IMG/VR virus record: IMGVR_UViG_3300032897_000528
Direction: 5' to 3' (one strand)
DNA: 64,000 bases
DNA from: an uncultured virus (IMG/VR IMGVR_UViG_3300032897_000528)
Taxonomy: Duplodnaviria > Heunggongvirae > Uroviricota > Caudoviricetes
Part shown: in pieces, positions 1 to 64,000 of the stretch
Position numbering within the stretch: the first letter of the stretch is position 1
Layout of the letters: each line of letters opens with the position of its first letter
Made by a program: the position numbers and the translations under genes
The notes under the pieces: generated by a model
The model's database searches: none
What the model was told of the DNA's origin: nothing
Seen by the model: the letters and a program-made list of their open reading frames with translations, nothing else

Positions 1-7
1 CGATGTC

Positions 8-739
8 GTGGGTGAGACGCCTCTCGAGATGGGAGCCGTCTTCAGCTTCGAGGTGGAGAGCAAGCTGGATCATGACGTCGTTCTCTGGGCCACGGTGTCT
101 GGTCACTTCCAGGACACCCATACCAGCGGCAGGCAGACCAGCGAGAGACAGCAGGGCGAAAGCTCTGAGGCCCCGGGCCTGCTCAGCACGGTCCGCCGCA
201 CTGTCGCCAAGCTGTGCCAGGGAGTAGTCGAGTCCGTCGACGCTTCTCTGCGCGCGTGGCGGGAGGTCGAGGACGGAGCCCGGCAGATCGCCACCTCGAG
301 ACCTGCAGTCGAGGCCTCCGCTGCGTTCGGGCCCGTTGTCGTGGACGGGTTCTCCGCGGAGCGCCCATCCGAAAAGCTCGTGGACGTCGTCGTGGTGAGG
401 TTCGCCAGACCCTTCGTCCCGAGGGTGCTCTGGTTCTCTCCCCAGCATGTCACGGCGTTTACGATCGTGGACCTGAGGGTGCGCAGGCGGGTAGACGGAC
501 CGTCGCACCTCAAGAAACTTGATCTAGATAGTCTCAAAGAGGACAAACGACTCACAGATCTCTTGGGCAAGAGCATGATGCTGAGCTCGTCGCCCATGCC
601 GGGGCTCTGCTTCGCAGATGGCGGGGGAGCGATCTACTGCGACCCCGTGGGAGTGGACGAAGAGCTCTGCATCTTCGTGCGGAATAACGATGCGACTCCC
701 GCTGAGCTTGGCGGCCTGGTGATCGGGGACGTGATTTAG
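8..739 (+). CDS. Hypothetical protein with C-terminal all-beta domain (paralog family A); probably 5'-truncated by window
   Basis: Frame is open to window start. C-terminal PFVPRVLW..FTIVDL..PMPGLCF..D..LCIFVRN..GLVIG pattern is shared with ORFs at 836, 16396 and 60694. Confidence 0.6.
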   Translation: MGETPLEMGAVFSFEVESKLDHDVVLWATVSGHFQDTHTSGRQTSERQQGESSEAPGLLSTVRRTVAKLCQGVVESVDASLRAWREVEDGARQIATSRPAVEASAAFGPVVVDGFSAERPSEKLVDVVVVRFARPFVPRVLWFSPQHVTAFTIVDLRVRRRVDGPSHLKKLDLDSLKEDKRLTDLLGKSMMLSSSPMPGLCFADGGGAIYCDPVGVDEELCIFVRNNDATPAELGGLVIGDVI

Positions 740-835
740 GACTTGGTAGTTTCTAAGTAGTCCAACGACTCTGAAGTTTTCAGGTGAGAGGAGCTCTGCA
801 GATCTCCTGACGACACCTCAAGAAAGGAAAATTCT

Positions 836-1420
836 ATGGGACGACAGTCCGTAAAGCCACCAAGCGCCGACGGCCAGCTCGCCACTCGCGAGTACTTGCT
901 GGGGCTGCATATTCACATCACCGACGAGGACGTCAAGTCGAACGTCCGCATCGCCGTGGCGAGGATGCGCAAGATCTGGGCCCACCGGGCCAGCGGGCTC
1001 TCGATCCAGCAGAGCCCCGAGGAGGAGGAGCTCGACAGGAAGCTGCTCGCGGGCGAGCTCGAGATCTTAGTGGCACCCGGCCAGACGATCAGCCTGCACG
1101 CGCAGCCCCAGGTGGTGTTCAGGCCGACCCACCTCGTCCTCGACGACGAGGCCGCCGAGTGGTACGACGTCGTCGACGTCAAGGTCGGCAAGAACAGCCA
1201 GCTGGTCAGCGGCGATCGGCTACCCGGCACGGCCTTCAGGGCGAGCACCTCTCCGTGCTGCAAGATGGACATCGCTCAGATCAGCATGTACTGCGCGGTG
1301 TCCGTCGTCAACGTGTCCGACAGGCCACAACGGCTGCCCCGGGCGATGCTCAGGGGAGTCTCCGGTGACTACAACATCACGCCTCAGATCGCCGCCGGTC
1401 TGGACTTTCCGACGGTCTGA
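836..1420 (+). CDS. All-beta domain protein (paralog family A)
   Basis: AAGGAAA upstream of ATG; PQVVFRPTHLVL..YDVVDVKVGKNSQ..LPGTAF..MD..VSVVN motif. Confidence 0.75.
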   Translation: MGRQSVKPPSADGQLATREYLLGLHIHITDEDVKSNVRIAVARMRKIWAHRASGLSIQQSPEEEELDRKLLAGELEILVAPGQTISLHAQPQVVFRPTHLVLDDEAAEWYDVVDVKVGKNSQLVSGDRLPGTAFRASTSPCCKMDIAQISMYCAVSVVNVSDRPQRLPRAMLRGVSGDYNITPQIAAGLDFPTV

Positions 1421-1921
1421 ACATATCGACTGCTCTCTCCATGTGGGATACAGAGCTCGACGACTTGATGGCCTTCTGGTCGGCCACCGAGACCGCCGCC
1501 CGGAGGTCGCAGGGGCTCGATCGCTGGCTACTTCGAGTAAAGAGCGACCTCGTGCTCGCCCTGCTGCTGTGGCAATTCTTGGCCGGTAGGTATGGGAGAC
1601 GCTCGCCACGAGTTGAGGCGAGCGGAAGCCTCCACTCCCGAGGGTGCTTGGTGGCGCTCGTCGCACCATGTCTCTACGAGGTCCTGGGGGAGGTGGGGGA
1701 GGTCATCGCGCGCGATCTTCTGGACCCTCCCGCCCAGGTGAGGTGCCACGCCGCCGGTAAGCTGGTCCACCGCCGGTGGCTGGCGTACTATCGCGCGGTG
1801 CTGTCGTCGACGGGGTGGCTGTGCCGCGAGAACACCAGCCAACATCAACGTGCAACCACAAAATTGGGCACCGCCTCTGCTCACCGGAGGGAGGCGGGGC
1901 CTCTCACGTCGGAGGTGAAGC

Positions 1922-2191
1922 ATGGGAATGAGGTACGAAGACGTCGGCGGATCTTTCGAGGCCGGTTATGACGGCCAGTCCTGCGTGGTGCTCAGGCTGA
2001 AGGATTCTACGGGACCGAACTACCACCTGACTCGTCAGGTTATCCACGAGCTCCTTGGGTTGTTCCCAGCGGAGAGTAAGGGAACAGAGGCTCCATCTGA
2101 GCGCTGCCCGTACGGTGGACCAGACACGCCGTCGTCGTGCCGGCTGCCCAAGGGGCACGGAGGACTTCACGAGCGTCGTCCGGGCCGCTAG
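1922..2191 (+). CDS. Hypothetical protein
   Basis: GGAGGTG ribosome-binding site before ATG; 89 aa. Confidence 0.55.
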   Translation: MGMRYEDVGGSFEAGYDGQSCVVLRLKDSTGPNYHLTRQVIHELLGLFPAESKGTEAPSERCPYGGPDTPSSCRLPKGHGGLHERRPGR

Positions 2192-2222
2192 TCTCTGAGT
2201 GGGAGAGGTAGAGAGATCTCGC

Positions 2223-2684
2223 TCACCGGCGCTCGCGCCGCAAGATCTTGAGGGCGTCCCTCAAGATTGGCAGCTGGGCGCGATCTTTCATGCGGTTTGC
2301 CGCCCTCTTCGAAGCTATCACGCGGTCGAGTGGCAGCACCCGCACGACGATTTCAGGAGCGAGCTCAACTCCTACCGACCTCGCGAGCTCGGCGCCGAAG
2401 CTCTCGAGCCCGTCAGGTCTCCACACGAGGTCGAAGTCGTCGAGCCCGGGGCCCGACACCACGGGTGGGTTGGCTCGCCAGGCGTATACTCCGCCGACCG
2501 TGCGGCAGGCCTCGGACAGCTTGCTCGTCTGACCTTGGTCCACCCACAGGTCTATGTCCATGGTGGTGCCCGGGACTCCGTGCAGTATGGCGGCGCTCAT
2601 GCCCACCACCATGTACGATACGCCGCTCGTCTCGAGTGCCCTCAGGAAGGCGAGCTGCTCGTCCGTCAGGAGCGGGGTACTCAC
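2223..2684 (-). CDS. Nucleotidyltransferase (MNT/AbiEii-like), possible toxin or antitoxin
   Basis: VVGMSAAILHG..TMDIDLWV and LDRVIASKRAANRMKD motifs; GTG start at 2684 overlaps the upstream stop (GTGA). Confidence 0.75.
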   Translation of the reverse strand: MSTPLLTDEQLAFLRALETSGVSYMVVGMSAAILHGVPGTTMDIDLWVDQGQTSKLSEACRTVGGVYAWRANPPVVSGPGLDDFDLVWRPDGLESFGAELARSVGVELAPEIVVRVLPLDRVIASKRAANRMKDRAQLPILRDALKILRRERR

Positions 2685-2974
2685 TTCATGACTCCTGACC
2701 AGCGCCCTCGCATGAGACCTCGAGCGAGCCTCTCCTGCGGCGAGCGCTCGAGCGCCAGGAGGGTGCCCTCTGCCACCCCGGCGTCGACCCCGAGCACGCC
2801 GGAGAGGGACGCGGCGCGCTCCACTCGGGCCAAGCGCCGACGCACGTCCCACCTCGCGCGGACGGCCACCCTCGAGATCTCAGATCTCTTCTCCGGCGAG
2901 AGCTTCGCCGCCCGGGCCGGACCTCCCCGCAGCCCTCCCAGTCGTCCCAGTGCGACAGCGTGAGCGTTCTTCAT
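2681..2974 (-). CDS. Small basic protein with AVALGRLGG..ARAAKLSPEKR..ARW motif; partner of the nucleotidyltransferase
   Basis: ATG at 2974; motif nearly identical to 12672..12908; translationally coupled to the NTase gene. Confidence 0.7.
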   Translation of the reverse strand: MKNAHAVALGRLGGLRGGPARAAKLSPEKRSEISRVAVRARWDVRRRLARVERAASLSGVLGVDAGVAEGTLLALERSPQERLARGLMRGRWSGVMK

Positions 2975-3024
2975 GGCGCGTATTCTGCCACGTGAGCGCT
3001 CAAGTATCCAGCTAGTGTGAGGGT

Positions 3025-3237
3025 TCAGCCCCTGCCCTGTCGCAGGGCGGAGCGCCGCTCGACTTCCTCCTCGTACGCAGACCAATCCTCGTCACTCATG
3101 TCGTCTGGGTGGCCGTCGTGGCAGTTGGTCTCCATCCACATGTCCAAGCATGCCTCGTGGATGGTGGCCTTGGACCACTTCTCGTGCAGTCGTCGTCCCA
3201 TCTTTCCGATGTTCGGATTCCTCTTCAGTCCTGACAT
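3025..3237 (-). CDS. Hypothetical protein
   Basis: AAGGAG upstream; 70 aa. Confidence 0.5.
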   Translation of the reverse strand: MSGLKRNPNIGKMGRRLHEKWSKATIHEACLDMWMETNCHDGHPDDMSDEDWSAYEEEVERRSALRQGRG

Positions 3238-4044
3238 GGCTCGCGTCTCCTTCCGTGGATATGTTGTTTAGGCCGCAGTGTACGCAGCGACAGCGGACGG
3301 GTGCCAGCGCGAGCTTTTTTGTGTGGAGGAGCCTGCCGATCTCGCGCTGCGGGCTCGCGGACGGTCGTCGCCTGAAAGCGACGTGTCCGCACTCGAGTCT
3401 CAAGCACCAGGCCTGACTTCCGCGGAGTCCTGGCTTGGCATAACTGATGTGCACGACCAACCGCAGTGGATCTAAGTTCGGAGAGACGCTCGTACCTCGT
3501 CTCTTCGGCACGCCGTGAGCCCAACTCATGTCTCTGATCGCCGCTTCATGGGTACTACTCTTACTTGGGCGTCATACGCGACGATCCTCCGGTCTCGCGC
3601 GATGAGGGCTGGTTTCTCAAAATTCGAAGCGATCAGATTATTGACATACAGGGCAACTTCTCGGAGCTTCGGTGGCTCGGCTCTGCTCTGTATTCTCACC
3701 ATCACTTTGAGCTCGAACACCGTGGATCGTATCGTGGCATGGAACTTGATGGGTCGCCTCTTCAGTCCCGGCATGATCTGTACCTCCAGTGTAGATCTCA
3801 TCCTGTGGGCAGTAGTGGTGAATTGCAGTGGATCTCGAACTCGACGACCTCTGAGCCGGGCACCTGCTCCTGGCGACCGCGCACGAAGTTGAGGGCGTCG
3901 GCGTCGGCCGCCAGGCAGAAGGGACCGAACCAGCACGTGAAGCGGCCCATGCCCGCGCCGGTGCAGATGAGCCACTCGGGCAGGGCGAGGCCGTACCGGG
4001 CCGACGGCCTCCGGAGGGCTAAGCACTTGATCACCTGGCCGCGC

Positions 4045-5727
4045 CTAGGATCCACCAGGCGGCTCCAGCACGCCGACGAGGCTCGCGGGGTAGTAGGCAC
4101 CCTCGTCGCTGGTGGGGACGACCTTACTCGCCCCGGTCTGGTCGTCCTCGAGGACTTTGACCTTGCGGGCCTCGTACTCCACGTGGGCCGCCGCACCTAC
4201 GACGAGCTCACGCTTCTTACTCTTCGACCTGATGAGAAACTGCTGACCGTCCTCGGCTGTGAGGACATAGTCGTGGACCGTCTCGAGCACGCACGTGTGC
4301 TGAGCGTAGAAGCTCTGCTGGGCCTCTGTGGTGTCGGTCACGCGCACCCGCTTGCCGAGGTCGGCCTTCCGGAGCTCGTGCGAGGTCACCGTGGCCCGAG
4401 CGCACAGGGTGCATCGGGTGAGCACCGTCTGCTTGAAGTCGGGTCCTCCCTTGGTGGTCCTGACTTTGTGCTCCTTAACGGTGCCGCGCAGGGAGACCAC
4501 CTGGCCGGGCTCGAGGCCCATGTCGCGGGTGGAGAAGTAAGCGAACATGTTGTCCTGGGGGTCGGACATGGCGTACAGGTACTTGGGCCCGAAGTCTCCC
4601 TCGAGCACCCTGCTGTACTCGACCCGGAGGGCCTCGAACACTCTCCGCTCCTTGACGACTCCCTGGTGGGTGGACCGGGCGGCCCGCTCGGAGAAGCTAG
4701 ACCTTTGGGCGCGCCGCTCGAGGTCTCTCTGGTAGAATATGATGGACGATGCGACGATGCCCTCGAAGCCGGGCCGCAAGATCCCTGAAGCCATCGCCAC
4801 GCGCAGGGAGTTCTCGTAGTCGGAGAGCGCGTCGACGTCGCAGCCCTCGAAGTGCTCACGGCAGTGGTCGATCGCCTTTCTGGCGAGCTCGTAGTCCGCC
4901 TCGCTGGGCATGTAGCGAGTGCGCTGCTGGGGAGACGCGAAGAGGCCGCACGATTGGGCCAGATTGGCGGTGGCCTGGTGGTCCTTGCCCTGAGCTCGCG
5001 CCGCCCTCCGCGACAGCCACCCGTCCTCCCGGATGGAGCACGCCACGAACGGCAGGTAGCTCTCGATCGTCGAGTACCTCGGACCTCCGCGGTCGGAGAC
5101 CTCGCGCTCGGAGTCCTCGAGCAGCTCGCCGGCCGAGCACAAGATCTCCGAGGCCTCGCACAGGGCCCAGGGGTCGGCGATGCCGGTGTAGTCCGACAGG
5201 CACTGCCGGCCGACCTGCCGGAGGCTCCCCGAAGCGTCCCGCAAGACGAAGGTGTCGTTGCGCCGGCGGGCGAGGTGGCAGTGGTCGCAGTTCTTGGGGT
5301 CGGCTTGCCGGTACCTCTTGAGCTCGCCCTCCGCGACGTCTGCTCCCGGGCACACCCGGAGCACGGTCCCCACCTCCTCGACGTGCGACAGCACCGCCAC
5401 GAACTGCCACCCCTCTACGCGCGAGGGCTTCGGAGCCACGAGCTCGACCACCGCGTACACCTCACCGACTCGCCTCGCATGTGCCCTTCCCTCGAAGTCG
5501 AGGGCGGACTGGAGCTGGTCGACCTCGGGCTGGCGCACCTTAAGATCGCCCACGTTGATCACGATCGGCTCCACGGGATAGCCGCGCTTCGCGAGGCGGG
5601 ATGCGCGCTTGTTGAGCTCGACTATCCTCGCCCTCAGGCGCTCGACGTTCTCGGCCGGCACCTCGAAGACGGTGCGCGCACTGCCGCCCTGCCCTGCCAC
5701 AACTTCTGCGATCGTCGCGTTTTCCAT
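4045..5727 (-). CDS. Phage-type hypothetical protein with Cys motif and possible C-terminal OB-fold
   Basis: 560 aa; CDHC..RRRNDTFVL..QVGRQCL motif; C-terminal beta-rich LRGTVKEH..QTVLTRC; promoter-like sequence directly upstream. Confidence 0.7.
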   Translation of the reverse strand: MENATIAEVVAGQGGSARTVFEVPAENVERLRARIVELNKRASRLAKRGYPVEPIVINVGDLKVRQPEVDQLQSALDFEGRAHARRVGEVYAVVELVAPKPSRVEGWQFVAVLSHVEEVGTVLRVCPGADVAEGELKRYRQADPKNCDHCHLARRRNDTFVLRDASGSLRQVGRQCLSDYTGIADPWALCEASEILCSAGELLEDSEREVSDRGGPRYSTIESYLPFVACSIREDGWLSRRAARAQGKDHQATANLAQSCGLFASPQQRTRYMPSEADYELARKAIDHCREHFEGCDVDALSDYENSLRVAMASGILRPGFEGIVASSIIFYQRDLERRAQRSSFSERAARSTHQGVVKERRVFEALRVEYSRVLEGDFGPKYLYAMSDPQDNMFAYFSTRDMGLEPGQVVSLRGTVKEHKVRTTKGGPDFKQTVLTRCTLCARATVTSHELRKADLGKRVRVTDTTEAQQSFYAQHTCVLETVHDYVLTAEDGQQFLIRSKSKKRELVVGAAAHVEYEARKVKVLEDDQTGASKVVPTSDEGAYYPASLVGVLEPPGGS

Positions 5728-5736
5728 CGTGTGACC

Positions 5737-5765
5737 AGGCTACCACTTCTAGAAGTAGGTGTCAA
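5737..5765 (-). promoter_or_regulatory. Sigma70-like promoter (TTGACA-17-TAGCCT), near-leaderless
   Basis: 9 nt from -10 to ATG at 5727; spacer contains the perfect palindrome ACTTCTAGAAGT (5745-5756). Confidence 0.6.
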
Positions 5766-5828
5766 ACGATAAAAATGATGCATCTGCGTCGCACCGGGTC
5801 GGTGGCGGACTGACCCTAATTTTTATCC

Positions 5829-5858
5829 TTGACACCTGGTGAGCTGGTGCCGCAATAT
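5829..5858 (+). promoter_or_regulatory. Sigma70-like promoter (TTGACA-18-CAATAT), divergent from the previous one
   Basis: Both divergent -35 boxes are preceded by ATTTTTATC and followed by CCT. Confidence 0.5.
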
Positions 5859-5922
5859 GGTCAACGACACCAGGTGCGAAAGTGCCAGAAGACATCAATG
5901 AGAATAGGAGCTGTGGACCAAC

Positions 5923-6513
5923 ATGAGCAGAGGAAAGCGAACGAAGAGCAGCAACGGAACGTCGTCGACATCGAGCGCGAGCCGCGGGGATAGTGAGAGC
6001 GCCGCCGCGCCGCTAGTCAAGAAGATGCCCACGGTCGCGGAGCGGATGCGCGCCAAGGCAAAGACCGCTCGCTCCCTGCTCGAAGATCTTGCCGTCCTGG
6101 CGAAGCGCACGGTCGCTCCGCAGGAGATCGTCGAGAAGTCTCAAGCCTTGGGATCGGAGATAGGTTTTCTGCAATCCATCATCGGAGCACTCGATACGAG
6201 CGGCTGGCAGCCGGCCAAGCTGGTACCCCTCAAAGATCTCGCGGAGGGGGACGCCATCACCGTCGCCCCGAAGCACCGCGAGACCTACTCGTTCGTCCCC
6301 GGGCTCGCGGACGGCACCGTCAAGCTCGTGGCGGGCACGATCGTCCGCTCTTCGAACGGCCGCATCCTGCGCGTGCTGCTCAAGAGGTCTGCCATAGACA
6401 TAAGGGCCACGCCGCACGACTTGGGCCCCACCAAGTGCGGGTCTGATGGCGAGGAAACTTACCCCGAGGCCGTCTACGGCTTCGCGCCGCTCGCGCACCT
6501 GCAGCGGGCGTAG
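5923..6513 (+). CDS. Hypothetical protein
   Basis: AGGAG upstream; 196 aa. Confidence 0.65.
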   Translation: MSRGKRTKSSNGTSSTSSASRGDSESAAAPLVKKMPTVAERMRAKAKTARSLLEDLAVLAKRTVAPQEIVEKSQALGSEIGFLQSIIGALDTSGWQPAKLVPLKDLAEGDAITVAPKHRETYSFVPGLADGTVKLVAGTIVRSSNGRILRVLLKRSAIDIRATPHDLGPTKCGSDGEETYPEAVYGFAPLAHLQRA

Positions 6514-6589
6514 CCCGCCAGCACGCGCGCTGAGCGTGTGGGGGCGGACCGGCTCGGTGGGCCCGCCCCGCCGCGAGAGCTGCAAGGTC

Positions 6590-6607
6590 GTCAACCGGAC
6601 AGGCACG
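6590..6607 (-). mobile_element. Solo IS1595-cassette-type terminal repeat
   Basis: Reverse complement CGTGCCTGTCCGGTTGAC matches cassette end CATGCCTATCCGGTTGAC at 16/18. Confidence 0.6.
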
Positions 6608-6616
6608 GTTTTCTAC

Positions 6617-6691
6617 TGCGGGGTCGACAAGCGGTCAAAGTCTCCGGGCTCATAACCCGGCAATTCGCTGGTTCGAATCCAGCCCCCGCAA
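6617..6691 (+). tRNA. tRNA-Met(CAT), initiator-like, copy 1
   Basis: Acceptor stem TGCGGGG/CCCCGCA; D-stem GAC/GTC; anticodon arm CCGGG-CTCATAA-CCCGG; T-arm GCTGG-TTCGAAT-CCAGC; followed by CAA rather than CCA. Confidence 0.93.
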
Positions 6692-6754
6692 CAACGCTCA
6701 GGATCTTCGCTTGTCATGCAACTTGCTGGAAGAGACGGGCAATGGGAGACGGTC

Positions 6755-8326
6755 ATGAGGCAAGAAGAGAGAGGCTCAATCATACTGGTAGTATTGCTGG
6801 TCATCCTCGTCCTCGCAGCTGTGGGGATGGTCGCGATCTTCGCGACGAACAGCACGCTAAGGGTCGAGGCCAACGTCAACATGTACAACCAGGCGCTGGT
6901 AGTGGCCGAGGCCGGGGTCGAGCGAGCTCGCTACATCCTCACGAACCAAGCGGCGCCCCTCGACGTGCACGCGCTCCTTGAGGGGTCGCACCACCCTAAA
7001 GACGAGGTCCCGCAGGCCGAGCAGGAGTGCGCGGGGCAGTGCGGGAATGTCTCGGAGTGCGACGGGGTGAAGCGCGGGGCGATCGTGGTCGACCCTCAGG
7101 GCGCTTCCCTCCTCCTCGACGTCAGCTACCCGTCGATCGATCGCAACCACCTGCCCGACGGGACGCACGTGGCGTCCACGATGGGCAGGTATACCGTCTA
7201 CGTCAGGCAGGACGTGGTAGACTGCAGGATGGGCAACTTCACCTGCGACGGCGTCCCCGCGGGAGACGCCGGGATCTCGGGGTGCGAGGTTCCCGCCGGA
7301 GCGCCCTCTCCGAACGGCGTTCTGACCGTCCGCTCCGAGGGGGTGGCCCTCGACGGCTCTCGAGCTGTTGTGGAGAGGAGCATCAGCATCAGGGCACTAG
7401 CACCAGTAGGACTCAAGAGAGACTCGGGCGCGGGTGGTGGTCCTGACTTGGGAGATCCCGCGGGGTCGGGCGGAGCCGGCGGATCTGGCGGGGACTCCGG
7501 GACCGGAGGATCTACAAGTTCAGGAGGAAGCACCGGCACAGGGGGAGCGGTGCTACCGGGAACCGGAGGCCTGGTCGGCACCGGCGGCCTGGTGGGCACG
7601 GGAGGGCAGGTGGGCACGGGTGGCACCGTGGGTCCTCCCGTCGGCGTGTGCCTCTCCTACGCTGTCTCTGCCGTGGGGCCCTGCAGGACGGACTCCGGGT
7701 GCATCACGATCGACAACAACTCGCTCGTGGACAGCAAGGTCTCCATGAGGTGCTCGCACGGCAGCGCCTCTGGGATATGCCCCAACAACTGCCCCAGCGG
7801 CTGCGTCCCCGCCGTCGACTACAGCTCGAGCATCAGCCTGACTACCAGCACGTTGCCGGTGCCCCCGCACACGACCAGCTCGGCGTCAGTCCTCTCCCCA
7901 CCAGCCACTTCCGTGCCAGCGCCGCCAGATTCAAGTGACGTCACCTACTACGACGAAATCAAGGTGACGTCAGGGACCTTGACCCTGCACAGCGGGCGCT
8001 ACGTGGTCAACAACCTCCGGCTGGACGGGGGCACGCTGCACGTCGATGACGCTCGCGGCCCCGTCGTGGTTTATGTGCTCGGCACCCTGAGCCCGAGCTC
8101 GAGGGTGACGGTCCAGAGCGGCACGGCTAACGGCTTCTGGCTGGTCTACGACGGACCCTACGACGTCAACAACAACACCGGCAACGACTTCACTGGCGTC
8201 ATCTTCGCTCCGGGCGCGGTGGTCAACCTCAACTACAAGGTCCACGGGGCAGTAGTGGGGGCGAAGGTCACGCTCAACAGCCAGTCGCGCGTGTCCTACG
8301 ATGCCGACCTAGCCTGCCCGCTCTGA
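6755..8326 (+). CDS. PilX-like minor pilin N-terminus, Gly/Thr-rich linker and C-terminal beta-helix-like domain
   Basis: MRQEERG|SIILVVLLVILVL..ALVVAEAGVERA prepilin-like N-terminus; repeated GTGG linker; FTGVIFAPGAVV..GAVVGAKV tail; GGGAG before ATG 6755. Confidence 0.8.
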   Translation: MRQEERGSIILVVLLVILVLAAVGMVAIFATNSTLRVEANVNMYNQALVVAEAGVERARYILTNQAAPLDVHALLEGSHHPKDEVPQAEQECAGQCGNVSECDGVKRGAIVVDPQGASLLLDVSYPSIDRNHLPDGTHVASTMGRYTVYVRQDVVDCRMGNFTCDGVPAGDAGISGCEVPAGAPSPNGVLTVRSEGVALDGSRAVVERSISIRALAPVGLKRDSGAGGGPDLGDPAGSGGAGGSGGDSGTGGSTSSGGSTGTGGAVLPGTGGLVGTGGLVGTGGQVGTGGTVGPPVGVCLSYAVSAVGPCRTDSGCITIDNNSLVDSKVSMRCSHGSASGICPNNCPSGCVPAVDYSSSISLTTSTLPVPPHTTSSASVLSPPATSVPAPPDSSDVTYYDEIKVTSGTLTLHSGRYVVNNLRLDGGTLHVDDARGPVVVYVLGTLSPSSRVTVQSGTANGFWLVYDGPYDVNNNTGNDFTGVIFAPGAVVNLNYKVHGAVVGAKVTLNSQSRVSYDADLACPL

Positions 8327-8368
8327 GGAGCTCGCTCCGTGCTGCCGATGGCGTAGAAGGATATTTAC

Positions 8369-8443
8369 TGCGGGGTCGACAAGTGGTCAAAGTCTCCGGG
8401 CTCATAACCCGGCAATTCGCTGGTTCGAATCCAGCCCCCGCAA
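8369..8443 (+). tRNA. tRNA-Met(CAT), initiator-like, copy 2
   Basis: Identical to copy 1 except one C>T in the D-loop. Confidence 0.93.
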
Positions 8444-8467
8444 CAACGCTCGGGATCTTCCGGGCGC

Positions 8468-8527
8468 CCGGCGGCGATGCTCGCTTGTCATGCAACTTGA
8501 GAGCCTCCACATCGCCGCCGGTTTTTT
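8468..8527 (+). terminator. Intrinsic terminator after tRNA copy 2
   Basis: 12-bp stem CCGGCGGCGATG (8468-8479) / CATCGCCGCCGG (8510-8521) followed by T6. Confidence 0.7.
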
Positions 8528-8818
8528 CTGCTCTGTCTCATTGTGGCTTGACTCAGTTCATTCCGATATCGGATCACTTCAATAACTAAGTGTTAAAAAG
8601 TATTTCTTGACCTCATTACCTCGTGGTACGATCGAGTGCATGTCGAAGAGCAAGGTCCGGTCACAACCGAGAGATCGCGCCACGGGCCGCTACTCGTTCG
8701 ACGGCAAGCTCGAGCGACTCTGCCGGTGCGCCAAGCTGCTCGGCACGCACCTGGCCGAGCCTCCCCATCCTGGGCTCGCAGAAGTTGACGGAGTGAAGTA
8801 CATCATTCATCTTTGTTC

Positions 8819-9436
8819 TCATGCATAGCTCCAGAAGCGGGTGTCCGGCACTCCCGGCACTCGGATCTCGCGGGCCCCGGCGGCGACCCTCCTCGCGGCG
8901 ATCTCGGCCGAGCTGTGCCTGTACTTGGGGTACCTGCCGGGGTCCTGCAGGTAGAGGGCGTGGAGCCTGTCCTGAGTCCTGGGGGCGTCCCACTGGGTAG
9001 CGCCTCTGACCAGGTCGGGCACACGGCCCTCGACGACGGCGGCCGCCAGCTGGAGCGTGCGGGCCGTGGGCGGCCGCTTCGTGTCGGCGTAGTGATTCAC
9101 CTCCTGCGATCCGAACCTCCCCGAGGGGCAGAGGACGGCGAAGATCTTGCTCTTGACCCCCCGGACCTTGTTCCACACCGCCCGCCCCACCGCGAGCCTA
9201 CCCTTGTCCATCTTCTCCTCGCTCTGCATAGCGGAGGCCAGCGCGTACGTGTCGAGGTCAGCGCCGGCGGCCTGGGCGAGACCCTCGGGGTCGGCGGCGA
9301 CGAGCCCGTCCGGCCCGACCGCGTGCAGCCGGCCCTCCACCCTCAGGTGAGCCAGGGACCGCGCGACCAGCGCCAGGCCGACCGTGCCGCCGACACCGGC
9401 GGCCCACGCCCTCCAGCCGAGTCGCAGGTCACGCAT
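8819..9436 (-). CDS. Membrane-anchored cell wall hydrolase-like protein (SleB/Hydrolase_2-like)
   Basis: N-terminal hydrophobic segment; YALASAMQSEE..AVGRAVWN and DLVRGATQW motifs. The longer ORF call starts inside the IS; native ATG is at 9436. Confidence 0.55.
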   Translation of the reverse strand: MRDLRLGWRAWAAGVGGTVGLALVARSLAHLRVEGRLHAVGPDGLVAADPEGLAQAAGADLDTYALASAMQSEEKMDKGRLAVGRAVWNKVRGVKSKIFAVLCPSGRFGSQEVNHYADTKRPPTARTLQLAAAVVEGRVPDLVRGATQWDAPRTQDRLHALYLQDPGRYPKYRHSSAEIAARRVAAGAREIRVPGVPDTRFWSYA

Positions 9437-9442
9437 CACTCG

Positions 9443-9471
9443 AGGGTAGTCCGATAGCGCGAACGTGTCAA
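9443..9471 (-). promoter_or_regulatory. Sigma70-like promoter TTGACA-17-TACCCT, leaderless
   Basis: 6 nt from -10 to ATG 9436; the IS1 element inserted just upstream of the -35. Confidence 0.55.
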
Positions 9472-9675
9472 CGTCACCCGGCAGTCGGTAGTGGGTCAGT
9501 TTGGGGAAAGATCGTGAGGCACGGATCGGCCGTTGGCGCAAGTCATCGATAAAGGAACGGGCTAGCGGCCATCGTCGGTGGTAAGTACATGCAAGGATAT
9601 CGCGACATGGTGGATAACGCTAATAGTCAGGATGTTTTGGACTACGGCGAAAATGTGGGTTACGATGATGCTGCA

Positions 9676-10749
9676 ATGGGATGGGCAACTCTTCAATACT
9701 CCCTGGATGAGGTGGCCTCTGCCGGAGATGTTCTGGTGGACAAGAAATGCTCCGCGGATGATTATGATCGCGCGCTAGATGTCGTAAATAATTGGAGATC
9801 GTGTCACGCATTTGCGCTGAATACGCTCCAAATGAACCTGCGAAGAAAGGCCAGTGCGATGGATGTGAATGCGACCATCGCGCAGAGGATCAAGCGGCTG
9901 CCTGCCATCATTCACAAACTAGATCGTCTCCGATGGCTCAGGCTCTCTAAGATACAGGACATCGGCGGATGCCGAGGAATTCTTTCAAACGTAAGGCAGG
10001 TGAACAAGTTACGTGATGAATTCGTCAACGGCTCTGGAATGCAACACATTCTTATTACACAGGATGATTACATCACCAACCCCAAGAAGACAGGATACCG
10101 TGGAATTCATCTCGTGTATGAGTATCGCAGTAAGAGGAACTCATTGCACAACGGTAGGAAGATCGAAATACAATTGCGTTCTCGTCTTCAGCATGCATGG
10201 GCCACTGCCGTAGAAACTGTTGGTTTGTTTTCACAACAGTATCTTAAGTCGAATCGCGGAGACACTAGATGGTTGCGTTTCTTTTCCCTTATGGGATCTG
10301 CAATGGCTCAGCGAGAAAAGGTTTCTCCCGTTCCAGGTACCCCAACAGACACCACCGAACTGATAAGCGAACTCACCACTCTGGCGTCTGAACTTGAAGT
10401 TAGGACCAAACTGGCCGCGTGGACGAGTGCGTTGCAGTGGGTAAGGCCGCAGCAGGAAGGGTCACACTTCTTATTATCACTTGACACCCGCGCCGAGCGC
10501 TTAACCGTCACGACATACGGAAAATCACAATTGGAACAGGCAAATGCGGATTATCTCAAATTAGAGAAGGACAATACTGGTAAACCTGGTCGAGATGCCG
10601 TTCTGGTCACGTTAGAGTCGGTGAAATCACTTCGAACCGCATACCCGAACTATTTTGCTGATACGCGACTGTTCATGGAGGCCGTAGACGCAGCTACGAA
10701 GAATCTTCTGACCAAGGGAAATCCCAGGCAGCTATCCCTGCCTATCTGA
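9676..10749 (+). CDS. capRel: RelA/SpoT-domain protein, CapRel-like fused toxSAS-antitoxin
   Basis: QRIKR, QDIGGCR, GYRGIH, EIQLRS..QHAWA synthetase motifs; N-terminal NWRSCH; C-terminal domain ending in AYPNYF (YxxY). Upstream ATGs at 9589 and 9607 are also possible. Confidence 0.8.
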   Translation: MGWATLQYSLDEVASAGDVLVDKKCSADDYDRALDVVNNWRSCHAFALNTLQMNLRRKASAMDVNATIAQRIKRLPAIIHKLDRLRWLRLSKIQDIGGCRGILSNVRQVNKLRDEFVNGSGMQHILITQDDYITNPKKTGYRGIHLVYEYRSKRNSLHNGRKIEIQLRSRLQHAWATAVETVGLFSQQYLKSNRGDTRWLRFFSLMGSAMAQREKVSPVPGTPTDTTELISELTTLASELEVRTKLAAWTSALQWVRPQQEGSHFLLSLDTRAERLTVTTYGKSQLEQANADYLKLEKDNTGKPGRDAVLVTLESVKSLRTAYPNYFADTRLFMEAVDAATKNLLTKGNPRQLSLPI

Positions 10750-11566
10750 GCAGATCCACAATCTCCCCAACCTCCCAAACGTGGTCGGTGACGTCCGCTG
10801 CCATCGCAGGCGTCACCCGCAGCGTCTGATGGATGCGCGCGAAGTTGTAGTGCATGAAGTGCAGAGCGACGGCTGCGCAGTGGTTCTCAAGTTTCTTTGA
10901 GAAGGCGTTAGTCAGGCGCGTGAACCGTCGCATGCTCATGCGCATTGTGAGGTTCTGACGCTCAACGTAGCTCGTGGAGATGTGCACCTTATCCGGTGTG
11001 CCGACGATGATTTCCTTCTTTGCGCCAGTGCAAAGCGCTGGACTGTAGCGGACCTCGGTGCCGACGTCGCGGTTGTCACTGCCGTACTGCTTGACCAGCA
11101 TCGCGTAGTCGATGTCGTTGCCGAAGGCGCGCTCTACCGCATCCACGTAGACCTTGTGGCCGTCGCTCGTGAGCTGCACGCGGTTGGCAAGCCGGCCAGC
11201 AAGGTCCGAGATGAAACGGTAAGCGGTCTCGGCGCTGCGGTCGCCAACCACCCACGAGGCGATCAACTTCGTCTCAGCGTCGAGCGCGGTCCACGTCCAA
11301 ACGTCGCCAATTCCGTGCGCGCCAGCATTCACCTGCTTCTGTTTGGCGCCGACGAATGACCAGATCTCATCGACCTGGACGCGCTTGCATGGAAGGTTCA
11401 CGAGGTGCTCGACCTGATAGGCCTCGCAGGCTTCGCCGAGTTCGAGCAAGAGCTTCTGAATCGTGTTCTTCGCGATGCCCGTCATGCGGACGGTGCCGCG
11501 GATGCTGTTACCCTCGACCAAAGCCTTGACCACTTGGATCTGCTTCTCTCGTGGCAACCGATTCAT
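10742..11566 (-). CDS. IS1-family DDE transposase
   Basis: N-terminal HTH (EGNSIRGTVR); VDEIWSFV, TSDG, YVERQNLTMR..RFTRLTNAFSKK, TPAMAA. Confidence 0.92.
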   Translation of the reverse strand: MNRLPREKQIQVVKALVEGNSIRGTVRMTGIAKNTIQKLLLELGEACEAYQVEHLVNLPCKRVQVDEIWSFVGAKQKQVNAGAHGIGDVWTWTALDAETKLIASWVVGDRSAETAYRFISDLAGRLANRVQLTSDGHKVYVDAVERAFGNDIDYAMLVKQYGSDNRDVGTEVRYSPALCTGAKKEIIVGTPDKVHISTSYVERQNLTMRMSMRRFTRLTNAFSKKLENHCAAVALHFMHYNFARIHQTLRVTPAMAADVTDHVWEVGEIVDLLR

Positions 11567-11596
11567 ACTGACCATTATGCGTGAGGGCTCTCGCAT

Positions 11597-11681
11597 ATGC
11601 AAGCATCTTTTTACAACCATGCTTGCATTCTTCTACATCTAGCGTAGTATGCAAGCATCAACAGAGAAAGGATGCTTGCAT
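11597..11681. promoter_or_regulatory. Four ATGCAAGCAT/ATGCTTGCAT boxes (candidate operators)
   Basis: Boxes at 11597, 11619, 11649 and 11672 in alternating orientation between the divergent transposase and P63C genes. Confidence 0.7.
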
Positions 11682-12669
11682 GTCCGATGAACCTACAGGA
11701 AAGGCAAAGGGTGGAGTCGCTCGGGCACTGGCCCTCTCGCCAGAGCGAAAAAGCAGCATTGCCAGAAGTGCAGCCATGGCGCGATGGGGTGAGAAACCGC
11801 TTCACGCTACGCACCGCGGTAATTTTAAGGAGGAATTTGGCATCGATGTTGGATGTTACGTGCTCGATGACGAACAAAAGACAGCAGTAATCAGTCAAAG
11901 CGGAATGGCGCCAGCTCTGGGGTTAGTCGCCGGAAGCGGTGGCCAGGCGCTGCGATTCGTCAACAGCATTAGACTTGCCCCATACGTCAGTGCCGAACTG
12001 GCGGAGAAATTGAAGAAGCCGCTTGTTTTCCAGTGGTTTTCTCCAGTGCCGAACAATCCGACGGTCATCGTACACGGCTATGACGTCACGATATTGGTCG
12101 ACATCTGCAAAGCCGTTCTCCAAGCGCACATGGACGGCAAGCTCCAGAAGCGCCATCAAAACATGGTGAGGCAGGCCCACATCATCCTGAATGCTTCGGC
12201 GAAGGCAGGAATTAAGGGCCTGGTCTACGCGTTGGCCGGGTACGACGCGACCAAAGAAGAGGTTATCGCCGCCTTCAAGACGTTTGTCCGAGAAGAGGCG
12301 CGCGAGTACGAAAAGGAGTTTCCGGACCAGCTCTACACTGAATGGTATCGTCTCTACAAATTGCCAAAACCAGAGAAGAATAGACCGTGGAAATTCAAGC
12401 ACCTTACAATTCGGCACGTCTACTATCCGCTGGCCAGAAGCAGCGGAAGGGTGCTCGATCTGCTTAAAGCGTTGCGGGCTAGAGGAACTGAGCGTCACAA
12501 GAAGCTACATCAATTCCTTTCGGATACTGGAGTCAAAGCGCTTCGCACTCATCTCGGACAGTTGGCCGGCATCGCCCAGGTATCTGACGACCGGGAGATG
12601 TACGAACGCTACTTCGATAGGATATTCGGTCGACAGCAAAGCCTCGACTTCTCGACGAGGACGACCTGA
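11680..12669 (+). CDS. P63C-domain protein
   Basis: KGGVARA..LSPERKS.IA..AAMARW N-terminus; CYVLDD; C-terminal EKEFPDQLY.EWYRL..VYYPL..KLHQFL. Confidence 0.8.
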   Translation: MSDEPTGKAKGGVARALALSPERKSSIARSAAMARWGEKPLHATHRGNFKEEFGIDVGCYVLDDEQKTAVISQSGMAPALGLVAGSGGQALRFVNSIRLAPYVSAELAEKLKKPLVFQWFSPVPNNPTVIVHGYDVTILVDICKAVLQAHMDGKLQKRHQNMVRQAHIILNASAKAGIKGLVYALAGYDATKEEVIAAFKTFVREEAREYEKEFPDQLYTEWYRLYKLPKPEKNRPWKFKHLTIRHVYYPLARSSGRVLDLLKALRARGTERHKKLHQFLSDTGVKALRTHLGQLAGIAQVSDDREMYERYFDRIFGRQQSLDFSTRTT

Positions 12670-12671
12670 TC

Positions 12672-12908
12672 CTATTTATCCCACCGCGCCAGCGCCGCCT
12701 TCTTCGCCGCCTCGCTCAGCTTCTTCTTGCCGAGCTTCTTCGCCCTGGCCTTCCCACCCTTGAGCCCACCCAAGCGCCCTAGCGCAACGGCTGCTGCGTT
12801 CTTGCCTTCGTCCGTCTTGACCTCTGCTGGAGCTTCTCCCGTGGCCATGGCCGTCACCATGTGGGCTAGTTGGTTCGTATCGCGTGGCATGCGTGAGCGC
12901 TTTTGCAT
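12672..12908 (-). CDS. Small basic protein typical of IS1-associated passenger sets
   Basis: PRDTNQLA..KNAAAVALGRLGGLKGGKARA..ARW. Confidence 0.75.
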   Translation of the reverse strand: MQKRSRMPRDTNQLAHMVTAMATGEAPAEVKTDEGKNAAAVALGRLGGLKGGKARAKKLGKKKLSEAAKKAALARWDK

Positions 12909-13420
12909 ACCTTAGCCATGCCACAGGTTGGGAGCGGAGTCCACGAAACGCCAGCGCGCGTCAGGTCCAAACTGACCCACTACCCGGCAGTCTGGTCAGC
13001 TCGGAGTGTAGCCGCCTCGGTGCCTCGAGCACACGACCCTCGTGCGCTGTCCCTCACCTGGCCCCATACTCTCGATTATCCGGATGCCCTGCTCCTGGCA
13101 GCGCACGTAGACAGCGTCGTCCGCTGTCGGTATCAAGTCGCTGGCCTCACACTGGCCATGGTCGCTCTTTTCGGCAAAGGCCGGTAGCCATGTAGCCGGC
13201 AGCGCAGGTACCGAGCGAGATTGAAGGCATGAATTTTCAGCGCAGACACAAGCCGTTAAAGTGCCGCAAGCTCGCGGCTGCGACCTGTGCTTGCCTGAAG
13301 GTTCCACTCGACGAGACGGTATTCCACCCGTGCTGCGGACGATATCACATCGGCTGTGGTCGAATCATGCGCTCGAGCGCGATCTACAGTCGCGGGCGAC
13401 CGCCGAAGCTCCCGATCTAG

Positions 13421-14260
13421 TCAACCTTTGTTGTCGGGCGCCATCCAAACGCCGTCAGGGTAGCCAGCCGCGGCGAGCGCCCGGGCGGTGGCGAGCCCGG
13501 GGACTCCGTCAAGCGCGACGAGACCGAGCGCCCTCTGGCGCTCCCTCCACACCGCCAAGTCTTGCCCGGTGGCGAAGTCGAGCCGCTCGCAGCCGGAGGC
13601 CTCGAGCGCTCCCATCATGGCGTCACCCGGGTCGCCGGACCCGCGCGTGGCGGTGAGGTCGCGGTGCCCCACGATGCCGACCACGTCCGAGAGCGGGGGG
13701 TGCCTGAGCAGTGAGCTCACGACCCTGGCAGAGGGGCCACCCTCGTAGCGCGCAGGGATCTGCCACTGGATGGGCAGGGGGAGGAGGCGGCACACCCAGA
13801 GCATGAGCTTAGCCGCCACCGCGAGCTGCCCCTCGTAGACGTCGGCGTCCGCGCGGCCCTGGACGACCTCGACGCCGACCGAGCACCCGTTGGCGACCTT
13901 CGCGTGGTATGCGGCCTCGAGCAGCAGGTCGGCGCAGCAGTAGGCGGAGCCGTCAGAGTCCACCACCAGGTGGGCCCCGCCCGACCGCTCTCGGTCGTGG
14001 GTCCACGACGCCACGACCCTCGCCCCGCCGCCGGTAGACGGCCCAAGCCCCGGCCGCACGAGCTGCGGCCTCTGGTCCGCGCCCCCGGGGATGCCGCCCG
14101 TCGTGTGGCAAACGACTAGATGGACCCACTTCCGCTCCTCGCCCGACCTCTGCCGGTAGTCAGAAGGGTCGAGCCGCAGGCGCGGGTCGTCGTCGTAGTT
14201 CTTGACGTCGATGCCCGGAACTACGACCTTCTTCCGGGCTATGACGAGTCCCGTGCCCAC
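13421..14260 (-). CDS. N-acetylmuramoyl-L-alanine amidase (Amidase_2) with C-terminal peptidoglycan-binding motif; endolysin-like
   Basis: HTT, AHLVVD.DG, AYHA..N..SVGVE, GHRD..DPG; tail QRALGL..DGVPG.AT..AL. Extended -10 TGcTATCCT 7 nt before the GTG. Confidence 0.85.
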   Translation of the reverse strand: MGTGLVIARKKVVVPGIDVKNYDDDPRLRLDPSDYRQRSGEERKWVHLVVCHTTGGIPGGADQRPQLVRPGLGPSTGGGARVVASWTHDRERSGGAHLVVDSDGSAYCCADLLLEAAYHAKVANGCSVGVEVVQGRADADVYEGQLAVAAKLMLWVCRLLPLPIQWQIPARYEGGPSARVVSSLLRHPPLSDVVGIVGHRDLTATRGSGDPGDAMMGALEASGCERLDFATGQDLAVWRERQRALGLVALDGVPGLATARALAAAGYPDGVWMAPDNKG

Positions 14261-14314
14261 GTCGATGAGGATAGCACGATCTCTACTGCCACGCGGTGGT
14301 ATGATCGAAGCACC

Positions 14315-14608
14315 ATGTTACGAAATCGCTTCGTGATGGTCTTGAGCAGTGCAGCCTATGAAGCAATCTCCATCGTCTACCCGCCGACCAGGGCCAAGCT
14401 TCACAGGATCTTGCATGTGGCGGGCACCGCCATGACCCTCGCGTTCGTCTTGTCGACGTGGCTCCTGTCCGAGCTGCAAACCAAGACCAAGATCGAGACC
14501 GACCCCGTGGTGGTGGTCGCCTACCTGACGAGGCGGCAGGCCGTGGTCACCAAGGCTGACAAGGTAGTCGACCGACTGTCGATCTCAGACAGCGACACTC
14601 CGACCTAA
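14315..14608 (+). CDS. Small membrane protein, divergent from the amidase
   Basis: Hydrophobic segment; extended -10 TGgTATGAT upstream of ATG 14315. Confidence 0.5.
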   Translation: MLRNRFVMVLSSAAYEAISIVYPPTRAKLHRILHVAGTAMTLAFVLSTWLLSELQTKTKIETDPVVVVAYLTRRQAVVTKADKVVDRLSISDSDTPT

Positions 14609-14626
14609 AAAGCCAGTAGAGCTGGC
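14607..14626 (-). terminator. Intrinsic terminator at convergence point
   Basis: Minus strand GCCAG-CTCTA-CTGGC followed by a T run. Confidence 0.5.
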
Positions 14627-14661
14627 GAAAGTCCGCCGTTCTCCCTTGGTCGTCAATAGAG

Positions 14662-14922
14662 CTAGGGACTCGTGAAGATGCGATCTTGTCCGCAGACTCC
14701 GGAGGTGACCTCTCTGATGGCACCCAGCTCGACCAGGCGATCAAGGATCGCCATCGCCTTGAAGGTGTCACCGTACGACACGTCGACGAGCGACTTGAAC
14801 GCCTTGAAAGCTCCTGCCGTTTCCAGGAGCTTCCTGGCATTGTCGCCTGCCTTGAACAGGCAGCGACCTCCCTCGTCGGTGAACAGCCACTTTTTCTCTT
14901 CCTCGTAACAGTAGATTGACAT
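14662..14922 (-). CDS. Hypothetical protein (possible winged helix)
   Basis: AAGGAG ribosome-binding site; ILDRLVELGAIREV. Confidence 0.6.
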   Translation of the reverse strand: MSIYCYEEEKKWLFTDEGGRCLFKAGDNARKLLETAGAFKAFKSLVDVSYGDTFKAMAILDRLVELGAIREVTSGVCGQDRIFTSP

Positions 14923-14952
14923 CTGTCTCCTTTTCTAACTCCAATAGTGTGT

Positions 14953-15174
14953 TTAGTCTGTTGACTGCGACGCGTTCCGCACGGTCTTAGCAGCTAATTT
15001 TCGATAACAAGTCGCACAGTCATCAGGTCCGCGTCCGCCCGATGCCGGTTCGAGACGGCCCGTAAACATCCACTTCCCGCAGAGCGATCGACCCTGTTCG
15101 AAAAAATGCGCCTTCTTCGAGAGCAGAGGCCAGCCCCAACCTACTTGTTCGTTCGTGTCTTCACTTGACATCAT
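14953..15174 (-). CDS. Small Cys/His protein
   Basis: KAHFF..SLCGKW..CATC; lower-GC patch. Confidence 0.55.
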   Translation of the reverse strand: MMSSEDTNEQVGWGWPLLSKKAHFFEQGRSLCGKWMFTGRLEPASGGRGPDDCATCYRKLAAKTVRNASQSTD

Positions 15175-15456
15175 GTTTTCCTAAGACCATCACTAGAGCC
15201 TCGCAACCTTACTTCGAGCTCTTTGAAGGGATATCCAGTTGGCCTCCACCAATTAGACTTGGACACTCTGACCGTGATCAGTCCTGCTCGGTACAGTCGC
15301 TCGGCAATCCTGAAGTCGGTGGTTCGATCTATGAAAGAAACTGTCGAATCCCAACGACTCGTTCCCTTGAAGTCGTCGTAGAAAGCGAGCGTGGCGACTG
15401 CGCGACCTGCCGGATAATTGCCACAGCTTCTTCAAGTCCGATTCCCCTAGCCTCAT

Positions 15457-15822
15457 TCACAAGAAGATCTTGGCTTCTACAATTCGGTCGATCTCGTCGC
15501 TCCGGTCGAGGATCCTGGCGACCCTGACCATGCAGTTGTCACCAAGTGGAGGGTTGAACCACTCTAGTGGTCCGCCCTTCTTGAAGCACTTGACCCACTG
15601 CTGAGGGTTTACGCGATAGCTCCAAGGAGAGGACTCAATCTCCAGAGATGTTGATGGCAATGAAGTGGGCTCGGAATAGGGCTCAACCTTCTCCTTGGCC
15701 ATGAGAGCTGTGAGCTCTTCTGGAGAGTCTGCCCTGGCCACGGGTCTAGTGTCCTCTGAGTGCGCCATTCTCATGTCGTTGAGGAATAAGATCCACACGA
15801 AGTCGAACCCAACAGCCATCAA
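15457..15822 (-). CDS. Hypothetical protein
   Basis: GGAGG ribosome-binding site; coupled to upstream stop. Confidence 0.55.
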   Translation of the reverse strand: MMAVGFDFVWILFLNDMRMAHSEDTRPVARADSPEELTALMAKEKVEPYSEPTSLPSTSLEIESSPWSYRVNPQQWVKCFKKGGPLEWFNPPLGDNCMVRVARILDRSDEIDRIVEAKIFL

Positions 15823-16220
15823 CCACCTCCTTTTACCTCGACGGGAGTCTCGGGCGGAAAGCGAGGTGGCCTGGCGAGCACGCCTCGAGATCCCTCGCCG
15901 CCACCCTCCTGACTCGCCAGACGATCTCCCGACTCGGGTACCTTCAGATCGGTTAACCTCCCGGCCCTCTCGGATTCGAGCTTCTTAATACAGGTGATGT
16001 CGGACCTCACGAGCTCCACCGATACGCCGAGCGCGACGGCGATCTCGTCATCGCTCTTGCCTTCAGCTAACAGATCTCTTATTTCTATATGGCGATGGTG
16101 CTGAGATCTCATCTTCGCGCCTCGATCGGAAGGAACCGGCATACCCAGGGCGGCTGTCATCTCGGCAACAGATTCAATCAGATCGTCTACAGCTGTTGAG
16201 CTCACGGTTCGAACCTCCAC
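15819..16220 (-). CDS. LuxR/sigma4-type HTH protein
   Basis: LLAEGKSDDEIAVALGVSVELVRSDI. Confidence 0.6.
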   Translation of the reverse strand: MEVRTVSSTAVDDLIESVAEMTAALGMPVPSDRGAKMRSQHHRHIEIRDLLAEGKSDDEIAVALGVSVELVRSDITCIKKLESERAGRLTDLKVPESGDRLASQEGGGEGSRGVLARPPRFPPETPVEVKGGG

Positions 16221-16395
16221 AGTTTATAGTTGTCTTCGACTACCACGTAGTAGTCGTCTTCACCCCTCTTCGGATCGCTGTTGAGAGTCTGGGCCAACTT
16301 CTCGGCCTCGGACTGCGTGAGGCTCGCGCCTCCGGCCACGAAGTACTGGTTACCCCTCTGATCTTCGTGGTCGTAGGCGCTCGTCCTTATTATCT

Positions 16396-17175
16396 TCACG
16401 AGGCGTCTCCCAGGGTGCCGAGCAAGGCGCCCCTGAAGTAGGATGGACTGCCTGCCACTTGACGAGCCCATAGGGTAAGGAGGCTGCCCGCTCGGGCCGC
16501 TTGGTCAGGCAAGAGAGAGATCTCGGCACCCGCGCGCAGCGACTTGTCCGTGAGCATCGCGCTCGGCACCCTCGAGTAGATCCCTCCTGAGAGGACAGAA
16601 AGCTCATCCACTCTGTACTCGTCGAGCACTCCGTACGGGACGTAGAGATGGGTCAACGTCATTCCCAACCGCATCATCTTGCTCACGACGGCGTAGAGGC
16701 CCACCCTCGTGCGCGTAGCTCTAGTCTCGAGGCCGACCACCAGGTGCGAGCCTCCCGCGCAGCTCTGCCCGGGCTTCACGAGATTTCCGACCACGCTGCA
16801 CCGGAAGCGGCGCTCGACGTCGGTGATGTTGGTGACCCTCACCTCGAGGTGCTCTCCCTCGCAGAGCAGGTCGTGAGCTAGCGATACGCCGGGAAACCTG
16901 CTCCTCGCCGACTCAGCGAAGAGGCTGGCCGGCACCCCGTCGCCCCAGCAGTGCTGGCTCGACCTCCCGATGAGTATGTCCTCCACGACGAAGTGTGGAG
17001 CCACGTCGTCGGGGACCACGTACCAGGAGGGCAAGAGCGCGAACCCGGCGCACGCCCGCTGGAAGCGCAGGGCGGCCTCCTGCCAGGGCTTGACTCTCAC
17101 CTCCCCCATGCTGTGCTCGACGAACTGAACTGCGTTCTGCATCATCGTCGCCTCTTCCCTGTGGTTCTGAGCCAC
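16396..17175 (-). CDS. Tandem all-beta domain protein (paralog family A, two domains)
   Basis: Domain 1 LPSWYVVP..FVVEDILIGRSSQ..VPASLF..VRVTN..FRCSVVG; domain 2 LTHLYVP..YRVDEL..VPSAML..FRGALLG. Confidence 0.7.
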   Translation of the reverse strand: MAQNHREEATMMQNAVQFVEHSMGEVRVKPWQEAALRFQRACAGFALLPSWYVVPDDVAPHFVVEDILIGRSSQHCWGDGVPASLFAESARSRFPGVSLAHDLLCEGEHLEVRVTNITDVERRFRCSVVGNLVKPGQSCAGGSHLVVGLETRATRTRVGLYAVVSKMMRLGMTLTHLYVPYGVLDEYRVDELSVLSGGIYSRVPSAMLTDKSLRAGAEISLLPDQAARAGSLLTLWARQVAGSPSYFRGALLGTLGDAS

Positions 17176-17177
17176 GA

Positions 17178-17576
17178 CTACCTCCTTACTGCACCTCTGA
17201 CTGCCCTTCTTGTCGCGGGCTTCTTCGCCGCGATCGAGCGGCTCGCGCTCGGCATCGGCTCTGGTCGCAGCAGGGCGGCGAGCTCGCTGTCGGAGATCGT
17301 CTTCTGCTGGTAGCGGTGCTCTGGATCGCCAGAGAGGTCTGTGGGTCTCCCTTCGAACCCGCAGAGCAGCTCGGCGACGCGCAGGCCGACGTGGCGCTTG
17401 ATACGTGGCCAGACGAACGAGAGCGCGTTCCGGTACGCCTGCGACGTGCAGCAGACGTCAACTCCCTCAACGATGAAGCGGAAGCACGGATAGCACAGGC
17501 CACCGACAAACTCTCCCTCGTCCCGGTGGTTCTGGCAGTCCTTCACGACGCACTTGACGTGCTTCTTCTTGCTCAT
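17178..17576 (-). CDS. Hypothetical Cys-rich protein
   Basis: CVVKDC..LCYPC; ATGA coupling. Confidence 0.55.
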   Translation of the reverse strand: MSKKKHVKCVVKDCQNHRDEGEFVGGLCYPCFRFIVEGVDVCCTSQAYRNALSFVWPRIKRHVGLRVAELLCGFEGRPTDLSGDPEHRYQQKTISDSELAALLRPEPMPSASRSIAAKKPATRRAVRGAVRR

Positions 17577-18325
17577 GCGATCTCCTCCATCTTCTCCAGC
17601 GCGGCGTCGACCTCGTCGAGCACCGACACGACGTTGCCGAAGCTGAACGCGCCGCGGGCGTCGCGCGCCCCGCTCTCGACGTCGACCCAGGTGTCGAGGC
17701 TCGGAGCCCCGCGGTTGGCCCCCAAGATCTTCGAGACGACCTCTCCGACGTTGTGCGGCCCGATGCCTCCCGCGTACCCGATCTTAGCACCGGGTGGCGT
17801 CGGGCCGATCGGCCAGTCGAGCGCCACGCCTCGTCCTCCCGACGGGTCGGCCAAGACGGACGCGCAGTATATCTGCGAGGCGTCGCGGACATGCCCCGCG
17901 AGCTTGTCGACGTCGCGGCACTGCAAGATCCACTCGGAGTACGGCATTCGCGCGACTATCCCGAGGTCTCGCAGATTGTCTAGCCAGCTCGGCTCGTATC
18001 CGTTGACCTGCACCCGGCCGAACTGAGGCAGGAAGTCCAGCTCCTTGAAGAATTCCGTAAATCGTTCCTCGCAGTCGATCGCCCCCAGCTGCCTCGCCCA
18101 GTCACCGCACAGGTGGGCCGAGAGCTTGATCACGTCGTGCCTCGCGGCCACCTCGCAGAGCTCGCGCACCCAGCGCAGGGACGGGTAGCGAGGGCTGCCC
18201 TGGCGAGAGCTCGACAAGAGCACGCCCCACTCGACCCTGGGGTACTGCTCGGACATCGCGAGCAGCACACGAGGATCTACGTGGTCGTCAGCCCCCGTGA
18301 TGGTTGCGCCGAAGTTGAGCTTCAT
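17573..18325 (-). CDS. Phage TIM-barrel protein, phosphoribosylanthranilate-isomerase-like
   Basis: TITGADD, EWGVL, PRYPS, AHLCG, DPSGGRG, GYAGGIGP.NV, WVDVESG. Confidence 0.7.
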   Translation of the reverse strand: MKLNFGATITGADDHVDPRVLLAMSEQYPRVEWGVLLSSSRQGSPRYPSLRWVRELCEVAARHDVIKLSAHLCGDWARQLGAIDCEERFTEFFKELDFLPQFGRVQVNGYEPSWLDNLRDLGIVARMPYSEWILQCRDVDKLAGHVRDASQIYCASVLADPSGGRGVALDWPIGPTPPGAKIGYAGGIGPHNVGEVVSKILGANRGAPSLDTWVDVESGARDARGAFSFGNVVSVLDEVDAALEKMEEIA

Positions 18326-18326
18326 C

Positions 18327-18938
18327 CTATTTTCCCTTCTTAACGTACCTAAAGAGCTGGCGGCTGCGCTCAGTATCTAGATCATCGTCGACTAAGTCGG
18401 CTAGGTCGGCCGCCGTGAGCGTTGGGCGCGGACTGTGCAGGAGCTGACCGTCTTTTGCACGCTCGCCGGCGATCTTCCCGGGCAGCTCAGCACCCTCTAT
18501 CGACTCTTGCACCTTCGCAGCCAATACGGCGCGACGACGCTCCTTGATGCCCTCGCATACGGCCCTGCCGTATTCATTCACTCTGCTCTCGCTTAGCGGC
18601 AACAGAGCGCCTCCCACGAAGGCGACCCAGCGGTAGCAGTCGACAGAGATCTCCATGTACCGAGACAGCACCTTGTGGTCGTGGGTCACTCCCCTCCACT
18701 CGATCGAGATGTCCCCCAGCCGGAAGCCGACTCCCTTGCACACGGTCCACCTGGGATCGTCGGGCTGGGGCAGCACCACTCCACCCCGGAAGACGTTGAC
18801 ATCCGCTGAAGGTGTCTTCTTTACTTCGGAAGCTGCCGAGCGCCTCTTGATCAGAAAATAAAACAGCGACCACAAACCGCCCGTGCTCACGAGAGCTGCC
18901 ATGGCAATCCATAGTTGAAGATGGGTGAGATCTCTCAT
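18327..18938 (-). CDS. Membrane-anchored hypothetical protein
   Basis: ATG 18938 overlaps upstream stop; N-terminal transmembrane segment. Confidence 0.55.
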   Translation of the reverse strand: MRDLTHLQLWIAMAALVSTGGLWSLFYFLIKRRSAASEVKKTPSADVNVFRGGVVLPQPDDPRWTVCKGVGFRLGDISIEWRGVTHDHKVLSRYMEISVDCYRWVAFVGGALLPLSESRVNEYGRAVCEGIKERRRAVLAAKVQESIEGAELPGKIAGERAKDGQLLHSPRPTLTAADLADLVDDDLDTERSRQLFRYVKKGK

Positions 18939-19678
18939 GTTTTCTCGCTCCTCGCGGCCTCGAGCGCGAATCTCAGCGAGTCTGCGAGCCGCAGCAGCGA
19001 CTGGCACTTCTCGGCCGATTCGGGCAGCTCCTCGAGGACGATCGCCAGGGCGGCGTACGCCCTCGCGACGGGCCGCTCGTGCTCGGGCAGGCCCGCGAAG
19101 ACAAAGCTCTGTAGCACAGAGCTTCGGTAGGGCACGCTGCAGCCGCGCAACAGGGCCTCCACGGCGGAGTCCTCCATCGCGAGCACGTCGGCGAGCAACT
19201 GGTCGAGAGGTATGCCCGGTGACCTCCGCGGAGGGCGCCTGATGGAGCACGACGGGCACTTCAGCGCCTCGCCCATCTCGGCACCGCAGCCGCAGTAGTA
19301 GTGGGCGCTCTCGTGCTGCGACGCTGTGATCTGCTCTGCACGGAGGAGAGACAATTCGGAGGACTGGCGGACTACGAGATCCCTGAGACGCGCCAGCTCC
19401 GCGATGATAGCTTTGCGCCTCCTGGCGTATCTCGGATTTGTCGCATCCGTTATCTCAGACTCAGATCGCAGTTGTAATTCTGCCTCTTCCAGGTCAGTCA
19501 TTTGTACTCCGCAATCGACTCGACTCGACGAGCTTCGGCTGGTGACCTGCTCTGCGCGAAGGCGGGACAACTCAGCAGAGAGGGTAGCCACCTGCTCCGT
19601 CGCGAAGTAGTCCCCAGCGCCCGAGCTCAGTTTTTCAAGGGCAGCTTTCAGAGCAGGTGACGGTTTGGATGACGTCAT
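18935..19678 (-). CDS. Hypothetical coiled-coil/Zn-finger protein
   Basis: Internal repeat ELSRLRAEQVT / ELSLLRAEQIT; CGC..CPSC. Confidence 0.55.
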   Translation of the reverse strand: MTSSKPSPALKAALEKLSSGAGDYFATEQVATLSAELSRLRAEQVTSRSSSSRVDCGVQMTDLEEAELQLRSESEITDATNPRYARRRKAIIAELARLRDLVVRQSSELSLLRAEQITASQHESAHYYCGCGAEMGEALKCPSCSIRRPPRRSPGIPLDQLLADVLAMEDSAVEALLRGCSVPYRSSVLQSFVFAGLPEHERPVARAYAALAIVLEELPESAEKCQSLLRLADSLRFALEAARSEKT

Positions 19679-20289
19679 TTCGGGTCGTCCTCAAAAGCGA
19701 CAGGGAACCATCTCACCAGCTCTGTCCTGAGCAGACCAGCGACTATGCGCATCTGCGGGTGAGCCTTGGGCGACGAGCGCAATCGCAGGAAATGCCTCCA
19801 TTCGCGAGCGTTGGCCGTGACTGCGAGCTCCGTCTTGAGACAAGTTGGTAGCACAGAGCGGGCGAGCTCGGGCGGCTCTCCGGTAGCGAGAAGAGCGAAG
19901 TACGCCTTTTCAGCGGACTCCATCTGTGGAAGCCAGATGTCGTGCGCCGGGCCCAGATGCAACCAGGGTGGCTCGATGACCTGGACGCAGTTTCCGAACG
20001 ACTCCTTGGCGTAGTTGCAGAATCGCGTCGACTCCTGCGAAAAGGAAGCGATCCTGTGCCTGACGGCCTCGTGGGAAACTCCTCGGTCCATCACGATGCG
20101 GAACGACGCCGACACGTGCTCGATCACGGACTCGTGACCTCGGGCCAAGATCATGCGCACGAACGCGTCCGCAGAGTCCTCGGTCATCTTGTGGCTCGAC
20201 TGGTAGCAGATGCGCCCCATCTCCTCGACGACTCGCGCTGGATTGGGCGTGGCTTGAACGAGCACAACTGCAAAGTCTACTGTCTTCAT
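19675..20289 (-). CDS. thyX: FAD-dependent thymidylate synthase
   Basis: GRICY, GHESVIEH, RHRIASFSQESTR, ARSVLP, HFLRLR..AHPQMR. Confidence 0.95.
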   Translation of the reverse strand: MKTVDFAVVLVQATPNPARVVEEMGRICYQSSHKMTEDSADAFVRMILARGHESVIEHVSASFRIVMDRGVSHEAVRHRIASFSQESTRFCNYAKESFGNCVQVIEPPWLHLGPAHDIWLPQMESAEKAYFALLATGEPPELARSVLPTCLKTELAVTANAREWRHFLRLRSSPKAHPQMRIVAGLLRTELVRWFPVAFEDDPK

Positions 20290-20882
20290 GAGCTTCCTTT
20301 GTACTCTTCGATCGACTCGACGAACTTCGGCGAAAAGCCTCGCCTCTTGAGGCCCTCGACGGCCATGACTATGCGAGATCCCAAGCACGCGATGAATCCA
20401 GCGTCGAGATCATCTGACACCAAGACGCTCGACGCTGACTCGGACAGCATGGTGTTAACGTGTATAGAGCTCCCCGGCTCCCCTCCTCGCCGGAAGTCCG
20501 TACGGTAGAGGACAATCGGCCTCTTCTCGAGCGCGAAGCCGCACTCGAACGAGGTCCCCGAGTCAGCGTCCGGGCCGTCGGCGCAAGCGACGACGACGTC
20601 GGACCACAGTATCCCCTGGAGACACTGCCTGAAGATCATCCCCGAGTTCTTGGTGTAGATGCCCACCACTTCCTGGGGTAAGAACACGGCGCACCTGTTG
20701 CGGCGGAGGTAGGCGCAGAGCTCGGCGTTCCACGCTCGCTCGGCCGCCGTGAAGAGCGGACCGGCCATGTACACCTTGGCGATGACGGTTGACTGTCGGG
20801 CGATCTTCTTCATCACAGCTCCCAATCGTCTTTCAATTCTTTCCCATAGGTCGTCCCCGAGAGATCCACTCAGCCCGCTCAT
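20286..20882 (-). CDS. Nucleoside 2-deoxyribosyltransferase / dNMP N-glycosidase family
   Basis: VYMAGPLF, FLPQE, DG..ADSGTSFECGFA; start codon uncertain. Confidence 0.85.
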   Translation of the reverse strand: MSGLSGSLGDDLWERIERRLGAVMKKIARQSTVIAKVYMAGPLFTAAERAWNAELCAYLRRNRCAVFLPQEVVGIYTKNSGMIFRQCLQGILWSDVVVACADGPDADSGTSFECGFALEKRPIVLYRTDFRRGGEPGSSIHVNTMLSESASSVLVSDDLDAGFIACLGSRIVMAVEGLKRRGFSPKFVESIEEYKGSS

Positions 20883-21053
20883 CTGCCAGCACCTCTCGTT
20901 CTGCCTCTGAGCACTGACGACACAGAACTGGACGTTTAGGGTGCATGTTGAACGACCATCCGTGCTCGATAGCTTGGTCAGTGGTGTCATAAAATGGGCG
21001 TCTGCACATCGATGCGGAGCAAACGATCTTCTTCATCGCGCCGGTTCCCACGT

Positions 21054-21383
21054 CTAACCTCCCCTCAGGACCTTCTCCACGACGGAGATGAGCTCGCGGA
21101 CTTCCTGCAGTACAGCGTCTGCGGCCGCCTCGGGCTTGGTCATCTTGCTCGCCGCCACCTCGGCGAAGAAGTGCGGTGCGAGCAGCACGGCCCCCCTCGG
21201 GTACCGGTCGGCGTAGGCCAGGAGCACCCGCACGGCGTCGCTCGCTCCCCTCTCATCGAGCACCCCGCGGAGGCGAGACGAGCGATCTCCCACGGAAGTC
21301 GCCGCCTCCAGCTCCGCTGCTCGCACGGACACCTCGTGGTCGGCCATCCTCGTCACTCTCTTGCTGGGAGACATATTTCGCAC
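21054..21383 (-). CDS. Hypothetical protein (RVLLAYADRYPRG family)
   Basis: Paralog of the N-terminal half of 21385..21864. Confidence 0.6.
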   Translation of the reverse strand: MRNMSPSKRVTRMADHEVSVRAAELEAATSVGDRSSRLRGVLDERGASDAVRVLLAYADRYPRGAVLLAPHFFAEVAASKMTKPEAAADAVLQEVRELISVVEKVLRGG

Positions 21384-21384
21384 C

Positions 21385-21864
21385 TCAGTTCAGGTATTTG
21401 CCCACGGACCGAGACGAGCGCCCGCGCTGCAGATCTCTCGCGTCCCTGCAGAGCCAGCACAGGCCGGCGTAGCTCGACCCCGCCAAGAACCCCAAGACCC
21501 AGTTGGGGCAGAACACCGCAGGATATTCGGCTCCCGGCGCGTAATCAGCCGTCGCTGCCTCGTAGGCGACAATCACCACGACGAGCGTGTAGACCACGAG
21601 CAGGACGGCGCAGAAGGTCCTCACAGCGATCTCCTGTTCCCCAAGATCGCCCGGGCCTGCGCCACCTCGGAGAGCTTCGCCCCCCCTCGGGTACCGGTCG
21701 GCGTAGGCGAGAAGCACCCGCAGGGAGTCGTCGAGCCCCCTCTCAACTCGGATGCTGCGGAGCTGAGCCGACCTCTCCGTCACGGTCATAGTTGACTCCA
21801 GCCGGGCGACGTGCTCGAAGATCTCGTGGTCGAACAACTCGATATTCTTCCTGTCGGCAGGCAT
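21385..21864 (-). CDS. Chimeric ORF: RVLLAYADRYPRG protein fused to duplicated membrane gene
   Basis: 3' half is a near-exact copy of 22588-22802. Confidence 0.55.
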   Translation of the reverse strand: MPADRKNIELFDHEIFEHVARLESTMTVTERSAQLRSIRVERGLDDSLRVLLAYADRYPRGGEALRGGAGPGDLGEQEIAVRTFCAVLLVVYTLVVVIVAYEAATADYAPGAEYPAVFCPNWVLGFLAGSSYAGLCWLCRDARDLQRGRSSRSVGKYLN

Positions 21865-21865
21865 C

Positions 21866-22495
21866 TCACTCCTGTTTGGCTGCCGACCTCTTGGAGGCCG
21901 ACAGACGTGCTAGGCTGACTCGAACCCCGAACGGCTCTGCCACTATGAAGCTGGCTGCGCAGTCGTCGCTCTCGCAGACTACCGTCTGTCCGCTCCAGTC
22001 ATATTCAGTCGCGCACTTGAGTCGCGACCCACAGTCGGGGCAGAGGCCTTCCCGCAGCCGATCGTTCTCCCTCGAGGTGCAGGGGCTCCCGACGGCTGAC
22101 CTCTGCTCTCCACTGGAGTCGACGGCTAGCGTCCGAATTGTGTCGTGAGCGTCTCGCGCGATCTCTTCCAGACCACCTCGGATGAACATCGACAGTAGCC
22201 AGGACAGGCCCACAAACTCGACGACTGCGCAAGTGATCACCACCTTGATCCCCCAGGAGGTCGGCGGCAGTCTGAACCACTCTCGGCCGAGCTCGCATGC
22301 GGAAACCGCCGTGCAGGTGACGATCGCAGCGTACAGCATCCTCGCGACGTGCCTCCCCCTCCACAGGACCTTCATTCTAGTTCGCATGATTTGAGACTTC
22401 TCAGTTGCGGAAACCGCCGTGCAGGTGACGAACGCGGCGTACAGCATCCTCGCGACGTGCCTCCACCTCCACAGGACCTTCATTCTAGTTCGCAT
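21866..22495 (-). CDS. Membrane protein with duplicated N-terminus and C-terminal Zn finger
   Basis: MRTRMKVLWR.RHVARMLYAA occurs twice; CPDC..C....C. Confidence 0.6.
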   Translation of the reverse strand: MRTRMKVLWRWRHVARMLYAAFVTCTAVSATEKSQIMRTRMKVLWRGRHVARMLYAAIVTCTAVSACELGREWFRLPPTSWGIKVVITCAVVEFVGLSWLLSMFIRGGLEEIARDAHDTIRTLAVDSSGEQRSAVGSPCTSRENDRLREGLCPDCGSRLKCATEYDWSGQTVVCESDDCAASFIVAEPFGVRVSLARLSASKRSAAKQE

Positions 22496-22506
22496 GATTT
22501 GAGACT
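22298..22506. repeat. Tandem duplication with 108-bp period
   Basis: 22298-22398 vs 22406-22506, few mismatches. Confidence 0.92.
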
Positions 22507-22734
22507 CCTCACCGATTCAACCCTAACCAGTCGACCCTCTCGAGGGTGGCGGGACCGGTAGAGGTAGGCGAGCCCCGCGAACCCCAGCCCCGCCAAGAAC
22601 CCCAAGACCCAGTTGGGGCAGAACACCGCAGGATATTCGGCTCCCGGCGCGTAATCAGCCGTCGTTGCCTCGTAGGCGACAATCACCACGACGAGCGTGT
22701 AGACCACGAGCAGGACGGCGCAGAAGGTCCTCAC
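22480..22734 (-). CDS. Small two-TM membrane protein
   Basis: Two hydrophobic segments; GTGA coupling to the glycosyltransferase. Confidence 0.55.
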   Translation of the reverse strand: MRTFCAVLLVVYTLVVVIVAYEATTADYAPGAEYPAVFCPNWVLGFLAGLGFAGLAYLYRSRHPREGRLVRVESVRSLKSCELE

Positions 22735-23822
22735 AGCGATCTCCTGTTCCCCAAGATCGCCCGGGCCCGCGCCAGCTCGGAGAGCTTCGCTCCCCGCGGG
22801 TAGCAGAGACCCTCATTGTGCTTAACAGCGTCGCGCAGGTACTGGCGCCAGTTGGGGGGTCCGCCCTCGCGGGCGTAGTAGAGGGCGAGCAGGATCTCCG
22901 CCCTGGCGCACCCGAGCTCGGCGGAGCACGAGTACGCCTCAGCGACGGCCTGCCTCCCACGACCAAACTTCTCGCTGCACCTTCCCATTATGAGGTGAGC
23001 CCAGGCGGCGTCAGGGGCACATAATGACAGCCCCCGAAAGTTACCCACGAAGATCAAGATCGGCAGCCACGGGTCGACGTCCACCGCCTCGTCGGCCAAG
23101 TACATGCACAGGTGCGCGCTCGGGGCCTCGTCAGCCGACTCGAGGCGCTCGTACTCGCGGAGCAGCGTCTTGAAGTTCCGGTGCGGCAGCCTCGCCCCAC
23201 GCCCCGCGCTGTCCCGCCGATCGTGAAATACTGCAACGTCGCCACCGACGTAGATCCAGTTCGTCGTCTTCCGGAGATGGTCCACGTTCTCGTGGCACAC
23301 TTCCGAAAACCTCACGCGGGGCTCGTTTCGCCAGAAGCGCGTGTAGCACTCGACTCGGTCCATGCTGTCATGGCCCCACACGTGGTAGGGACAGGCAGCC
23401 GCCACGACGCCTCGTCCGCACAAGTGCGTGGTCAGCCTGGCGACGTCCTCTTGCGTCCCCTCGTACACGTCGTCCGCGTCGAGCTTGCAGACATAGTCGC
23501 CAGTGCAGAGGTCGAGCCCGAGGTTGCGGGCGGCCGCGAAGTCGCGCAGGAGGGGCAGCCCCGTAAAAGTAGAGTCGAACTTGCGGCGCCACGACGACGG
23601 GACGTCAGGGAAGAAGAGATCTGGCCGAGAGAGGGGGCTTATGGCCACGCCGCTGCATCCGATCTTGAGGGCGTCGCATGCCCGCTTGATGATGTCGGGA
23701 GTGTTATCAATGGACCCCGTGTCGACGAACACGACCTCAGTAGCGAAGCAGGCCACCGATCGGACGGCCCGCTCGACGACGGCGGCCCCGTCGCGAACCA
23801 GCATGTGCACCGAGATCGTCAC
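22731..23822 (-). CDS. GT2 glycosyltransferase with TPR-like C-terminus
   Basis: VFVDTGSIDNT, DFAAARN, LDADD, VCHE. Confidence 0.85.
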   Translation of the reverse strand: MTISVHMLVRDGAAVVERAVRSVACFATEVVFVDTGSIDNTPDIIKRACDALKIGCSGVAISPLSRPDLFFPDVPSSWRRKFDSTFTGLPLLRDFAAARNLGLDLCTGDYVCKLDADDVYEGTQEDVARLTTHLCGRGVVAAACPYHVWGHDSMDRVECYTRFWRNEPRVRFSEVCHENVDHLRKTTNWIYVGGDVAVFHDRRDSAGRGARLPHRNFKTLLREYERLESADEAPSAHLCMYLADEAVDVDPWLPILIFVGNFRGLSLCAPDAAWAHLIMGRCSEKFGRGRQAVAEAYSCSAELGCARAEILLALYYAREGGPPNWRQYLRDAVKHNEGLCYPRGAKLSELARARAILGNRRSL

Positions 23823-24334
23823 GTCTTCTCCGTTCTCATCCCCAAGATCTGGTAGGGATCAGCTTTCTGGCACTCCTCGATTCGCTGAGCCCTGACCAGC
23901 TCGGCGACGAAGTCGAGGAGAGCTTCGCGCGAGATCGTCATCTCCACATTCGTTGGTGACACAGTGAATAACTTCGTGGCAGCATATCTCCTGTTGAGGA
24001 AGTAGGACTCGAGACCGTACTCCTGAGAGGTCAGGTAGGTCGTATCACAGTCTCGCTGAGCAGCACTGGCGATAGCCTGCAGAGTCGACTCGACCTCCTC
24101 TGCAGAGCCATCCCCCACTTCCCAGGAGTCGAGATCATGATCGACTGCTCGCTCCTCTCCCTGAGCCGTCTTGTAGTGGGAGAGCTTCAGCCGGATGCAC
24201 CTACCTGACAGCTGCCGGCGGAGCCACCCCTCGACCTGCTGAATTATTGGCCCGAGCTGCATCCTCACGACGCGGACGTCGCCCGAGACGCCATCATCGT
24301 AAAACAAGAAGCTCCCTGACTGGTATGGTCGCAT
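23819..24334 (-). CDS. Hypothetical protein (paralog family B)
   Basis: AAQRDCD..YGLESY resembles 36565..36987; GGAG ribosome-binding site. Confidence 0.55.
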   Translation of the reverse strand: MRPYQSGSFLFYDDGVSGDVRVVRMQLGPIIQQVEGWLRRQLSGRCIRLKLSHYKTAQGEERAVDHDLDSWEVGDGSAEEVESTLQAIASAAQRDCDTTYLTSQEYGLESYFLNRRYAATKLFTVSPTNVEMTISREALLDFVAELVRAQRIEECQKADPYQILGMRTEKT

Positions 24335-24336
24335 GG

Positions 24337-25008
24337 CTACTCCTTCGTCTCCACGAAGAACGTATCGACGATGTGGATCTTGTACCCGAGTCCCCTGGTG
24401 ATGTACTGCGGGACGAGACCCCCGCCGGACGAGACGAGCTCTCGAGCCATCGCCAGGTCGTCGTGGCGGCACTGGTGCCACACAACGGAGTAGAGGTGCT
24501 GGCAGAAGGACTCCTCTCCTGCCGACCTCGGCACCTCGGACAGCGGCTCGAGGTCCTCGATGTTCTTGACTGACAGCACCTCGCTTGGGTGAACAGGGTC
24601 CAACTTCAAGAACCTACGTCTGACTGCAATCCAGTGGTCAAGATCTTCGAGACGAGAGTGGCGCAGCAGGGACTCGAGGAGCTGCCAGGCGGTGAAATAC
24701 TTGGACGAGCGGAGATCTTCGAGAGTCACGCAGTAGTCTTTGAGCTCCGAGGCCAGGTCTAGGGCGTGGATCTCCAAGGCCCGTCCGACGTTCCGGAACA
24801 CATACCACCCTCGCTCCGGATCGTCGCCACCCCGAGTACTTCGGCACACGCGGAAAAAGCCCTCGTCGATAGTGCCGTTCACGATCTCGAGGTCAGCCGA
24901 CCTCACCTTGCTGAGCCTCGAGACTGCCCCGAGCACGTTACCGCGCGTGAACATGCTAAACGTCACGTGGGCTCCCGGTCTCGGTCTACCGCCCACAAGA
25001 ACGGACAC
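24337..25008 (-). CDS. Hypothetical protein
   Basis: 223 aa, fits operon packing. Confidence 0.5.
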   Translation of the reverse strand: MSVLVGGRPRPGAHVTFSMFTRGNVLGAVSRLSKVRSADLEIVNGTIDEGFFRVCRSTRGGDDPERGWYVFRNVGRALEIHALDLASELKDYCVTLEDLRSSKYFTAWQLLESLLRHSRLEDLDHWIAVRRRFLKLDPVHPSEVLSVKNIEDLEPLSEVPRSAGEESFCQHLYSVVWHQCRHDDLAMARELVSSGGGLVPQYITRGLGYKIHIVDTFFVETKE

Positions 25009-25814
25009 GCCAGCCTGAGAGCGAGCGTCCCGCCCGTCCCCAGGACGGACTCGGCGACCCCCGCGACCACGGCCAGGAGCAGGAGCGGGACCGTCGCCGC
25101 CACCACGGCGTAGTAGGTGACCTTTCGTCGCATGGGCTTCATCCTATCACCACAGAGTAGCAAATTGCAACCGCAGAGAATAGAGTGTCAAAGACGCGGG
25201 CGACTAGGCTGCGTCATCCGGGTCATCGTCATCGTCGCCGAGGTCCGGCACCCGCAGCCCGACGAGCCCTGATCGCTTTGACCGTGAGGCAGCCTGATCG
25301 CGCCTCTCGGCCGACTCGAGGGCCTCGAGCCTCGCGGGGCAGGTGGTCCACCTCGAGGTCGTGCAGTCGGTCACGTCGCAGTCCTCGCATCCCTCCATGT
25401 CGCGCGGCAGGGGCCTTATGCGCTTCGAGACGGCACCGAATATCCGGCCCGGCAACTCAGTCAGGTACTTCAGCATGGAGATCCTCCTAGCAGACCATTG
25501 GTCACCCGCTCGGCCGCCCTCGCGGCGGCGTAGAGACACTTCCTGCCAACTGGCGAAACGTCTCGTCTCTGACATAGGATATCTTGCCTCTGACAAAGGA
25601 CGAGATCTCTTCGCCGATGAGCTTTTCGAGAGATATGCAGAGATCGTCAAAAGCCGTGCGGAGAGCAACTTCAGCGAGAATCTCGTACTGACTCAATCCG
25701 TGAGCATCCCAGGCTAGCGGGAAGCCCGTCAACTTTCCCGCCTCCCGCCCTGACTGAACTTTCTTTGCCATTGCCATCGCTACTCTCGTGATCACGTCGC
25801 GCATGAGATCTCCT

Positions 25815-27011
25815 TCAGCAGACGATGGTCACTCGATCGGCTGCCCTCGTGACGGCGGTGTAGAGCCACTCCCTGCGGCCCTGCCCGCGCCACTCGTCGA
25901 CTATGACGACGTGGTCCCACTCGGAGCCCTGCGCCTTGTGGACCGTGAGGGCGTAGCCGTAGTCGAGCTCGTTCGCGAGCCGCCTCTCTCCGGGATCCAT
26001 CTCCACGGGACCCCCCTCGAAGAACTTCTTGTGGGCGAAGCATCGCACGATCGTCCTCTCGTCGTCGCGCAGGGCGAGCTCGAGGTACGATGTCCTGACG
26101 CACGCGCGTACGACTGTGAAGATCTGGCCGTTGAGCAGGCCGTCCTCGTAGTTGTTCCGCAGGCAGACGAGCTTGTCGCCCGACACCGGCATGTCGCGTA
26201 CGCGACCAGCTCGCTTCCGCATGCGGTCGTTGCACATGCGCCTCGTGCTGTTCATGCCGACCAGCACCTGGTCTGACCCGAGCATCATGTCCACGAGCTC
26301 GTTGCTGAATTTCTGCGGGCCTTGCATGACCCTGCTCGTGCCGTAGGTCCCTATGGGGATCTCCTTACCCTCGCGCACTATGGTAGCGAGGTGGATGACG
26401 GGGCTCTCCTGCGCCTGGCGGTGCACCTCGGTGAGCAGGTAGTCCGGAGCGCCGTCGAAGTAGCACCTGCCCTTGACGGGAGGGAGCTGTCCCGGGTCGC
26501 CGAGCGCCAGCACCGGGCACCCGAACGACAGGAGATCTTCCCCCACCTGACGATCCACCATGCTGTACTCGTCGACCACGACGAGCGAGGCCGTATTGAG
26601 CACGCTGTCGAGGTTCAGGTGGAAGTCGGGCCTCGCCAGGTTCTGCTGCTCGGCCGCGATCTCAGCCTCGACCTTGGCTATCTCGGCGGCCGGCCTCGGC
26701 AACCTCCTCTCGAGCTGAACCTTCTGCAGTCGCAGATCACGCAGGTGATCGTCGCACTTGTCCCTGGGGACGTAGATGAGCCGGTGGATCGTGCTGGCGG
26801 TGGGCACCCCCTTCCGCCGCAGCACCAAGGCCGCCTTGCCCGTGTAGGCAGCGAAGTAGACCTGCCCGGGCCAGCTCGCCACCAGGTGGCGGGCCAGCGT
26901 CGTCTTGCCCGTGCCGGCGTAGCCGGCGAGGCAGAAGTACGGCCGGTCGCGAGCCTTGCGCCAGGCCTCGACTTGGCGCAGTGCCTCTTCCTGCTGTCTC
27001 GACCACTTCAT
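25815..27011 (-). CDS. SF1B helicase, Dda/RecD2-like
   Basis: GYAGTGKT, VDEYSMV, GDPGQLPPV, LTEVHRQ, TVHKAQGSEW, LYTAVTRA. Confidence 0.92.
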   Translation of the reverse strand: MKWSRQQEEALRQVEAWRKARDRPYFCLAGYAGTGKTTLARHLVASWPGQVYFAAYTGKAALVLRRKGVPTASTIHRLIYVPRDKCDDHLRDLRLQKVQLERRLPRPAAEIAKVEAEIAAEQQNLARPDFHLNLDSVLNTASLVVVDEYSMVDRQVGEDLLSFGCPVLALGDPGQLPPVKGRCYFDGAPDYLLTEVHRQAQESPVIHLATIVREGKEIPIGTYGTSRVMQGPQKFSNELVDMMLGSDQVLVGMNSTRRMCNDRMRKRAGRVRDMPVSGDKLVCLRNNYEDGLLNGQIFTVVRACVRTSYLELALRDDERTIVRCFAHKKFFEGGPVEMDPGERRLANELDYGYALTVHKAQGSEWDHVVIVDEWRGQGRREWLYTAVTRAADRVTIVC

Positions 27012-27019
27012 AACCAGTG

Positions 27020-27048
27020 ATACTAGCCCAGCCAGAAGATAGTGTCAA
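27020..27048 (-). promoter_or_regulatory. Sigma70-like promoter TTGACA-17-TAGTAT, leaderless
   Basis: 8 nt from -10 to helicase ATG; no Shine-Dalgarno. Confidence 0.6.
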
Positions 27049-27190
27049 ACATAAAAAAGCTCAACCGTCTCGCGGGCGCGGCTCACTTACCTCGCTCGCC
27101 GCGCTTGCCTTCACGATCTTGATCGTCCTCCTCAGGGTCACGTTCCGGTCGTCTCTCGTCATGTTGAGTCTCCTCTTTCAATCAGATCGG

Positions 27191-28048
27191 TTATCGTCCC
27201 TCGAGCTTCGCCTTCTTATCAACCGATGTCAGAATCGTCCATGCAGTTGCAGCCACTGCCGGAACCTGACCGTTTCCAATGGCTCTAAGTCGGTCCATCC
27301 GAGAGGCCACCCCATTAGCCACTCTACCCACGTCGGGTTCAATTGACCACCAACTCGAGTCGGTAAATCGTCGTCGCACCTCGGGCGCTCTTTCCCCAGC
27401 GACCGAGTCGATGGTCCCTTGTAATCCGTGGCATTCGGAGTAGGCCACGTGTTGTTCTTGGCCATTGACGCCAGCGATTCCCTTGTCTTGCCGACTCTCC
27501 CAGCAGCACCCCCGCGGTTGCTCCCGTAACTGCACGCCGACAGAGTGGGCAACAACCCACATTCGTTTTCGTAAGTGTGGAGCACCAACCTCTCTCGCGG
27601 AAAGCACCATCCACTCCGCATCGTACCCGAGGACGGCAAGATCTTTGAGGACTCGCACAAGTCCATGACCGCGCAGGAGGGGAGAGTTTTCGATAAACGC
27701 AAACCTTGGTTTAACCTCTCCGATGATCCTGGCGTATTCTCTCCACAATCCGCTGCGTTTTCCTGAGATCCCTGTCTTTTTTCCAGCTGCGCTAATGTCC
27801 TGACACGGGAATCCTCCACTGATGACGTCAACTCGTCCTCGCCATGGTTTTCCGTCGAACGTGCACACGTCGTCCCAGATTGGGAACCGCGGCAATATCC
27901 CGTCTCGCTGTCTGCTGAGCAGGATGCTCCGGCAGTAGGGATCAATCTCAACAGCACAGACGGTGCGCCATCCAAGGAGTTTTCCTCCCAAGATGCCTCC
28001 CCCTGCCCCAGCAAATAGTGCCAACTCATTCAGAAGTTCTCCGACCAT
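27191..28048 (-). CDS. C5-cytosine DNA methyltransferase, catalytic (alpha-type) polypeptide
   Basis: LFAGAGG (I), GGFPCQDIS (IV), IENSP (VI), PHLRKR (VIII), RAIGNGQVP (X); motif IX absent. Confidence 0.9.
   Translation of the reverse strand: MVGELLNELALFAGAGGGILGGKLLGWRTVCAVEIDPYCRSILLSRQRDGILPRFPIWDDVCTFDGKPWRGRVDVISGGFPCQDISAAGKKTGISGKRSGLWREYARIIGEVKPRFAFIENSPLLRGHGLVRVLKDLAVLGYDAEWMVLSAREVGAPHLRKRMWVVAHSVGVQLREQPRGCCWESRQDKGIAGVNGQEQHVAYSECHGLQGTIDSVAGERAPEVRRRFTDSSWWSIEPDVGRVANGVASRMDRLRAIGNGQVPAVAATAWTILTSVDKKAKLEGR
27229..28029 (-). CDS. Overlapping alternative-frame (beta-type) methyltransferase polypeptide
   Basis: Same strand, nested, 266 codons open; LLPTLSA, WPTPNATD, LNPTWVEWLMGWPLGWT (motif IX-like). 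Confidence 0.75.
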   Translation of the reverse strand: MSWHYLLGQGEASWEENSLDGAPSVLLRLIPTAGASCSADSETGYCRGSQSGTTCARSTENHGEDELTSSVEDSRVRTLAQLEKRQGSQENAADCGENTPGSSERLNQGLRLSKTLPSCAVMDLCESSKILPSSGTMRSGWCFPRERLVLHTYENECGLLPTLSACSYGSNRGGAAGRVGKTRESLASMAKNNTWPTPNATDYKGPSTRSLGKERPRCDDDLPTRVGGQLNPTWVEWLMGWPLGWTDLEPLETVRFRQWLQLHGRF

Positions 28049-28075
28049 GATTAAATACTACTTGGGTCTCCTCTC

Positions 28076-28441
28076 TCAACCAGGTGAGTGTCTCATCCTG
28101 GCGGCCACCGATCTTATCCCCCTCGGATCGGGCGAGTAGGCCCAGGCCACCAGCGCCAAGTGGCGGCGAGTCGGGCGCCTGAGCGCCTCGGCCCGACTGT
28201 CGTAAAGGGGTTCATCGTTGGCGACGAGCTGGGCCATGTGGCGGGCGATGAAGGCGCAACGGCGCTGCCGCCACTTGGCGGGGAGCCGGCGCGCGTCTCC
28301 GCCCGAGCGCCGGTAGGCGCTCAAGAACCCCCGGGGAGATCGCGCGATCTCCGAGACCCCGAGCTCCTTCATCAGGGGCACGAGCGCCTCGACAGTGGTC
28401 AAGTCCAAAAACTCGTGGTCGGTATCAGCCTTCTGGTTCAT
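28076..28441 (-). CDS. Hypothetical basic protein
   Basis: GGAGG ribosome-binding site; GVSEIARSPRGF..FIARHMAQ..PTRRHLALVAWAYSP. Confidence 0.65.
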   Translation of the reverse strand: MNQKADTDHEFLDLTTVEALVPLMKELGVSEIARSPRGFLSAYRRSGGDARRLPAKWRQRRCAFIARHMAQLVANDEPLYDSRAEALRRPTRRHLALVAWAYSPDPRGIRSVAARMRHSPG

Positions 28442-28682
28442 GCTTATCCGCCTCCTTCAGGAGCTTTGCAGCCACAACCATGCACGCTCCGCAGATGTAA
28501 ACCTCAACGTTGTCGAGGCCTGCTGCCACCTCACCCAGTCGTACCACTTTCTGCCTGGCCGACCCGCAGAAGCTGCAGTAGTAGTCCTCAAGCTTCATCG
28601 CGGACAAGTCCTCAACTACTGGTCGTACTGCTCGATGTATTTCCAGCTCACCGACTTTTTCGAGAAGCTCTCTCTTGCTCAT
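28425..28682 (-). CDS. ClpX-type C4 zinc finger protein
   Basis: YCSFCG..YICGAC. Confidence 0.65.
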   Translation of the reverse strand: MSKRELLEKVGELEIHRAVRPVVEDLSAMKLEDYYCSFCGSARQKVVRLGEVAAGLDNVEVYICGACMVVAAKLLKEADKHEPEG

Positions 28683-29182
28683 GAGCTCGTTCCTCCAGTC
28701 TCCAGAGAACGAGCAACAGCCGATCCTGCCAGAGCCACGTGGTACGCGAGCTCGACGGGTGGCCAGGGCAATGGCACACCGGCTTTTGCCATCGTCTCGA
28801 ACACCTGGAGCCCCATAGCCTCTGGCGTCTCCTCCACGAGCCACTCCCTCTCAGGGTGTTCCGCGCGGAAGGTAGCTACCTCGGACCGGAGCCGCTTCCT
28901 GGCGGTGCCCTGCCAGTAGAGCACGCAGCGGAGCTGCCGATCGCTCCAGTCCGGGTGTGTGGACCGCATCCGAGCGACATGCTCACCGAGGGGGAACGCC
29001 GAGTAGATCGCGTAGAAGGGACCAGCGTAGTCGAACACCCGGTAGAGGTGTCTAGCCCTCGGAGGACATCGCTCGGCTACCCCGAAGTTCGGACAGCCGC
29101 GCGGGTGACCCTCATAGGGACGGCAGCACAGGCCGCGCACCCTCTCGTCGACTACCGGAATGACCAGCAAGCTCGGCATCAC
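28679..29182 (-). CDS. DUF2284-like metal-binding protein
   Basis: C..GCPNFG...CPP..PEAMG. Confidence 0.6.
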   Translation of the reverse strand: MMPSLLVIPVVDERVRGLCCRPYEGHPRGCPNFGVAERCPPRARHLYRVFDYAGPFYAIYSAFPLGEHVARMRSTHPDWSDRQLRCVLYWQGTARKRLRSEVATFRAEHPEREWLVEETPEAMGLQVFETMAKAGVPLPWPPVELAYHVALAGSAVARSLETGGTSS

Positions 29183-30245
29183 TACCTTCTCCTCGCTTGC
29201 TGCGATCCCAGCGAGATAGACGCCATGGCCGCCAACTGCAGGACAACCGAGTATGGAATGCGCCGACTAATCTTCTTCTCGGGTGGTGGTTGAAGATTCG
29301 GTACCTTCGGCTTATCCACGTCCCAAGGCCTGCCGGCCTCGCGGGCCAGCCTACGCATCTTCGCTTCACCCATCTCTAGTGCTCCTGTTCGCGGAATATT
29401 TCTCCATGGTAGACGCTATTAAAGACAGTACGGAGCGCAAGTCCTCGCAGTGTGAGCACCTGCACTCGTGGTCGCACCCCTCGGCTACCTGCAGATCGTG
29501 GTGTGGGGCGAGCAGTCTCTCAACGAGCTCCTTGACAGGAGTCATGCTCTCGCGGACCAGCGCCAGCTCGAGATCGCCGAGTCGCTCGGGCAGGCTCGGG
29601 AAGTAGACCCGCGCCAGTCGGTGCAGGATGCGGCGTAGCAGCTCAGCGACACTCGCCAAGTCTCTCGCGTTCTCCCGATACCTACGATCACGCCCTACCA
29701 CGCTTCTCCTTCACGGTCTTCACGACCGACAGCCCTACGGCAGTCAGCTTCCAGACTCGGTGCTTGCCGTCCTCCGTATACGAGTCGACCACCAGATGCA
29801 TCCTCCGCAGGGCCGTGAGAGTGCGTCCTCCCTCCCTGGCGCTCGTCTGGTGGCCGTAGGAAGATTTCCTTCCCGTGAGGGCCGCACCCACGATGGTACA
29901 GGTGGCTTCCCCTCGATACCTCTCGACGAGCAGCAGAGCTTTCTCCTGATGTGGTGTTAGCACCGGACGCAGCCACCCCGCTGAAAAAAGGTCAAGACGC
30001 TGCTTCTTTATGCTCTCGGCCTCCCTCTTGGTGGCGAACGGTCCGTAATCAGGAGGGTCGTGCCTGTAGCCATGCTCCGTGGGCCAGACCTTCGCCAGAT
30101 ACCAACCCTCGAGTAGAGACCCGCGACCGTTGACGTGTACCACCCGGACGTGCGTCCGACGATGCCCTACCGTCACGCTAGTCCTAGTGGTGAGCATCAT
30201 GGCAGCACATAGTATGGAGGGTCCTGCGCATCTTCGCTTCACCCA

Positions 30246-31175
30246 TCAGCTTCTCTCCTCTTCGATATTAGAATCCTCGTTCGCGTACTTAAGTCCCGAC
30301 ACCACTCGAGCACCCTCAGGGGTCAGTCTCCAGGTTGCACGGTCCCCTCCCTCCCCTTCGGCTTGGCTTGGAGACTCGTGCATGCCGCACGAGTCGCACC
30401 GACTGCCGCCCTCACAGCAGCACCCCTCGGCGGAGTAGTTGCCGTCTGCCAGGTGGTGCGAGCAGTAGCTCGGAGCCTCATCAGCAGGTCCGAGTCTCCT
30501 CCACCGCAAACCCTCGGTCTTCCACGTGAGCAATATGATGCTCGACGATCTTCCATGCGCATCCTCGTGACGAATCGCGCTCATCGTCGAGGAGGACACA
30601 CCGTCGGTAGAGATCACCTTCCCTACGACACCGTCAAACATCACCCTCGTCCCGACGGTCGGGGGCACCCAACCTTCAGGAGATCGTACCGCCTGGTGAT
30701 CATCCCAGTCTACCCTTCCCCAGTCACCGAGCCTCCTGTCCATCTCGGCCTCGGTCTCGGGGGCGAGGTGGAGGTCGCAGACCATCCTCAAGTACAGGTG
30801 GTTCCACCTCGACCTTACTACGGCATCCGGGTGCTTGTAGCCAAGTATCTCCGCCCCGTGCATGAGGTGCGAGAGGTAGTGGTGGGGCAGCTCGTCGATC
30901 TTGTATAAGAACTTCAGCACCACCTCCCGCCAGGTGCGGTCGTCGCCGAACAGCGTCAGGCTCATGAACGAGTCGCCGCCCTCCACTGGCCGCAGCTCGC
31001 GCCCGTAGCGGCCGGCTAAGAGCACGCAAGCGCGGTAGGCCCGCTGCACGTCCTTGCAGGGATGATCTTTGGCGACGCCGTCCGGCCCGCGGGTCGCGAG
31101 AAACAGCACGGACTGCTGCTGGAGCGGCAGGTCCGCGCACCACGATGGCTGCACCGACAGTCTCTTCTTGGTCAT
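30246..31175 (-). CDS. Phage-type hypothetical protein
   Basis: QQQSVL..RGPDG..LPHHY..HLMHGAEILGYKHPD; GGAG ribosome-binding site. Confidence 0.7.
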   Translation of the reverse strand: MTKKRLSVQPSWCADLPLQQQSVLFLATRGPDGVAKDHPCKDVQRAYRACVLLAGRYGRELRPVEGGDSFMSLTLFGDDRTWREVVLKFLYKIDELPHHYLSHLMHGAEILGYKHPDAVVRSRWNHLYLRMVCDLHLAPETEAEMDRRLGDWGRVDWDDHQAVRSPEGWVPPTVGTRVMFDGVVGKVISTDGVSSSTMSAIRHEDAHGRSSSIILLTWKTEGLRWRRLGPADEAPSYCSHHLADGNYSAEGCCCEGGSRCDSCGMHESPSQAEGEGGDRATWRLTPEGARVVSGLKYANEDSNIEEERS

Positions 31176-31364
31176 GTCTCCTCCGACAGGTTTTCGTCCT
31201 GCTGCCGCAGCTCTCGGAGCTCTCCCTCGCCGGCGGCTATCCGGTCTTCGAGCATGATCTGGATGTCTCGCAGGCCCTCGTAGAACTCGGGCAGCGAGAC
31301 CTTCGCGGCCTCGGCCCTCCGTATGAGGTCAGCACCCATCTGCTCGAACATCGACTGCGTCATC

Positions 31365-32027
31365 CTACTTCTCTCCTTCGCCCGCAGATCTGCGAGCCAG
31401 TATCCGCTCCCTGAGGCCATCCACCACCAACCTCTCGGCCTCCTCGTAGTCGCGGGCCTGGCGGTTGCGGAGCTCGTAGAACTCTGTCGCCAGCTGGTTG
31501 CGAGGAGCGGCACACTTGGCGCACACGATCTCATTATGGCCGTCCACCTCTACCCAGGCGTGACTGGCCCAGGGTCCCTGGGGACCGAAGTGGGGCGACT
31601 TGAACAGGAGATCTTCTATGTTCGACCTCCCGATCAGCTCGGCCGCGCACCCGGACCACCTGTCTGCCAGATCCTCGAGGTGAGTAGTGAGGACTTGGAC
31701 GGGAGTGTCGTCGAGGGCCGTCCTGTCGCAGAGCGCGCACTTCTGCGAGGGCAGCGGTATCTTGATCGCGACGAACCCGCCCTCGAGACCGATGCTCACT
31801 CGTCTCTGTTCGCGCTCGCCATAGGAGTTGGTGCACCCAGAGGGAGTCTCGCCGCCGACCAGCTCCAAGTACTTGCGACGCGCCTCGGGACCGAGGGCGC
31901 CGGCCACCACAGCGAGCTCCTTGTCGGCGCCGCATCTGCAACTCGAGGGCTTGCCGCATCTTGGACACGCTTCCGCGAGCACTCCGATCTTTCTCAGTAC
32001 TCCAAGCACACCTGCATTGTCGGTCAT
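31365..32027 (-). CDS. Hypothetical Zn-finger protein
   Basis: Several CxxC motifs; GGAGG upstream. Confidence 0.55.
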   Translation of the reverse strand: MTDNAGVLGVLRKIGVLAEACPRCGKPSSCRCGADKELAVVAGALGPEARRKYLELVGGETPSGCTNSYGEREQRRVSIGLEGGFVAIKIPLPSQKCALCDRTALDDTPVQVLTTHLEDLADRWSGCAAELIGRSNIEDLLFKSPHFGPQGPWASHAWVEVDGHNEIVCAKCAAPRNQLATEFYELRNRQARDYEEAERLVVDGLRERILARRSAGEGEK

Positions 32028-32032
32028 GCTGT

Positions 32033-33805
32033 TCAGTCCTCCTGGTCGAACAGGGCGTCCGACGCCCTGACCATGTTAGAGCTGGTGGTGACGAGCCCTC
32101 GGGCCCGCAGCTTCTGCAGGAAGGTGTCGCGCGAGCTGCGCTTGTAGGGCGTGGCCTCCGAGATGTAGTCCTTGGACACCTCGTCGGGGTGCGCCGCCAC
32201 GGCGATGTCGAGCACGGCGCACTCACCCCTCGAGATCCTCTCCCTCCAGTACTCGCGCAGTTTCTCGCCCGTGGGCAGTGGCACGAACGAGTCGCCCAGG
32301 CGATCGACCCCTTCGTCCGTGGCCACGAGCTTGGTGCCCGCCTGCCTGGCGAGACCGGCCGAGCGGAGCTGCTGCAGGAAGGTGTCGCGCGAGCTCCGCT
32401 TGTAGCCGGTCAGCACGGTCAGCTGCTCACGCTCGAGGCCCTCCGGGTGCTGGGCCAGCGCGATGAGCACTCGCTGCGCTCCCGTGGAGAGTCGCTGATC
32501 GGCGAGGTCGCTCGCCTCGGAGTCTGACACTTCTCGCGACCGAGCGCGGTGCGGGAGCCTCGTCCACTCTCGACGACTTTTGCTCTCGGACAGTCGCTCG
32601 CCGCTCGTCTTCTCCGGGACGAGCGCCTCGGAGCTGTGGGCGATCTCGTCGAGCCTCGTCATCGACTTGCCTAGTGCTGACCAGGCAGACTTGAGCTCGG
32701 CGACGGCGTCCTCGAGCATCTTCATCATCTTGCGCGGGACCACGTCGAGCTTGACTTCGCTCACCACCGTCCTGCGGGCTGCATCGAGCTCGGACTGCAG
32801 GACTACAGCCCTCTCCTCCCACTTCTTCCGGGCCGCGACTGCCCGGTCGCGCTCTTCCTCGCACTTACGCAGCCTGACCTGCAGCTCGCGCGGGTCGGCC
32901 GCCCTCGCCTCCGCGGCAGCCTGCCCCATGGCGGCCTCGAGCTGAGCGAGGTCGAGCGGTCTCGTCTCGACCGCCGACCTCGTGGTCAGGGGGGTAGCGC
33001 CGGCGTCGTACGTTGACTTCATCTGAATCTGGTAGCGGCCGTATATTCGTCGCGACGGGCACCAGACGACGGCTGTGCCGGTGGTCAGGCTCGGTAGCTC
33101 GTCGGCTAGATCGGCGCGGTCGACAGCTCCCTTCTCCTTGACCCACTCGGCGAGAGCTTTGCGCTCGTGAGTGCCGATCGTCCTGTACGCGAAGACGGTG
33201 TCGGCCAGGTTCAGGACGTCCTTGCTGATCTTCTGGGGCCTCTGGCTGATCAGCATCATGCCGATCCCAAAATTGCGGCCGACCTCGGCGATCTCCTCGA
33301 ACGCCCCGAGCATGCGCTCCTGCCCCTTCCACATGGTCTGCGGCACGAAGCGCTGGGCCTCCTCGAGCACCAGCTGCACGGGGCCCGGGTGCTTCTTCTT
33401 GGAGCGGAAGTAGGTCTCGGCGAAGTCAGTGGCGAACCTGCAGCGGTCGGCCTTGCTGAGCATCGACAGGTCGAGCACCGCCGACGAGGCCCGGCTGGCG
33501 AGAGCTTCTGCCACGACGGCACCCGAGTGTGCCTGCAGCGCTATGTCGCCGTGCCTGCCCCCGATCACCGGGATGGCGTAGGCCGACGGAGTCCTGCCGT
33601 CGGGCCGGAGTCGCAGCCCGAACCAGATCCCGACGTAGTCGAGCACGACCACAGGCACTGAGGCGTCGAGTAGCTGCTCTACTATCAGCACCGACCCGTT
33701 GGTCTTACCACCGCCTCGGTTGCCGAGCGAGGCCATGACCTCGCAGGCTACCTCGGCCGCCGGCAGAGAGAGTCCTGGAGCCAGCTCCAGCTTCTTAAGT
33801 GCCAT
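32033..33805 (-). CDS. HerA/FtsK-like (DUF87) ATPase with coiled coil and tandem C-terminal winged helices
   Basis: Walker A GNRGGGKT; Walker B VLEEAQ; GRNFGIG..ISQRP; YKRSSRDTFLQ.LR..GL twice. Confidence 0.85.
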   Translation of the reverse strand: MALKKLELAPGLSLPAAEVACEVMASLGNRGGGKTNGSVLIVEQLLDASVPVVVLDYVGIWFGLRLRPDGRTPSAYAIPVIGGRHGDIALQAHSGAVVAEALASRASSAVLDLSMLSKADRCRFATDFAETYFRSKKKHPGPVQLVLEEAQRFVPQTMWKGQERMLGAFEEIAEVGRNFGIGMMLISQRPQKISKDVLNLADTVFAYRTIGTHERKALAEWVKEKGAVDRADLADELPSLTTGTAVVWCPSRRIYGRYQIQMKSTYDAGATPLTTRSAVETRPLDLAQLEAAMGQAAAEARAADPRELQVRLRKCEEERDRAVAARKKWEERAVVLQSELDAARRTVVSEVKLDVVPRKMMKMLEDAVAELKSAWSALGKSMTRLDEIAHSSEALVPEKTSGERLSESKSRREWTRLPHRARSREVSDSEASDLADQRLSTGAQRVLIALAQHPEGLEREQLTVLTGYKRSSRDTFLQQLRSAGLARQAGTKLVATDEGVDRLGDSFVPLPTGEKLREYWRERISRGECAVLDIAVAAHPDEVSKDYISEATPYKRSSRDTFLQKLRARGLVTTSSNMVRASDALFDQED

Positions 33806-34391
33806 GCGACATCCTCCTCGGGTCAGACAGACTGAGGGCAAACATCTCCGGCACGGGCGACTCGACGACGTCGAAGAAGGGGGCTCGGTCGAGACCTCGG
33901 GCGTGGTTCAAGGCCATGGGAATCAAGTAGCGCAGGCTCGGCAGGACCGGCCAGTTGGGAAAGTCCTTCATCTCGACGACCGTGACGCTGCCCTCGTCGC
34001 TCGAGTGCGACGCGAGCTCGGAGGGAAACTCCTGCCGGTAATAGCCGTGGAAGAGCCACACCTCCCACTCGCCCGCGGCGTCGCGGAGCCTCCCGAACGG
34101 CCGCCACTCGACGCGATCTCCGAGGGAGCCACCCGTCTCCTCTGCAAACTCCCTCACCATGGCGGCCATGGCGCCCTCGCCGGCGCCGACCTCGATCTTA
34201 CCGCCGACGCCGTTGAGCCGCCCGAACTGCCAGTCGGGCTTGAGCTTGTGGATCAAGACGACGTGCTTGTAGGCGAAGTCGAAGCAGAAACCGAGCACGT
34301 AGCGCCTCACCGCCTGCGGGGTCCTAGATCTCCAAAACCCCAGGATGGACTGCCGGCGCTTTTCGCTGACCCTGTAGTTTAGAATCTTCAT
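33795..34391 (-). CDS. Nudix hydrolase
   Basis: NGVGGKIE...E..AMVREFAEETG. Confidence 0.85.
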   Translation of the reverse strand: MKILNYRVSEKRRQSILGFWRSRTPQAVRRYVLGFCFDFAYKHVVLIHKLKPDWQFGRLNGVGGKIEVGAGEGAMAAMVREFAEETGGSLGDRVEWRPFGRLRDAAGEWEVWLFHGYYRQEFPSELASHSSDEGSVTVVEMKDFPNWPVLPSLRYLIPMALNHARGLDRAPFFDVVESPVPEMFALSLSDPRRMSHGT

Positions 34392-34751
34392 GATCGGACT
34401 TCCTTTCGGTCTCCGCTTCATATTGGACTCACAGACGGCCCAGCGTGGCGGTGAAGACGCGCGCCACGAGGTAGGCCAGGGCCGCAAACGCTGCCAACAC
34501 GAGAGGCTCCGCAGCTCCCGGAGCCGTCACAGCTTACTCCTCGTGCTCGTCCTGGGCACGATCCGGATGTTGTGAACGACAGTACCGTCCGACTCGATCG
34601 TAGCATCCATCTCGACTAGCGAGCCATCGTCGTAGGTCACCCGCTGGTGGGCGCTGCGGGCTGAGCACTTCTTGGCCAGCTCGAGAGTGCTCTTGAGCCA
34701 GAAACCCGCGCTCGAGCCGCGGTAGAAAGACTCGATCGAATAGCTCATGAT

Positions 34752-35330
34752 CTACCCGAGCCCGAGCTCGAGGTTGATCTCCTCGACGGGGACCGCGAGA
34801 TCTACCACCTGCGACGTGGGGCTCATGCTATCCATGAACTGGGCCGCCTCGGGCCACGTCGCGAGAAGCTGACTCGACGATCTGCAGCTCTCGAGCAGGG
34901 CCAGCACGTCCCGCCGCGCCTTCTCCCGCCTGGCGTTGAGATCTCGGCGACGCTTCGAGACCTCGGAGTGCTCGACCGCGATCGGGTGATCCGACTCGTA
35001 GTTGACGACCGGCTTGAAGCTGTTGTCCTTGTCGGCTACTCTCCTCTCACCGAACCTCACTTGGTCCACCTCACCGTCGAACGCAACTGTGAGGCTGGTA
35101 GCGATCGGCAGGAACCCCTCTGGCATCTTGGACATCAGCCTCTGGACCTCCTTCGGGTAGACGTCGTCGTAGACCATGCCGCCGAGCAATAGCTCAGACG
35201 CCCTCATCCTCTCCTCCTCGGAGTCGAACGCTCGCGCGAGAGCCCTCCGCAGGATGGTCTGCCGGTACTGCTCATTGAGCCTGAAGTTTGAGATCTCCGG
35301 CCCTCTCGCTGACTGCTTCTGCTTCTTCAT
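34752..35330 (-). CDS. Nmad5-like (nucleotide modification associated domain 5) protein
   Basis: RLN..R..I..AL, MPEGFLP, L..WPEA..F, LAVPVEEIN..LGL. Confidence 0.65.
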   Translation of the reverse strand: MKKQKQSARGPEISNFRLNEQYRQTILRRALARAFDSEEERMRASELLLGGMVYDDVYPKEVQRLMSKMPEGFLPIATSLTVAFDGEVDQVRFGERRVADKDNSFKPVVNYESDHPIAVEHSEVSKRRRDLNARREKARRDVLALLESCRSSSQLLATWPEAAQFMDSMSPTSQVVDLAVPVEEINLELGLG

Positions 35331-35992
35331 GGACCACTTCCTTTCAGGTTTCCGCTTCACCTAGGCCTCACGGCCTGCCCAGCGCGGTGATGTAGACATA
35401 CGCAACGAGATAGGCCAAAGCCGCGAACGCTGTCAGCACCAGTCCCAGGAGGACGAGTCCGACCACCCGCTCGCAGAGTGCCGCGGGCAGCGATCTTTGC
35501 AGGAGGCGCATGGCCTCGCGCCACGAGAGCCTCGCGGGCACCGTCTTCGCGATGTCCCGGGCGACGTCCCAGGCCTCCCTGGCGAGCTCCCTGACGGTCA
35601 CTCGCTTCCCCCCGTGGCGACGGTCCTGCCGACGATCTCGTCGTAGTAGTAGGTGACGTGGCAGCCGGAGCACTCGACGACGCAATCGGTGCCGTCCTCG
35701 GCCCGGCTGTTGCTGCCGGCGCACACCGGGCAGCTCCTCCTGCTGTGGCCAAGAATCTTTCGCAGAGCTCGCTCCCAGCCACAGCTGACGTCTCCTAACA
35801 CGCCGAGCACCTCGCCTATGCACACGGCTACGGCATTAACGACCATCTCGGCTGCCACGAGCGCGGCCACCACCACGAGCAGCGCGACCACGACCGCGCA
35901 GCTGGCGCCCGCCAGAAAAGATAAGATCCCCCAGAGAGATCTCCTCAGGTATCGCATCATCTTGTAGGTCATAAAGTCCACGCGAGTCTCCT

Positions 35993-36565
35993 TCAGGACC
36001 TCGGCACCCTAGTGACGGCCTCGACTATCCTCCGCACGTGGTCGCGCATCCTCCTGCCGCGAGGACTGGCGGAGATCCCGGAGAGGGCGGCGACGAGCAC
36101 CGCCACCCTCCGGCCGTAGCCGCGGTCGACCGTCTCGCCGGCGTACCTCGACGTGCTGCCCTTGGCTGCCAAGATCTGTGCGGCGACCCGCACGTTGAGG
36201 GCGGGATCGTATAGCTCCTCGAGTCGCATTCCCCTGACGAGCCCGTTCGTGCAGTGCCCTCGGTCGTCGAGCACGCACCTGACGCCGCACAACCCGGCGT
36301 CTCCCTTGCTCGGAGACGCCCAGAACACCGCCCGCGCGCGCAGGTCGCTCTCGTTGATGCAGACGGCGAGCATCTCAACCGGGTCGGCCGCCTCGCGGAG
36401 GGCCGCCGCCACTCGCTCACACCGACCCCGCGACCACCCGTAGCGACTTGACCCGAGAGCATCCTTCACCTGGCAGACCAGCTCTCCGGTGACGACAGCG
36501 CTCGGGACGTCACCGTCACTGGCCGTCAGAAGAACTACTACTGAGATCGCAAGTGAGCTCAGCAC
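35993..36565 (-). CDS. Lytic transglycosylase (SLT-like) with signal peptide
   Basis: LAVCINES..GDAGLCGV..LYDPALNVRVAAQIL. Confidence 0.6.
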   Translation of the reverse strand: MLSSLAISVVVLLTASDGDVPSAVVTGELVCQVKDALGSSRYGWSRGRCERVAAALREAADPVEMLAVCINESDLRARAVFWASPSKGDAGLCGVRCVLDDRGHCTNGLVRGMRLEELYDPALNVRVAAQILAAKGSTSRYAGETVDRGYGRRVAVLVAALSGISASPRGRRMRDHVRRIVEAVTRVPRS

Positions 36566-36987
36566 TACTTCGCTCCCTCAGGACCCTCATCCCCGCTGGA
36601 CAACAGCTCAGTGTGTGACTCAACAACGACCTCCAATGACGGGCTCAGCACGAAGTAGACGATCGATCTCTGATTATGCGTCAAATCGTACGCCATCAAG
36701 CAGTACCTCACCATCTCGCCTTGCAGACCACCCTTGCACTGATCGCAATCGCTCTTCGCTGTCTTGATCAATTGAGCAACTACTCCCCTAACGTAATCGG
36801 ACTCTGGAATGGAGTGACAAGTCAACTGATGGTACTCGAGGTAGGGCCCCCCAGCGTCAGACCTCCAGAGAACTATCTCGTGCTCGTTCAGGTACAATCT
36901 ACAGGCCTGAGAGAGACTGCGCCTCTCCACTTCGCGGAAGTAGCTCTCCAAAAAGGTCGTGAGCAATGCGGTCGCGTCGGTAGTCAT
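36565..36987 (-). CDS. Hypothetical protein (paralog family B)
   Basis: TAKSDCD..YCLMAY. Confidence 0.55.
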   Translation of the reverse strand: MTTDATALLTTFLESYFREVERRSLSQACRLYLNEHEIVLWRSDAGGPYLEYHQLTCHSIPESDYVRGVVAQLIKTAKSDCDQCKGGLQGEMVRYCLMAYDLTHNQRSIVYFVLSPSLEVVVESHTELLSSGDEGPEGAK

Positions 36988-37709
36988 GACTTGGTTCTCT
37001 CGTCCCAGCGCATGCCGAGCACCACGAAGTTAAGGCCAAGTACCGTCTTGCCCTTAGCCCACCCAATGTCTGACGGTCGCAAGATATTGACTATCATGCC
37101 TCGCACCTCGCGTCCCGTGTACCCCAGTGCTCGCGCCCTAGCCTCCGATACGTCGATGCTGGCACACCTCTCGGGGTCATACTCGCAAAGCACTACTATG
37201 TCGCCGACTGCGAACCCGCGATCGTCCTCCCGGACCTCGAACGACTTCTTCCCGTCTACCACCTCCTGGAAACACTGGGGCCACGACTTGAGATAATGAG
37301 TAGCCTTCCTGGGGAGTCTGCGGTTACTGACGCCCCCCGATCGATCGCCATTGACCACAGTGTCTGGACCGCTCTCGCCCGACACTATCATCCCGTCCGC
37401 ACTGAAGAGGAAACGATAGACCAGCCGATATTTCGTGTTCGATTCTAGCAGGTACAGCACATACGACCTAGGGCTCCCGCTACCGCATCGGCTCCAGTCC
37501 GCCCGAGCGTTGGACACCAAGTAATAGATCGCCTCGTCCAAGAGAGTTCCTCCCAATGAGAAGGTTGCTGAAGTCACGGAGCTGATGACTTCATTGCCTC
37601 GATAGACCTCCAGCTGTGTCATGCCCCCCTCATGATCGACAGAACACCTCGAGACGAAACTCTGTGCGAAATCGATCATGTACTCTACGACAACCGACCT
37701 ATCGCTCAC
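36984..37709 (-). CDS. Family-B-like N-terminus fused to DUF3850/ASCH domain
   Basis: HYLKSWPQCFQEVVDGKKSFEVREDDRGFAVGD..YTGR. Confidence 0.7.
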   Translation of the reverse strand: MSDRSVVVEYMIDFAQSFVSRCSVDHEGGMTQLEVYRGNEVISSVTSATFSLGGTLLDEAIYYLVSNARADWSRCGSGSPRSYVLYLLESNTKYRLVYRFLFSADGMIVSGESGPDTVVNGDRSGGVSNRRLPRKATHYLKSWPQCFQEVVDGKKSFEVREDDRGFAVGDIVVLCEYDPERCASIDVSEARARALGYTGREVRGMIVNILRPSDIGWAKGKTVLGLNFVVLGMRWDERTKS

Positions 37710-39004
37710 GACTTGAGTCTCCCTTCATTCCTCAAGAAATCATTGAGCGACTCCTCGTTGTCGTCCGCCCTCAGGACGTCGAGCAGGTGCTCGATAGCAT
37801 GGTTGCCTGGAAAAAGGGCGAGCGCGACCTCGCAGTAGTGCCTGGCCTCGGTCCGCCGGCCGAGCTCGCGCAGGGCCGCTGCCACGAGCACGGGAGTCGA
37901 CCTCTCGAGCAGGTCGCTCTGGTCGAGCGGCTGCGGCTCGGACATGTGCCGCAGGCCCTGCTCGTACGCGACCACGGCCTCAGCGTGCCTGCCCTCGCGG
38001 AGCCTCGAGCGGCATAGCCTCATCGCGGCCGCGACGCTCGGGTAGTGCTCGAGCGCCCGCTCGTACCAGCGCGAGGCCTGCGCGAAGCTCAGCTCGTCCT
38101 CGCAGATCTCGCCGAGCATCGAGCAGGCCCAGGCCGCCTCGGCAGACCACGTCGAGCGAGGCAGATACCTCTCGAGCAGCGCGGCCGCCAGGCGCGGCAT
38201 GCACGTCTTGGCCTCGGCCGCCAGGTAGAGGGTGTCACGGTTGCTGATGTCCCACCCGCTCGACCTCGCCTGGTGGTAGAGCACCTTCAAGTTCCTGCCC
38301 GGCACCCTCAGCCCCGCCCCGGAGCTGTCGCGGCAGTCGCGGACCACGAGGCTGCCGTCGACGTGAGCGACCTTGACGGGGTCGTAGCCTACCAGTCTCT
38401 CGTGGACCTTGCCCTCCCAGCGGATGCGCTGGTCATTGAGCGCGAGCCGCTCGCGCGATCCCCCGCCGGCGGGGGTCAAGTACCTCGTGCTGGCGGCCTC
38501 CACGCCCCTCTCCTCGAGGAGCTCGCACAGCCCCGGCAGGCTCTGCGGGTCGTCCACCACGTCGTCCACGTCCAAGAACAGCCTCCATCTCGCCCGGTGC
38601 AGCTGCCACCCCAGGTTCCGGGCGGCCGCCCAGTCCGCGAGCAGCGGCTGCCCAGTGAACGGTCCCTCGTACCTCTCGCCCACGAAAGATTCTCCAACCG
38701 CGTAGGTCTCGGGGACGTCGAGCAGGTAGAGGTGCGGGTGGGTAGCAGCCGTGACTTCGACCACTTCGACCGACGGTCGGCTGTGTCCCGGCACCAGATC
38801 CCTCCCCTCCCACGACCGCAGCACGGCGACGGTGTCGTCCGACGTGTCGTTGACCACCGCCACCACCTCGGCGAGGTAAGGCCCGACCGACGAGAGGAGG
38901 CGCCGCAACACGCTAGCACCGTTCTTGACGAGCAGGTGCAGCCCCACGCTCGCCTCGCACGACTCGGACGGTCCGCGGAGGACTATGCGATCGCCAGCTC
39001 CCAC
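37706..39004 (-). CDS. GT2 glycosyltransferase with TPR C-terminus (paralog of 22731..23822)
   Basis: DTSDDT, DWAAARN, LDVDD, GKVHE; TPR-like helices. Confidence 0.85.
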   Translation of the reverse strand: MGAGDRIVLRGPSESCEASVGLHLLVKNGASVLRRLLSSVGPYLAEVVAVVNDTSDDTVAVLRSWEGRDLVPGHSRPSVEVVEVTAATHPHLYLLDVPETYAVGESFVGERYEGPFTGQPLLADWAAARNLGWQLHRARWRLFLDVDDVVDDPQSLPGLCELLEERGVEAASTRYLTPAGGGSRERLALNDQRIRWEGKVHERLVGYDPVKVAHVDGSLVVRDCRDSSGAGLRVPGRNLKVLYHQARSSGWDISNRDTLYLAAEAKTCMPRLAAALLERYLPRSTWSAEAAWACSMLGEICEDELSFAQASRWYERALEHYPSVAAAMRLCRSRLREGRHAEAVVAYEQGLRHMSEPQPLDQSDLLERSTPVLVAAALRELGRRTEARHYCEVALALFPGNHAIEHLLDVLRADDNEESLNDFLRNEGRLKS

Positions 39005-39279
39005 CCGTCACCCTCCCGGAGTGTCCGACGACTTGACGTCCCGAGCGAAGAGACAGACGTCGGCTGTCGTCTGGGCGAAGGCCGAGCGGGCCATGGCGAC
39101 AAACTCCTGCTCTGTGGTGAGCGGGAAAGCCGCCACGAGCCTAGCGGCCGTCACCCTCAGCTCAGAGTTGCAGAGGGAGACGATCGCCCCGCTGTAGCGC
39201 AGCCTGAGCTGCTGGCGCCTCTCCTCGTTATGGAGATCTTCTATCTGCCTGCCGTCCGTCGACATCGTCATGGCGCGCT

Positions 39280-39795
39280 CTAGTCCGGCAGCTTGAACGG
39301 CGAGACGATCACCCGAGGCTCGACGTACACGGGCCGCGTCTCGGGCCCGTTCGGGTTCTTGCACAAGATCCAGGTACCCTCGGCAGATGCCGGCGAGAAG
39401 AGCCCGTTCGGGTCGGCCTGCGGCAGCGCTACGGCGGACACACCATTACCGTACTCGACGTGCGGCTTTTGCGGGCTCGTGAACTGCGTGGCGTACGGGA
39501 TCCCAAAACCGACGCTCTGGCAGAAGAAGACCTTCTTGCCCTGCATGTCGCTCCACAGGTACGTGTAGGTCACGAGACCGTCCTGGTCGCGCATCTCCAA
39601 GATATCCTTGTACAGCTTGCGCTCGCGGAAATTCTTGATGGCCGGCATGCCGACCTGGCTCGTGCCCTCCTGCAAGATCTTCTCCTGCTGGTCCCGCTGG
39701 ATGTCGTCCGACGACGGACGCCGCTCCTCGCACCCGCCGACTGCGACTAGTGCCAGGAGTACTACCAATATTCTCGACGCGTTCGCGATCTTCAT
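39280..39795 (-). CDS. Phage-type lipoprotein
   Basis: Lipobox-like VGGC; GMPAIKNFRE..LPQADPNGLFSP. Confidence 0.7.
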   Translation of the reverse strand: MKIANASRILVVLLALVAVGGCEERRPSSDDIQRDQQEKILQEGTSQVGMPAIKNFRERKLYKDILEMRDQDGLVTYTYLWSDMQGKKVFFCQSVGFGIPYATQFTSPQKPHVEYGNGVSAVALPQADPNGLFSPASAEGTWILCKNPNGPETRPVYVEPRVIVSPFKLPD

Positions 39796-40157
39796 TCGAA
39801 GCTCCTCTTGTTAGTGCCCGTCCTCTCGTCCTGCAGCTGCCGGACAAAGGCTCGCAGGGCGGCCGGCACCACGGGATCGTCCATGTTGTAGCCTGCCGAC
39901 CTGTGCAGGATGACGTCGGCCAAGGCCGCCCTCGCCTCCTTGTCGACCGTCTCGACGTACTTGAACTGCATGTTCTCGAGCTCCTGCACCATGCCCTGGT
40001 TGAAGGCTCGGGTCTGCTCAAATACTTGGCGCCGCACGGCCTCCTGGCGAGGAGCGAACACCTTGTAGAGGAAGAAATCGTTGCCCTGTGAGATCCAGGT
40101 CAGCGCGAAGATGCCCGCGATGATGCCCAAGATCGCTGCCGTCGTCTTCAACTTCAT
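39792..40157 (-). CDS. Membrane protein coupled to the lipoprotein
   Basis: N-terminal TM; VRRQVFEQT; ATGA overlap. Confidence 0.7.
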   Translation of the reverse strand: MKLKTTAAILGIIAGIFALTWISQGNDFFLYKVFAPRQEAVRRQVFEQTRAFNQGMVQELENMQFKYVETVDKEARAALADVILHRSAGYNMDDPVVPAALRAFVRQLQDERTGTNKRSFE

Positions 40158-40192
40158 CTCGTGTTCCTTTCCAAGGATTGTTGATGTCCGCC

Positions 40193-40221
40193 AAATTACC
40201 ACCTGCGGAAGCAGGTGTCAA
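40193..40221 (-). promoter_or_regulatory. Promoter TTGACA-17-TAATTT with palindromic spacer
   Basis: -35 overlaps the tmk stop; CACCTGC-GGAA-GCAGGTG at 40200-40217. Confidence 0.6.
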
Positions 40222-40859
40222 CTAGTAAAGAGCGCAGCAACCACCGACCACAGGCTGTCGGCGACCTCTCGTATCGACTTTCCACCGGCGTCAACCGTGA
40301 CCCACTTCTTGTAATTTCCAGCTTGGAAAATATCCCACATGCGAGCGTACTCGGCGGCTATCTCCAGCTGCCGTCCAGAGTGCGCCTCGTACAGGTCACT
40401 GCCCCTCCGGTGAGCGACGTCACCCGCGGGGACTCGGAGCAGCACGTACAGGTCAGGCTGAAGCAGCTCCTCGTACGTCTTGACGATCCAATCTTGCAAT
40501 ACGAGACCGTCAAGTCTGCCGTACACGATCGCCGACGGCCACCACCTCGCGCAAACTGCCCACATGCCAGCAGACATCGCGGCCCGCACCCGAGCCGCTA
40601 CCTGGTACCTGCAGGCGGCCTGCAGGCACTCGAGCTCGCGGGCCTCGGCAGAAGTCCTGCCCTCGAGCTTGTGCGTCCGCAGGTGCTCGGAGATCGCCTG
40701 TCCCACCGGTGTCGAGTAGTCAGGCGTCGTAAACCTCTCGGCGGAAACCCCAGAGCGGACCAGCCGCTCGGTCAAGATCTTGGCCTGCACGTCCTTGCCG
40801 ACCCGGTCAGCACCCTCGATCACCACGAAGCGCGGACTGCTACTCGAAGTCGACGTCAT
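40218..40859 (-). CDS. tmk: Thymidylate-kinase-like dNMP kinase
   Basis: VVIEGADRVGK..Q, P.YSTPVGQAI, RWWPSAIVYG, LQPDL. Confidence 0.8.
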   Translation of the reverse strand: MTSTSSSSPRFVVIEGADRVGKDVQAKILTERLVRSGVSAERFTTPDYSTPVGQAISEHLRTHKLEGRTSAEARELECLQAACRYQVAARVRAAMSAGMWAVCARWWPSAIVYGRLDGLVLQDWIVKTYEELLQPDLYVLLRVPAGDVAHRRGSDLYEAHSGRQLEIAAEYARMWDIFQAGNYKKWVTVDAGGKSIREVADSLWSVVAALFTS

Positions 40860-41898
40860 CACTGTCCTCCCCGCCGACAGTGTCGTCGGCATCGTCGTGA
40901 TAGTCCGGACCAGGAGAGGGCGGGTAGACGTCGCTCCGCTGGGGCGAGACGGCGATCTCGGCGGGAGGCCCCGCGGACGCCGCGACCGGACGGTCTGCTG
41001 AGGTTGACGACTCCTCCGACTTCTCGGCCCTCCTCTCGACCGACCTCGCCGCGATCGCCTCCTCCTGCTCGCGCAGGAGCCGGTCGACCAGCTTCTCGTC
41101 GTCAGACATCGACTGCCTCCAGTAAGCGGCCATCGAGGTGTCTAGATCTTGTCCGACAATACCTGACCGCAGCTGCTGCTGCAGCTTGATGTACCGGGCA
41201 GCGCTCTCCCGCACGTGAGTCGTCACGCACGCCGCGCGCGGCTCGCGACCTCTGTGCTTCCAGAGCCTTAGCTCCCACACGTCGCGGAACCCGGCGTAGA
41301 ATCCCCGCACGCTGTCGCCGACGTGCTTGTCGAGCGGCCACTGCCTCCACGATAGTCGAGGCAGCTCCGCGATCGAGGCGTCGGCGTACGCTGTCACGAG
41401 ATATACTCTCACGAGTCGGCCTCGCGGCGTGTACGCGACGTAGAGCGGCTCGACGAAGCGAGACCAGGTCGACACGAGTAGGGCCGAGCACGCCCGGCAG
41501 GCAGCCTCGGTCTCGGTCTCGCTGCCGAGCAGGTCGGCGGTCGGCAGGTCGAGAGTGCCGTCGGCCTGGGCGCACAGGCCGAACTCATACGAGTAGACCG
41601 ACGAGGGGTCGGCCGTCTTCCCGTCGGACAACTTCATGAGCTTGGATATCACGACCTTCACGCGCGTGGGGCGAGCGCTCTCGCCCACCGGCGGCGAGTC
41701 CCCAGGCAAGAGCCTCCACAGCCAGCGGGCATGCGATATGCAACCCTCGCAGACGCCGACGTCGCTCCGCTGCTTGCCGAGCAAGATCGGAGCCTCCGCA
41801 TTACCGCAGTAGATGCACGCGGGGCGCGGATCTGCGTCAGCTGCCGTGAACGAGTAGTCCCAGGGGGGCTTGTACCCCTTCTTCGGACCGTCAGCCAT
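40840..41898 (-). CDS. Zn finger plus degenerate Nudix-like domain protein
   Basis: CIYC..CEGC; LDLPT..GSETETEAACR. Confidence 0.55.
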   Translation of the reverse strand: MADGPKKGYKPPWDYSFTAADADPRPACIYCGNAEAPILLGKQRSDVGVCEGCISHARWLWRLLPGDSPPVGESARPTRVKVVISKLMKLSDGKTADPSSVYSYEFGLCAQADGTLDLPTADLLGSETETEAACRACSALLVSTWSRFVEPLYVAYTPRGRLVRVYLVTAYADASIAELPRLSWRQWPLDKHVGDSVRGFYAGFRDVWELRLWKHRGREPRAACVTTHVRESAARYIKLQQQLRSGIVGQDLDTSMAAYWRQSMSDDEKLVDRLLREQEEAIAARSVERRAEKSEESSTSADRPVAASAGPPAEIAVSPQRSDVYPPSPGPDYHDDADDTVGGEDSDDVDFE

Positions 41899-42268
41899 GA
41901 GTCACCTCGCGATCGTCCGAGTCGCCCACCTCTCTGTACTCGACGTACTGCCCTTCGGGCAGCTCGACCAGAGAGATCTGAGCGCTCTGACCCGACTCGA
42001 TCATTCGTACTAGATCTTCGACCGAGATACCCAGCAGCTCCGCTGCCGACTCGACCGCAAGGTCAGGAGTGCCTGGCACGTACTCCAGGATGAAGACGCC
42101 CCGCGCTGGCATCTCTGTCCCGAGCGGCAGAATAAGGCCAGGAAACCCAAGGTCAAGCAGGGAGATCTTCGCGCTTCCGGAAGCAAGCCTGACCTCGAAG
42201 CTCCGCCGTATAGACCATGCCTCTCCGGTTACTTGACAAAGCTCCTTTTCAGAGCTATTCTTAGAGGT

Positions 42269-43360
42269 ATGGATAGCAGAGGATTTCCTACATCCCTCCC
42301 CGAATTTCAACGCGTCTTTCCAGACGATGCCGCATGTACTAAGTACCTGGAAGCTTTGAGGTGGCCGGATGGATTCACATGCCCCAAGTGTGGCTGGCAC
42401 GGCGAGCCGTATCGCTTCGCGACGCGTAGCTCTACCGTGTTGCGCTGCAAGGTGTGCGGTGACAAGGGCAACATTTCCCTCACGGCCGGCACGGTCATGC
42501 AAAAGACCCACACGCCCCTTTCCACGTGGTTCTGGGGCGCGTATCTTGTGACCACGCAGACGCCGGGCATGTCGGCCCTTCAATTCCAAAGGCAACTGGG
42601 CTTGTCCCGCTACGAGACGGCCTTCCAGATACTCCACAAGCTGCGAGCGGGGATGGTCCGTCCCGACCGCGATACAATTGGAGGAGAGCACGCCGTTGAG
42701 GTCGATGAGTGCTATGTAGGCGGCAAGACGCGCGGGGAGGGACACGGTGTTCACCACCAAGCCACTGTGGTCGGCGCTGTCGAGGTACGAACACGTAAAG
42801 ATGCCGATGATCGAGCGGCCAAGTGGAAAGAGACACACGAAAAGGGAATCCCCGTCAAGCGGCTTGTCTATGCCGGTCGACTCCGATTGCAAATGGTCTC
42901 CGACATGCCCGGCAAGCTCGAAGTGATGGCTGATCCGGGTTTGTCGGGCCGAAGTGCTGAAAGGTTGCTCGGTTTCGTTCAAGAGAACGTAACACCGGGC
43001 TCGAAGGTCCGAACAGATGGGTGGATTGGCTATCGAGGCCTGACAGAAGCCGGCTACGAACACGACTCGCTTGTACTCGGTGGAGATCCTGAAAAGGCCG
43101 AGGCTCACTTGCCTATGATCCACTTGGTCTTCGGCAATTTGAAGTCTTGGCTTCGAGGCACCCATCATGGAGTTTCGCAGCAGCATCTTCCAGCCTATCT
43201 CAATGAGTTCGTGTTCCGTTTCAACCGTCGTTTCTATCCAATGACCGCGTTCAACTCCGTTTTGGGCCTCGCAGTGAAGACAATTCCACCGACTTACGAG
43301 CAGTTGTATTCCGGAGAGTGGATTCATCCGGGTTCGTCGTCTTCGTCGGAGGCTGCGTAA
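42269..43360 (+). CDS. IS1595-family transposase
   Basis: RWPDGFTCPKC zinc ribbon; VEVDECYVGG; RTDGW; GTHHGVS..HL..YLNEF.FRFNRR. Confidence 0.95.
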   Translation: MDSRGFPTSLPEFQRVFPDDAACTKYLEALRWPDGFTCPKCGWHGEPYRFATRSSTVLRCKVCGDKGNISLTAGTVMQKTHTPLSTWFWGAYLVTTQTPGMSALQFQRQLGLSRYETAFQILHKLRAGMVRPDRDTIGGEHAVEVDECYVGGKTRGEGHGVHHQATVVGAVEVRTRKDADDRAAKWKETHEKGIPVKRLVYAGRLRLQMVSDMPGKLEVMADPGLSGRSAERLLGFVQENVTPGSKVRTDGWIGYRGLTEAGYEHDSLVLGGDPEKAEAHLPMIHLVFGNLKSWLRGTHHGVSQQHLPAYLNEFVFRFNRRFYPMTAFNSVLGLAVKTIPPTYEQLYSGEWIHPGSSSSSEAA

Positions 43361-43438
43361 AAAAGTTGTAGTCCTCCAGAAGGATCGCCCGCTGTTTGGT
43401 GAACATGCGGCGCATGCGATAAAGGCGTTGAAGAAGCG

Positions 43439-44281
43439 TCATGTAATGGTCGCTTCTTTGACCGGCCCACTCCTACTTATGTGCCCTCGACAATAATTTT
43501 TGTTGTCGGCTCCGATTCCAGTGGCGTCTTCGCCGCAGTTGTGAATAGCGCATGGCAAATTGTCTCGCCAAACACGCAAGTACGCGTAACGTATTTCCGG
43601 TTCTTGGTGGAATAACCTTTCAAAACAATTGAGGCACACCATAGGATTATCCCCGAGTTCAGAAAGCAATGTCTTGCCTTCAGCGGAGTCCGCAAATTCA
43701 TGCGGCACCTGATAGAAATAAGTGCGCTTCTGTTGATGTGAGAAGGAACGACAGCCCTTAACCGGGCAGGTTTCCAGCGTTTCCAGGTCTTCTTTCCATC
43801 GATCTTGTCGCGCTTCCAAACTTCGATTAGACGATTTCTTGTCTAATCCTGCCGGCTTGATATGCAGCTCTGTATTCGCAATAGTTGTCTCCAGTTCAAC
43901 AATTCGATTTGCTCGCGCCAAAAGAAGCGCTTGATTACTCTCGCGTTCACGCGATTCGTTGCGAGCGTCTAATTCCAACGCAGCGATTCGATCCCGTAAC
44001 GGCTTCGTTTCCTTCGCCAAAAAATCATCTATATGAGACCCAACAGTGTGTATCGCAATCACAGAGAAAAAAATGAACCCACCACCCAGAATGAACCAAA
44101 CGGGCGTCCAGTCTCGCGCTGCCCACCAAATAGTCGGGTCAACACGCAGCATTAGAACCATTACGCTGACGACCGCCGCACCAAATATTGGCAAAAACGG
44201 CGCCACGCGTTTCATGAAGCGCCCCACAGTCTTGAGGCGTTTCCATTGTTCCTCGATATCGGGTACGAGATCAGATCCCAT
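43439..44281 (-). CDS. Passenger gene: 2-TM, coiled-coil, Cys-rich protein
   Basis: Low GC; two hydrophobic helices; CPVKGC, CLNC, CAIHNC..CRGH. Confidence 0.7.
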   Translation of the reverse strand: MGSDLVPDIEEQWKRLKTVGRFMKRVAPFLPIFGAAVVSVMVLMLRVDPTIWWAARDWTPVWFILGGGFIFFSVIAIHTVGSHIDDFLAKETKPLRDRIAALELDARNESRERESNQALLLARANRIVELETTIANTELHIKPAGLDKKSSNRSLEARQDRWKEDLETLETCPVKGCRSFSHQQKRTYFYQVPHEFADSAEGKTLLSELGDNPMVCLNCFERLFHQEPEIRYAYLRVWRDNLPCAIHNCGEDATGIGADNKNYCRGHISRSGPVKEATIT

Positions 44282-44380
44282 GGTGCGCTACAGTATCTTA
44301 CCCGCCACACCACTGTCAAGTAACCGTATAGGCATGGTATAGACTTCCTGGCGATGTCCACATCCTCGCGCATGTCAGAC

Positions 44381-44743
44381 CTACGAGTCCCAACCGTAGT
44401 CGTCGCCCCGCTCGCGCCGCCTCCCGCGACCCCCGTCTCGACGCTTGGGCTCCCTCGACGGTGCGCCGGCCCGACGCTGGCCGCTCCGCGGTCCGGTAGA
44501 CACGGCGTCTTCGACGTGCAGATCTCGGTCGCCGATCATTGCTCCGGCCAAAGCGGCCTTGGCGGCATCGGCGTCAGCACCTTCCGCGAGCTCGACGAAC
44601 GCGTACCCGCGCGACCTGCCGGTCTCCCGGTCCGTCACTACCTTGACAGAAGCGTGAGCGACCCCGCGCTCGCGCAGCAGGCTGCCGAGCTCAGCGTCGG
44701 TGGCGGACCAGGGCAGGTTGCCCAGAAAGAGCCTTGTTCCCAT
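44381..44743 (-). CDS. RRM RNA-binding protein
   Basis: RLFLGNLPW (RNP2), DRETGRSRGYAFVE (RNP1), Arg/Gly tail. Confidence 0.9.
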   Translation of the reverse strand: MGTRLFLGNLPWSATDAELGSLLRERGVAHASVKVVTDRETGRSRGYAFVELAEGADADAAKAALAGAMIGDRDLHVEDAVSTGPRSGQRRAGAPSREPKRRDGGRGRRRERGDDYGWDS

Positions 44744-45300
44744 TCTTCATTCACTCCTCATTTGGTGGTCTTGCGTGCTCCAGTCGCGCACGAGGTACCG
44801 CAGCACCTCAGCGTCGGATACCTGTCCGCAGAATCCTACTACGTACTTCTTGACGACACGAAACTGCTCGAATTCTTTATTAGTGAGCAGCGTGCACACG
44901 CGCTTCGAGTGACTCTCGTCCTCAGCCGCCGGGCTCGGTCGCGAGGTCGCGCGTCCTTTAAGACTCATCGTCGTCCTCGTCGTCAGGCGGCTCGACCGCG
45001 CCTCCCGACCTGAGACCGAGGCCGAGCCCTCGCCTCGCGGGGAGAGGAGCCGCGCTCGGAGAAGCGACGCGCTTCGGGACGACCCTCACGGAGGCGTCAG
45101 GGTCTGCGACCTCGCGCTTGCCGACGGCCAGCGCCCCGAGGCGCCTCTTGTAGCGCCTCACTATGTCCCTCGAGGAGTCGGGAGTAGACCCCTCGCGCGG
45201 GACATCCAGCCTGAAGGGACCCGCAGCGACTCGTCTGCTCGCCGAGAGGTCAGCACCTGCGTCCTCTCGAGGCTCGTCTCTCTTCCTGTCGCCCATGACT

Positions 45301-45318
45301 CGCGCCTATCCAGTTGAG
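45301..45318 (+). mobile_element. Solo cassette-type terminal repeat
   Basis: CGCGCCTATCCAGTTGAG; contains the TAG stop of 45306..45602, which ends STG* as cassette B does. Confidence 0.55.
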
Positions 45319-45602
45319 TTCCCTGATCTGGTCGGTTGAACGCTCTCCAGTGCCGCGAAAAAAAGAGTCTTCTCCGACGGAGACAGCGACCGGCAGGCCA
45401 TGGCGAGCATCAAGGGCCGCTGCTGTGAGTCGGTTAGTCGCACGTCAGGATGAGCATCCAACCATGAAGAAACGTCGTTGAGGTCGACGTGACATGACCG
45501 TTTAGAGCCGAGACACTCCGGGAGTGGACTGTCAGGAGACTCTCGCAAAAGTAGCCTGCCTATCGACCACCACAATGAAATCAGCGTTTTTCTCATTGAC
45601 AC
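45306..45602 (-). CDS. Lower-GC hypothetical protein ending in a cassette-type end
   Basis: GGAG upstream; C-terminus NSTG*. Confidence 0.55.
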   Translation of the reverse strand: MSMRKTLISLWWSIGRLLLRESPDSPLPECLGSKRSCHVDLNDVSSWLDAHPDVRLTDSQQRPLMLAMACRSLSPSEKTLFFAALESVQPTRSGNSTG

Positions 45603-45609
45603 GTATCTC

Positions 45610-46074
45610 CTACCTGCAGCGACTGACGTGGCTCTTGCGCACGATTATCGGGTGGCTGCGCGGGGTGCGCCTGGCGGCTAGCTCTCCGGTCGGCAGCTTC
45701 TCGCACACGACGAGCTCGTCGAGCAGCCTCGGGTCACTCGACAGCTGAGCCCTGTAGGCCACCTCGTACCGAGGTCGATACTGCTGCGCCACCTTGACCT
45801 TGTCGCCCACTTCGTAGTCAGTCGACTTCGGACGGGGCGGTGGCGCGTAGCCCGCAGACTCGAGACTTCCAACGCTCTCGGAGAGGTTCGAAACCAGCGA
45901 CACCGCGCTCAACACCAGCTCCACGCCCCGGACCACCTCGGAATTACGATCTTTCGCAGATCCCCACGCGGACAGGCGATCTCTGACCAGCGACAAGATC
46001 TTGTGAGCCTTGTCGACATTGCGGTGCAGACGGATCACCGGTGTGCTGCGCCTGTACTTGGTCTTGCGTCCCAC
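45610..46074 (-). CDS. Hypothetical protein
   Basis: 154 aa, operon packing. Confidence 0.6.
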   Translation of the reverse strand: MGRKTKYRRSTPVIRLHRNVDKAHKILSLVRDRLSAWGSAKDRNSEVVRGVELVLSAVSLVSNLSESVGSLESAGYAPPPRPKSTDYEVGDKVKVAQQYRPRYEVAYRAQLSSDPRLLDELVVCEKLPTGELAARRTPRSHPIIVRKSHVSRCR

Positions 46075-46077
46075 GTC

Positions 46078-46353
46078 CTAAGCTCCTTTCCGCCCCGCGA
46101 CCTTGCGGCAGAGCCGAGCTAAATCGGCCGGCACGAGCGTGGTGTCGCCGTCGAGGTCGCGCGACTTGATCCTCTCGTAGAGGGCCCGGCTCATGGTCTC
46201 GAGCGTGACGTCCCTGCCCGTCACGTCGTCGACCACGCTGATCTGCTCGCCAGCAGCAACCAAGTCGGAGAGATCGACCACCTGGACGTAGGTGTGCGTT
46301 GCCTCGTCGTAGTGCTTGTGGTTCGCGTACTTCCTGATCTGTCTCATTGTCAT
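46078..46353 (-). CDS. PhaR-type (PHB_acc_N) DNA-binding domain protein
   Basis: IRKYANHKHYD..TYV..DL..LV..GE.I.VVD..TGRDVT. Confidence 0.75.
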   Translation of the reverse strand: MTMRQIRKYANHKHYDEATHTYVQVVDLSDLVAAGEQISVVDDVTGRDVTLETMSRALYERIKSRDLDGDTTLVPADLARLCRKVAGRKGA

Positions 46354-46363
46354 TCCTTACTCG

Positions 46364-46837
46364 TCAGAGCGGACCCCGGCGCTGCTCGATCTCCTCCTGG
46401 ATGTCAGCAGCCAAGATCCTCATGTCGCGCACCATCTTGCGCGTGTGCTCCGTGTAGCCCCGGAACCCGCTGCCCGCCTTGGTGGCCATAACGGACAGGA
46501 GCTCGGCGAGCGTGGCGAGCTCGTTCAAGATCTCCACGTCGCCCGCCGGCATCGTCACGGTCGCCGTCACGCCGTACCTCCCGGCAGCGTACACCTCAGA
46601 GACCCTGGGAACTGCCAGAGCAGGCGATGCTGCGAGCCTACCTCCAGGCGGCAGCACCGCCACGGACTTCGACCTGCAGGACTCGCAGTCCGAAGCCCCC
46701 TGCGGCTGTACGCTCCCGCACGTGGTGCAGTAGAGGTTCTGACTGCCGCACCTGGGACAGTAGCCATCGCACGGCGTTGGCGGAACATACCGGCAGGCAG
46801 TGCACGCGAGGGTCACGGGGCACCTCCTGGGGCGCAT
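46364..46837 (-). CDS. Double zinc-ribbon protein
   Basis: CTAC..CPRC..CTTC..CESC. Confidence 0.55.
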   Translation of the reverse strand: MRPRRCPVTLACTACRYVPPTPCDGYCPRCGSQNLYCTTCGSVQPQGASDCESCRSKSVAVLPPGGRLAASPALAVPRVSEVYAAGRYGVTATVTMPAGDVEILNELATLAELLSVMATKAGSGFRGYTEHTRKMVRDMRILAADIQEEIEQRRGPL

Positions 46838-47118
46838 CGCTGGCAGTCTCGGACCAGAGGTGGCAGGACGCTGTAGCAACCGTCGCAGTAGATCTGACGC
46901 TTATGGCACGTCGGGCACTCGGCGACTCTCGGGTCACGCACGGTGGCGCACGAGACGCACACGAGGAGACGCTGCCTGCTGCACCTCGGACAGCTCTCGA
47001 CCCCCTGGGGCACCTCCCAACCGCACCGATCGCAGCAGAAGGTGACCGACTTGCACTGTCTGCAGGTGCTTGATCCAGGCTGCTTGAGCGTCCGGCACAT
47101 GATGCACGACACGCTCAC
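46813..47118 (-). CDS. Multi zinc-ribbon protein
   Basis: Eight CxxC motifs in 101 aa. Confidence 0.6.
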   Translation of the reverse strand: MSVSCIMCRTLKQPGSSTCRQCKSVTFCCDRCGWEVPQGVESCPRCSRQRLLVCVSCATVRDPRVAECPTCHKRQIYCDGCYSVLPPLVRDCQRCAPGGAP

Positions 47119-47866
47119 GCCATAACTCCTCGAAGCTTGGCGGCGATCCTAGTGCTCGACAGCCTCCTTGCCCTCTCCTTGAGATCGCCCTCCGAGCAGT
47201 ACTTGTTCCCGAGAGCTCCCGACAGCACAGACGCGAGCACGCCGTCGACCGCGAACATCTGCGGGCTCGCATCTCCAGGGATCATCAAGACGGACACCCC
47301 GTCAGGAAGCCTCGGCAGCTGCTCGTCCTGCTCGCTGGTCAGGGGACAGCGAAACTCGGCGAGCGCCCTCGAGACCCAGACGACAGCGCCAGGATTCCTG
47401 AGGTGCTCCGCATAGAACTTATTCTCGACTTCTCGCAGCTTAGAGAACACGTCATGAGCTGCCACGAGCTGGGCCCTCGTGTGGACGGCGCACGCGCAGC
47501 ACCCATCCCACAGGCGGACCAGAAGATCCTCGCGCGTAGAGAACCCGCACGCGCAGCAGATCTCGTCGCGCATCCAGTCCACCTACTGCTCCTCCATGTA
47601 AGACGAATCGTTCTCCACGGCGTGCCTACTTTATAGTTTGCCTCTTGAGCCTGGCGGAACCGGCGTAGCTCACGGTCGTGGTCAACTGACAACAACCCTC
47701 GTACATCTCGACGCACACGGCCTTCGAGTAGTCATGGTCTCCTCCTTCCGACTGACTGACCTTCACCTCCCCCTCGTCGCAGGAGAGGCTGACTCTCTTG
47801 ACCCCGCCGAACGGTCCCCAAGTGAACGGCCACCTCTTCGTCTTCACCCGGACCTTCAAGCGGAAG

Positions 47867-48766
47867 TTACTGGTTCCCATCAGCACCTCCTGGGGAGGCC
47901 GCCTGGCGACCCGAGAGCATGAGCTTGTCCCAGTCGACGTCGATGGCCTCCCGGACCGCCTCCGAGTCGCGGAACGTCCGCATCGTAGCGTCATGCGACT
48001 CGGGCGAGAGCTTCCCGAAGTGGTATCGCGTGCGGACGAAGAGGAGGGCCGTCTGCAGGGTGTCCTGCTGGCAGTAGCGCCTGATCTTGGCAGCGTGCTC
48101 GGCCGACAGCTCAGGCTGCTCCGCCACCTGCCGGTAGAGAACGTCGACCTTGTCGCCAGACATGTCCGTCTTGCCCGGCAGCCCTATGAGCCTGGCGCAG
48201 TCGCCGAGCCGCATCTGGCGGCTGGCACCGTAGTCGGACAGGTAGTCCATGAGGTCGCAGTGCCCCTCCGTCGAGTACCTGTAGCGCCTCTCCTCCTTAC
48301 CGCCCTGCTTCTTGTAGTACCACCCGCACGATACTCTGTGCTTGAGCGAGCGCATGGAGATGACGGGCAGGTCGAAGCCCCGGCCGTTCCACGTCACCAG
48401 ATGGACGTCATCGCATATGCCCGCGCCGAACTTGTCCAAGATGATCCGCTCCTGCCTGTCGGCCTCCGCGAGGTCCCACGGGCACCACAGGCAGTCGCTC
48501 CAGCACCCGCCGAAGCGGTACTTCGGGTCGTGGTTCAAGTCGAACACGACGTCCACGCAGCTGAGCGCCACCACCCGGCACGCCTGCGGAGGAGGGAAGG
48601 GCTCCACCACGGCGACACCGGCAGCTGACATCATCACGACGCTCCCGAGGCCCGACCCACCGCCAACCTGCTGCAGCGGACCGGGCACGAGCTTGTACGC
48701 GGGCTCCCCCCGAGTCCAGCAGGACTCGTCGGGCACGGTCTCGATGTCGAGCACCCGGAATATCAC
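47867..48766 (-). CDS. 3'-5' exonuclease (PolB-exo2-like)
   Basis: LDIETVPD, TWNGRGFDLP, HCDLMD, GLPGK, YCQQD; GTGA coupling. Confidence 0.85.
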   Translation of the reverse strand: MIFRVLDIETVPDESCWTRGEPAYKLVPGPLQQVGGGSGLGSVVMMSAAGVAVVEPFPPPQACRVVALSCVDVVFDLNHDPKYRFGGCWSDCLWCPWDLAEADRQERIILDKFGAGICDDVHLVTWNGRGFDLPVISMRSLKHRVSCGWYYKKQGGKEERRYRYSTEGHCDLMDYLSDYGASRQMRLGDCARLIGLPGKTDMSGDKVDVLYRQVAEQPELSAEHAAKIRRYCQQDTLQTALLFVRTRYHFGKLSPESHDATMRTFRDSEAVREAIDVDWDKLMLSGRQAASPGGADGNQ

Positions 48767-49332
48767 CTCATGGCCTCTATGCGGTTGAAGACGCAGAGGA
48801 AGCTCTGCTCCGCCCGGGAGGGCTCGAGGCAGCCGATCTCGCCAACTACGCCACCGTAATTGAACCCCCAGCTCTTCTTGACCTCCGCCGGTGCCGTCGG
48901 GAAGAGGTACGCCATCTCGATCCCGCGGACCTCGTCGTCCACCTTCTTGACGAGCTCCCGCATGGCAGCGTCGACCTCCCCCGCGACGCCGAGCTTCTCG
49001 CAGATCGCCCCCATCCAGGCTGCCTCGAGATCCCTGTACCATTCCATCTGCGGCAGCTCCTTGAAGGGAGCGACGGCGTCGTCGAGGTAGACCTCGGCGG
49101 CATCGTGGAAGAGCAGCGCCATGAGACCGACACGATTGTCACAACCCATTCGAATGAGACCGTTCAAGTAGACGAGCACCGAGTGCTCGGCCACCGAGTA
49201 GAGCTGACTCGTGTGACCACCGTAGCGGCAGGTCTGCGAGAGGGCGTGCGCGATGTCCGCGACGTCGACGACAGACGCGTCCGGGCTCATAGGATCGTAG
49301 ACCTTGCCCGAGCTGGTGAGACATTGCCCCAT
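48763..49332 (-). CDS. HD-domain phosphohydrolase (YfbR-like deoxynucleotidase)
   Basis: IAHALS..CRYGGH..YSVAEH..FHDAAEVY..D..P.K. Confidence 0.85.
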   Translation of the reverse strand: MGQCLTSSGKVYDPMSPDASVVDVADIAHALSQTCRYGGHTSQLYSVAEHSVLVYLNGLIRMGCDNRVGLMALLFHDAAEVYLDDAVAPFKELPQMEWYRDLEAAWMGAICEKLGVAGEVDAAMRELVKKVDDEVRGIEMAYLFPTAPAEVKKSWGFNYGGVVGEIGCLEPSRAEQSFLCVFNRIEAMR

Positions 49333-49380
49333 AAAAAATCTCCAGTCAATTAAGGTTTTACCCTACTATAGATGAGGGTG

Positions 49381-50169
49381 TCAAGTACCTTCATCAGGTG
49401 GACGTGTCTCTCGGACTGCTACCTCTTGGACGACGACCTCGCCTTCGCAGTAACTTACCATCGACGCAGTCAGCCTATAACCATACTCCATCCAGACTTC
49501 AGACGTGTCGCGCGTGGCGAAGTCGCTCCGCACCTCCGGAGCGTACTTCGCTCTGGCTGTCTCCCGCGCGCGCTCCCGAGCTCCGTCACATCCTACCACG
49601 GCAAGCACGCCGTCCAGCGGGCTCGGTGCCGCCTCGCCGCGGGCAGCAGTCGCAGCCCGTCCCACCAGCACGAGCTTGGCCAGGGCGTAGGCAGCGCCCA
49701 CCCGGAACGACCGCGCGGCCCTCCGGCTGCCGCACTCGCCGAGCTCAGCGGCCACCTCAGGGTCGCGGACCGCCTCCCCCACCTCCCTGACCATTCGGCC
49801 CTCGACCGCTCCCACGGCGGCGATCATCTGGCCGGCGAGGTCTAGCGCCCTCCTGACGGAGTCGCCCTCGCCGGACACCCGCACCTCGCGCCCCCTGCCC
49901 ATCGAGCCCGACACCGCGACCGCCCCGCAGGCCTCCGAGGCCGCGGCGACCACCACGAACTTCCAGGCGGGACCCCACTCTGGTCCCGAGAGCACCTCCT
50001 CGTGCTCCGCGACGCCTTCGACCTCCTTTCTCGCGTCGTCCTCGCTGAGCGCGTACTGACACCGCAGCCGCTCGGCCGCGGCCCTGGCTGCCGCTGCCTC
50101 GTGGTGGTTCGACGACGAGGACAGCGCCAGGAGCTTCGACAGCCGCTCTATGACCCTCCGAGGTGTCAT
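49381..50169 (-). CDS. DUF2786-domain protein
   Basis: IERLSKLLAL..SN.HEA.AA..A.RL..Y.L. Confidence 0.7.
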   Translation of the reverse strand: MTPRRVIERLSKLLALSSSSNHHEAAAARAAAERLRCQYALSEDDARKEVEGVAEHEEVLSGPEWGPAWKFVVVAAASEACGAVAVSGSMGRGREVRVSGEGDSVRRALDLAGQMIAAVGAVEGRMVREVGEAVRDPEVAAELGECGSRRAARSFRVGAAYALAKLVLVGRAATAARGEAAPSPLDGVLAVVGCDGARERARETARAKYAPEVRSDFATRDTSEVWMEYGYRLTASMVSYCEGEVVVQEVAVRETRPPDEGT

Positions 50170-50524
50170 GCCGTGGATTGTCTACGTCGTCGCTTCTTGA
50201 CGATCCTGACGTGCCTCTCCCAGTGAAACCAAGCCAACCGCCACGTCGAACTGATCTGTCCACCGCACGCGCACGCGACCTCCCAGTCTCCGTCATTGTT
50301 CTTGAAGACCTTAGGACGACCGCCGTGCGGACACTCAGAGAGAGGAATTCTCTGGGTGAACCACGAGCACCACCAGCGCCACTGCTTGACGACATAGTGG
50401 ACGGCTCTCACGAGAGAGCGAACGAGCACCAACCACCCCAGGCACGAGAGAATGAGGATGGTAACTCGTGCTGGCAGAGAGATCTTGTCGAGCCAGTGCA
50501 AACTGTCTAGCATTCCGATACCAA

Positions 50525-50782
50525 TCACTCAGTTGATTTTGGAACTGTCGATCCAATTTGACCCAGTAAAAAACCGAGACTGCGATTATGCTCCTCCTCG
50601 TCAGACTCAGAAAATCCGTAGAACGTGTCGATGCGCTCATGGACATCCCCAGCATCATCCTTGATCTGCATGCCATTCCCGAGTCCAACAGCCGCAAAGG
50701 CTTCTCGCGCTGAGGTAAGATCGTTGAACCTCATCTCTGTTGTACAACAGCCACAGTCATTTTTCGCGTAAACAGTTATCAT
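50525..50782 (-). CDS. Lower-GC hypothetical protein
   Basis: AAGGA ribosome-binding site; ends KSTE*. Confidence 0.55.
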   Translation of the reverse strand: MITVYAKNDCGCCTTEMRFNDLTSAREAFAAVGLGNGMQIKDDAGDVHERIDTFYGFSESDEEEHNRSLGFLLGQIGSTVPKSTE

Positions 50783-50844
50783 CAGTTTTTCCTTTCATTT
50801 CTCAATGTCGGCAATACCGACTCGGCCAATATGGTGCTTCCTCG

Positions 50845-51124
50845 CATGCCTATCCAATTGACGTCCTTTCTAGACGTTTCCACTCATTATAATCACGTCC
50901 TTCGATCTTTTGTCGTGATCTTCGTTGTGGGGCCACGTTTCCGTATCCATTTGCAAGGGACATGCTCCATCGTGTTCGCAACCTTCGCAATTGTGCATAC
51001 TTGTGGCCGTCTCTATTGATTCTTCCGGCACTTTTCCTTGATTAACCCAGTAATTGCACCCTGCCCATTTCACCATCTTCAAACTCCTATCGATCTGGTG
51101 GAGTGTGTGAACCGGATAAGCACG
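50845..51124 (-). mobile_element. Non-autonomous IS1595-type mini-cassette A (280 bp)
   Basis: Ends CATGCCTATCCAATTGAC / GTGAACCGGATAAGCACG; 8-bp TSD CTTCCTCG at 50837-50844 and 51125-51132. Confidence 0.88.
50870..51076 (-). CDS. Cassette A cargo: 68-aa Cys-containing protein
   Basis: AGGAG in cassette end; MVKWAGCNYW..CEGC..C. Confidence 0.65.
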   Translation of the reverse strand: MVKWAGCNYWVNQGKVPEESIETATSMHNCEGCEHDGACPLQMDTETWPHNEDHDKRSKDVIIMSGNV

Positions 51125-51719
51125 CTTCCTCGAGCTAACAAGCCAATCATGAACGAGCCTGCCTGAGCTGTCTTGAGATCTCGCGCTTTTGGTGTAGAGG
51201 CGACTTAGCATACCAAGCGTGCCACTCACAGTACCTCACGAGCAGGTCGCCACGCATGACTACCCCTCGAAAGGAGAAATTCTTCACTCGCTTCCACGTG
51301 CAGCCGCACTTCGACGTCGACACCTCGCCAGGAATCGACTCCAGCTCCTCCCGCAACTCTTTGTCCTGCGACTCTTGCGACATCGTAAACCTCATATCAG
51401 TAATCGTATTTACGAGACGCTAGAGCCTCAATCTCCCACCTGCCAACCATCATCTCGTAAGAGCAAGCGTCGAGCGACCAGCCCATGCTCGCGGCCAGCG
51501 CCGGGACCAGCTCAGCGTTTGGAACGTGGTCCACGTAGGGAGACACACCGAGTGAGTACGCCAGGTCGCAGAGCCCCTCGAAGCTCACATCCTCCACCGA
51601 GCCGTCCGGCCTCACGAGCTCGAGGCCGTACCACTTCGGGTAGTTCTCCACGGTCAAGACCGGTCGAGCTTGCGGTGCTCCCGCGTAGACCAGCGGGTGC
51701 CCTCGCCTCGACAAGTACG

Positions 51720-52637
51720 TCACGGCGTCGTCCCCGTGATGATGCACTCGACGACGTCACCCCGCCCCTCGCCGTCGCAGCTGATCTTGCGCTTGGCCTT
51801 GACCTTCCGGACGCTGAACTTGCGGATCTGATATTCCGCCACTAAGAGATCGTCGAGCGCCTGCGACACAACAACATGAGCCCCGCGGTCGCGCAGCTTT
51901 TCGGCGAGCTCGACGAGCTCCCTGTGTCGAGCCGCATCGAACCCGTCCCTCGTGTACCTCGTGAAGTGGGCCGTCCTCGACCTCGGCACGTACGGAGGGT
52001 CGAGGTACACGAGCGCCCCCCGCAGCAAGTTGGCATCGCGGTGCAGGACCCCCAGCAGGTACTCTTCAAATGACTGGCAACGGAAAGTCGTAGTCCTCTC
52101 TCGCATGAAATCAGCGCAGTCCCGCAGGTTCAAGGTGTCGCAGACGGTAACCCCTCCGTCCTTGCACCACGAGACGTTGTACTCCCCCCGGGAGTTGACC
52201 CGGTAGAGGCCGTTGTAGCAAGTCTTGTTGAGGAAGATGAACCTCGCAGCCGCCTCGACGTCCATCGGCTCGCCCAGCCCCGGGACGAGACTTCGCCCCC
52301 TCTCCCTGTAGTAGGTCCTCTCGGGATCTCGTCGATATTGAGACTCGATCATGGAGAGGTCACCGATCAGATGATCGGAGCTCCACGCCACCGCCTGCCA
52401 CGCGTTCATGAGCGCCGGGCACGCGTCATTGAGCTCGGCGTACTTGGGCCCGAGGTGGAAGTAGAGGGCCCCTCCCCCAACGAACGGCTCGTAGTAGTAG
52501 TCCCTCATCGGATCCCAAGCCGGAGGCACCGCCTCCCGCAGCTCCGAGAGCAGCTGCGTCTTGCCGCCCGCCCACTTGACGAACGGCCGCGCCCGGACCT
52601 CCTCGCGAGGGAACGTCACACCCGACTCCAGCCGCAC
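51720..52637 (-). CDS. dam: Dam-family adenine methyltransferase
   Basis: FVKWAGGK, YEPFVGGGA, FLNKTCYNGLYRVN, YLDPPY. Confidence 0.92.
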   Translation of the reverse strand: MRLESGVTFPREEVRARPFVKWAGGKTQLLSELREAVPPAWDPMRDYYYEPFVGGGALYFHLGPKYAELNDACPALMNAWQAVAWSSDHLIGDLSMIESQYRRDPERTYYRERGRSLVPGLGEPMDVEAAARFIFLNKTCYNGLYRVNSRGEYNVSWCKDGGVTVCDTLNLRDCADFMRERTTTFRCQSFEEYLLGVLHRDANLLRGALVYLDPPYVPRSRTAHFTRYTRDGFDAARHRELVELAEKLRDRGAHVVVSQALDDLLVAEYQIRKFSVRKVKAKRKISCDGEGRGDVVECIITGTTP

Positions 52638-53567
52638 TGCTCGAGCACATCCTTACCCACCGACGTCGCCGCAACGCCGAGAGGTTTCACCAGCACCTTG
52701 ACCGGGCGTCCCTCCTCCCACACGATGTCGTTGACCTCGAAGATCGCCCGCTCCGACCTGCCCTCGCAGGCGAACTTGTCGCCGATCCTGGGCAGCCCGT
52801 GCGGGCCGATCTCCACCTGCTTCGACATGGGGCCGTAGACCTCAGCACCGTTAGGCATGTAGCTCCCGACGCAGTACAAAACGCAGTACATCCTGACGAA
52901 TCCTGTCCCATTTTTCATCTTCACGCGAGCTCCTCCCGCCGGCATCGCAGCCAGCGCAGCAAGATACGACTCAGACCTCCCGTTATGCGCGAACAAGTCG
53001 GACGCCCTAGCGGCGATCTGCCTGCCTAGATCTGACGATGCCACTAGCAGACCTCGCCCTTCGGGATCTGAGTGAGGCTCGGCACCTGATCCAAGTGATC
53101 ACGCACGGACTTCTCGACAGCTCTGATGAGACCGTCGCTCGACGGTCCTCCCTCGAGCTCGGGTGCCTCGAGCACGCAGCACTGGGAGCTCCCCTCGACC
53201 ACGACCGCTACTACCACCAAGAGACCGCCGTGACTGTCGCATTTCTTCGAGAGACTGTCGGCCGCCTTCTTCACCACCGACTCCAGATCAAACGGAGTCG
53301 ACTTGAACGACTTCTGCGATCTCTTGCCCTGCTTCTCCATCAACTTCAAGACGCACTGAAAGCCTGAAGGCTCTCCTGGTATGTCTCTGATGTCGAAGAA
53401 CCAGGAGCCATGATCGTGCCTGGCCCGAATACGAGCTCTTGATACCCTCCTTGATAAGAGCTTCATCTTCTGGAGCTCTGAGATCAGATCTTCACCTCTG
53501 AGCTCGACGGACTCACTCCTCTCGAACTCTTCACCCTCGGGAGTGACGTCGAAGACTCGATAGACAG

Positions 53568-54116
53568 TCATCGAGCCCTCGACTTCTGCCAATGTGCCTT
53601 GTCTACCAGGGCGTCCAGCTCGCGGGCCGCGTACTCGCCCAGGTGCTCCTTCACGATCTTCCTAGCCGACCGCACGTCGACAGCTCCCAGCACGACCAAC
53701 GTCTTGACGTCTGACACGTCCTTGTCGCGAGCTGCCGCCATCTTCAGGGCCAGGAGGTAGTCAGGCCTCACCACCTTGAGCGGCAAACCCACGTCGACCG
53801 CGTGATCGACAGCCGCCACGTAGAGCGGCCGGTACTCGTCGGACCGAACCACCAATTTAACAGTGTGTCCCTGAGGAGTTCTCGCCACTACTCCCCCGAA
53901 GATGAGCTCCTCGACGTGCTCGACTCCCGGTAAGTATTCGTCTACCAGAGCCACGTCGACGTCCTTCGTGAGACGGTCCGACCCGTACGCCATCATCGCG
54001 ACACCACCTATGAGAGCAGCGTCGATGTCTTCTCGCGCCGCCATCTCGGCGACCTCAGCGATGGTCGCCTCGATGACGGCGGGGTCTAAGAACTTCACCC
54101 TCTTCTCGTTTCCCAT
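53568..54116 (-). CDS. Nucleotidyltransferase (MNT/DUF6036-like)
   Basis: LIGGVAM..YG..RLTKDVD; LLALK..A.RDKD..D; TTGACA-17-TAAAAA promoter at 54170-54142. Confidence 0.8.
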   Translation of the reverse strand: MGNEKRVKFLDPAVIEATIAEVAEMAAREDIDAALIGGVAMMAYGSDRLTKDVDVALVDEYLPGVEHVEELIFGGVVARTPQGHTVKLVVRSDEYRPLYVAAVDHAVDVGLPLKVVRPDYLLALKMAAARDKDVSDVKTLVVLGAVDVRSARKIVKEHLGEYAARELDALVDKAHWQKSRAR

Positions 54117-54173
54117 AAAGAGATCCTTCTTTTGATTCACATTTTTACCGGCAATTGTACCAAGTGTCAACTG

Positions 54174-55157
54174 CTAAAATAATTTGAGCTGCCTCCCGAG
54201 CCTCTCGCTCATCTGACGCCGCATATCACCATGAGCGGGAAACCCCACGACGCACCTGCGAGCCGCCACGCTGCACAGCCTGCAGGTGGCGCAGGACACT
54301 CCCTCCCGGGACACGGCCGGGCAGACGACCACCCTGCGCCCCCCGGGCGTCACGACCTTGGGCGGGTTGTGCTCGGGCAGGGTCACGACCACCGGTCCCA
54401 GGCAGAGCTCAGCCAGACTGTCAGCTTGCTCGACGCCGTCGGCCGACAGATTGATGACGAGCCCTCCTCGGAGCGTCGCCCGGCGCAGGGCCGCCCGGTT
54501 GGCGAGAGCCGTGCTGCCCGTCCCGAGCACCGGCTTGTGGGTGTACGTGAACCCCCTCGTGCGGCGGGCCGCCTCGCAGAGGTCGCGGAGCAGGTCGGAC
54601 GCCACGTCGTCGCCTTCACCCGGAAGGTCGCCTGCCTCGTTGTGGCGCCATAGCTGGCCTCCGGGCAGCTCCCTCACCCGCTCGAGAAAGTCGTCCCAGG
54701 GCAAGCCGGCCCCCAGCGAGAGCCGCCGCCAGTGCATGCCGGTGAAGTGGTGCTCGGCGTAGCACCCGCGACCGAGCCAGGGGCACGAGGTCGGGCAGGT
54801 CTCCGCGCTCGTCATCGACACCGGTATCGGCCCCGTCTTCGTGTTGCGAGAGCACGAGGTCCACTTGACGAGCAGACGACTCAAAGGAGCTGCCGGTCTC
54901 CTCTCGGCTCCCTGCCTCTGCCCGCTCCGACAAATGTAGCAGCACCTGACCCTCCTCCCCGCGCTCATGAAGTAAGCGACCTCCCGCCACGTGTAGCACT
55001 CCCTGCACCGTACCTCCTCTACGCCAGTGCCGCCGCAGACGGGGCACGGATCTCGGAGTCGTAGCTCCCCCCGGCATGCCGTGCACACCTTCTCGTAGGC
55101 GCGCGACTTGAGCTCGCTGGCGATCACCTGACCCGCCTCCTGGGCAGACCAAACCAC
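54174..55157 (-). CDS. Cys-rich phage protein, possibly Fe-S/radical-SAM-like, with N-terminal Zn finger
   Basis: NTKTGPIPVS..TCP.SCP..CYA, WRHNEAGDL, FTYTH, CPA..C..C.LC. Confidence 0.6.
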   Translation of the reverse strand: MVWSAQEAGQVIASELKSRAYEKVCTACRGELRLRDPCPVCGGTGVEEVRCRECYTWREVAYFMSAGRRVRCCYICRSGQRQGAERRPAAPLSRLLVKWTSCSRNTKTGPIPVSMTSAETCPTSCPWLGRGCYAEHHFTGMHWRRLSLGAGLPWDDFLERVRELPGGQLWRHNEAGDLPGEGDDVASDLLRDLCEAARRTRGFTYTHKPVLGTGSTALANRAALRRATLRGGLVINLSADGVEQADSLAELCLGPVVVTLPEHNPPKVVTPGGRRVVVCPAVSREGVSCATCRLCSVAARRCVVGFPAHGDMRRQMSERLGRQLKLF

Positions 55158-56323
55158 CTGAGCAAGAGTCTCAAGATCCCTCTCCCTGACCTATCGTATC
55201 GCGCTGACGATCGCCTCTCGTAGTCCCTTCTCCTAGATCTCCCACTCGTCACCTCGCGGGGTCGCATGAGCTCACCAGCTTCCTCACTACCTTCGCCGTG
55301 TTGTTGGGACCGTGGGCCGGCACCTTGACTAAGACGTGCTCGCTGTCGAAGTCGAGCACCAACACCAATACCCCGTCGCCGATCACCTCGCGATTCGCGA
55401 CGACGACGGCGACCTCCCTCTCATCAGCGTCGGTAAATGTCGCGACCTTCTCGGTCGAAAATAGACCAGGTTTAACGGACGCCCGCATCGTAGCTACTTG
55501 TTGGCGGTGAATCATGATCTTTTGCCTCTCCGGAAGTTTTCTTCTCCACGACTGGCCTTCGTGATCGGTGAACAGGACACCCGACCATCCTTCAGTCGTC
55601 GCTGTGAACATACCGCGCTGTCGATCTGCACCCGTGACTTCTCCTGTCCGGACGTCTCCATCAGACAGCACACCGAAAATCACCTGGATGGAATCACCGA
55701 CCTCCGGAAATCTCTTGGCAACCCGATCTGCCATCATGCTGCCCTCGCCTCCTCGCATCCTAGATTGGTCCGAACGCATCCTCTTACTCCACCGCACGCT
55801 ACTATCTTCCCAGATCGCAGCTCTGTAACTCCAAGAGAGCACTCGCTAGGTCAGTCTTTCCGGCCACCACCAAGTCCTCGATGGAGACGAGCCCCACCTC
55901 AAGTGCTCGAACGCCTGGTCGCTGACACTGACGTCTCGACACTTGACAGCGAGCGGCCTCGTCGCCAGTGGGCTCGTGATCTTGAGCTCGATCGTTATCG
56001 TCTTCATGGCATCCTCCTGTGTTCAACCAGCCGCTCCCACCGAGCGGCCCGTCAGCGCGCAGCGGTTGCACACCGCCACCCGCACCCGGTTACCGACGGT
56101 GGTCAGCTCGTCGCACGTGTGGCACCGCACCTCCTCCCTGGGCTCGTGGGCGTCCTTCCAGCGCCTGCACGCGAGCACGGCGATCCGGTCTGCCAGCACC
56201 TTGACAGTCTCGGACTTGGTCCCGGGAGCCACGTGGGGAGCCAGCATGAGCGCCACCTCCTTGGCGAACATAACCACCCTCTCGTCGTAGTCGAAGTCTA
56301 TGAGCAGCTGCCCCGAAGCCACG

Positions 56324-56596
56324 TCACTCACCTCCTCTCGGCGGTCTTCCCACCCGAGCCGGTATGACGCCTAGGTCGATCTGGAGCACCTGCACCCTCC
56401 TGTAGAGGTACGTCCGCGGCACCCCGAGAGCCGCCGCGGCGCGAGTGCGCGAGCCCCCGCACGACTGCAGAGCCTGTATGATGAGTATCCGCTCGTGCAG
56501 CGCCATGATCTGGGGCAGAGTGCGAGGCGGCTGCCGCTCTCCGCTTCTCTCGACGGAGGCGTCTCGCCGCCCCATCCTTTGGCTTGGCATTGGCAT
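56324..56596 (-). CDS. Fis-type HTH protein
   Basis: ERILIIQAL..GGSRTRAAAALGVPRTYLYRR. Confidence 0.8.
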   Translation of the reverse strand: MPMPSQRMGRRDASVERSGERQPPRTLPQIMALHERILIIQALQSCGGSRTRAAAALGVPRTYLYRRVQVLQIDLGVIPARVGRPPRGGE

Positions 56597-56802
56597 CTCG
56601 ACCTCCTTTCAGAGTCTCCAAGTACCCTTGATCCACCGCATGCTCATAGAGCTCCAGCTTCATCTCGTGCATGTATCCCAGCACCGACCCCCTGCGCTTG
56701 TACCGATGTTTCTTGGACACCTTCAAGTGCTCGTAGGCGTCCCGAAATGCCATGTTGAGCCGGAACTCGTCATACCCGGGCAGCCCGTGCCGCCTGCCCC
56801 AG

Positions 56803-57447
56803 CTAGACGGCACGCGAGCCCCTCCCGCATGCGGACTCGTCGCTCGTCGAGTGGAGATCTCCGCACTCCTCGCACCTGCAGAGGCTCGCGCGCAGAGCGC
56901 CTATGGCCTCGTTCTTGATCTGGCATACGCGACTCTCCGTCAAGCCCAGCCTCCTGCCGATCGACTTGAGGGTGTTGTCTTCTCGGTAGTACCACGTGAC
57001 GACGTCCCGGAGCCTGCCGGGCAGCCGCCCGACGGCCTCCCACAGGAGGTCGCGGCTCTCGCGGTCGAGCATCTGGGACTCGATGCTGCCTTCACAGGCG
57101 ATCTCCTCCAGGTCGTCGACCCTCATCTTGCGCACTAAGCACCACGCCGGCACGGCCTCCTCGCCGCCGGCGGCGATGGCCTGCCGGCCGTCCCGCTTGA
57201 CGTGGTCCATCGTTCGGAGCTCGTCGTACATGGCCCCGCGGACCCTGTGTACGGCGTACGCGCGCCAGAAGTCCATCACCTGGAGCTTCGCGGGGTCGTA
57301 GTTCCGCCACGCATCGAAGAGACCTGCCATGCCCGCCGCCACGAGGTCGTCGAACATATCCCACTGGCCCGACCGGCGCAGTATCAGCCGAGCTAAGCAC
57401 TCGACGCTGCGTCGCCGGTTCGACCACACCTCTTCGAACGACTTCAT
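56803..57447 (-). CDS. Sigma-70 family factor, FliA/WhiG-like
   Basis: DDLVAAG..GL, YAVHRVRGAMYDELR.MD, TLKSIG..LGLTESRVCQI. Confidence 0.88.
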   Translation of the reverse strand: MKSFEEVWSNRRRSVECLARLILRRSGQWDMFDDLVAAGMAGLFDAWRNYDPAKLQVMDFWRAYAVHRVRGAMYDELRTMDHVKRDGRQAIAAGGEEAVPAWCLVRKMRVDDLEEIACEGSIESQMLDRESRDLLWEAVGRLPGRLRDVVTWYYREDNTLKSIGRRLGLTESRVCQIKNEAIGALRASLCRCEECGDLHSTSDESACGRGSRAV

Positions 57448-57459
57448 GGCCGCTGACCA

Positions 57460-57948
57460 CTATACACCTCCCCCGGCGTCAGCCTGTGACACTCCAGCCA
57501 CTCGGGCACCGAGCCACAGCCCAAGCCTCGCCAGCACGCGCTCTACGACCATCACGGTGACCACGCCGACTCCCCTCATCTTGAGGAGGTCTCGCCGCCC
57601 GAGCCGCACGAGCTGCCCGACCGTCCGAACGGCTGACTGACTGCGGGTCAGCTCGGGATCTGCCAGGAGGACGAACGCATTTTTCTCGACCTCCGTCAAG
57701 TCCGGCAGCCCCGCGAGCTCGAGGTCTAAGAGGCCACCCTCGACGGTGACCGGCGCCGACAACTTCCTCGAGTACTCACCCCACCACCTCTCGCTCGACA
57801 GCACCACCACTGCCGTCATCTTCCCGCCCGACACCTCCACCTTGACGGCGAGCTTCTCGTCAGATGACAGTGAGAGCTCCCGGCGGGCGAACCCAAGCAC
57901 CTGCTCCCACACGCACGACACTGCCTTGTCGAAGTCACGAGCGTCCAC
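57460..57948 (-). CDS. Protein with RNA polymerase alpha-CTD-like C-terminus
   Basis: VRTVGQLV..RRDLLKMRGVG..VERVLARLGL.LG. Confidence 0.65.
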   Translation of the reverse strand: MDARDFDKAVSCVWEQVLGFARRELSLSSDEKLAVKVEVSGGKMTAVVVLSSERWWGEYSRKLSAPVTVEGGLLDLELAGLPDLTEVEKNAFVLLADPELTRSQSAVRTVGQLVRLGRRDLLKMRGVGVVTVMVVERVLARLGLWLGARVAGVSQADAGGGV

Positions 57949-58168
57949 GGTACCTCCTCAGGCGCCTCGAGCACCACAAGACAACTACCCCTACAACACC
58001 CGCCAAGATCAGCACCGGCCACAGCGGAGCCATCAACACCCAGAAGATCTTGCCCCGCTGACTATGGAGATCGACACGATCTCCGTCCCTCAGCTGAGCG
58101 TATACCCACCCGAGGGCCCCGCCGAACCACGCCATGATCAATACCTTAGTCATCTCTCGTGCCTCCTC

Positions 58169-60331
58169 TCACACGGCTGCCCTGAGCATGGCCTTGGTCA
58201 CCGTGTCGAAGTTGCGCTCGATCTCAGCGTCGAAGTCGAAGCCCTCCGACATCCTGTCGCCCGAGCGCAGCTCGGCGACGGTCCACGGCCTTGTCTCCCC
58301 GTCCGGGTAGTGGAAACGCTTGGACAGCATCTCAAAAGTCAGCGCCTTGATGACCAAGAGCTCGAACGGGCTCGTCGTGTACTGGCCGCCTACGAGAGTG
58401 CGATAGAGCTCCCGCATCCGAGTCATGCGCTGGACCCCGATGCGGTCGCCCGCGATGATCTTGTCGAGCTTGTCCCAGGCCGCCTGCCCCTGACCGAGGG
58501 AGAACCCCTTGGCCTTGGTTAGGCGCTTCTCCTTCCAGGTCCCGTCCCGCATGAGCTCGAAGCCCTCGCCCCGGTAGATCTTGGGAGCCACGAACTCGGC
58601 CCAGTCCATCTTCTTCTCGAGCTTGAGGGCGCCGAGCGTCTTGTCGTCAGTCGGCAGGGTAGCCTTGGTCGACACCGAGTCCGTGTCGAAGTAGTAGGGG
58701 GGCTTGTCCTGCCTGTAGCACTCCTTCGCGAAGTCGTAGAGCGTTCGGCGGGCGATGGCGGTGATGACGGAGGCCACGATCACGTGCCGGTGGGCAATCT
58801 TGGCCTCCTTGTCGGCCAACCAGACGCCCGGCTGGAGCATCTGCATGGTCGACCGGTCGATCTCGTCGGGATTGACGAGCATCTCCTGCTTGTGGGTCGA
58901 CTCCGCGGCCTTGCCGTAGAGGGAGTTGAGCAGGTACTTGAGCACCAGCTTCCGAAAGTCCGTCGTGGAGGCGGCCCGGAGCGCGTAGATCTGCCTGGCG
59001 TACGCCGCGAAGTCGTCAAACGGCTCGAAGACATACACCTCGTGCACCTTGTGCAGGGTGGCCCCCTCGCGCAGCGCGAGCCTTATGTCCGTAGAGGTAA
59101 ACCAACTCCGCCACCTCCCGGTCGGGAAGAAGACGCGGTTGTCCTTCCGATAGGGCAGCGGCGGCAGCACCATGTCCGGCACCTCGACGGTCGCGTCGAC
59201 CAAGTAGATGCAGGAGTCCGAGTCGTCGTCCGGCAGCGTGGTCCGGTACTCGACGAGGTTGGCCGGCAGGGGATGGGTCATCGCGTACGGGAACGAGGAG
59301 TTGATGTCGTAGATCTGGAAGTCGCTCGCATTGCGCGCCAGCACCTCGACCCTCGAAGCGAAGTAGCTCTCCTGGCTGATGCTGTTGAGCCTCTCGCTCG
59401 TAAAGATGTCCCGCTTGAGGAAGGCCCGCCGGAACAAGGTCATGGCGGTCGAGGCGATGGTCTGCTGGAGCTGCCCGCCGAGCGCGACTATCTCGGCCTC
59501 GAACTCCGCTATGGCCTTCCACAAGATCTCGCAGTCGAGCTTGTTGTACAAAGTCAAGATGTCGATTGGGGCCTCGGCATAGAAGGTGACCATCTCCGGC
59601 CGCGAGAGCGACTCGAAGTCCTTGACCTGCCGGCCAAACCGCTCGGACATCCAGGCCAGGGCCTTCGGGTCGTCGCCCTTCTTGATGCCGATAGCCTTAC
59701 CGATGGAGGCGAGCTTGTCGCGCAGGAGCCAGTAGGAGTCGCAGAAGTGCCAGGCGTTCTTGCCGCTCACCACGTGGACGATGATGGCCGAGCTCCCGGA
59801 AAACGAGGCCTTGATCTTCCACATCCTGCCCCTGCCGTCCATACCCTGCTCCACTGTGGTCTTCTTGCTGCCGTCGGGTGAGTAGATCGCACTCGACCTG
59901 GTGGCGAGGAGGCTCTCGGCCCTCACCTGCTCCTTGATCTGGGTGAGCAGCTCGTCGAGCACGAACTGCATGTCGGCGAGGCCCCCGGCGTGGGCGAAAA
60001 ACCACCAGCCGCGATACTCCCTGACAAGGAGTGCCTCTACGAGCTCGCGCACCGCCGGATAGCACCTATAGCTCGCGACCATGGTGGGCTCGTCCATATC
60101 CTCCTCGCCCTCCTCGGGCTGCTGGTCGTAGTACCCGCAGATGCGAGCCCGCAGGGCGGAGGTCATCCGCCGCGAGGGTGGGAGCGGCACGCGGAACCTC
60201 TCGCGAGTCCCGACGATCTCGACCTCCGTGTTGACGAGCTCGGGCAGGCTCTCCCCGGGCACCCACTCGAGGTCGAGGACGCCGAACCTGCGCAGCCTGC
60301 GCTCGGTCGTTATGGGGTTGAATACCGGCAC
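58169..60331 (-). CDS. Family B DNA polymerase, protein-primed-type signature
   Basis: Exo LDLEW, FCDSY.LL..L..IG, YNKLD; Pol YDINSSFP, KYLLNSLYGK, ITAIAR, YFDTDS, LGALKLE, APKIY, KAKG. Confidence 0.9.
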   Translation of the reverse strand: MPVFNPITTERRLRRFGVLDLEWVPGESLPELVNTEVEIVGTRERFRVPLPPSRRMTSALRARICGYYDQQPEEGEEDMDEPTMVASYRCYPAVRELVEALLVREYRGWWFFAHAGGLADMQFVLDELLTQIKEQVRAESLLATRSSAIYSPDGSKKTTVEQGMDGRGRMWKIKASFSGSSAIIVHVVSGKNAWHFCDSYWLLRDKLASIGKAIGIKKGDDPKALAWMSERFGRQVKDFESLSRPEMVTFYAEAPIDILTLYNKLDCEILWKAIAEFEAEIVALGGQLQQTIASTAMTLFRRAFLKRDIFTSERLNSISQESYFASRVEVLARNASDFQIYDINSSFPYAMTHPLPANLVEYRTTLPDDDSDSCIYLVDATVEVPDMVLPPLPYRKDNRVFFPTGRWRSWFTSTDIRLALREGATLHKVHEVYVFEPFDDFAAYARQIYALRAASTTDFRKLVLKYLLNSLYGKAAESTHKQEMLVNPDEIDRSTMQMLQPGVWLADKEAKIAHRHVIVASVITAIARRTLYDFAKECYRQDKPPYYFDTDSVSTKATLPTDDKTLGALKLEKKMDWAEFVAPKIYRGEGFELMRDGTWKEKRLTKAKGFSLGQGQAAWDKLDKIIAGDRIGVQRMTRMRELYRTLVGGQYTTSPFELLVIKALTFEMLSKRFHYPDGETRPWTVAELRSGDRMSEGFDFDAEIERNFDTVTKAMLRAAV

Positions 60332-60350
60332 AATTGACCTACTGACAATC

Positions 60351-60407
60351 CACGCCTATCCAGCAGACGAGTGCTCTCGCTCTTTCGTCCATGCCTATCA
60401 GATTAAC
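60351..60407 (+). mobile_element. Two stacked solo cassette-type ends
   Basis: CACGCCTATCCAGCAGAC (60351) and CATGCCTATCAGATTAAC (60390). Confidence 0.55.
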
Positions 60408-60413
60408 AACCCA

Positions 60414-60683
60414 TCAAGGTACAACTACGGACTTGACAGGGCCATATGCTGTCACCAAGTCTTGGCACACACATTGTAAACAGATCGCACCAGTGCCTGC
60501 AGTGACGGACTTTCCTTCCGCGTCAGTCCATGAAAAACAAACTGGATCACTGCGTATATTACCGGTCTGTTTTGGAAACCTCCAAGTATGACCTCGCTTG
60601 CACGTGTGCAATTCCCATTCATACAAGATGTTCAACGAAGCACTTGTAGAAATCTCAAAAACTTGTTTTTGTTCAGTTGTCAT
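60414..60683 (-). CDS. Low-GC small Cys/His protein
   Basis: MTTEQKQV..CKRGH..C..CLQC; AAGGA before ATG; lies upstream of the stacked ends. Confidence 0.5.
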   Translation of the reverse strand: MTTEQKQVFEISTSASLNILYEWELHTCKRGHTWRFPKQTGNIRSDPVCFSWTDAEGKSVTAGTGAICLQCVCQDLVTAYGPVKSVVVP

Positions 60684-60693
60684 CCTTTTCCTC

Positions 60694-61128
60694 TCAATCC
60701 TGCGGCACGACGATGAGAGCTCCCGTGATGTTCCGAGCGCTGGCATTCGTGTTGGTCACACCCACCCGAATCTGATCGCCCCTCTTCACGGGTCGCATCC
60801 TCAGCGGGCAGGGATACTGGGGGAGGTAGTCCTCGACCTTAGCCTCCGGCCTGCACTGACGGAGCACCTCCTCCGTCAGCTCGTCCGTCGACGAGAACAG
60901 AGTGGCCGGCACGGGATCGTCAGCGTCGAGCAGCACGTGGTCCTCCCGGAGGGCGCCGCCCTCGCGAGTCACCGTCGAGATCTGGTAGACCAAGAAGTCT
61001 ACCGCCACGTGCTCGGGGATGAACAGTCGCACGGGAACTACGTCTCGCTCAACCATGAAATGAAAGAGCATCGACGAGTTGCCACTCACGGCATGGACGC
61101 CCAGTCCCTTGACCAAGTACTTTTCCAT
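60694..61128 (-). CDS. All-beta domain protein (family A); current start supplied by cassette B end
   Basis: VPVRLFIP..VAVDFLV..VPATLF..IRVGVTN; ATG at 61128 lies in the cassette terminus. Confidence 0.65.
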   Translation of the reverse strand: MEKYLVKGLGVHAVSGNSSMLFHFMVERDVVPVRLFIPEHVAVDFLVYQISTVTREGGALREDHVLLDADDPVPATLFSSTDELTEEVLRQCRPEAKVEDYLPQYPCPLRMRPVKRGDQIRVGVTNTNASARNITGALIVVPQD

Positions 61129-61372
61129 GCCTATCCGGTTGACGCTCCACTGAAGGCTCCGCCGTTCTTCAAAAGCCACTTGTGCAGACGTTTTTGTACG
61201 TGATCTCGTTCTGAATCACTCATGAATCCGTGGACATGCAAAGCACCAGCGCAAGCCAACATACGTTTGAGGCATGTCTCGGACTTCCAGGTTGGAAACT
61301 TGGCATAAGGCCGTAATTTCGACATTTCAAACTCCTATCGAGTTAGTGGTGTGCGTGAACCGGATAAGCATG
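61126..61372 (-). mobile_element. Non-autonomous IS1595-type mini-cassette B (247 bp)
   Basis: Ends CATGCCTATCCGGTTGAC / GTGAACCGGATAAGCATG (16/18 inverted repeat); 8-bp TSD TACTTTTC at 61118-61125 and 61373-61380. Confidence 0.92.
61131..61325 (-). CDS. Cassette B cargo: 64-aa protein
   Basis: AGGAG in one end and TAG stop inside the other end. Confidence 0.7.
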   Translation of the reverse strand: MSKLRPYAKFPTWKSETCLKRMLACAGALHVHGFMSDSERDHVQKRLHKWLLKNGGAFSGASTG

Positions 61373-61416
61373 TACTTTTCCGATCCCATTTAAATTGAAA
61401 GTCGCTGAGCTGTCAG

Positions 61417-61905
61417 TCAACCTGCTGCTATTCGATCAGTTGCCGTTCCCCACGGCACCCCGCCGACCAGCTCGGACATGATCGCCCTCGCCCTGGCCGC
61501 GCTCTGAGAGTCGTTCCACACCCTGCACCGACCGCTCGGGTGCGGCAGCCCGACCAGCCTCTTCCCCCGTACGACGGACCACTCGAATGGTAACGGTCCC
61601 TTGAAAACGCTCCTGACCTTAGACCCCAGCAGCACGAGCACCGAGTGGTGGGACCCCAGGCACTGCTGGGCCTCCTCCAGGGCGACCTCCTCCGACCACC
61701 TGCCCCGGCAGAGGTTGACCTTGTCCAGCAACCGAGCGTACTCGCAGTCTCGGAGTCCCAGTATCCTGCGAAGACGGTCTCCGCTCGACCCCCTGGGCAT
61801 GTGGTAGAGGGCCAGGCGCGGGTCCGCGCCGAACGGGTTGAGCTCGCCCACTAATAGTACCCGACTGTGCTGATCGTGGAGATCGTCCAAACTATTGACA
61901 CCCAT
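61417..61905 (-). CDS. Uracil-DNA-glycosylase-like superfamily protein
   Basis: VLLVGE, SGDRL, NLC, VLLG..V, LPHPSGR. Confidence 0.7.
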   Translation of the reverse strand: MGVNSLDDLHDQHSRVLLVGELNPFGADPRLALYHMPRGSSGDRLRRILGLRDCEYARLLDKVNLCRGRWSEEVALEEAQQCLGSHHSVLVLLGSKVRSVFKGPLPFEWSVVRGKRLVGLPHPSGRCRVWNDSQSAARARAIMSELVGGVPWGTATDRIAAG

Positions 61906-61911
61906 TGAACA

Positions 61912-62223
61912 TCACCAACTCAATAAAACCACAGCGATCATGGCGCACACTATACCAATTGATCGACGAGCTGTTATTGGCTCTCCAAACCAACCTACCC
62001 CTAGTGCAACTAGTGCGACGGTCGAGAGCAGGATCCAGACTATTCCTGTCAGGTACAGACTTCTACCTATCCTCAGGGCCGGCAGCCAACTCGCGCCACT
62101 TAGGGCGTAACAGATCACAGAAACCCACGCCCAACTGATCCCGTCCCCCAGACTCCATTTCTTGGAGAAAAAATCACCCAGCCCGACTAGAAACCCCGAC
62201 AGTATTAGCCAAAAATACATCAC
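61912..62223 (-). CDS. SMR/DMT-like small multi-pass membrane protein
   Basis: Four hydrophobic segments; GD..SK; FGE.I...GI. Confidence 0.7.
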   Translation of the reverse strand: MMYFWLILSGFLVGLGDFFSKKWSLGDGISWAWVSVICYALSGASWLPALRIGRSLYLTGIVWILLSTVALVALGVGWFGEPITARRSIGIVCAMIAVVLLSW

Positions 62224-63320
62224 GTCTCACCCTTCTCTCCCAGGTAGTGTGCCGGTCGCTTGCCGTCAGGGGTCCAGATGAAGCGCACCAGGAGCACGGT
62301 CGGCGGCAGACCCCGCTTCTCCATCAAGCTCTCGAGCATGGCCCGGAGGCCCACCTTGTAGTCGGTCAGGGCGTTCTGCACGGCGCCTCCACCCCAACCC
62401 TGAGTCGGGTACGTCCCGATCTGGAAGAGACCTCGGTGCTTCTTGTAGAGATCTTCGATCTCTCCGACCTCAGCCTCGTTCTGCGGCCCAAACCGCACAC
62501 CAAACGACACCCAGAAGGCTCCCCCCATGGGTGGTCTCGACGGGAAGTACTCGAAGTACCGGAACACATGGCTCAAGAACTCCACGATGAGAGTATGAGC
62601 GCCGGCCTCTCGCCAGATGTCAGGCAGAGACTCGATCCGGAGCTCCCCGTCTACGGTCCCGTCAGCGTTGACGTACGTCTGCACACCCATCACGAGACCC
62701 GCACCCTCAGCAGCGATGCCGTCGAAGAGCGCCACGAGCCTCGTCTGCATCAAGATCTCCGCCTGCCTCGACCTCTCGGGCAGGAGGGGCAGCTCAGGCC
62801 TCCTGCGCTTGCGCTTGCGCTTCCCAGGCTTCTTAGCGACTGGCTTCCTCGCGACTGGCTTCCTCGCGGCAGGCTTCCTCGCGGCAGGCTTCCTCGCGGC
62901 AGGCTTCCTCGCGGCAGGCTTCCTCGTGGCAGGCTTCTTCGCGGCAGGCTTCTTCGCGGCAGGCTTCCTCGCGACGGGCTTCCTCGCGGCAGGCTTCCTC
63001 GAGACGGGCTTCCTCGCGACGGGCTTCCTCGCGGCAGGCTTCCTCGAGACGGGCTTCCTCGCGACGGGCTTCCTGGCAGCAGTCTTCTTTGCCTCTGGCT
63101 TCCTCGAGACGGACTTCTTGGCGGCAAACTTCTTCGCAGCAGGCTTCTTGGCTGCTGACTTCCTCGCGGCGGGCTTCTTCGCTGCAGTCTTCTCAGCCTC
63201 TGACTTCCTCGCCACGGTCTCTATCTCAGCCAGCTTCTTGGCGAAGCGACCGAGCTCGTCGCGAGGCTGCCGCCTTCGTCCCCTGCTAGCCACTCTGGTC
63301 CTCGCTCGACTGGTCGGCAA
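62220..63320 (-). CDS. Histone-H1-like basic repeat protein with globular C-terminal domain
   Basis: QPRDELGRF motif, more than 20 K-P-A/V-A-R/K-type pentapeptides, then about 190-aa domain. Confidence 0.75.
   Translation of the reverse strand: MPTSRARTRVASRGRRRQPRDELGRFAKKLAEIETVARKSEAEKTAAKKPAARKSAAKKPAAKKFAAKKSVSRKPEAKKTAARKPVARKPVSRKPAARKPVARKPVSRKPAARKPVARKPAAKKPAAKKPATRKPAARKPAARKPAARKPAARKPVARKPVAKKPGKRKRKRRRPELPLLPERSRQAEILMQTRLVALFDGIAAEGAGLVMGVQTYVNADGTVDGELRIESLPDIWREAGAHTLIVEFLSHVFRYFEYFPSRPPMGGAFWVSFGVRFGPQNEAEVGEIEDLYKKHRGLFQIGTYPTQGWGGGAVQNALTDYKVGLRAMLESLMEKRGLPPTVLLVRFIWTPDGKRPAHYLGEKGET
62822..63190. repeat. 15-bp coding tandem repeat (GCGGCAGGCTTCCTC consensus)
   Basis: Encodes the KPAAR repeats; no spacers. 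Confidence 0.92.
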
Positions 63321-63999
63321 GCGACTTCAACAACAGCTCCCGCACGATGTCCCTCACAGGCGCCGGGATCTCAGACAAGATCGGATTGTCGCTCGCCCCC
63401 ACGACCAATGTCTTGGATGAGTCGTACGTCGACTTGTGCCGAACCTTGAAGCGCCGGAACGCCGCGCGCTCACCACCTCTCAAGAAGTACGCCGTGCCCA
63501 CTGGCAGCATGGGCAGCTGACTCAGGCACGATACTCGCTGGCTCTCGCTGACCTTGTGGTCAAAGTGGGTGAGCCAATCTTCCACCGCTCGCAGATCTTG
63601 GGGCGCCGCCATCTGCAGGAGCCACAAGGCGTCCACCTGAGAGAGCACGTTCTTCGAGATCACGGCCGGGCGCAGGCTGATGAGCGTCACCCCGATGCCT
63701 CGCGACCTCCCCCGCATCACCATCCTCTCCACGTGACCGAGCGCCCTCTTCTGGTGCTTCGAGATCGCTCCCAGCCGCTGTGGAGCGAACTCGTCCGCCT
63801 CGTCTATCACGACGTGGATCGGGAAGTGCGGCAACCCTACGAGCCTCTCGCAGAAGGAGGCAACGACCTCGTGCTGCTCCGACGGAGCCAGCTCCGACAG
63901 GTCGACCACCACGGGCCTGGGCCTCACGGCGTTGACCACCTCCGCGATGCCAGCACCGCTGCCGGACGCGATCTTCTCGTGACCCCGCGGGCCTCCGAG
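63286..63999 (-). CDS. Second HerA/DUF87-like ATPase, truncated by window end
   Basis: Frame is open to the edge (LGGPRGHEKI..); VIDEADEFAPQ, GRSRGIG..ISLRP; paralog of 32033..33805. Confidence 0.85.
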   Translation of the reverse strand, partial: LGGPRGHEKIASGSGAGIAEVVNAVRPRPVVVDLSELAPSEQHEVVASFCERLVGLPHFPIHVVIDEADEFAPQRLGAISKHQKRALGHVERMVMRGRSRGIGVTLISLRPAVISKNVLSQVDALWLLQMAAPQDLRAVEDWLTHFDHKVSESQRVSCLSQLPMLPVGTAYFLRGGERAAFRRFKVRHKSTYDSSKTLVVGASDNPILSEIPAPVRDIVRELLLKSLADQSSEDQSG

Positions 64000-64000
64000 C

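Follow-up and report, generated by a model that had tools for sequence, protein, structure and literature searches.

Transposase-less single-gene cassettes with IS1595-type ends in the genome of an uncultured wetland phage

Results

The window analysed here, a stretch of 64,000 nucleotides, is a section of the large high-GC genome of an uncultured wetland phage. Its features are collected in Table 1. The autonomous insertion sequence (IS) and the 8-bp target-site duplication that had been predicted at positions 42216-44336 were both confirmed by reading the sequence, and the termini of the element are CATGCCTCTCCGGTTACTTGACA and CATGCCTATACGGTTACTTGACA. The transposase matches the Pfam profiles DDE_Tnp_IS1595 (6e-30, profile positions 5-153 of 153) and, in its N-terminal domain, Zn_ribbon_IS1595 (2.1e-13); its full-length relatives in viral contigs are 55-65% identical. 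An 8-bp target duplication is the figure for the IS1595 family, and by its DDE domain, zinc ribbon, inverted repeats and 8-bp duplication the element belongs to this family. The product of the passenger ORF had no match in Pfam, PHROGs, PADLOC or the ESM Atlas. The transporter subgroups of the IS1595 family are ISNha5, ISNwi1+ and ISPna2+.

Table 1. Coordinates of the elements, duplications, genes and candidate relics in the window
Feature	Position	Strand	Basis or remark
Possible solo end relic, 2 mismatches	6590..6607	+	just upstream of tRNA-Met 6617-6692
IS target-site duplication, left copy, 8 bp GTATAGAC	42208..42215	.	same letters at 44337-44344
Autonomous IS1595-family IS with one passenger gene	42216..44336	+	2121 bp, intact
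IS left terminal inverted repeat	42216..42238	+	21/23 identical to reverse complement of 44314-44336
Transposase, 363 aa, zinc ribbon and DDE_Tnp_IS1595	42269..43360	+	Pfam
IS passenger ORF, 280 aa, no family	43439..44281	-	ORF list
IS right terminal inverted repeat	44314..44336	-	pairs with 42216-42238
IS target-site duplication, right copy GTATAGAC	44337..44344	.	sequence read
Possible solo 3'-end relic, 4 mismatches	45301..45318	-	4 nt upstream of start of ORF 44958-45296
Cassette A duplication CTTCCTCG, 3'-side copy	50837..50844	.	same letters at 51125-51132
Cassette A, transposase-less, 280 bp	50845..51124	-	sequence, repeats, leader model
Cargo A, 68 aa, Cys/His-rich	50870..51076	-	homologue alignment
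Cassette A 47-bp 5' end, inverted repeat and leader	51078..51124	-	AGGAG at 51084-51088
Cassette A duplication CTTCCTCG, 5'-side copy	51125..51132	.	sequence read
Possible solo 3'-end relic, 4 mismatches	60351..60368	-	19 nt upstream of PolB start
Cassette C, 5'-truncated third cassette	60390..60700	-	end scan; no 5' repeat left
Cassette B target gene, present form	60694..61128	-	start ATG is the cassette's last three bases
Cassette B duplication TACTTTTC, 3'-side copy	61118..61125	.	same letters at 61373-61380
Cassette B, transposase-less, 247 bp	61126..61372	-	sequence, repeats, leader model
Cargo B, 64 aa	61131..61325	-	stop TAG within 3' inverted repeat
Cassette B 47-bp 5' end, inverted repeat and leader	61326..61372	-	AGGAG at 61332-61336
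Displaced original start of cassette B target gene	61327..61389	-	20-codon ORF
Cassette B duplication TACTTTTC, 5'-side copy	61373..61380	.	sequence read

The original prediction had also described two small elements with inverted repeats and 8-bp duplications of their own, cassettes A and B, and all their coordinates proved correct. The terminal core CATGCYTATCCGGTT, which resembles the end motif of the ISSod11 subgroup, is present in both cassettes. The proposed match between IS and cassette ends holds for 14 of the first 15 nt but not beyond, where the IS has three extra bases before the TGAC. As predicted, A and B share one 47-bp end (41 of 47 positions identical, ungapped) in which AGGAG is followed by the ATG of the cargo; the likeness collapses at this start codon, and BLASTP gives no alignment between the two cargos at E<=100. 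No sigma-70-like promoter or terminator was found in either cassette and both run in the same direction as their neighbours, in agreement with the promoterless, co-oriented arrangement that had been proposed. The interiors hold no transposase gene, and their only plausible ORFs, of 68 and 64 aa, have no Pfam match.

Cassette A is intergenic, 22 nt past the stop of ORF 51147-51395. Homologues of its cargo in other metagenomes are 68-69% identical and have seven invariant residues (5 Cys, 2 His); AT-rich phages also encode this domain in one of their ordinary genes. Cassette A looks decayed, as each of its repeats has 2-3 mismatches (two, GG>AA, in the 3' repeat) and the C-terminus of the cargo is frameshifted relative to its homologues. 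Cassette B has a perfect duplication, no mismatch in its 3' repeat and two in its 5' repeat. Its cargo, predicted to form a helical hairpin (pLDDT 67), has homologues in other metagenomes at 86% and 78% identity. The insertion point lies after codon 3 of a phage gene, and the displaced start of this gene now opens an ORF encoding MGSEKY followed by 14 cassette-encoded residues, which ends at a TGA 1 nt before the ATG of cargo B; the target gene itself reads in frame from its new ATG (M-EKYLVKG...).

When the window was scanned for the 18-mer end with up to 3 mismatches, 6 matches were obtained versus 0.04 expected, and none of 100 shuffles reached 6. Cassette C retains a 3' inverted repeat with 3 mismatches (60390-60407) and an 89-aa ORF (60414-60683), and what remains of its leader, ATTGAGAGGAAAA, matches that of L109 exactly; in run X3, one contig passes directly from 60335 to 60697 and lacks the cassette C stretch. 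Among the possible solo relics (Table 1), the one at 45301-45318 is weak because about 0.5 chance hits are calculated to occur at 4 mismatches. In the relative L306, a perfect end precedes the PolB start by 14 nt.

The search for empty alleles with a single duplication that had been suggested was successful for the IS but not for A or B. In run X3, one contig passes directly from 42207 to 44337, with the duplication present once and 8 ambiguous letters, and another contig of this run carries the IS; the IS-free allele is represented by one contig (depth 5.5, 38 letters on the shorter side, placed at 90% likeness). At A and B, the matching contigs show occupied sites only. The genes flanking A and B are not shared by 24 PolB relatives (47-85% identical), and a 16.5-kb contig of run X1 matches only the two ends of B, with other content between them.

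The original prediction had called for a scan of further contigs for these ends, with their cargos and duplications; in IMG/VR viral contigs this yielded 41 distinct elements of 207-1035 bp with perfect 8-bp duplications. An ORF of at least 50 aa starts 20-160 nt from one end in 35 of the 41 (37 of 43 with A and B), and in most members the start lies 24-59 nt from the end with a GGAG-like site ahead. A model of the 5' end (leader), trained on 5 IMG/VR cassettes only and with A and B excluded, recognised both window cassettes, with E values of 5.9e-14 for B and 1.9e-12 for A, and a strict leader pattern occurs at 8 IMG/VR loci with 4 cargo types. In a related phage (L304), a 275-bp cassette with the same leader is flanked by the duplication GAAGTAAC and carries a 72-aa cargo ending in the repeat. 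The cargo variants anticipated in relatives were indeed found: in other phages, the ends and leader of this family accompany at least 7 unrelated cargos. The target profile is palindromic: of 75 sites, 38 have G at position 1, 67 have A/T at position 7 and 40 have C at position 8. Flanking genes were co-oriented with the cargo in 46 cases versus 12, by a crude heuristic ORF call in which several cargo calls are doubtful. The terminal ATG was in frame in 11 of 20 cases, one locus being counted twice, versus one third expected, an enrichment that is only suggestive.

By PHROGs and Pfam, the cargos include 6 DNA methyltransferases and a nucleoside deoxyribosyltransferase, many others being unknown proteins; dN/dS for the deoxyribosyltransferase is 0.03-0.07, a sign of purifying selection. 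Two homologues of cargos A/B end in ...ASTG or ...ASAG, a C-terminus encoded by the terminal repeat. As the recognisable cargo consists mostly of DNA-modification enzymes, the family probably passes accessory and counter-restriction genes from phage to phage. A and B have the size of miniature elements, and the same ends bound bacterial non-coding elements of 100-380 bp and, in a complete phage contig (G004), 241-bp elements in which no ORF reaches 50 aa, so one might regard A and B as ordinary non-coding miniatures whose ORFs are chance open frames. This is very improbable: the ORFs fill A and B and begin behind AGGAG at a fixed spacing, their homologues are 68-86% identical with Cys and His invariant, the cargo A domain is an ordinary gene in AT-rich phages, and sister cassettes carry methyltransferases and the gene with the low dN/dS.

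Several members of the family occur at more than one site: a 241-bp element at 4 sites, each with a duplication of its own (copies 95-99% identical), a 287-bp element at 2 sites (99% identity) and the deoxyribosyltransferase cassette at 3 sites. These copies bear on the proposal that A and B are dead relics, that is, vertically inherited, immobile remnants of internal deletions in old transposons, with decaying cargo ORFs. The mismatched repeats and frameshifted C-terminus of cassette A, the additional degenerate ends elsewhere in the window (60390, 60351, 45301 and 6590) and the lack of an observed empty allele of A or B would all fit such an origin. Nevertheless, we consider it improbable, given that B combines a perfect 3' repeat and duplication with an intact cargo 86% identical to its homologue, that the population is polymorphic for the IS of this genome, and that family members are found at multiple sites with 95-99% identity.

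About 30 of 80 fully retrieved viral loci encode, beside the same repeat, a transposase 52-71% identical to that of the window, and in 27 of these about 30 loci a slot of 88-1202 nt lies between the repeat and the transposase start; removal of the transposase from such a slot-bearing autonomous element would leave a cassette. Compared with the autonomous copies in IMG/VR, the window IS has a different leader, and its passenger is encoded on the other strand and located at the opposite end. In G004, which encodes the transposase, 15 ends were counted in each orientation; four other cassette-bearing contigs have 1-5 each way, and a reversed-pattern control gave 0. The transposase gene is missing from 4 of the 5 cassette-bearing contigs tested, and the enzyme may therefore come from the host or from a co-infecting phage. 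It could even be that transposases of the host chromosome move the cassettes during infection and that the window IS is a bystander relative. This would agree with the missing transposase genes, with the divergence of the window IS from the cassette ends past nt 15, and with the presence of the 18-nt end in genomes and MAGs of bacteria and archaea from many phyla (at least 128 stretches), where it bounds transposase-only elements of 1.0-1.2 kb and short non-coding miniatures with 8-bp duplications. Such a host source is nonetheless somewhat unlikely: the about 30 viral loci encode the transposase themselves, and the largest burst of ends is in the sole transposase-encoding contig of the five. 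It would in any case be compatible with the explanation given below, changing the enzyme source only.

Discussion

The best explanation of these data, to which we assign a probability of roughly 0.8, is that A and B are mobile insertion cassettes which derive from a lineage of the IS1595 family that carries passengers and lives in uncultured phages, and which lack its transposase. They were probably moved in trans, the window IS being the putative mobilising element; the multi-site copies, the burst of ends in G004 and the IS-free allele are indirect signs of such movement. Counting against this reading are the occupied sites at A and B, the departure of the window IS from the cassette ends and its different leader and passenger placement, the four contigs without a transposase, and the decay of cassette A. 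A cassette consists of a 5' end of about 47 nt (a 15-18-nt terminal repeat and a Shine-Dalgarno leader), one cargo ORF and a 3' repeat of about 18-25 nt. A DDE transposase of the lineage, made elsewhere, is predicted to bind the CATGCYTATCCGGTT termini and would insert the cassette at weakly palindromic GWWNNWWC targets, which it would cut with an 8-bp stagger; possible sources of the enzyme are the host, a co-infecting phage and the IS at 42216-44336. Phage transcripts that read through into the cassette probably provide the cargo message, and its translation probably starts from the ribosome-binding site that the cassette carries. The stop codon of the cargo lies inside the 3' repeat in many members, and the terminal CATG can give an interrupted downstream gene a new start codon, as at B.

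It is tempting, if tentative, to go further and see in this layout a phage-adapted design that spares the operon, and a general transposase-driven route for moron-like accessory and counter-defence genes. The leader would end incoming translation and restart it on the cargo, presumably by translational coupling, while the 3' repeat would bring the cargo stop and the terminal CATG an in-frame start for the interrupted gene. Were this so, phages could acquire and exchange, for example, orphan methyltransferases and base-modification enzymes, and cargo-bearing forms would be specific to viruses, plain ISs and miniatures to hosts.

The cassette family is apparently widespread, carries unrelated accessory genes between phage genomes and is apparently undescribed, a literature search having found no published description of it. 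Morons are defined by a promoter and terminator of their own and have no attached transposition mechanism; integron cassettes depend on attC sites, a tyrosine integrase and one site. Like morons, A and B are single accessory genes added between phage genes, and like integron cassettes they are promoterless single-gene units with interchangeable content. In contrast to both, they are bounded by the repeats of a DDE transposon and have duplications at many sites. The integron-like action that had been proposed thus stands as an analogy in gene content, which is all that would speak for placement of the cassettes by an integron-like site-specific capture system. Such a system is scarcely credible: inverted repeats and 8-bp duplications are found at many different targets, the ends are common to DDE transposase elements, and no tyrosine integrase was found among the 70 window ORFs scanned. 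Classification as integron cassettes was likewise rejected, as there is no fixed capture site and no attC-like site (as judged without a dedicated attC model).

Closer parallels exist among transposable elements. Mobile insertion cassettes (MICs) are a category presented in PMC3129680; one example is MIC231 of Bacillus cereus, a derivative of IS231 (De Palmenaer et al. 2004). A and B resemble MICs as described there in having IS-type repeats, target duplications, no transposase and a passenger unrelated to transposition, with activation presumed to occur through a cognate transposase made elsewhere. However, unlike MIC231, A and B belong to the IS1595 family, not to IS4/IS231, and reside in phage genomes. 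The phage cassettes also differ from MICs in being much smaller (207-1035 bp) with one gene each, in having a conserved ribosome-binding-site leader with the cargo stop often in the repeat, and in putting very diverse cargo behind one leader. That source also presents transporter ISs of the IS1595 family as ISs with passenger genes (Siguier, Gagnevin and Chandler 2009). A similar layout, with a passenger beside an IS1595 transposase, inverted repeats and 8-bp duplications, is found in the window IS and in about 27 relatives from IMG/VR, whereas A and B are without a transposase. Prokaryotic and viral MITEs are defined as non-coding in the main text of PMC11602168, from which IS1595, cargo and passenger genes are absent. 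As in the MITEs of that text, A and B are small and non-autonomous, have inverted repeats and duplications, presumably depend on an external transposase and occur in IMG/VR viral sequences. They were not assigned to the MITEs, as their interiors are filled by conserved ORFs with a ribosome-binding site.

Anatomy of the cassettes and of the insertion sequence

The window carries an IS1595-family insertion sequence (hereafter IS) and two short cassettes, A and B, whose cargos lie on the minus strand as do their neighbours. On re-reading the sequence, the coordinates and sequences that the original prediction had assigned to the IS, A and B were all exact. Read on the minus strand, both cassettes consist of a terminal repeat, a leader reading CAC(A/G)CAC(T/A)CCAC...TCGATAGGAGTTTGAA, an ATG followed by the cargo ORF (68 aa in A, 64 aa in B), and the other repeat; in B, the TAG stop codon is located inside this repeat (TCA ACC GGA TAG GCATG). 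As had been predicted, A and B share a 47-bp end with 41 of 47 positions identical, the alignment collapsing at the start codon, and BLASTP of the two cargo proteins against each other revealed no similarity. At up to 3 mismatches, the 18-nt end of B is matched 6 times in the window (0.04 expected from shuffles). A simple scan found neither a sigma-70-like promoter nor an intrinsic terminator in A or B, and no Rfam family reached the gathering score within 42000-62000. We consider it likely (probability of about 0.8) that A and B belong, as mobile insertion cassettes, to an IS1595 lineage that carries passengers: a transposase of this lineage would move them in trans, and their cargo would be expressed by read-through and translated from the cassette's own ribosome-binding site.

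Features of the window, with their coordinates
Feature	Coordinates	Strand	Length	Remarks
IS	42216-44336		2121 bp	flanked by 8-bp duplication GTATAGAC
IS transposase	42269-43360	+	363 aa
IS passenger ORF	43439-44281	-	280 aa
Cassette A	50845-51124	-	280 bp	flanked by 8-bp duplication CTTCCTCG
Cassette B	61126-61372	-	247 bp	flanked by 8-bp duplication TACTTTTC
Cassette C	60390-60700	-		5'-truncated
3' end of cassette C	60390-60407			3 mismatches; 89-aa ORF directly behind
End-like relic	6590			2 mismatches
End-like relic	60351			4 mismatches, individually weak; 19 nt upstream of PolB
End-like relic	45301			4 mismatches, individually weak
RelA/SpoT-domain gene	9589-10749			PADLOC candidate defence family PDC-S33, 1e-116
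IS1-like transposase ORF	10742-11620	-
P63C-domain gene	11581-12669

The IS is bounded by CATGCCTCTCCGGTTACTTGACA and CATGCCTATACGGTTACTTGACA. Its transposase carries the Zn_ribbon_IS1595 and DDE_Tnp_IS1595 domains; the passenger ORF, encoded on the opposite strand, has no family match in Pfam, PHROGs, PADLOC or the ESM Atlas, and the IS DNA has no match among GenBank phages. The predicted likeness between cassette and IS ends was confirmed over the first 15 nt (14/15); beyond them, three additional bases precede TGAC in the IS. By the features that can be tested, the element is an IS1595 member, and A and B are IS1595-derived cassettes. A repeat of the same subtype as the window IS (CATGCTCATCCGGTTAGTTGACAAA) is present at 17192-17313, at the contig end, in L298, a relative phage with a 75% identical PolB, and this unusual subtype therefore occurs in related phages too.

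A is intergenic, the stop codon of the upstream ORF being 22 nt away, and B is inserted past codon 3 of a phage gene. The original start of this gene, now displaced, encodes MGSEKY and 14 cassette-encoded residues, and its frame closes with a TGA that precedes the cargo ATG by one base. The last three bases of B supply an ATG that is in frame with the remainder of the target gene (giving M-EKYLVKG...). Judged by reading frame, the terminal ATG thus rescues the interrupted gene at B. Across the family such a rescue is only suggested: in 11 of 20 cases, with one locus counted twice, no reading frame stays open longer than that of the terminal ATG, versus one third expected.

Other remnants of cassettes were identified. 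The 13 nt upstream of the 89-aa ORF of C (ATTGAGAGGAAAA) are identical to the leader of the viral locus L109, and no 5' repeat of C is left; from its sequence, C is a truncated, presumably immobilised cassette. In the relative L306, a perfect end lies 14 nt upstream of its PolB. Two tRNA-Met (CAT) genes are located at 6617-6692 and 8369-8444, the first of them 10 nt past a solo cassette-end relic.

Cargos behind a common leader

Homologues of cargo B were found at 86% and 78% identity, and of cargo A at 69% and 68%, the latter with five Cys and two His invariant. In one homologue per cargo the C-terminus reads ...ASTG or ...ASAG, as encoded by the terminal repeat, and these homologues are therefore probably cassette-borne as well. 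In AT-rich viral contigs, the cargo A domain forms part of a longer ordinary gene free of such repeats, in keeping with its capture from the phage gene pool at large; no relatives of cargo B were found in viral contigs. Predicted structures were uninformative, that of cargo A being unusable (pLDDT 46) and that of cargo B a two-helix hairpin (pLDDT 67). Compared to its homologues, cargo A of the window is frameshifted over the last ~14 codons, and the repeats of A are more degenerate than those of B, so that A looks older or decaying. That both A and B are dead relics is rather improbable.

A 5'-end profile built solely from five IMG/VR cassettes retrieved B (E 5.9e-14) and A (E 1.9e-12). A strict leader pattern matched 8 loci of IMG/VR, whose cargos fall into four types: proteins of 105 and 65 aa, a deoxyribosyltransferase and an N6-methyltransferase of 163 aa. 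L304, a metagenomic relative of the window phage (PolB 72% identical), contains a 275-bp cassette whose leader reads ...TCGATAGGAG...; its duplication is GAAGTAAC, and its cargo of 72 aa has its end within the repeat. Together with A and B, these loci bring to seven the unrelated cargos behind an A/B-type leader, which bears out the proposal that the cargo is interchangeable. A 16.5-kb contig of the wetland metagenome run X1 matches only the two ends of B, with other content between them.

A cassette family in viral contigs

Two scans with end motifs matched at least 130 and at least 140 stretches of IMG/VR. As a looser end pattern was estimated to give ~170 matches by chance, about as many as found, only paired inverted ends were counted, and not single matches. 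In a first set of pairs, 26 of 35 had identical 8-bp flanks; in all, among the matches listed (273 loci), at least 41 distinct elements of 207-1035 bp have perfect duplications and at least 33 pairs have none. In 37 of 43 elements (A and B included), an ORF of 50 aa or more begins at a distance of 20-160 nt from one of the ends, this distance usually being 24-59 nt and the start lying behind a GGAG-like site, and the stop codon lies within the far repeat in about a third of elements (proteins ending ...STG). The other six, mostly of ~241 bp, resemble plain miniatures; that A and B too are miniatures with chance ORFs seems very improbable, the deoxyribosyltransferase cargo, found in three cassettes at three sites, having a dN/dS of 0.03-0.07.

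The recognisable cargos are DNA methyltransferases (L147, L156, L160, L162, L077 and L237), nucleoside deoxyribosyltransferases (L255, L059 and L166) and a PHROG 12600 protein; the remaining ones have no recognisable function in Pfam or PHROGs. By a crude ORF heuristic, flanking genes are co-oriented with the cargo in 46 cases versus 12. The deoxyribosyltransferase cassette of L166 (1501-2118) splits an HNH/AP2-type endonuclease ORF at GTCTAGAC, and some insertions therefore do not spare the target gene.

Transposase and mobility

A transposase 52-71% identical to that of the window adjoins the same repeat in about 30 of 80 fully fetched loci. In 27 of these, the transposase starts 88-1202 nt away from the repeat, and in L271 and L273 this space contains a co-oriented passenger gene. 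The common autonomous form is thus repeat, passenger, transposase, repeat, and a cassette would arise when such a copy loses its transposase; the autonomous copy L173 has a leader similar to that of A and B. By eye, the 254-aa passenger of L271 (1740-2504; start VVGLSGGDDS...) resembles a PP-loop/PAPS-reductase-type enzyme.

When five cassette-bearing contigs were searched whole, the transposase was found in one only, G004 (L286-L292), a 117-kb viral contig estimated to be complete. Movement of the cassettes by a host-encoded enzyme, to which the four other contigs might point, is possible if doubtful, and is compatible with the main reading. G004 has 15 forward and 15 reverse ends (1-5 of each in the other four contigs; none with a reversed-pattern control); it also carries a 2250-bp autonomous copy and at least five ~240-bp elements with perfect duplications. 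Several end pairs of G004 have no matching duplications, which suggests recombination between copies.

Near-identical elements occur at different sites with different duplications. A site-specific, integron-like system might account for exchangeable cargos, but we give it practically no credence beside this diversity of sites. Over 75 sites, the duplication profile is weakly palindromic (GWWNNWWC, with T at -2 and A at +10), as expected if one DDE enzyme family acts on ISs, miniatures and cassettes alike.

By eye, most autonomous left ends (L133-L208, L286) have TTGAC(A/T/G) inside the repeat and, exactly 17 nt after it, a conserved TGCTAG(T/A)(A/T)T. This arrangement resembles either a sigma-70 promoter that faces inward and has an extended -10, or a transposase-binding site in a subterminal position. 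The corresponding position in A/B-type cassettes is taken by the ribosome-binding site GATAGGAG, again by eye.

Search for alleles lacking the elements

Window DNA is present in three wetland-metagenome runs. A single contig of run X3 (depth 5.5; shorter side 38 letters), compared at 90% likeness, joins 42207 to 44337 with 8 ambiguous letters, corresponding to an allele without the IS and with a single copy of the duplication; a second X3 contig (depth 17.2) carries the IS. The expectation of empty sites was thus borne out for the IS and not for A or B: no A-free or B-free joint was found among the run contigs compared with the window, several joints between A and B ends being cross-matches of the shared leader or other family members. 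The stretch with C is skipped in a further X3 contig, in which 60335 is joined to 60697.

A search for PolB relatives among viral contigs found none, and the neighbouring D12 methyltransferase gave relatives there at 30-37% identity only. The small genes flanking A and B are absent from 24 metagenome PolB relatives, except that L317 has a homologue of the ORF preceding A and L305 a distant homologue of the UDG-like ORF. Simulated empty sites, assembled from the flanking sequences of 41 elements and used as queries, returned no empty allele among the fetched loci.

Distribution and relation to known elements

In a species-genome collection, the same end bounds minimal transposase-only ISs of 1.0-1.2 kb and mostly non-coding miniatures of 100-380 bp, both in MAGs of many phyla. 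Among the matches listed, only one clear cargo cassette was found in this collection (915 bp, with a HAD-like ORF), so that, among the matches listed in both scans, cargo-bearing forms look enriched in viral contigs. Distant relatives of the transposase (24-26% identity) occur in only 2 of 50,697 GenBank phage records, and the cassette family seems confined to uncultured environmental phages. This scarcity may explain why no description of IS1595-type cargo cassettes in phages was found in the freely accessible full-text literature searched.

Phages are usually regarded as poor carriers of transposable elements, and to our knowledge their gain of single accessory genes between conserved genes is largely unexplained. 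Widespread transposon cassettes of 0.2-1 kb, each with one translation-ready gene, DNA methyltransferases and nucleoside deoxyribosyltransferase included, would provide a concrete mechanism for part of phage mosaicism and a route for counter-restriction functions to spread. The many small cargos without known function are ready candidates for accessory or anti-defence proteins of phages, and the short, conserved ends make it feasible to count the family in metagenomes.

Mobile insertion cassettes, transporter ISs and MITEs are established categories (PMC3129680), and according to PMC3429520 phages tolerate transposable elements less well. A 2024 survey of prokaryotes and IMG/VR treats MITEs as non-coding, and its main text mentions neither IS1595 nor cargo or passenger genes (PMC11602168); in contrast to the MITEs as treated there, A and B carry coding cargo. 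The novelty lies in the occurrence in phages, the extreme compaction, a conserved leader ready for translation, the breadth of cargo and an apparent split into coding forms in viruses and non-coding forms in hosts.

The host phage and neighbouring genes

The window belongs to a large high-GC phage and lies within the 151-kb metagenome contig L293. Pfam searches identified a viral-type PolB, a sigma factor, a thymidylate kinase, a D12 methyltransferase, helicases and an amidase besides other phage-typical genes, almost all on the minus strand. The RelA/SpoT-domain, IS1-like transposase and P63C-domain genes lie in a low-GC island (9589-12669; GC 0.51-0.57), which represents a second mobile or defence-like insert of this phage, unrelated to the first. 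A 120-aa ORF (44381-44743) immediately adjacent to the inserted IS contains an RNA-recognition motif (RRM_1, 2.8e-15), a domain unusual for a phage. A 366-aa ORF at 62220-63320 matches the histone H1-like nucleoprotein HC2 (2e-22).

Follow-up and report, generated by a model that had tools for sequence, protein, structure and literature searches.

A 247-bp mobile insertion cassette, termed cassette B, interrupts a gene of an uncultured virus close to its start, and the terminal ATG of the cassette probably provides this gene with a new start codon through a relay of ribosomes. The window, that is, the whole stretch of DNA analysed here, has 64,000 nucleotides (IMG/VR record IMGVR_UViG_3300032897_000528). 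It is seemingly part of a large phage genome and nearly all of its genes lie on the minus strand. They include genes for a sigma-70-type factor, a Dam-type methylase, a thymidylate kinase, a protein-primed-type PolB, an SF1 helicase and an Amidase_2 protein, as well as nucleotide-modification genes. The features discussed below are collected in Table 1.

Table 1. Positions of the cassettes, the resident IS, the interrupted gene and other features. Positions are those of the window unless a locus is named.
Feature	Position	Strand	Basis or remark
Cassette B, transposase-less IS1595-type mobile insertion cassette, 247 bp	61126..61372	-	no mismatch to the repeat motif at either end
Upstream copy of the target duplication, GAAAAGTA	61373..61380	-	perfect 8 bp, read from the sequence
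Downstream copy of GAAAAGTA, now codons 2-4 of the restarted host ORF	61118..61125	-	sequence reading
Conserved 5' module: terminal CATG, repeat, leader frame, GGAG ribosome-binding site for the cargo	61326..61372	-	
Leader ORF made by the insertion: MGSEKY + MLIRFTHTTNSIGV + TGA	61327..61389	-	stop at element offset 43
Cargo ORF of cassette B, 64 aa	61131..61325	-	ORF list; GGAG upstream
Terminal ATG of the 3' repeat, proposed new host start	61126..61128	-	sequence; frame; homologue alignment
Host gene in its present form, 144 aa	60694..61128	-	ORF list; five homologues
Original host start codon (MGSEKYL...)	61387..61389	-	sequence; N-terminus of homologue P0001
Cassette A, 280 bp, duplication CGAGGAAG	50845..51124	-	same 5' module; unrelated 68-aa cargo
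Autonomous IS, 2121 bp, duplication GTATAGAC	42216..44336	+	end motif with 1 mismatch at each end
IS1595-type transposase, 375 aa	42233..43360	+	Pfam DDE_Tnp_IS1595 6.7e-30, Zn_ribbon_IS1595 2.2e-13
IS passenger ORF, 280 aa	43439..44281	-	ORF list
RelA/SpoT-domain ORF	9589..10749		low-GC island
IS1-type transposase ORF	10742..11620		low-GC island
P63C-domain ORF	11581..12669		low-GC island
Tandem cassette arrays	L164:791-1798; L215:1993-2564 (= L216:619-1190); L227:902-1513		

With up to 3 mismatches allowed, the window contains 10 occurrences of the end motif, where 1.54 would be expected, and none of 100 shuffles reached 10. The matches pair into three elements, namely cassette A, cassette B and an autonomous IS, each with a perfect 8-bp duplication. 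The target duplication of the IS1595 family is 8 bp. Read on the minus strand, cassette B starts with CATGCTTATCCGGTT and ends with AACCGGATAGGCATG, and its GC content is 0.49 against 0.58 in the flanks. Its sole ORF is the cargo and no transposase is present. Judged from its sequence, cassette B is a non-autonomous derivative of the IS1595 family, i.e. a mobile insertion cassette, and this structural reading is secure. The size would also fit a MITE; this identity was rejected because a conserved protein-coding ORF lies inside the element, which is thus not non-coding. The cargo has homologues of 86%, 78% and 33% identity that share its conserved residues and core. Therefore, it is regarded as a real gene. 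Searches against Pfam and PHROG gave no match for cargo A, cargo B, the host gene or the passenger ORF of the IS, and neither promoter-like nor terminator-like sites were found inside cassette B. Cassettes A and B are 89% identical over the 45 nt of the 5' module and their cargo ORFs are unrelated. We infer that cassette B was mobilised in trans, presumably by a transposase like the one encoded by the phage itself. A second autonomous relative is L349 (1.5e-33). Contigs from the same wetland samples have nothing but both ends of cassette B in common with it, with other DNA between them. No cassette-free form was found in the contigs of three wetland sequencing runs, and the insertion-bearing form of the phage was assembled at a depth of about 200 in one of them.

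The interrupted gene has a GC content of 0.67/0.38/0.81 by codon position. Removal of the element and one copy of the duplication in silico restored the N-terminus MGSEKYLVK, with the insertion 3 codons in and 143 codons downstream of it. The old ATG is followed by GGA TCG and then by the first copy of GAAAAGTA. The same empty site, MGSEKYL, had been reconstructed in the first-pass annotation, and it was borne out by P0001, the nearest uninterrupted homologue (94% identical), whose N-terminus is MGSVKYLVK (sequence MGSVKYLVKGLG). The position given there for the old ATG, 61388, was one base off, the codon lying at 61389..61387. At the other end of the cassette, the cargo stop TAG (61133..61131) is followed by GC at 61130..61129 and then by the terminal ATG (61128..61126, minus strand). 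The next codons, GAA AAG TAC TTG, continue in the frame of the 144-aa ORF, so that the product would begin with MEKYLVK. The TAG and the last cargo residues, ASTG, come from the 3' repeat. Two earlier claims, that an in-frame ATG stands two bases past the cargo TAG and that one inverted repeat gives both the cargo stop and the downstream start, can be read directly in these bases.

A comparison of the N-termini of host-gene homologues, as had been proposed, was carried out with the five homologues that were found and aligned. P0002 begins with MEFEKYL and P0003 with M-TKLETREKYL, and P0004 and P0005 are extended at the N-terminus by a domain of about 78 aa. None of the 56 invariant columns of the alignment precedes Y4 of the restarted ORF. 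Since the first invariant column is Y4, a restart at the terminal ATG would cost only Gly-Ser and would keep every invariant residue. The description of the insertion as nearly harmless is therefore well supported by the comparison. Between the cargo stop and Y4, the terminal ATG is the sole in-frame start. A search of viral contigs for relatives of the host gene at the DNA level gave 63 pattern matches, none of which was confirmed.

The arrangement of the two ends suggests how the host gene would be translated. Both termini are the palindrome CATG, and each therefore presents an outward-facing ATG. As the first base of the duplication is also the first base of a codon, the outward ATG and GAAAAGTA rebuild the frame, with MEKYLVK in place of MGSEKYLVK. 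At the upstream end, the 8-bp duplication plus C makes three codons, which places the old host ATG in frame with the 5' terminal ATG; the host start would therefore feed a leader of 20 codons. This leader crosses the 5' repeat and stops 1 nt short of the cargo ATG, and the other two frames of the 5' module end sooner, at TAA and at the TAG of GATAGG. Cassette B inserted in the gene's own direction, three codons in, with its 8-bp duplication. In the proposed relay, ribosomes would initiate at the old host ATG (61389) and read the leader across the 5' repeat, melting the mRNA stem that the two repeats can form. They would stop 1 nt ahead of the cargo ATG, which would itself be served by GGAG. 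The cargo would then be translated up to the TAG within the 3' repeat, and reinitiation would take place 2 nt further on, at the terminal ATG. A stop followed after 2 nt by a start is a classic setting for translational restart in coupled genes.

Upstream of ATG 61128, a GGAG lies at 16 nt and a GGA at 5 nt, and there is no canonical ribosome-binding site at a working distance. Nor is a ribosome-binding site evident at the old host ATG. Folding of the mRNA is predicted to pair the two repeats with each other, so that both terminal AUGs would be buried. Such a stem is expected, since inverted repeats pair by construction, and the predicted RNA fold of the region was not more stable than that of shuffled sequences (z = -1.42). 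The absence of a good ribosome-binding site and the predicted burial of the AUG make independent initiation at 61128 unlikely and would favour restart after the cargo. From the general behaviour of coupled genes, we infer that ATG 61128 is probably used and that it would be reached by termination and restart. A translational coupling of cargo and host gene, as the first reading of the DNA had suggested, would fit the architecture that is conserved throughout the cassette family.

For the family census, a 16-nt end pattern was searched and gave 32 viral loci and 120 genome loci. The full 5' module was present in 9 of the 32 viral loci and in 2 of the 120 genome loci (L078 and L138), and 9 of these 11 module-bearing loci have perfect 8-bp duplications. 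The other 118 genome loci, from which the module is absent, look like chance matches and were dropped before the elements were counted. Metagenome contigs searched with a longer 5' pattern gave at least 125 loci, and viral contigs searched with a 3' pattern gave at least 141. From the viral and metagenome contigs, at least 102 unique elements were obtained in which both ends are present and the two copies of the duplication agree at no fewer than 7 of 8 positions. Their sizes range from 205 to 2265 bp among the matches listed, and 65 of the 102 fall between 200 and 399 bp. Six of the 102 are composites of adjacent cassettes; thus 96 simple elements among the matches listed were analysed. Near-identical cargos are carried by L138, L177 and L212 with three different duplications.

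The ends of these elements have a uniform design. Among the matches listed, 88 of 96 elements have ATG as their 5' terminal codon and 7 have GTG, and the 3' terminal ATG is present in 83 of 96. Because so many relatives have ATG at the 3' end, the terminal ATG of cassette B is a fixed repeat end and no chance feature. Chance enters only through the phase, with a probability of 1 in 3. In the element alignment, again among the matches listed, the repeat is near-invariant over positions 1-18. The shared 5' module of 45 nt comprises the terminal ATG, a short leader ORF and a ribosome-binding site, and the 3' end of the family, a module of about 22 nt, reads TAR-GC-ATG. The leader starts at the 5' terminal ATG, has the consensus MLIRFTHST... 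and spans the module. In 17 of 91 elements, its stop and the cargo start share bases as ATGA, and in 58 of 91 the stop falls between -8 and +14 nt relative to the cargo ATG (among the matches listed). The codon-position periodicity of the leader is weak, with mean entropies of 0.71, 0.49 and 0.89 at positions 1, 2 and 3.

A cargo ORF is present in 92 of the 96 elements, and these 92 cargos of the matches listed form 74 blastp clusters. A Pfam search with 61 of the 92 gave 7 matches, mainly DNA methyltransferases. Among the matches listed, 21 of 92 cargos use the TAR of the 3' repeat as their stop and encode proteins ending in ...STG, and in another 20 of 92 the stop lies exactly 22 nt from the element end. 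Cargo ORFs fit precisely into the interval from the 45-nt 5' module to the 3' module, either fused in frame to the repeat stop or ending 22 nt away from the end.

Enrichment of in-frame rescue among other insertions, a test suggested in the first-pass annotation, was then assessed with the family, and no significant excess was obtained. ORFs of at least 60 aa open at the terminal ATG in 18 of 96 elements on the sense strand and in 17 of 96 on the antisense strand (among the matches listed). This raw ORF-length test is blurred, because high-GC DNA has many spurious open frames. After GC3 filtering, 18 sense frames among the matches listed were distributed as 5:8:5 over phases 0, 1 and 2. For insertions 1-12 codons past a plausible start the distribution was 7:6:4, likewise among the matches listed, and both sets of counts are small and noisy.

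Individual parallels to cassette B were also curated. The host start lies 1-6 codons upstream and the insertion is in phase in cassette A, L188, L205 (452 bp), L200 (268 bp) and L215 (307 bp). In L188, which is the same insertion as L010, GTG GGA precedes the duplication, and the ORF has 154 aa and a motif from which we take the product to be nuclease-like. Cassette A lies in the same phase as cassette B, 6 codons into an ORF of 26 codons. Its leader is MIGLLARGS-VLIRFTHSTRSIGV, with the old host ATG in frame with the 5' terminal ATG as in cassette B. The TGA of its restarted 21-codon ORF overlaps the ATG of the next gene (50525..50782), and the chain of coupled genes is thus kept. The out-of-phase cases are L212 and the IS of the window. 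The latter lies in phase 2 of the ORF MREDVDIARK/SIRR..., so the earlier statement that this IS is out of frame stands. Altogether, 6 curated cases are in phase and 2 are not, which is suggestive, but the count was made post hoc.

The target was analysed with 78 clean insertion sites among the matches listed. Its consensus is approximately G-W-W-N-R-W-W-C followed by N-A. Position 1 is G in 44 of the 78 sites, position 8 is C in 41, and the second base past the duplication is A in 45. The A at +2 means that the recognised target is longer than the duplication and asymmetric with respect to the direction of the cargo. Ribosome-binding motifs between -12 and +8 of the duplication number 57 on the cargo (sense) strand and 17 on the antisense strand, compared with 88 and 61 elsewhere in the flanks. 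Host ATGs peak in the duplication (position +2, of the GAATGAAC type) and one base past it (+9). Together, the ATG peaks and the ribosome-binding motifs indicate that a typical insertion falls on the start codon, or between it and the ribosome-binding site, in the sense direction. The host's own ATG is retained in such an insertion. Landing on or just before the start codon is therefore the commoner way in which a gene is spared. Cassette B landed slightly deeper, and hence its terminal ATG has to supply the start.

Cassettes often stand head to tail, with spacers of exactly 8 nt that repeat the target duplication (e.g. GAATGAAC three times). In these arrays, up to three cassettes precede one host gene, and the ATG lies inside the repeated 8-mer. 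This arrangement suggests repeated insertion into a regenerated target, which leads to integron-like arrays. A 307-bp cassette at L215:1499-1806 is nested in phase two codons into a cargo of the L138 type (MKKERLYH...). Its terminal ATG would restart the interrupted cargo as MKERLYH....

A restart at ATG 61128 by the ribosome relay is the best explanation for the present form of the host gene and is probably correct. It has to be weighed against the unlikely case that the in-frame ATG is a coincidence, i.e. that a dispensable gene was knocked out and its ORF is intact since the insertion is recent. An intact ORF after a recent insertion indeed proves little, because the host gene may be dispensable, and no Pfam or PHROG family is known for it. 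Phase 0 has a prior of 1 in 3, and the family counts without a significant in-frame excess agree with chance, as do the absence of a good ribosome-binding site ahead of 61128 and the predicted repeat stem that buries the AUG. A coincidence would, however, have to be repeated in cassette A, which has the same phase and a restarted ORF whose TGA overlaps the ATG of the next gene, and in four more curated in-phase cases on other contigs. The distance of 2 nt between stop and start, the classic geometry of restart, also argues against it. A different start for the host protein is very unlikely. GTG 61179 would give a protein of 161 aa with 17 cassette-encoded residues; the frame is open across the 3' repeat and 60694..61179 is the longest ORF in the host frame. 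However, no ribosome-binding motif lies upstream of this GTG, and it is situated inside the cargo ORF in a different frame. TTG, GTG or ATG codons further downstream would drop the invariant residues Y4, G8 and G10.

It is also somewhat unlikely that the terminal ATG and the repeat stops are by-products of the sequence bound by the transposase and have no translational role, selection keeping those insertions that fall on or before start codons. The CATG termini and the TAR belong to the transposase-binding repeat with its near-invariant positions 1-18, most surviving insertions retain the host's ATG in or after the duplication, and the leader shows little codon periodicity, all of which this explanation would accommodate. 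It leaves unexplained, however, why the leader frame is open up to the cargo ATG when the other two frames close earlier, and why the cargo is so frequently fused to the repeat stop (21 of 92 among the matches listed). Moreover, such an origin of the ends is compatible with cassette B still using its terminal ATG, as the ribosome relay supposes.

As far as the consulted parts of the sources describe them, mobile insertion cassettes (MICs) and passenger-bearing IS1595 elements are the known kind to which the cassettes belong. In MICs, IS ends flank passenger DNA and no transposase is present (PMC3129680). An example is MIC231 of Bacillus cereus, which is derived from IS231 (De Palmenaer et al. 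2004, via PMC3129680). Cassette B resembles MICs, so far as these are described there, in its IS ends, in the lack of a transposase and in a mobility that presumably requires a cognate IS of the same genome. The present cassettes differ from the MICs of that account in their IS1595 parent, the 8-bp duplications and the phage hosts. They also differ in the one tight ORF between the 45-nt 5' and the ~22-nt 3' modules, and in ends that carry start and stop codons laid out for a read-through relay. IS1595-family elements with passenger genes have been termed 'transporter IS' (Siguier, Gagnevin and Chandler 2009, via PMC3129680). The IS of the window has the transposase domains of the IS1595 family, an 8-bp duplication and a passenger ORF. 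The cassettes share the ends of the window IS but lack the transposase.

Ultra-small mobile elements with a small ORF, MPME1 and MPME2, have been described in mycobacteriophages (PMC3029335). In the consulted part of that study, they are two near-identical elements of 439-440 bp with one conserved ORF and 6 added bp of unknown origin, and no transposase is known for them. In phage Hope, MPME1 lies near the 5' end of a gene, and the larger 3' part of this gene persists as a separate gene (PMC3029335). Cassette B is likewise, by this description, a tiny phage-borne mobile element with a small ORF. Identity with the MPMEs was rejected, since the cassettes, with sizes of 205-2265 bp, 74 cargo clusters, 8-bp duplications and a known transposase family, are set apart by the description given for those elements. 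Integron cassettes have attC sites and use a tyrosine recombinase and a single attI site. They are like the present cassettes in the promoterless single ORF, the diverse cargo, the head-to-tail stacks and the expression from the host context. Identity with them was rejected because the ends found here are inverted repeats with target duplications at many sites, which is the DDE-transposition type. Phage morons usually have their own promoter and terminator and no defined mobile ends; like the cassettes, they are accessory genes that lie between or within phage genes and leave the operon undisturbed. An IS1595-type phage cassette family with dozens of cargos was not found in the openly readable literature, a scope outside which Siguier et al. 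2009 falls. IS ends that act as start codons or as fixed translational adaptors at both ends were not found in the openly readable literature either. The same holds for a translation-initiation-region preference and for arrays of such cassettes in that literature.

Phage genomes are tightly packed, so that nearly every insertion should be lethal, yet small accessory genes are constantly gained by a route that is poorly understood. We tentatively propose that the cassettes may form a transposase-driven gene-cassette system of environmental phages, which would be integron-like in its outcome. The fixed 45-nt 5' and ~22-nt 3' adaptors would allow nearly any small ORF to be plugged into the initiation region of any phage gene and expressed from that gene by the relay, and arrays would form through repeated insertion into the regenerated 8-bp target. 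If this is true, the rescue of the start codon by cassette B would be one output of the adaptor design. If the cassettes do bring their own translational plug, with a start at one end and a stop and restart at the other, this would explain the spread of dozens of unrelated small genes, including those for DNA methyltransferases, among uncultured phages of soil and wetland without breakage of operons. Such cassettes could moreover serve as a minimal natural model for inserting genes free of polarity.

Further observations were made in the rest of the window. A diverged 3' cassette end with 2 mismatches lies at 60390..60404 (minus strand), and no matching 5' end was found. The stop of a low-GC, Cys-rich ORF of 89 aa (60414..60683, minus strand) is 22 nt from this end, the spacing also seen in 20 of the 92 family cargos among the matches listed. 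One wetland contig has 741 other bases in place of 60336..60696. The segment 60390..60683 may be what is left of a third cassette, or else a variable slot. The N-terminal extension of P0004 and P0005 has the pattern C-x-RGH...C-x-x-C and is weakly similar to the ORF at 60414..60683 (E = 0.018 in a single comparison). From this similarity, the product of that ORF, which lies just downstream of the host gene, and the host-gene product may be functional partners. A low-GC island (0.49-0.53) extends over 9500..12700. An RRM_1 RNA-recognition-motif protein (2.8e-15) is encoded at 44381..44743 (minus strand), just upstream of the IS insertion. Finally, a very basic protein of 366 aa with about 25 tandem 15-nt repeats (AAKKP/AARKP) is encoded at 62220..63320 (minus strand). 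It matches the histone H1-like HC2 family (2e-22), which is unusual in a phage.
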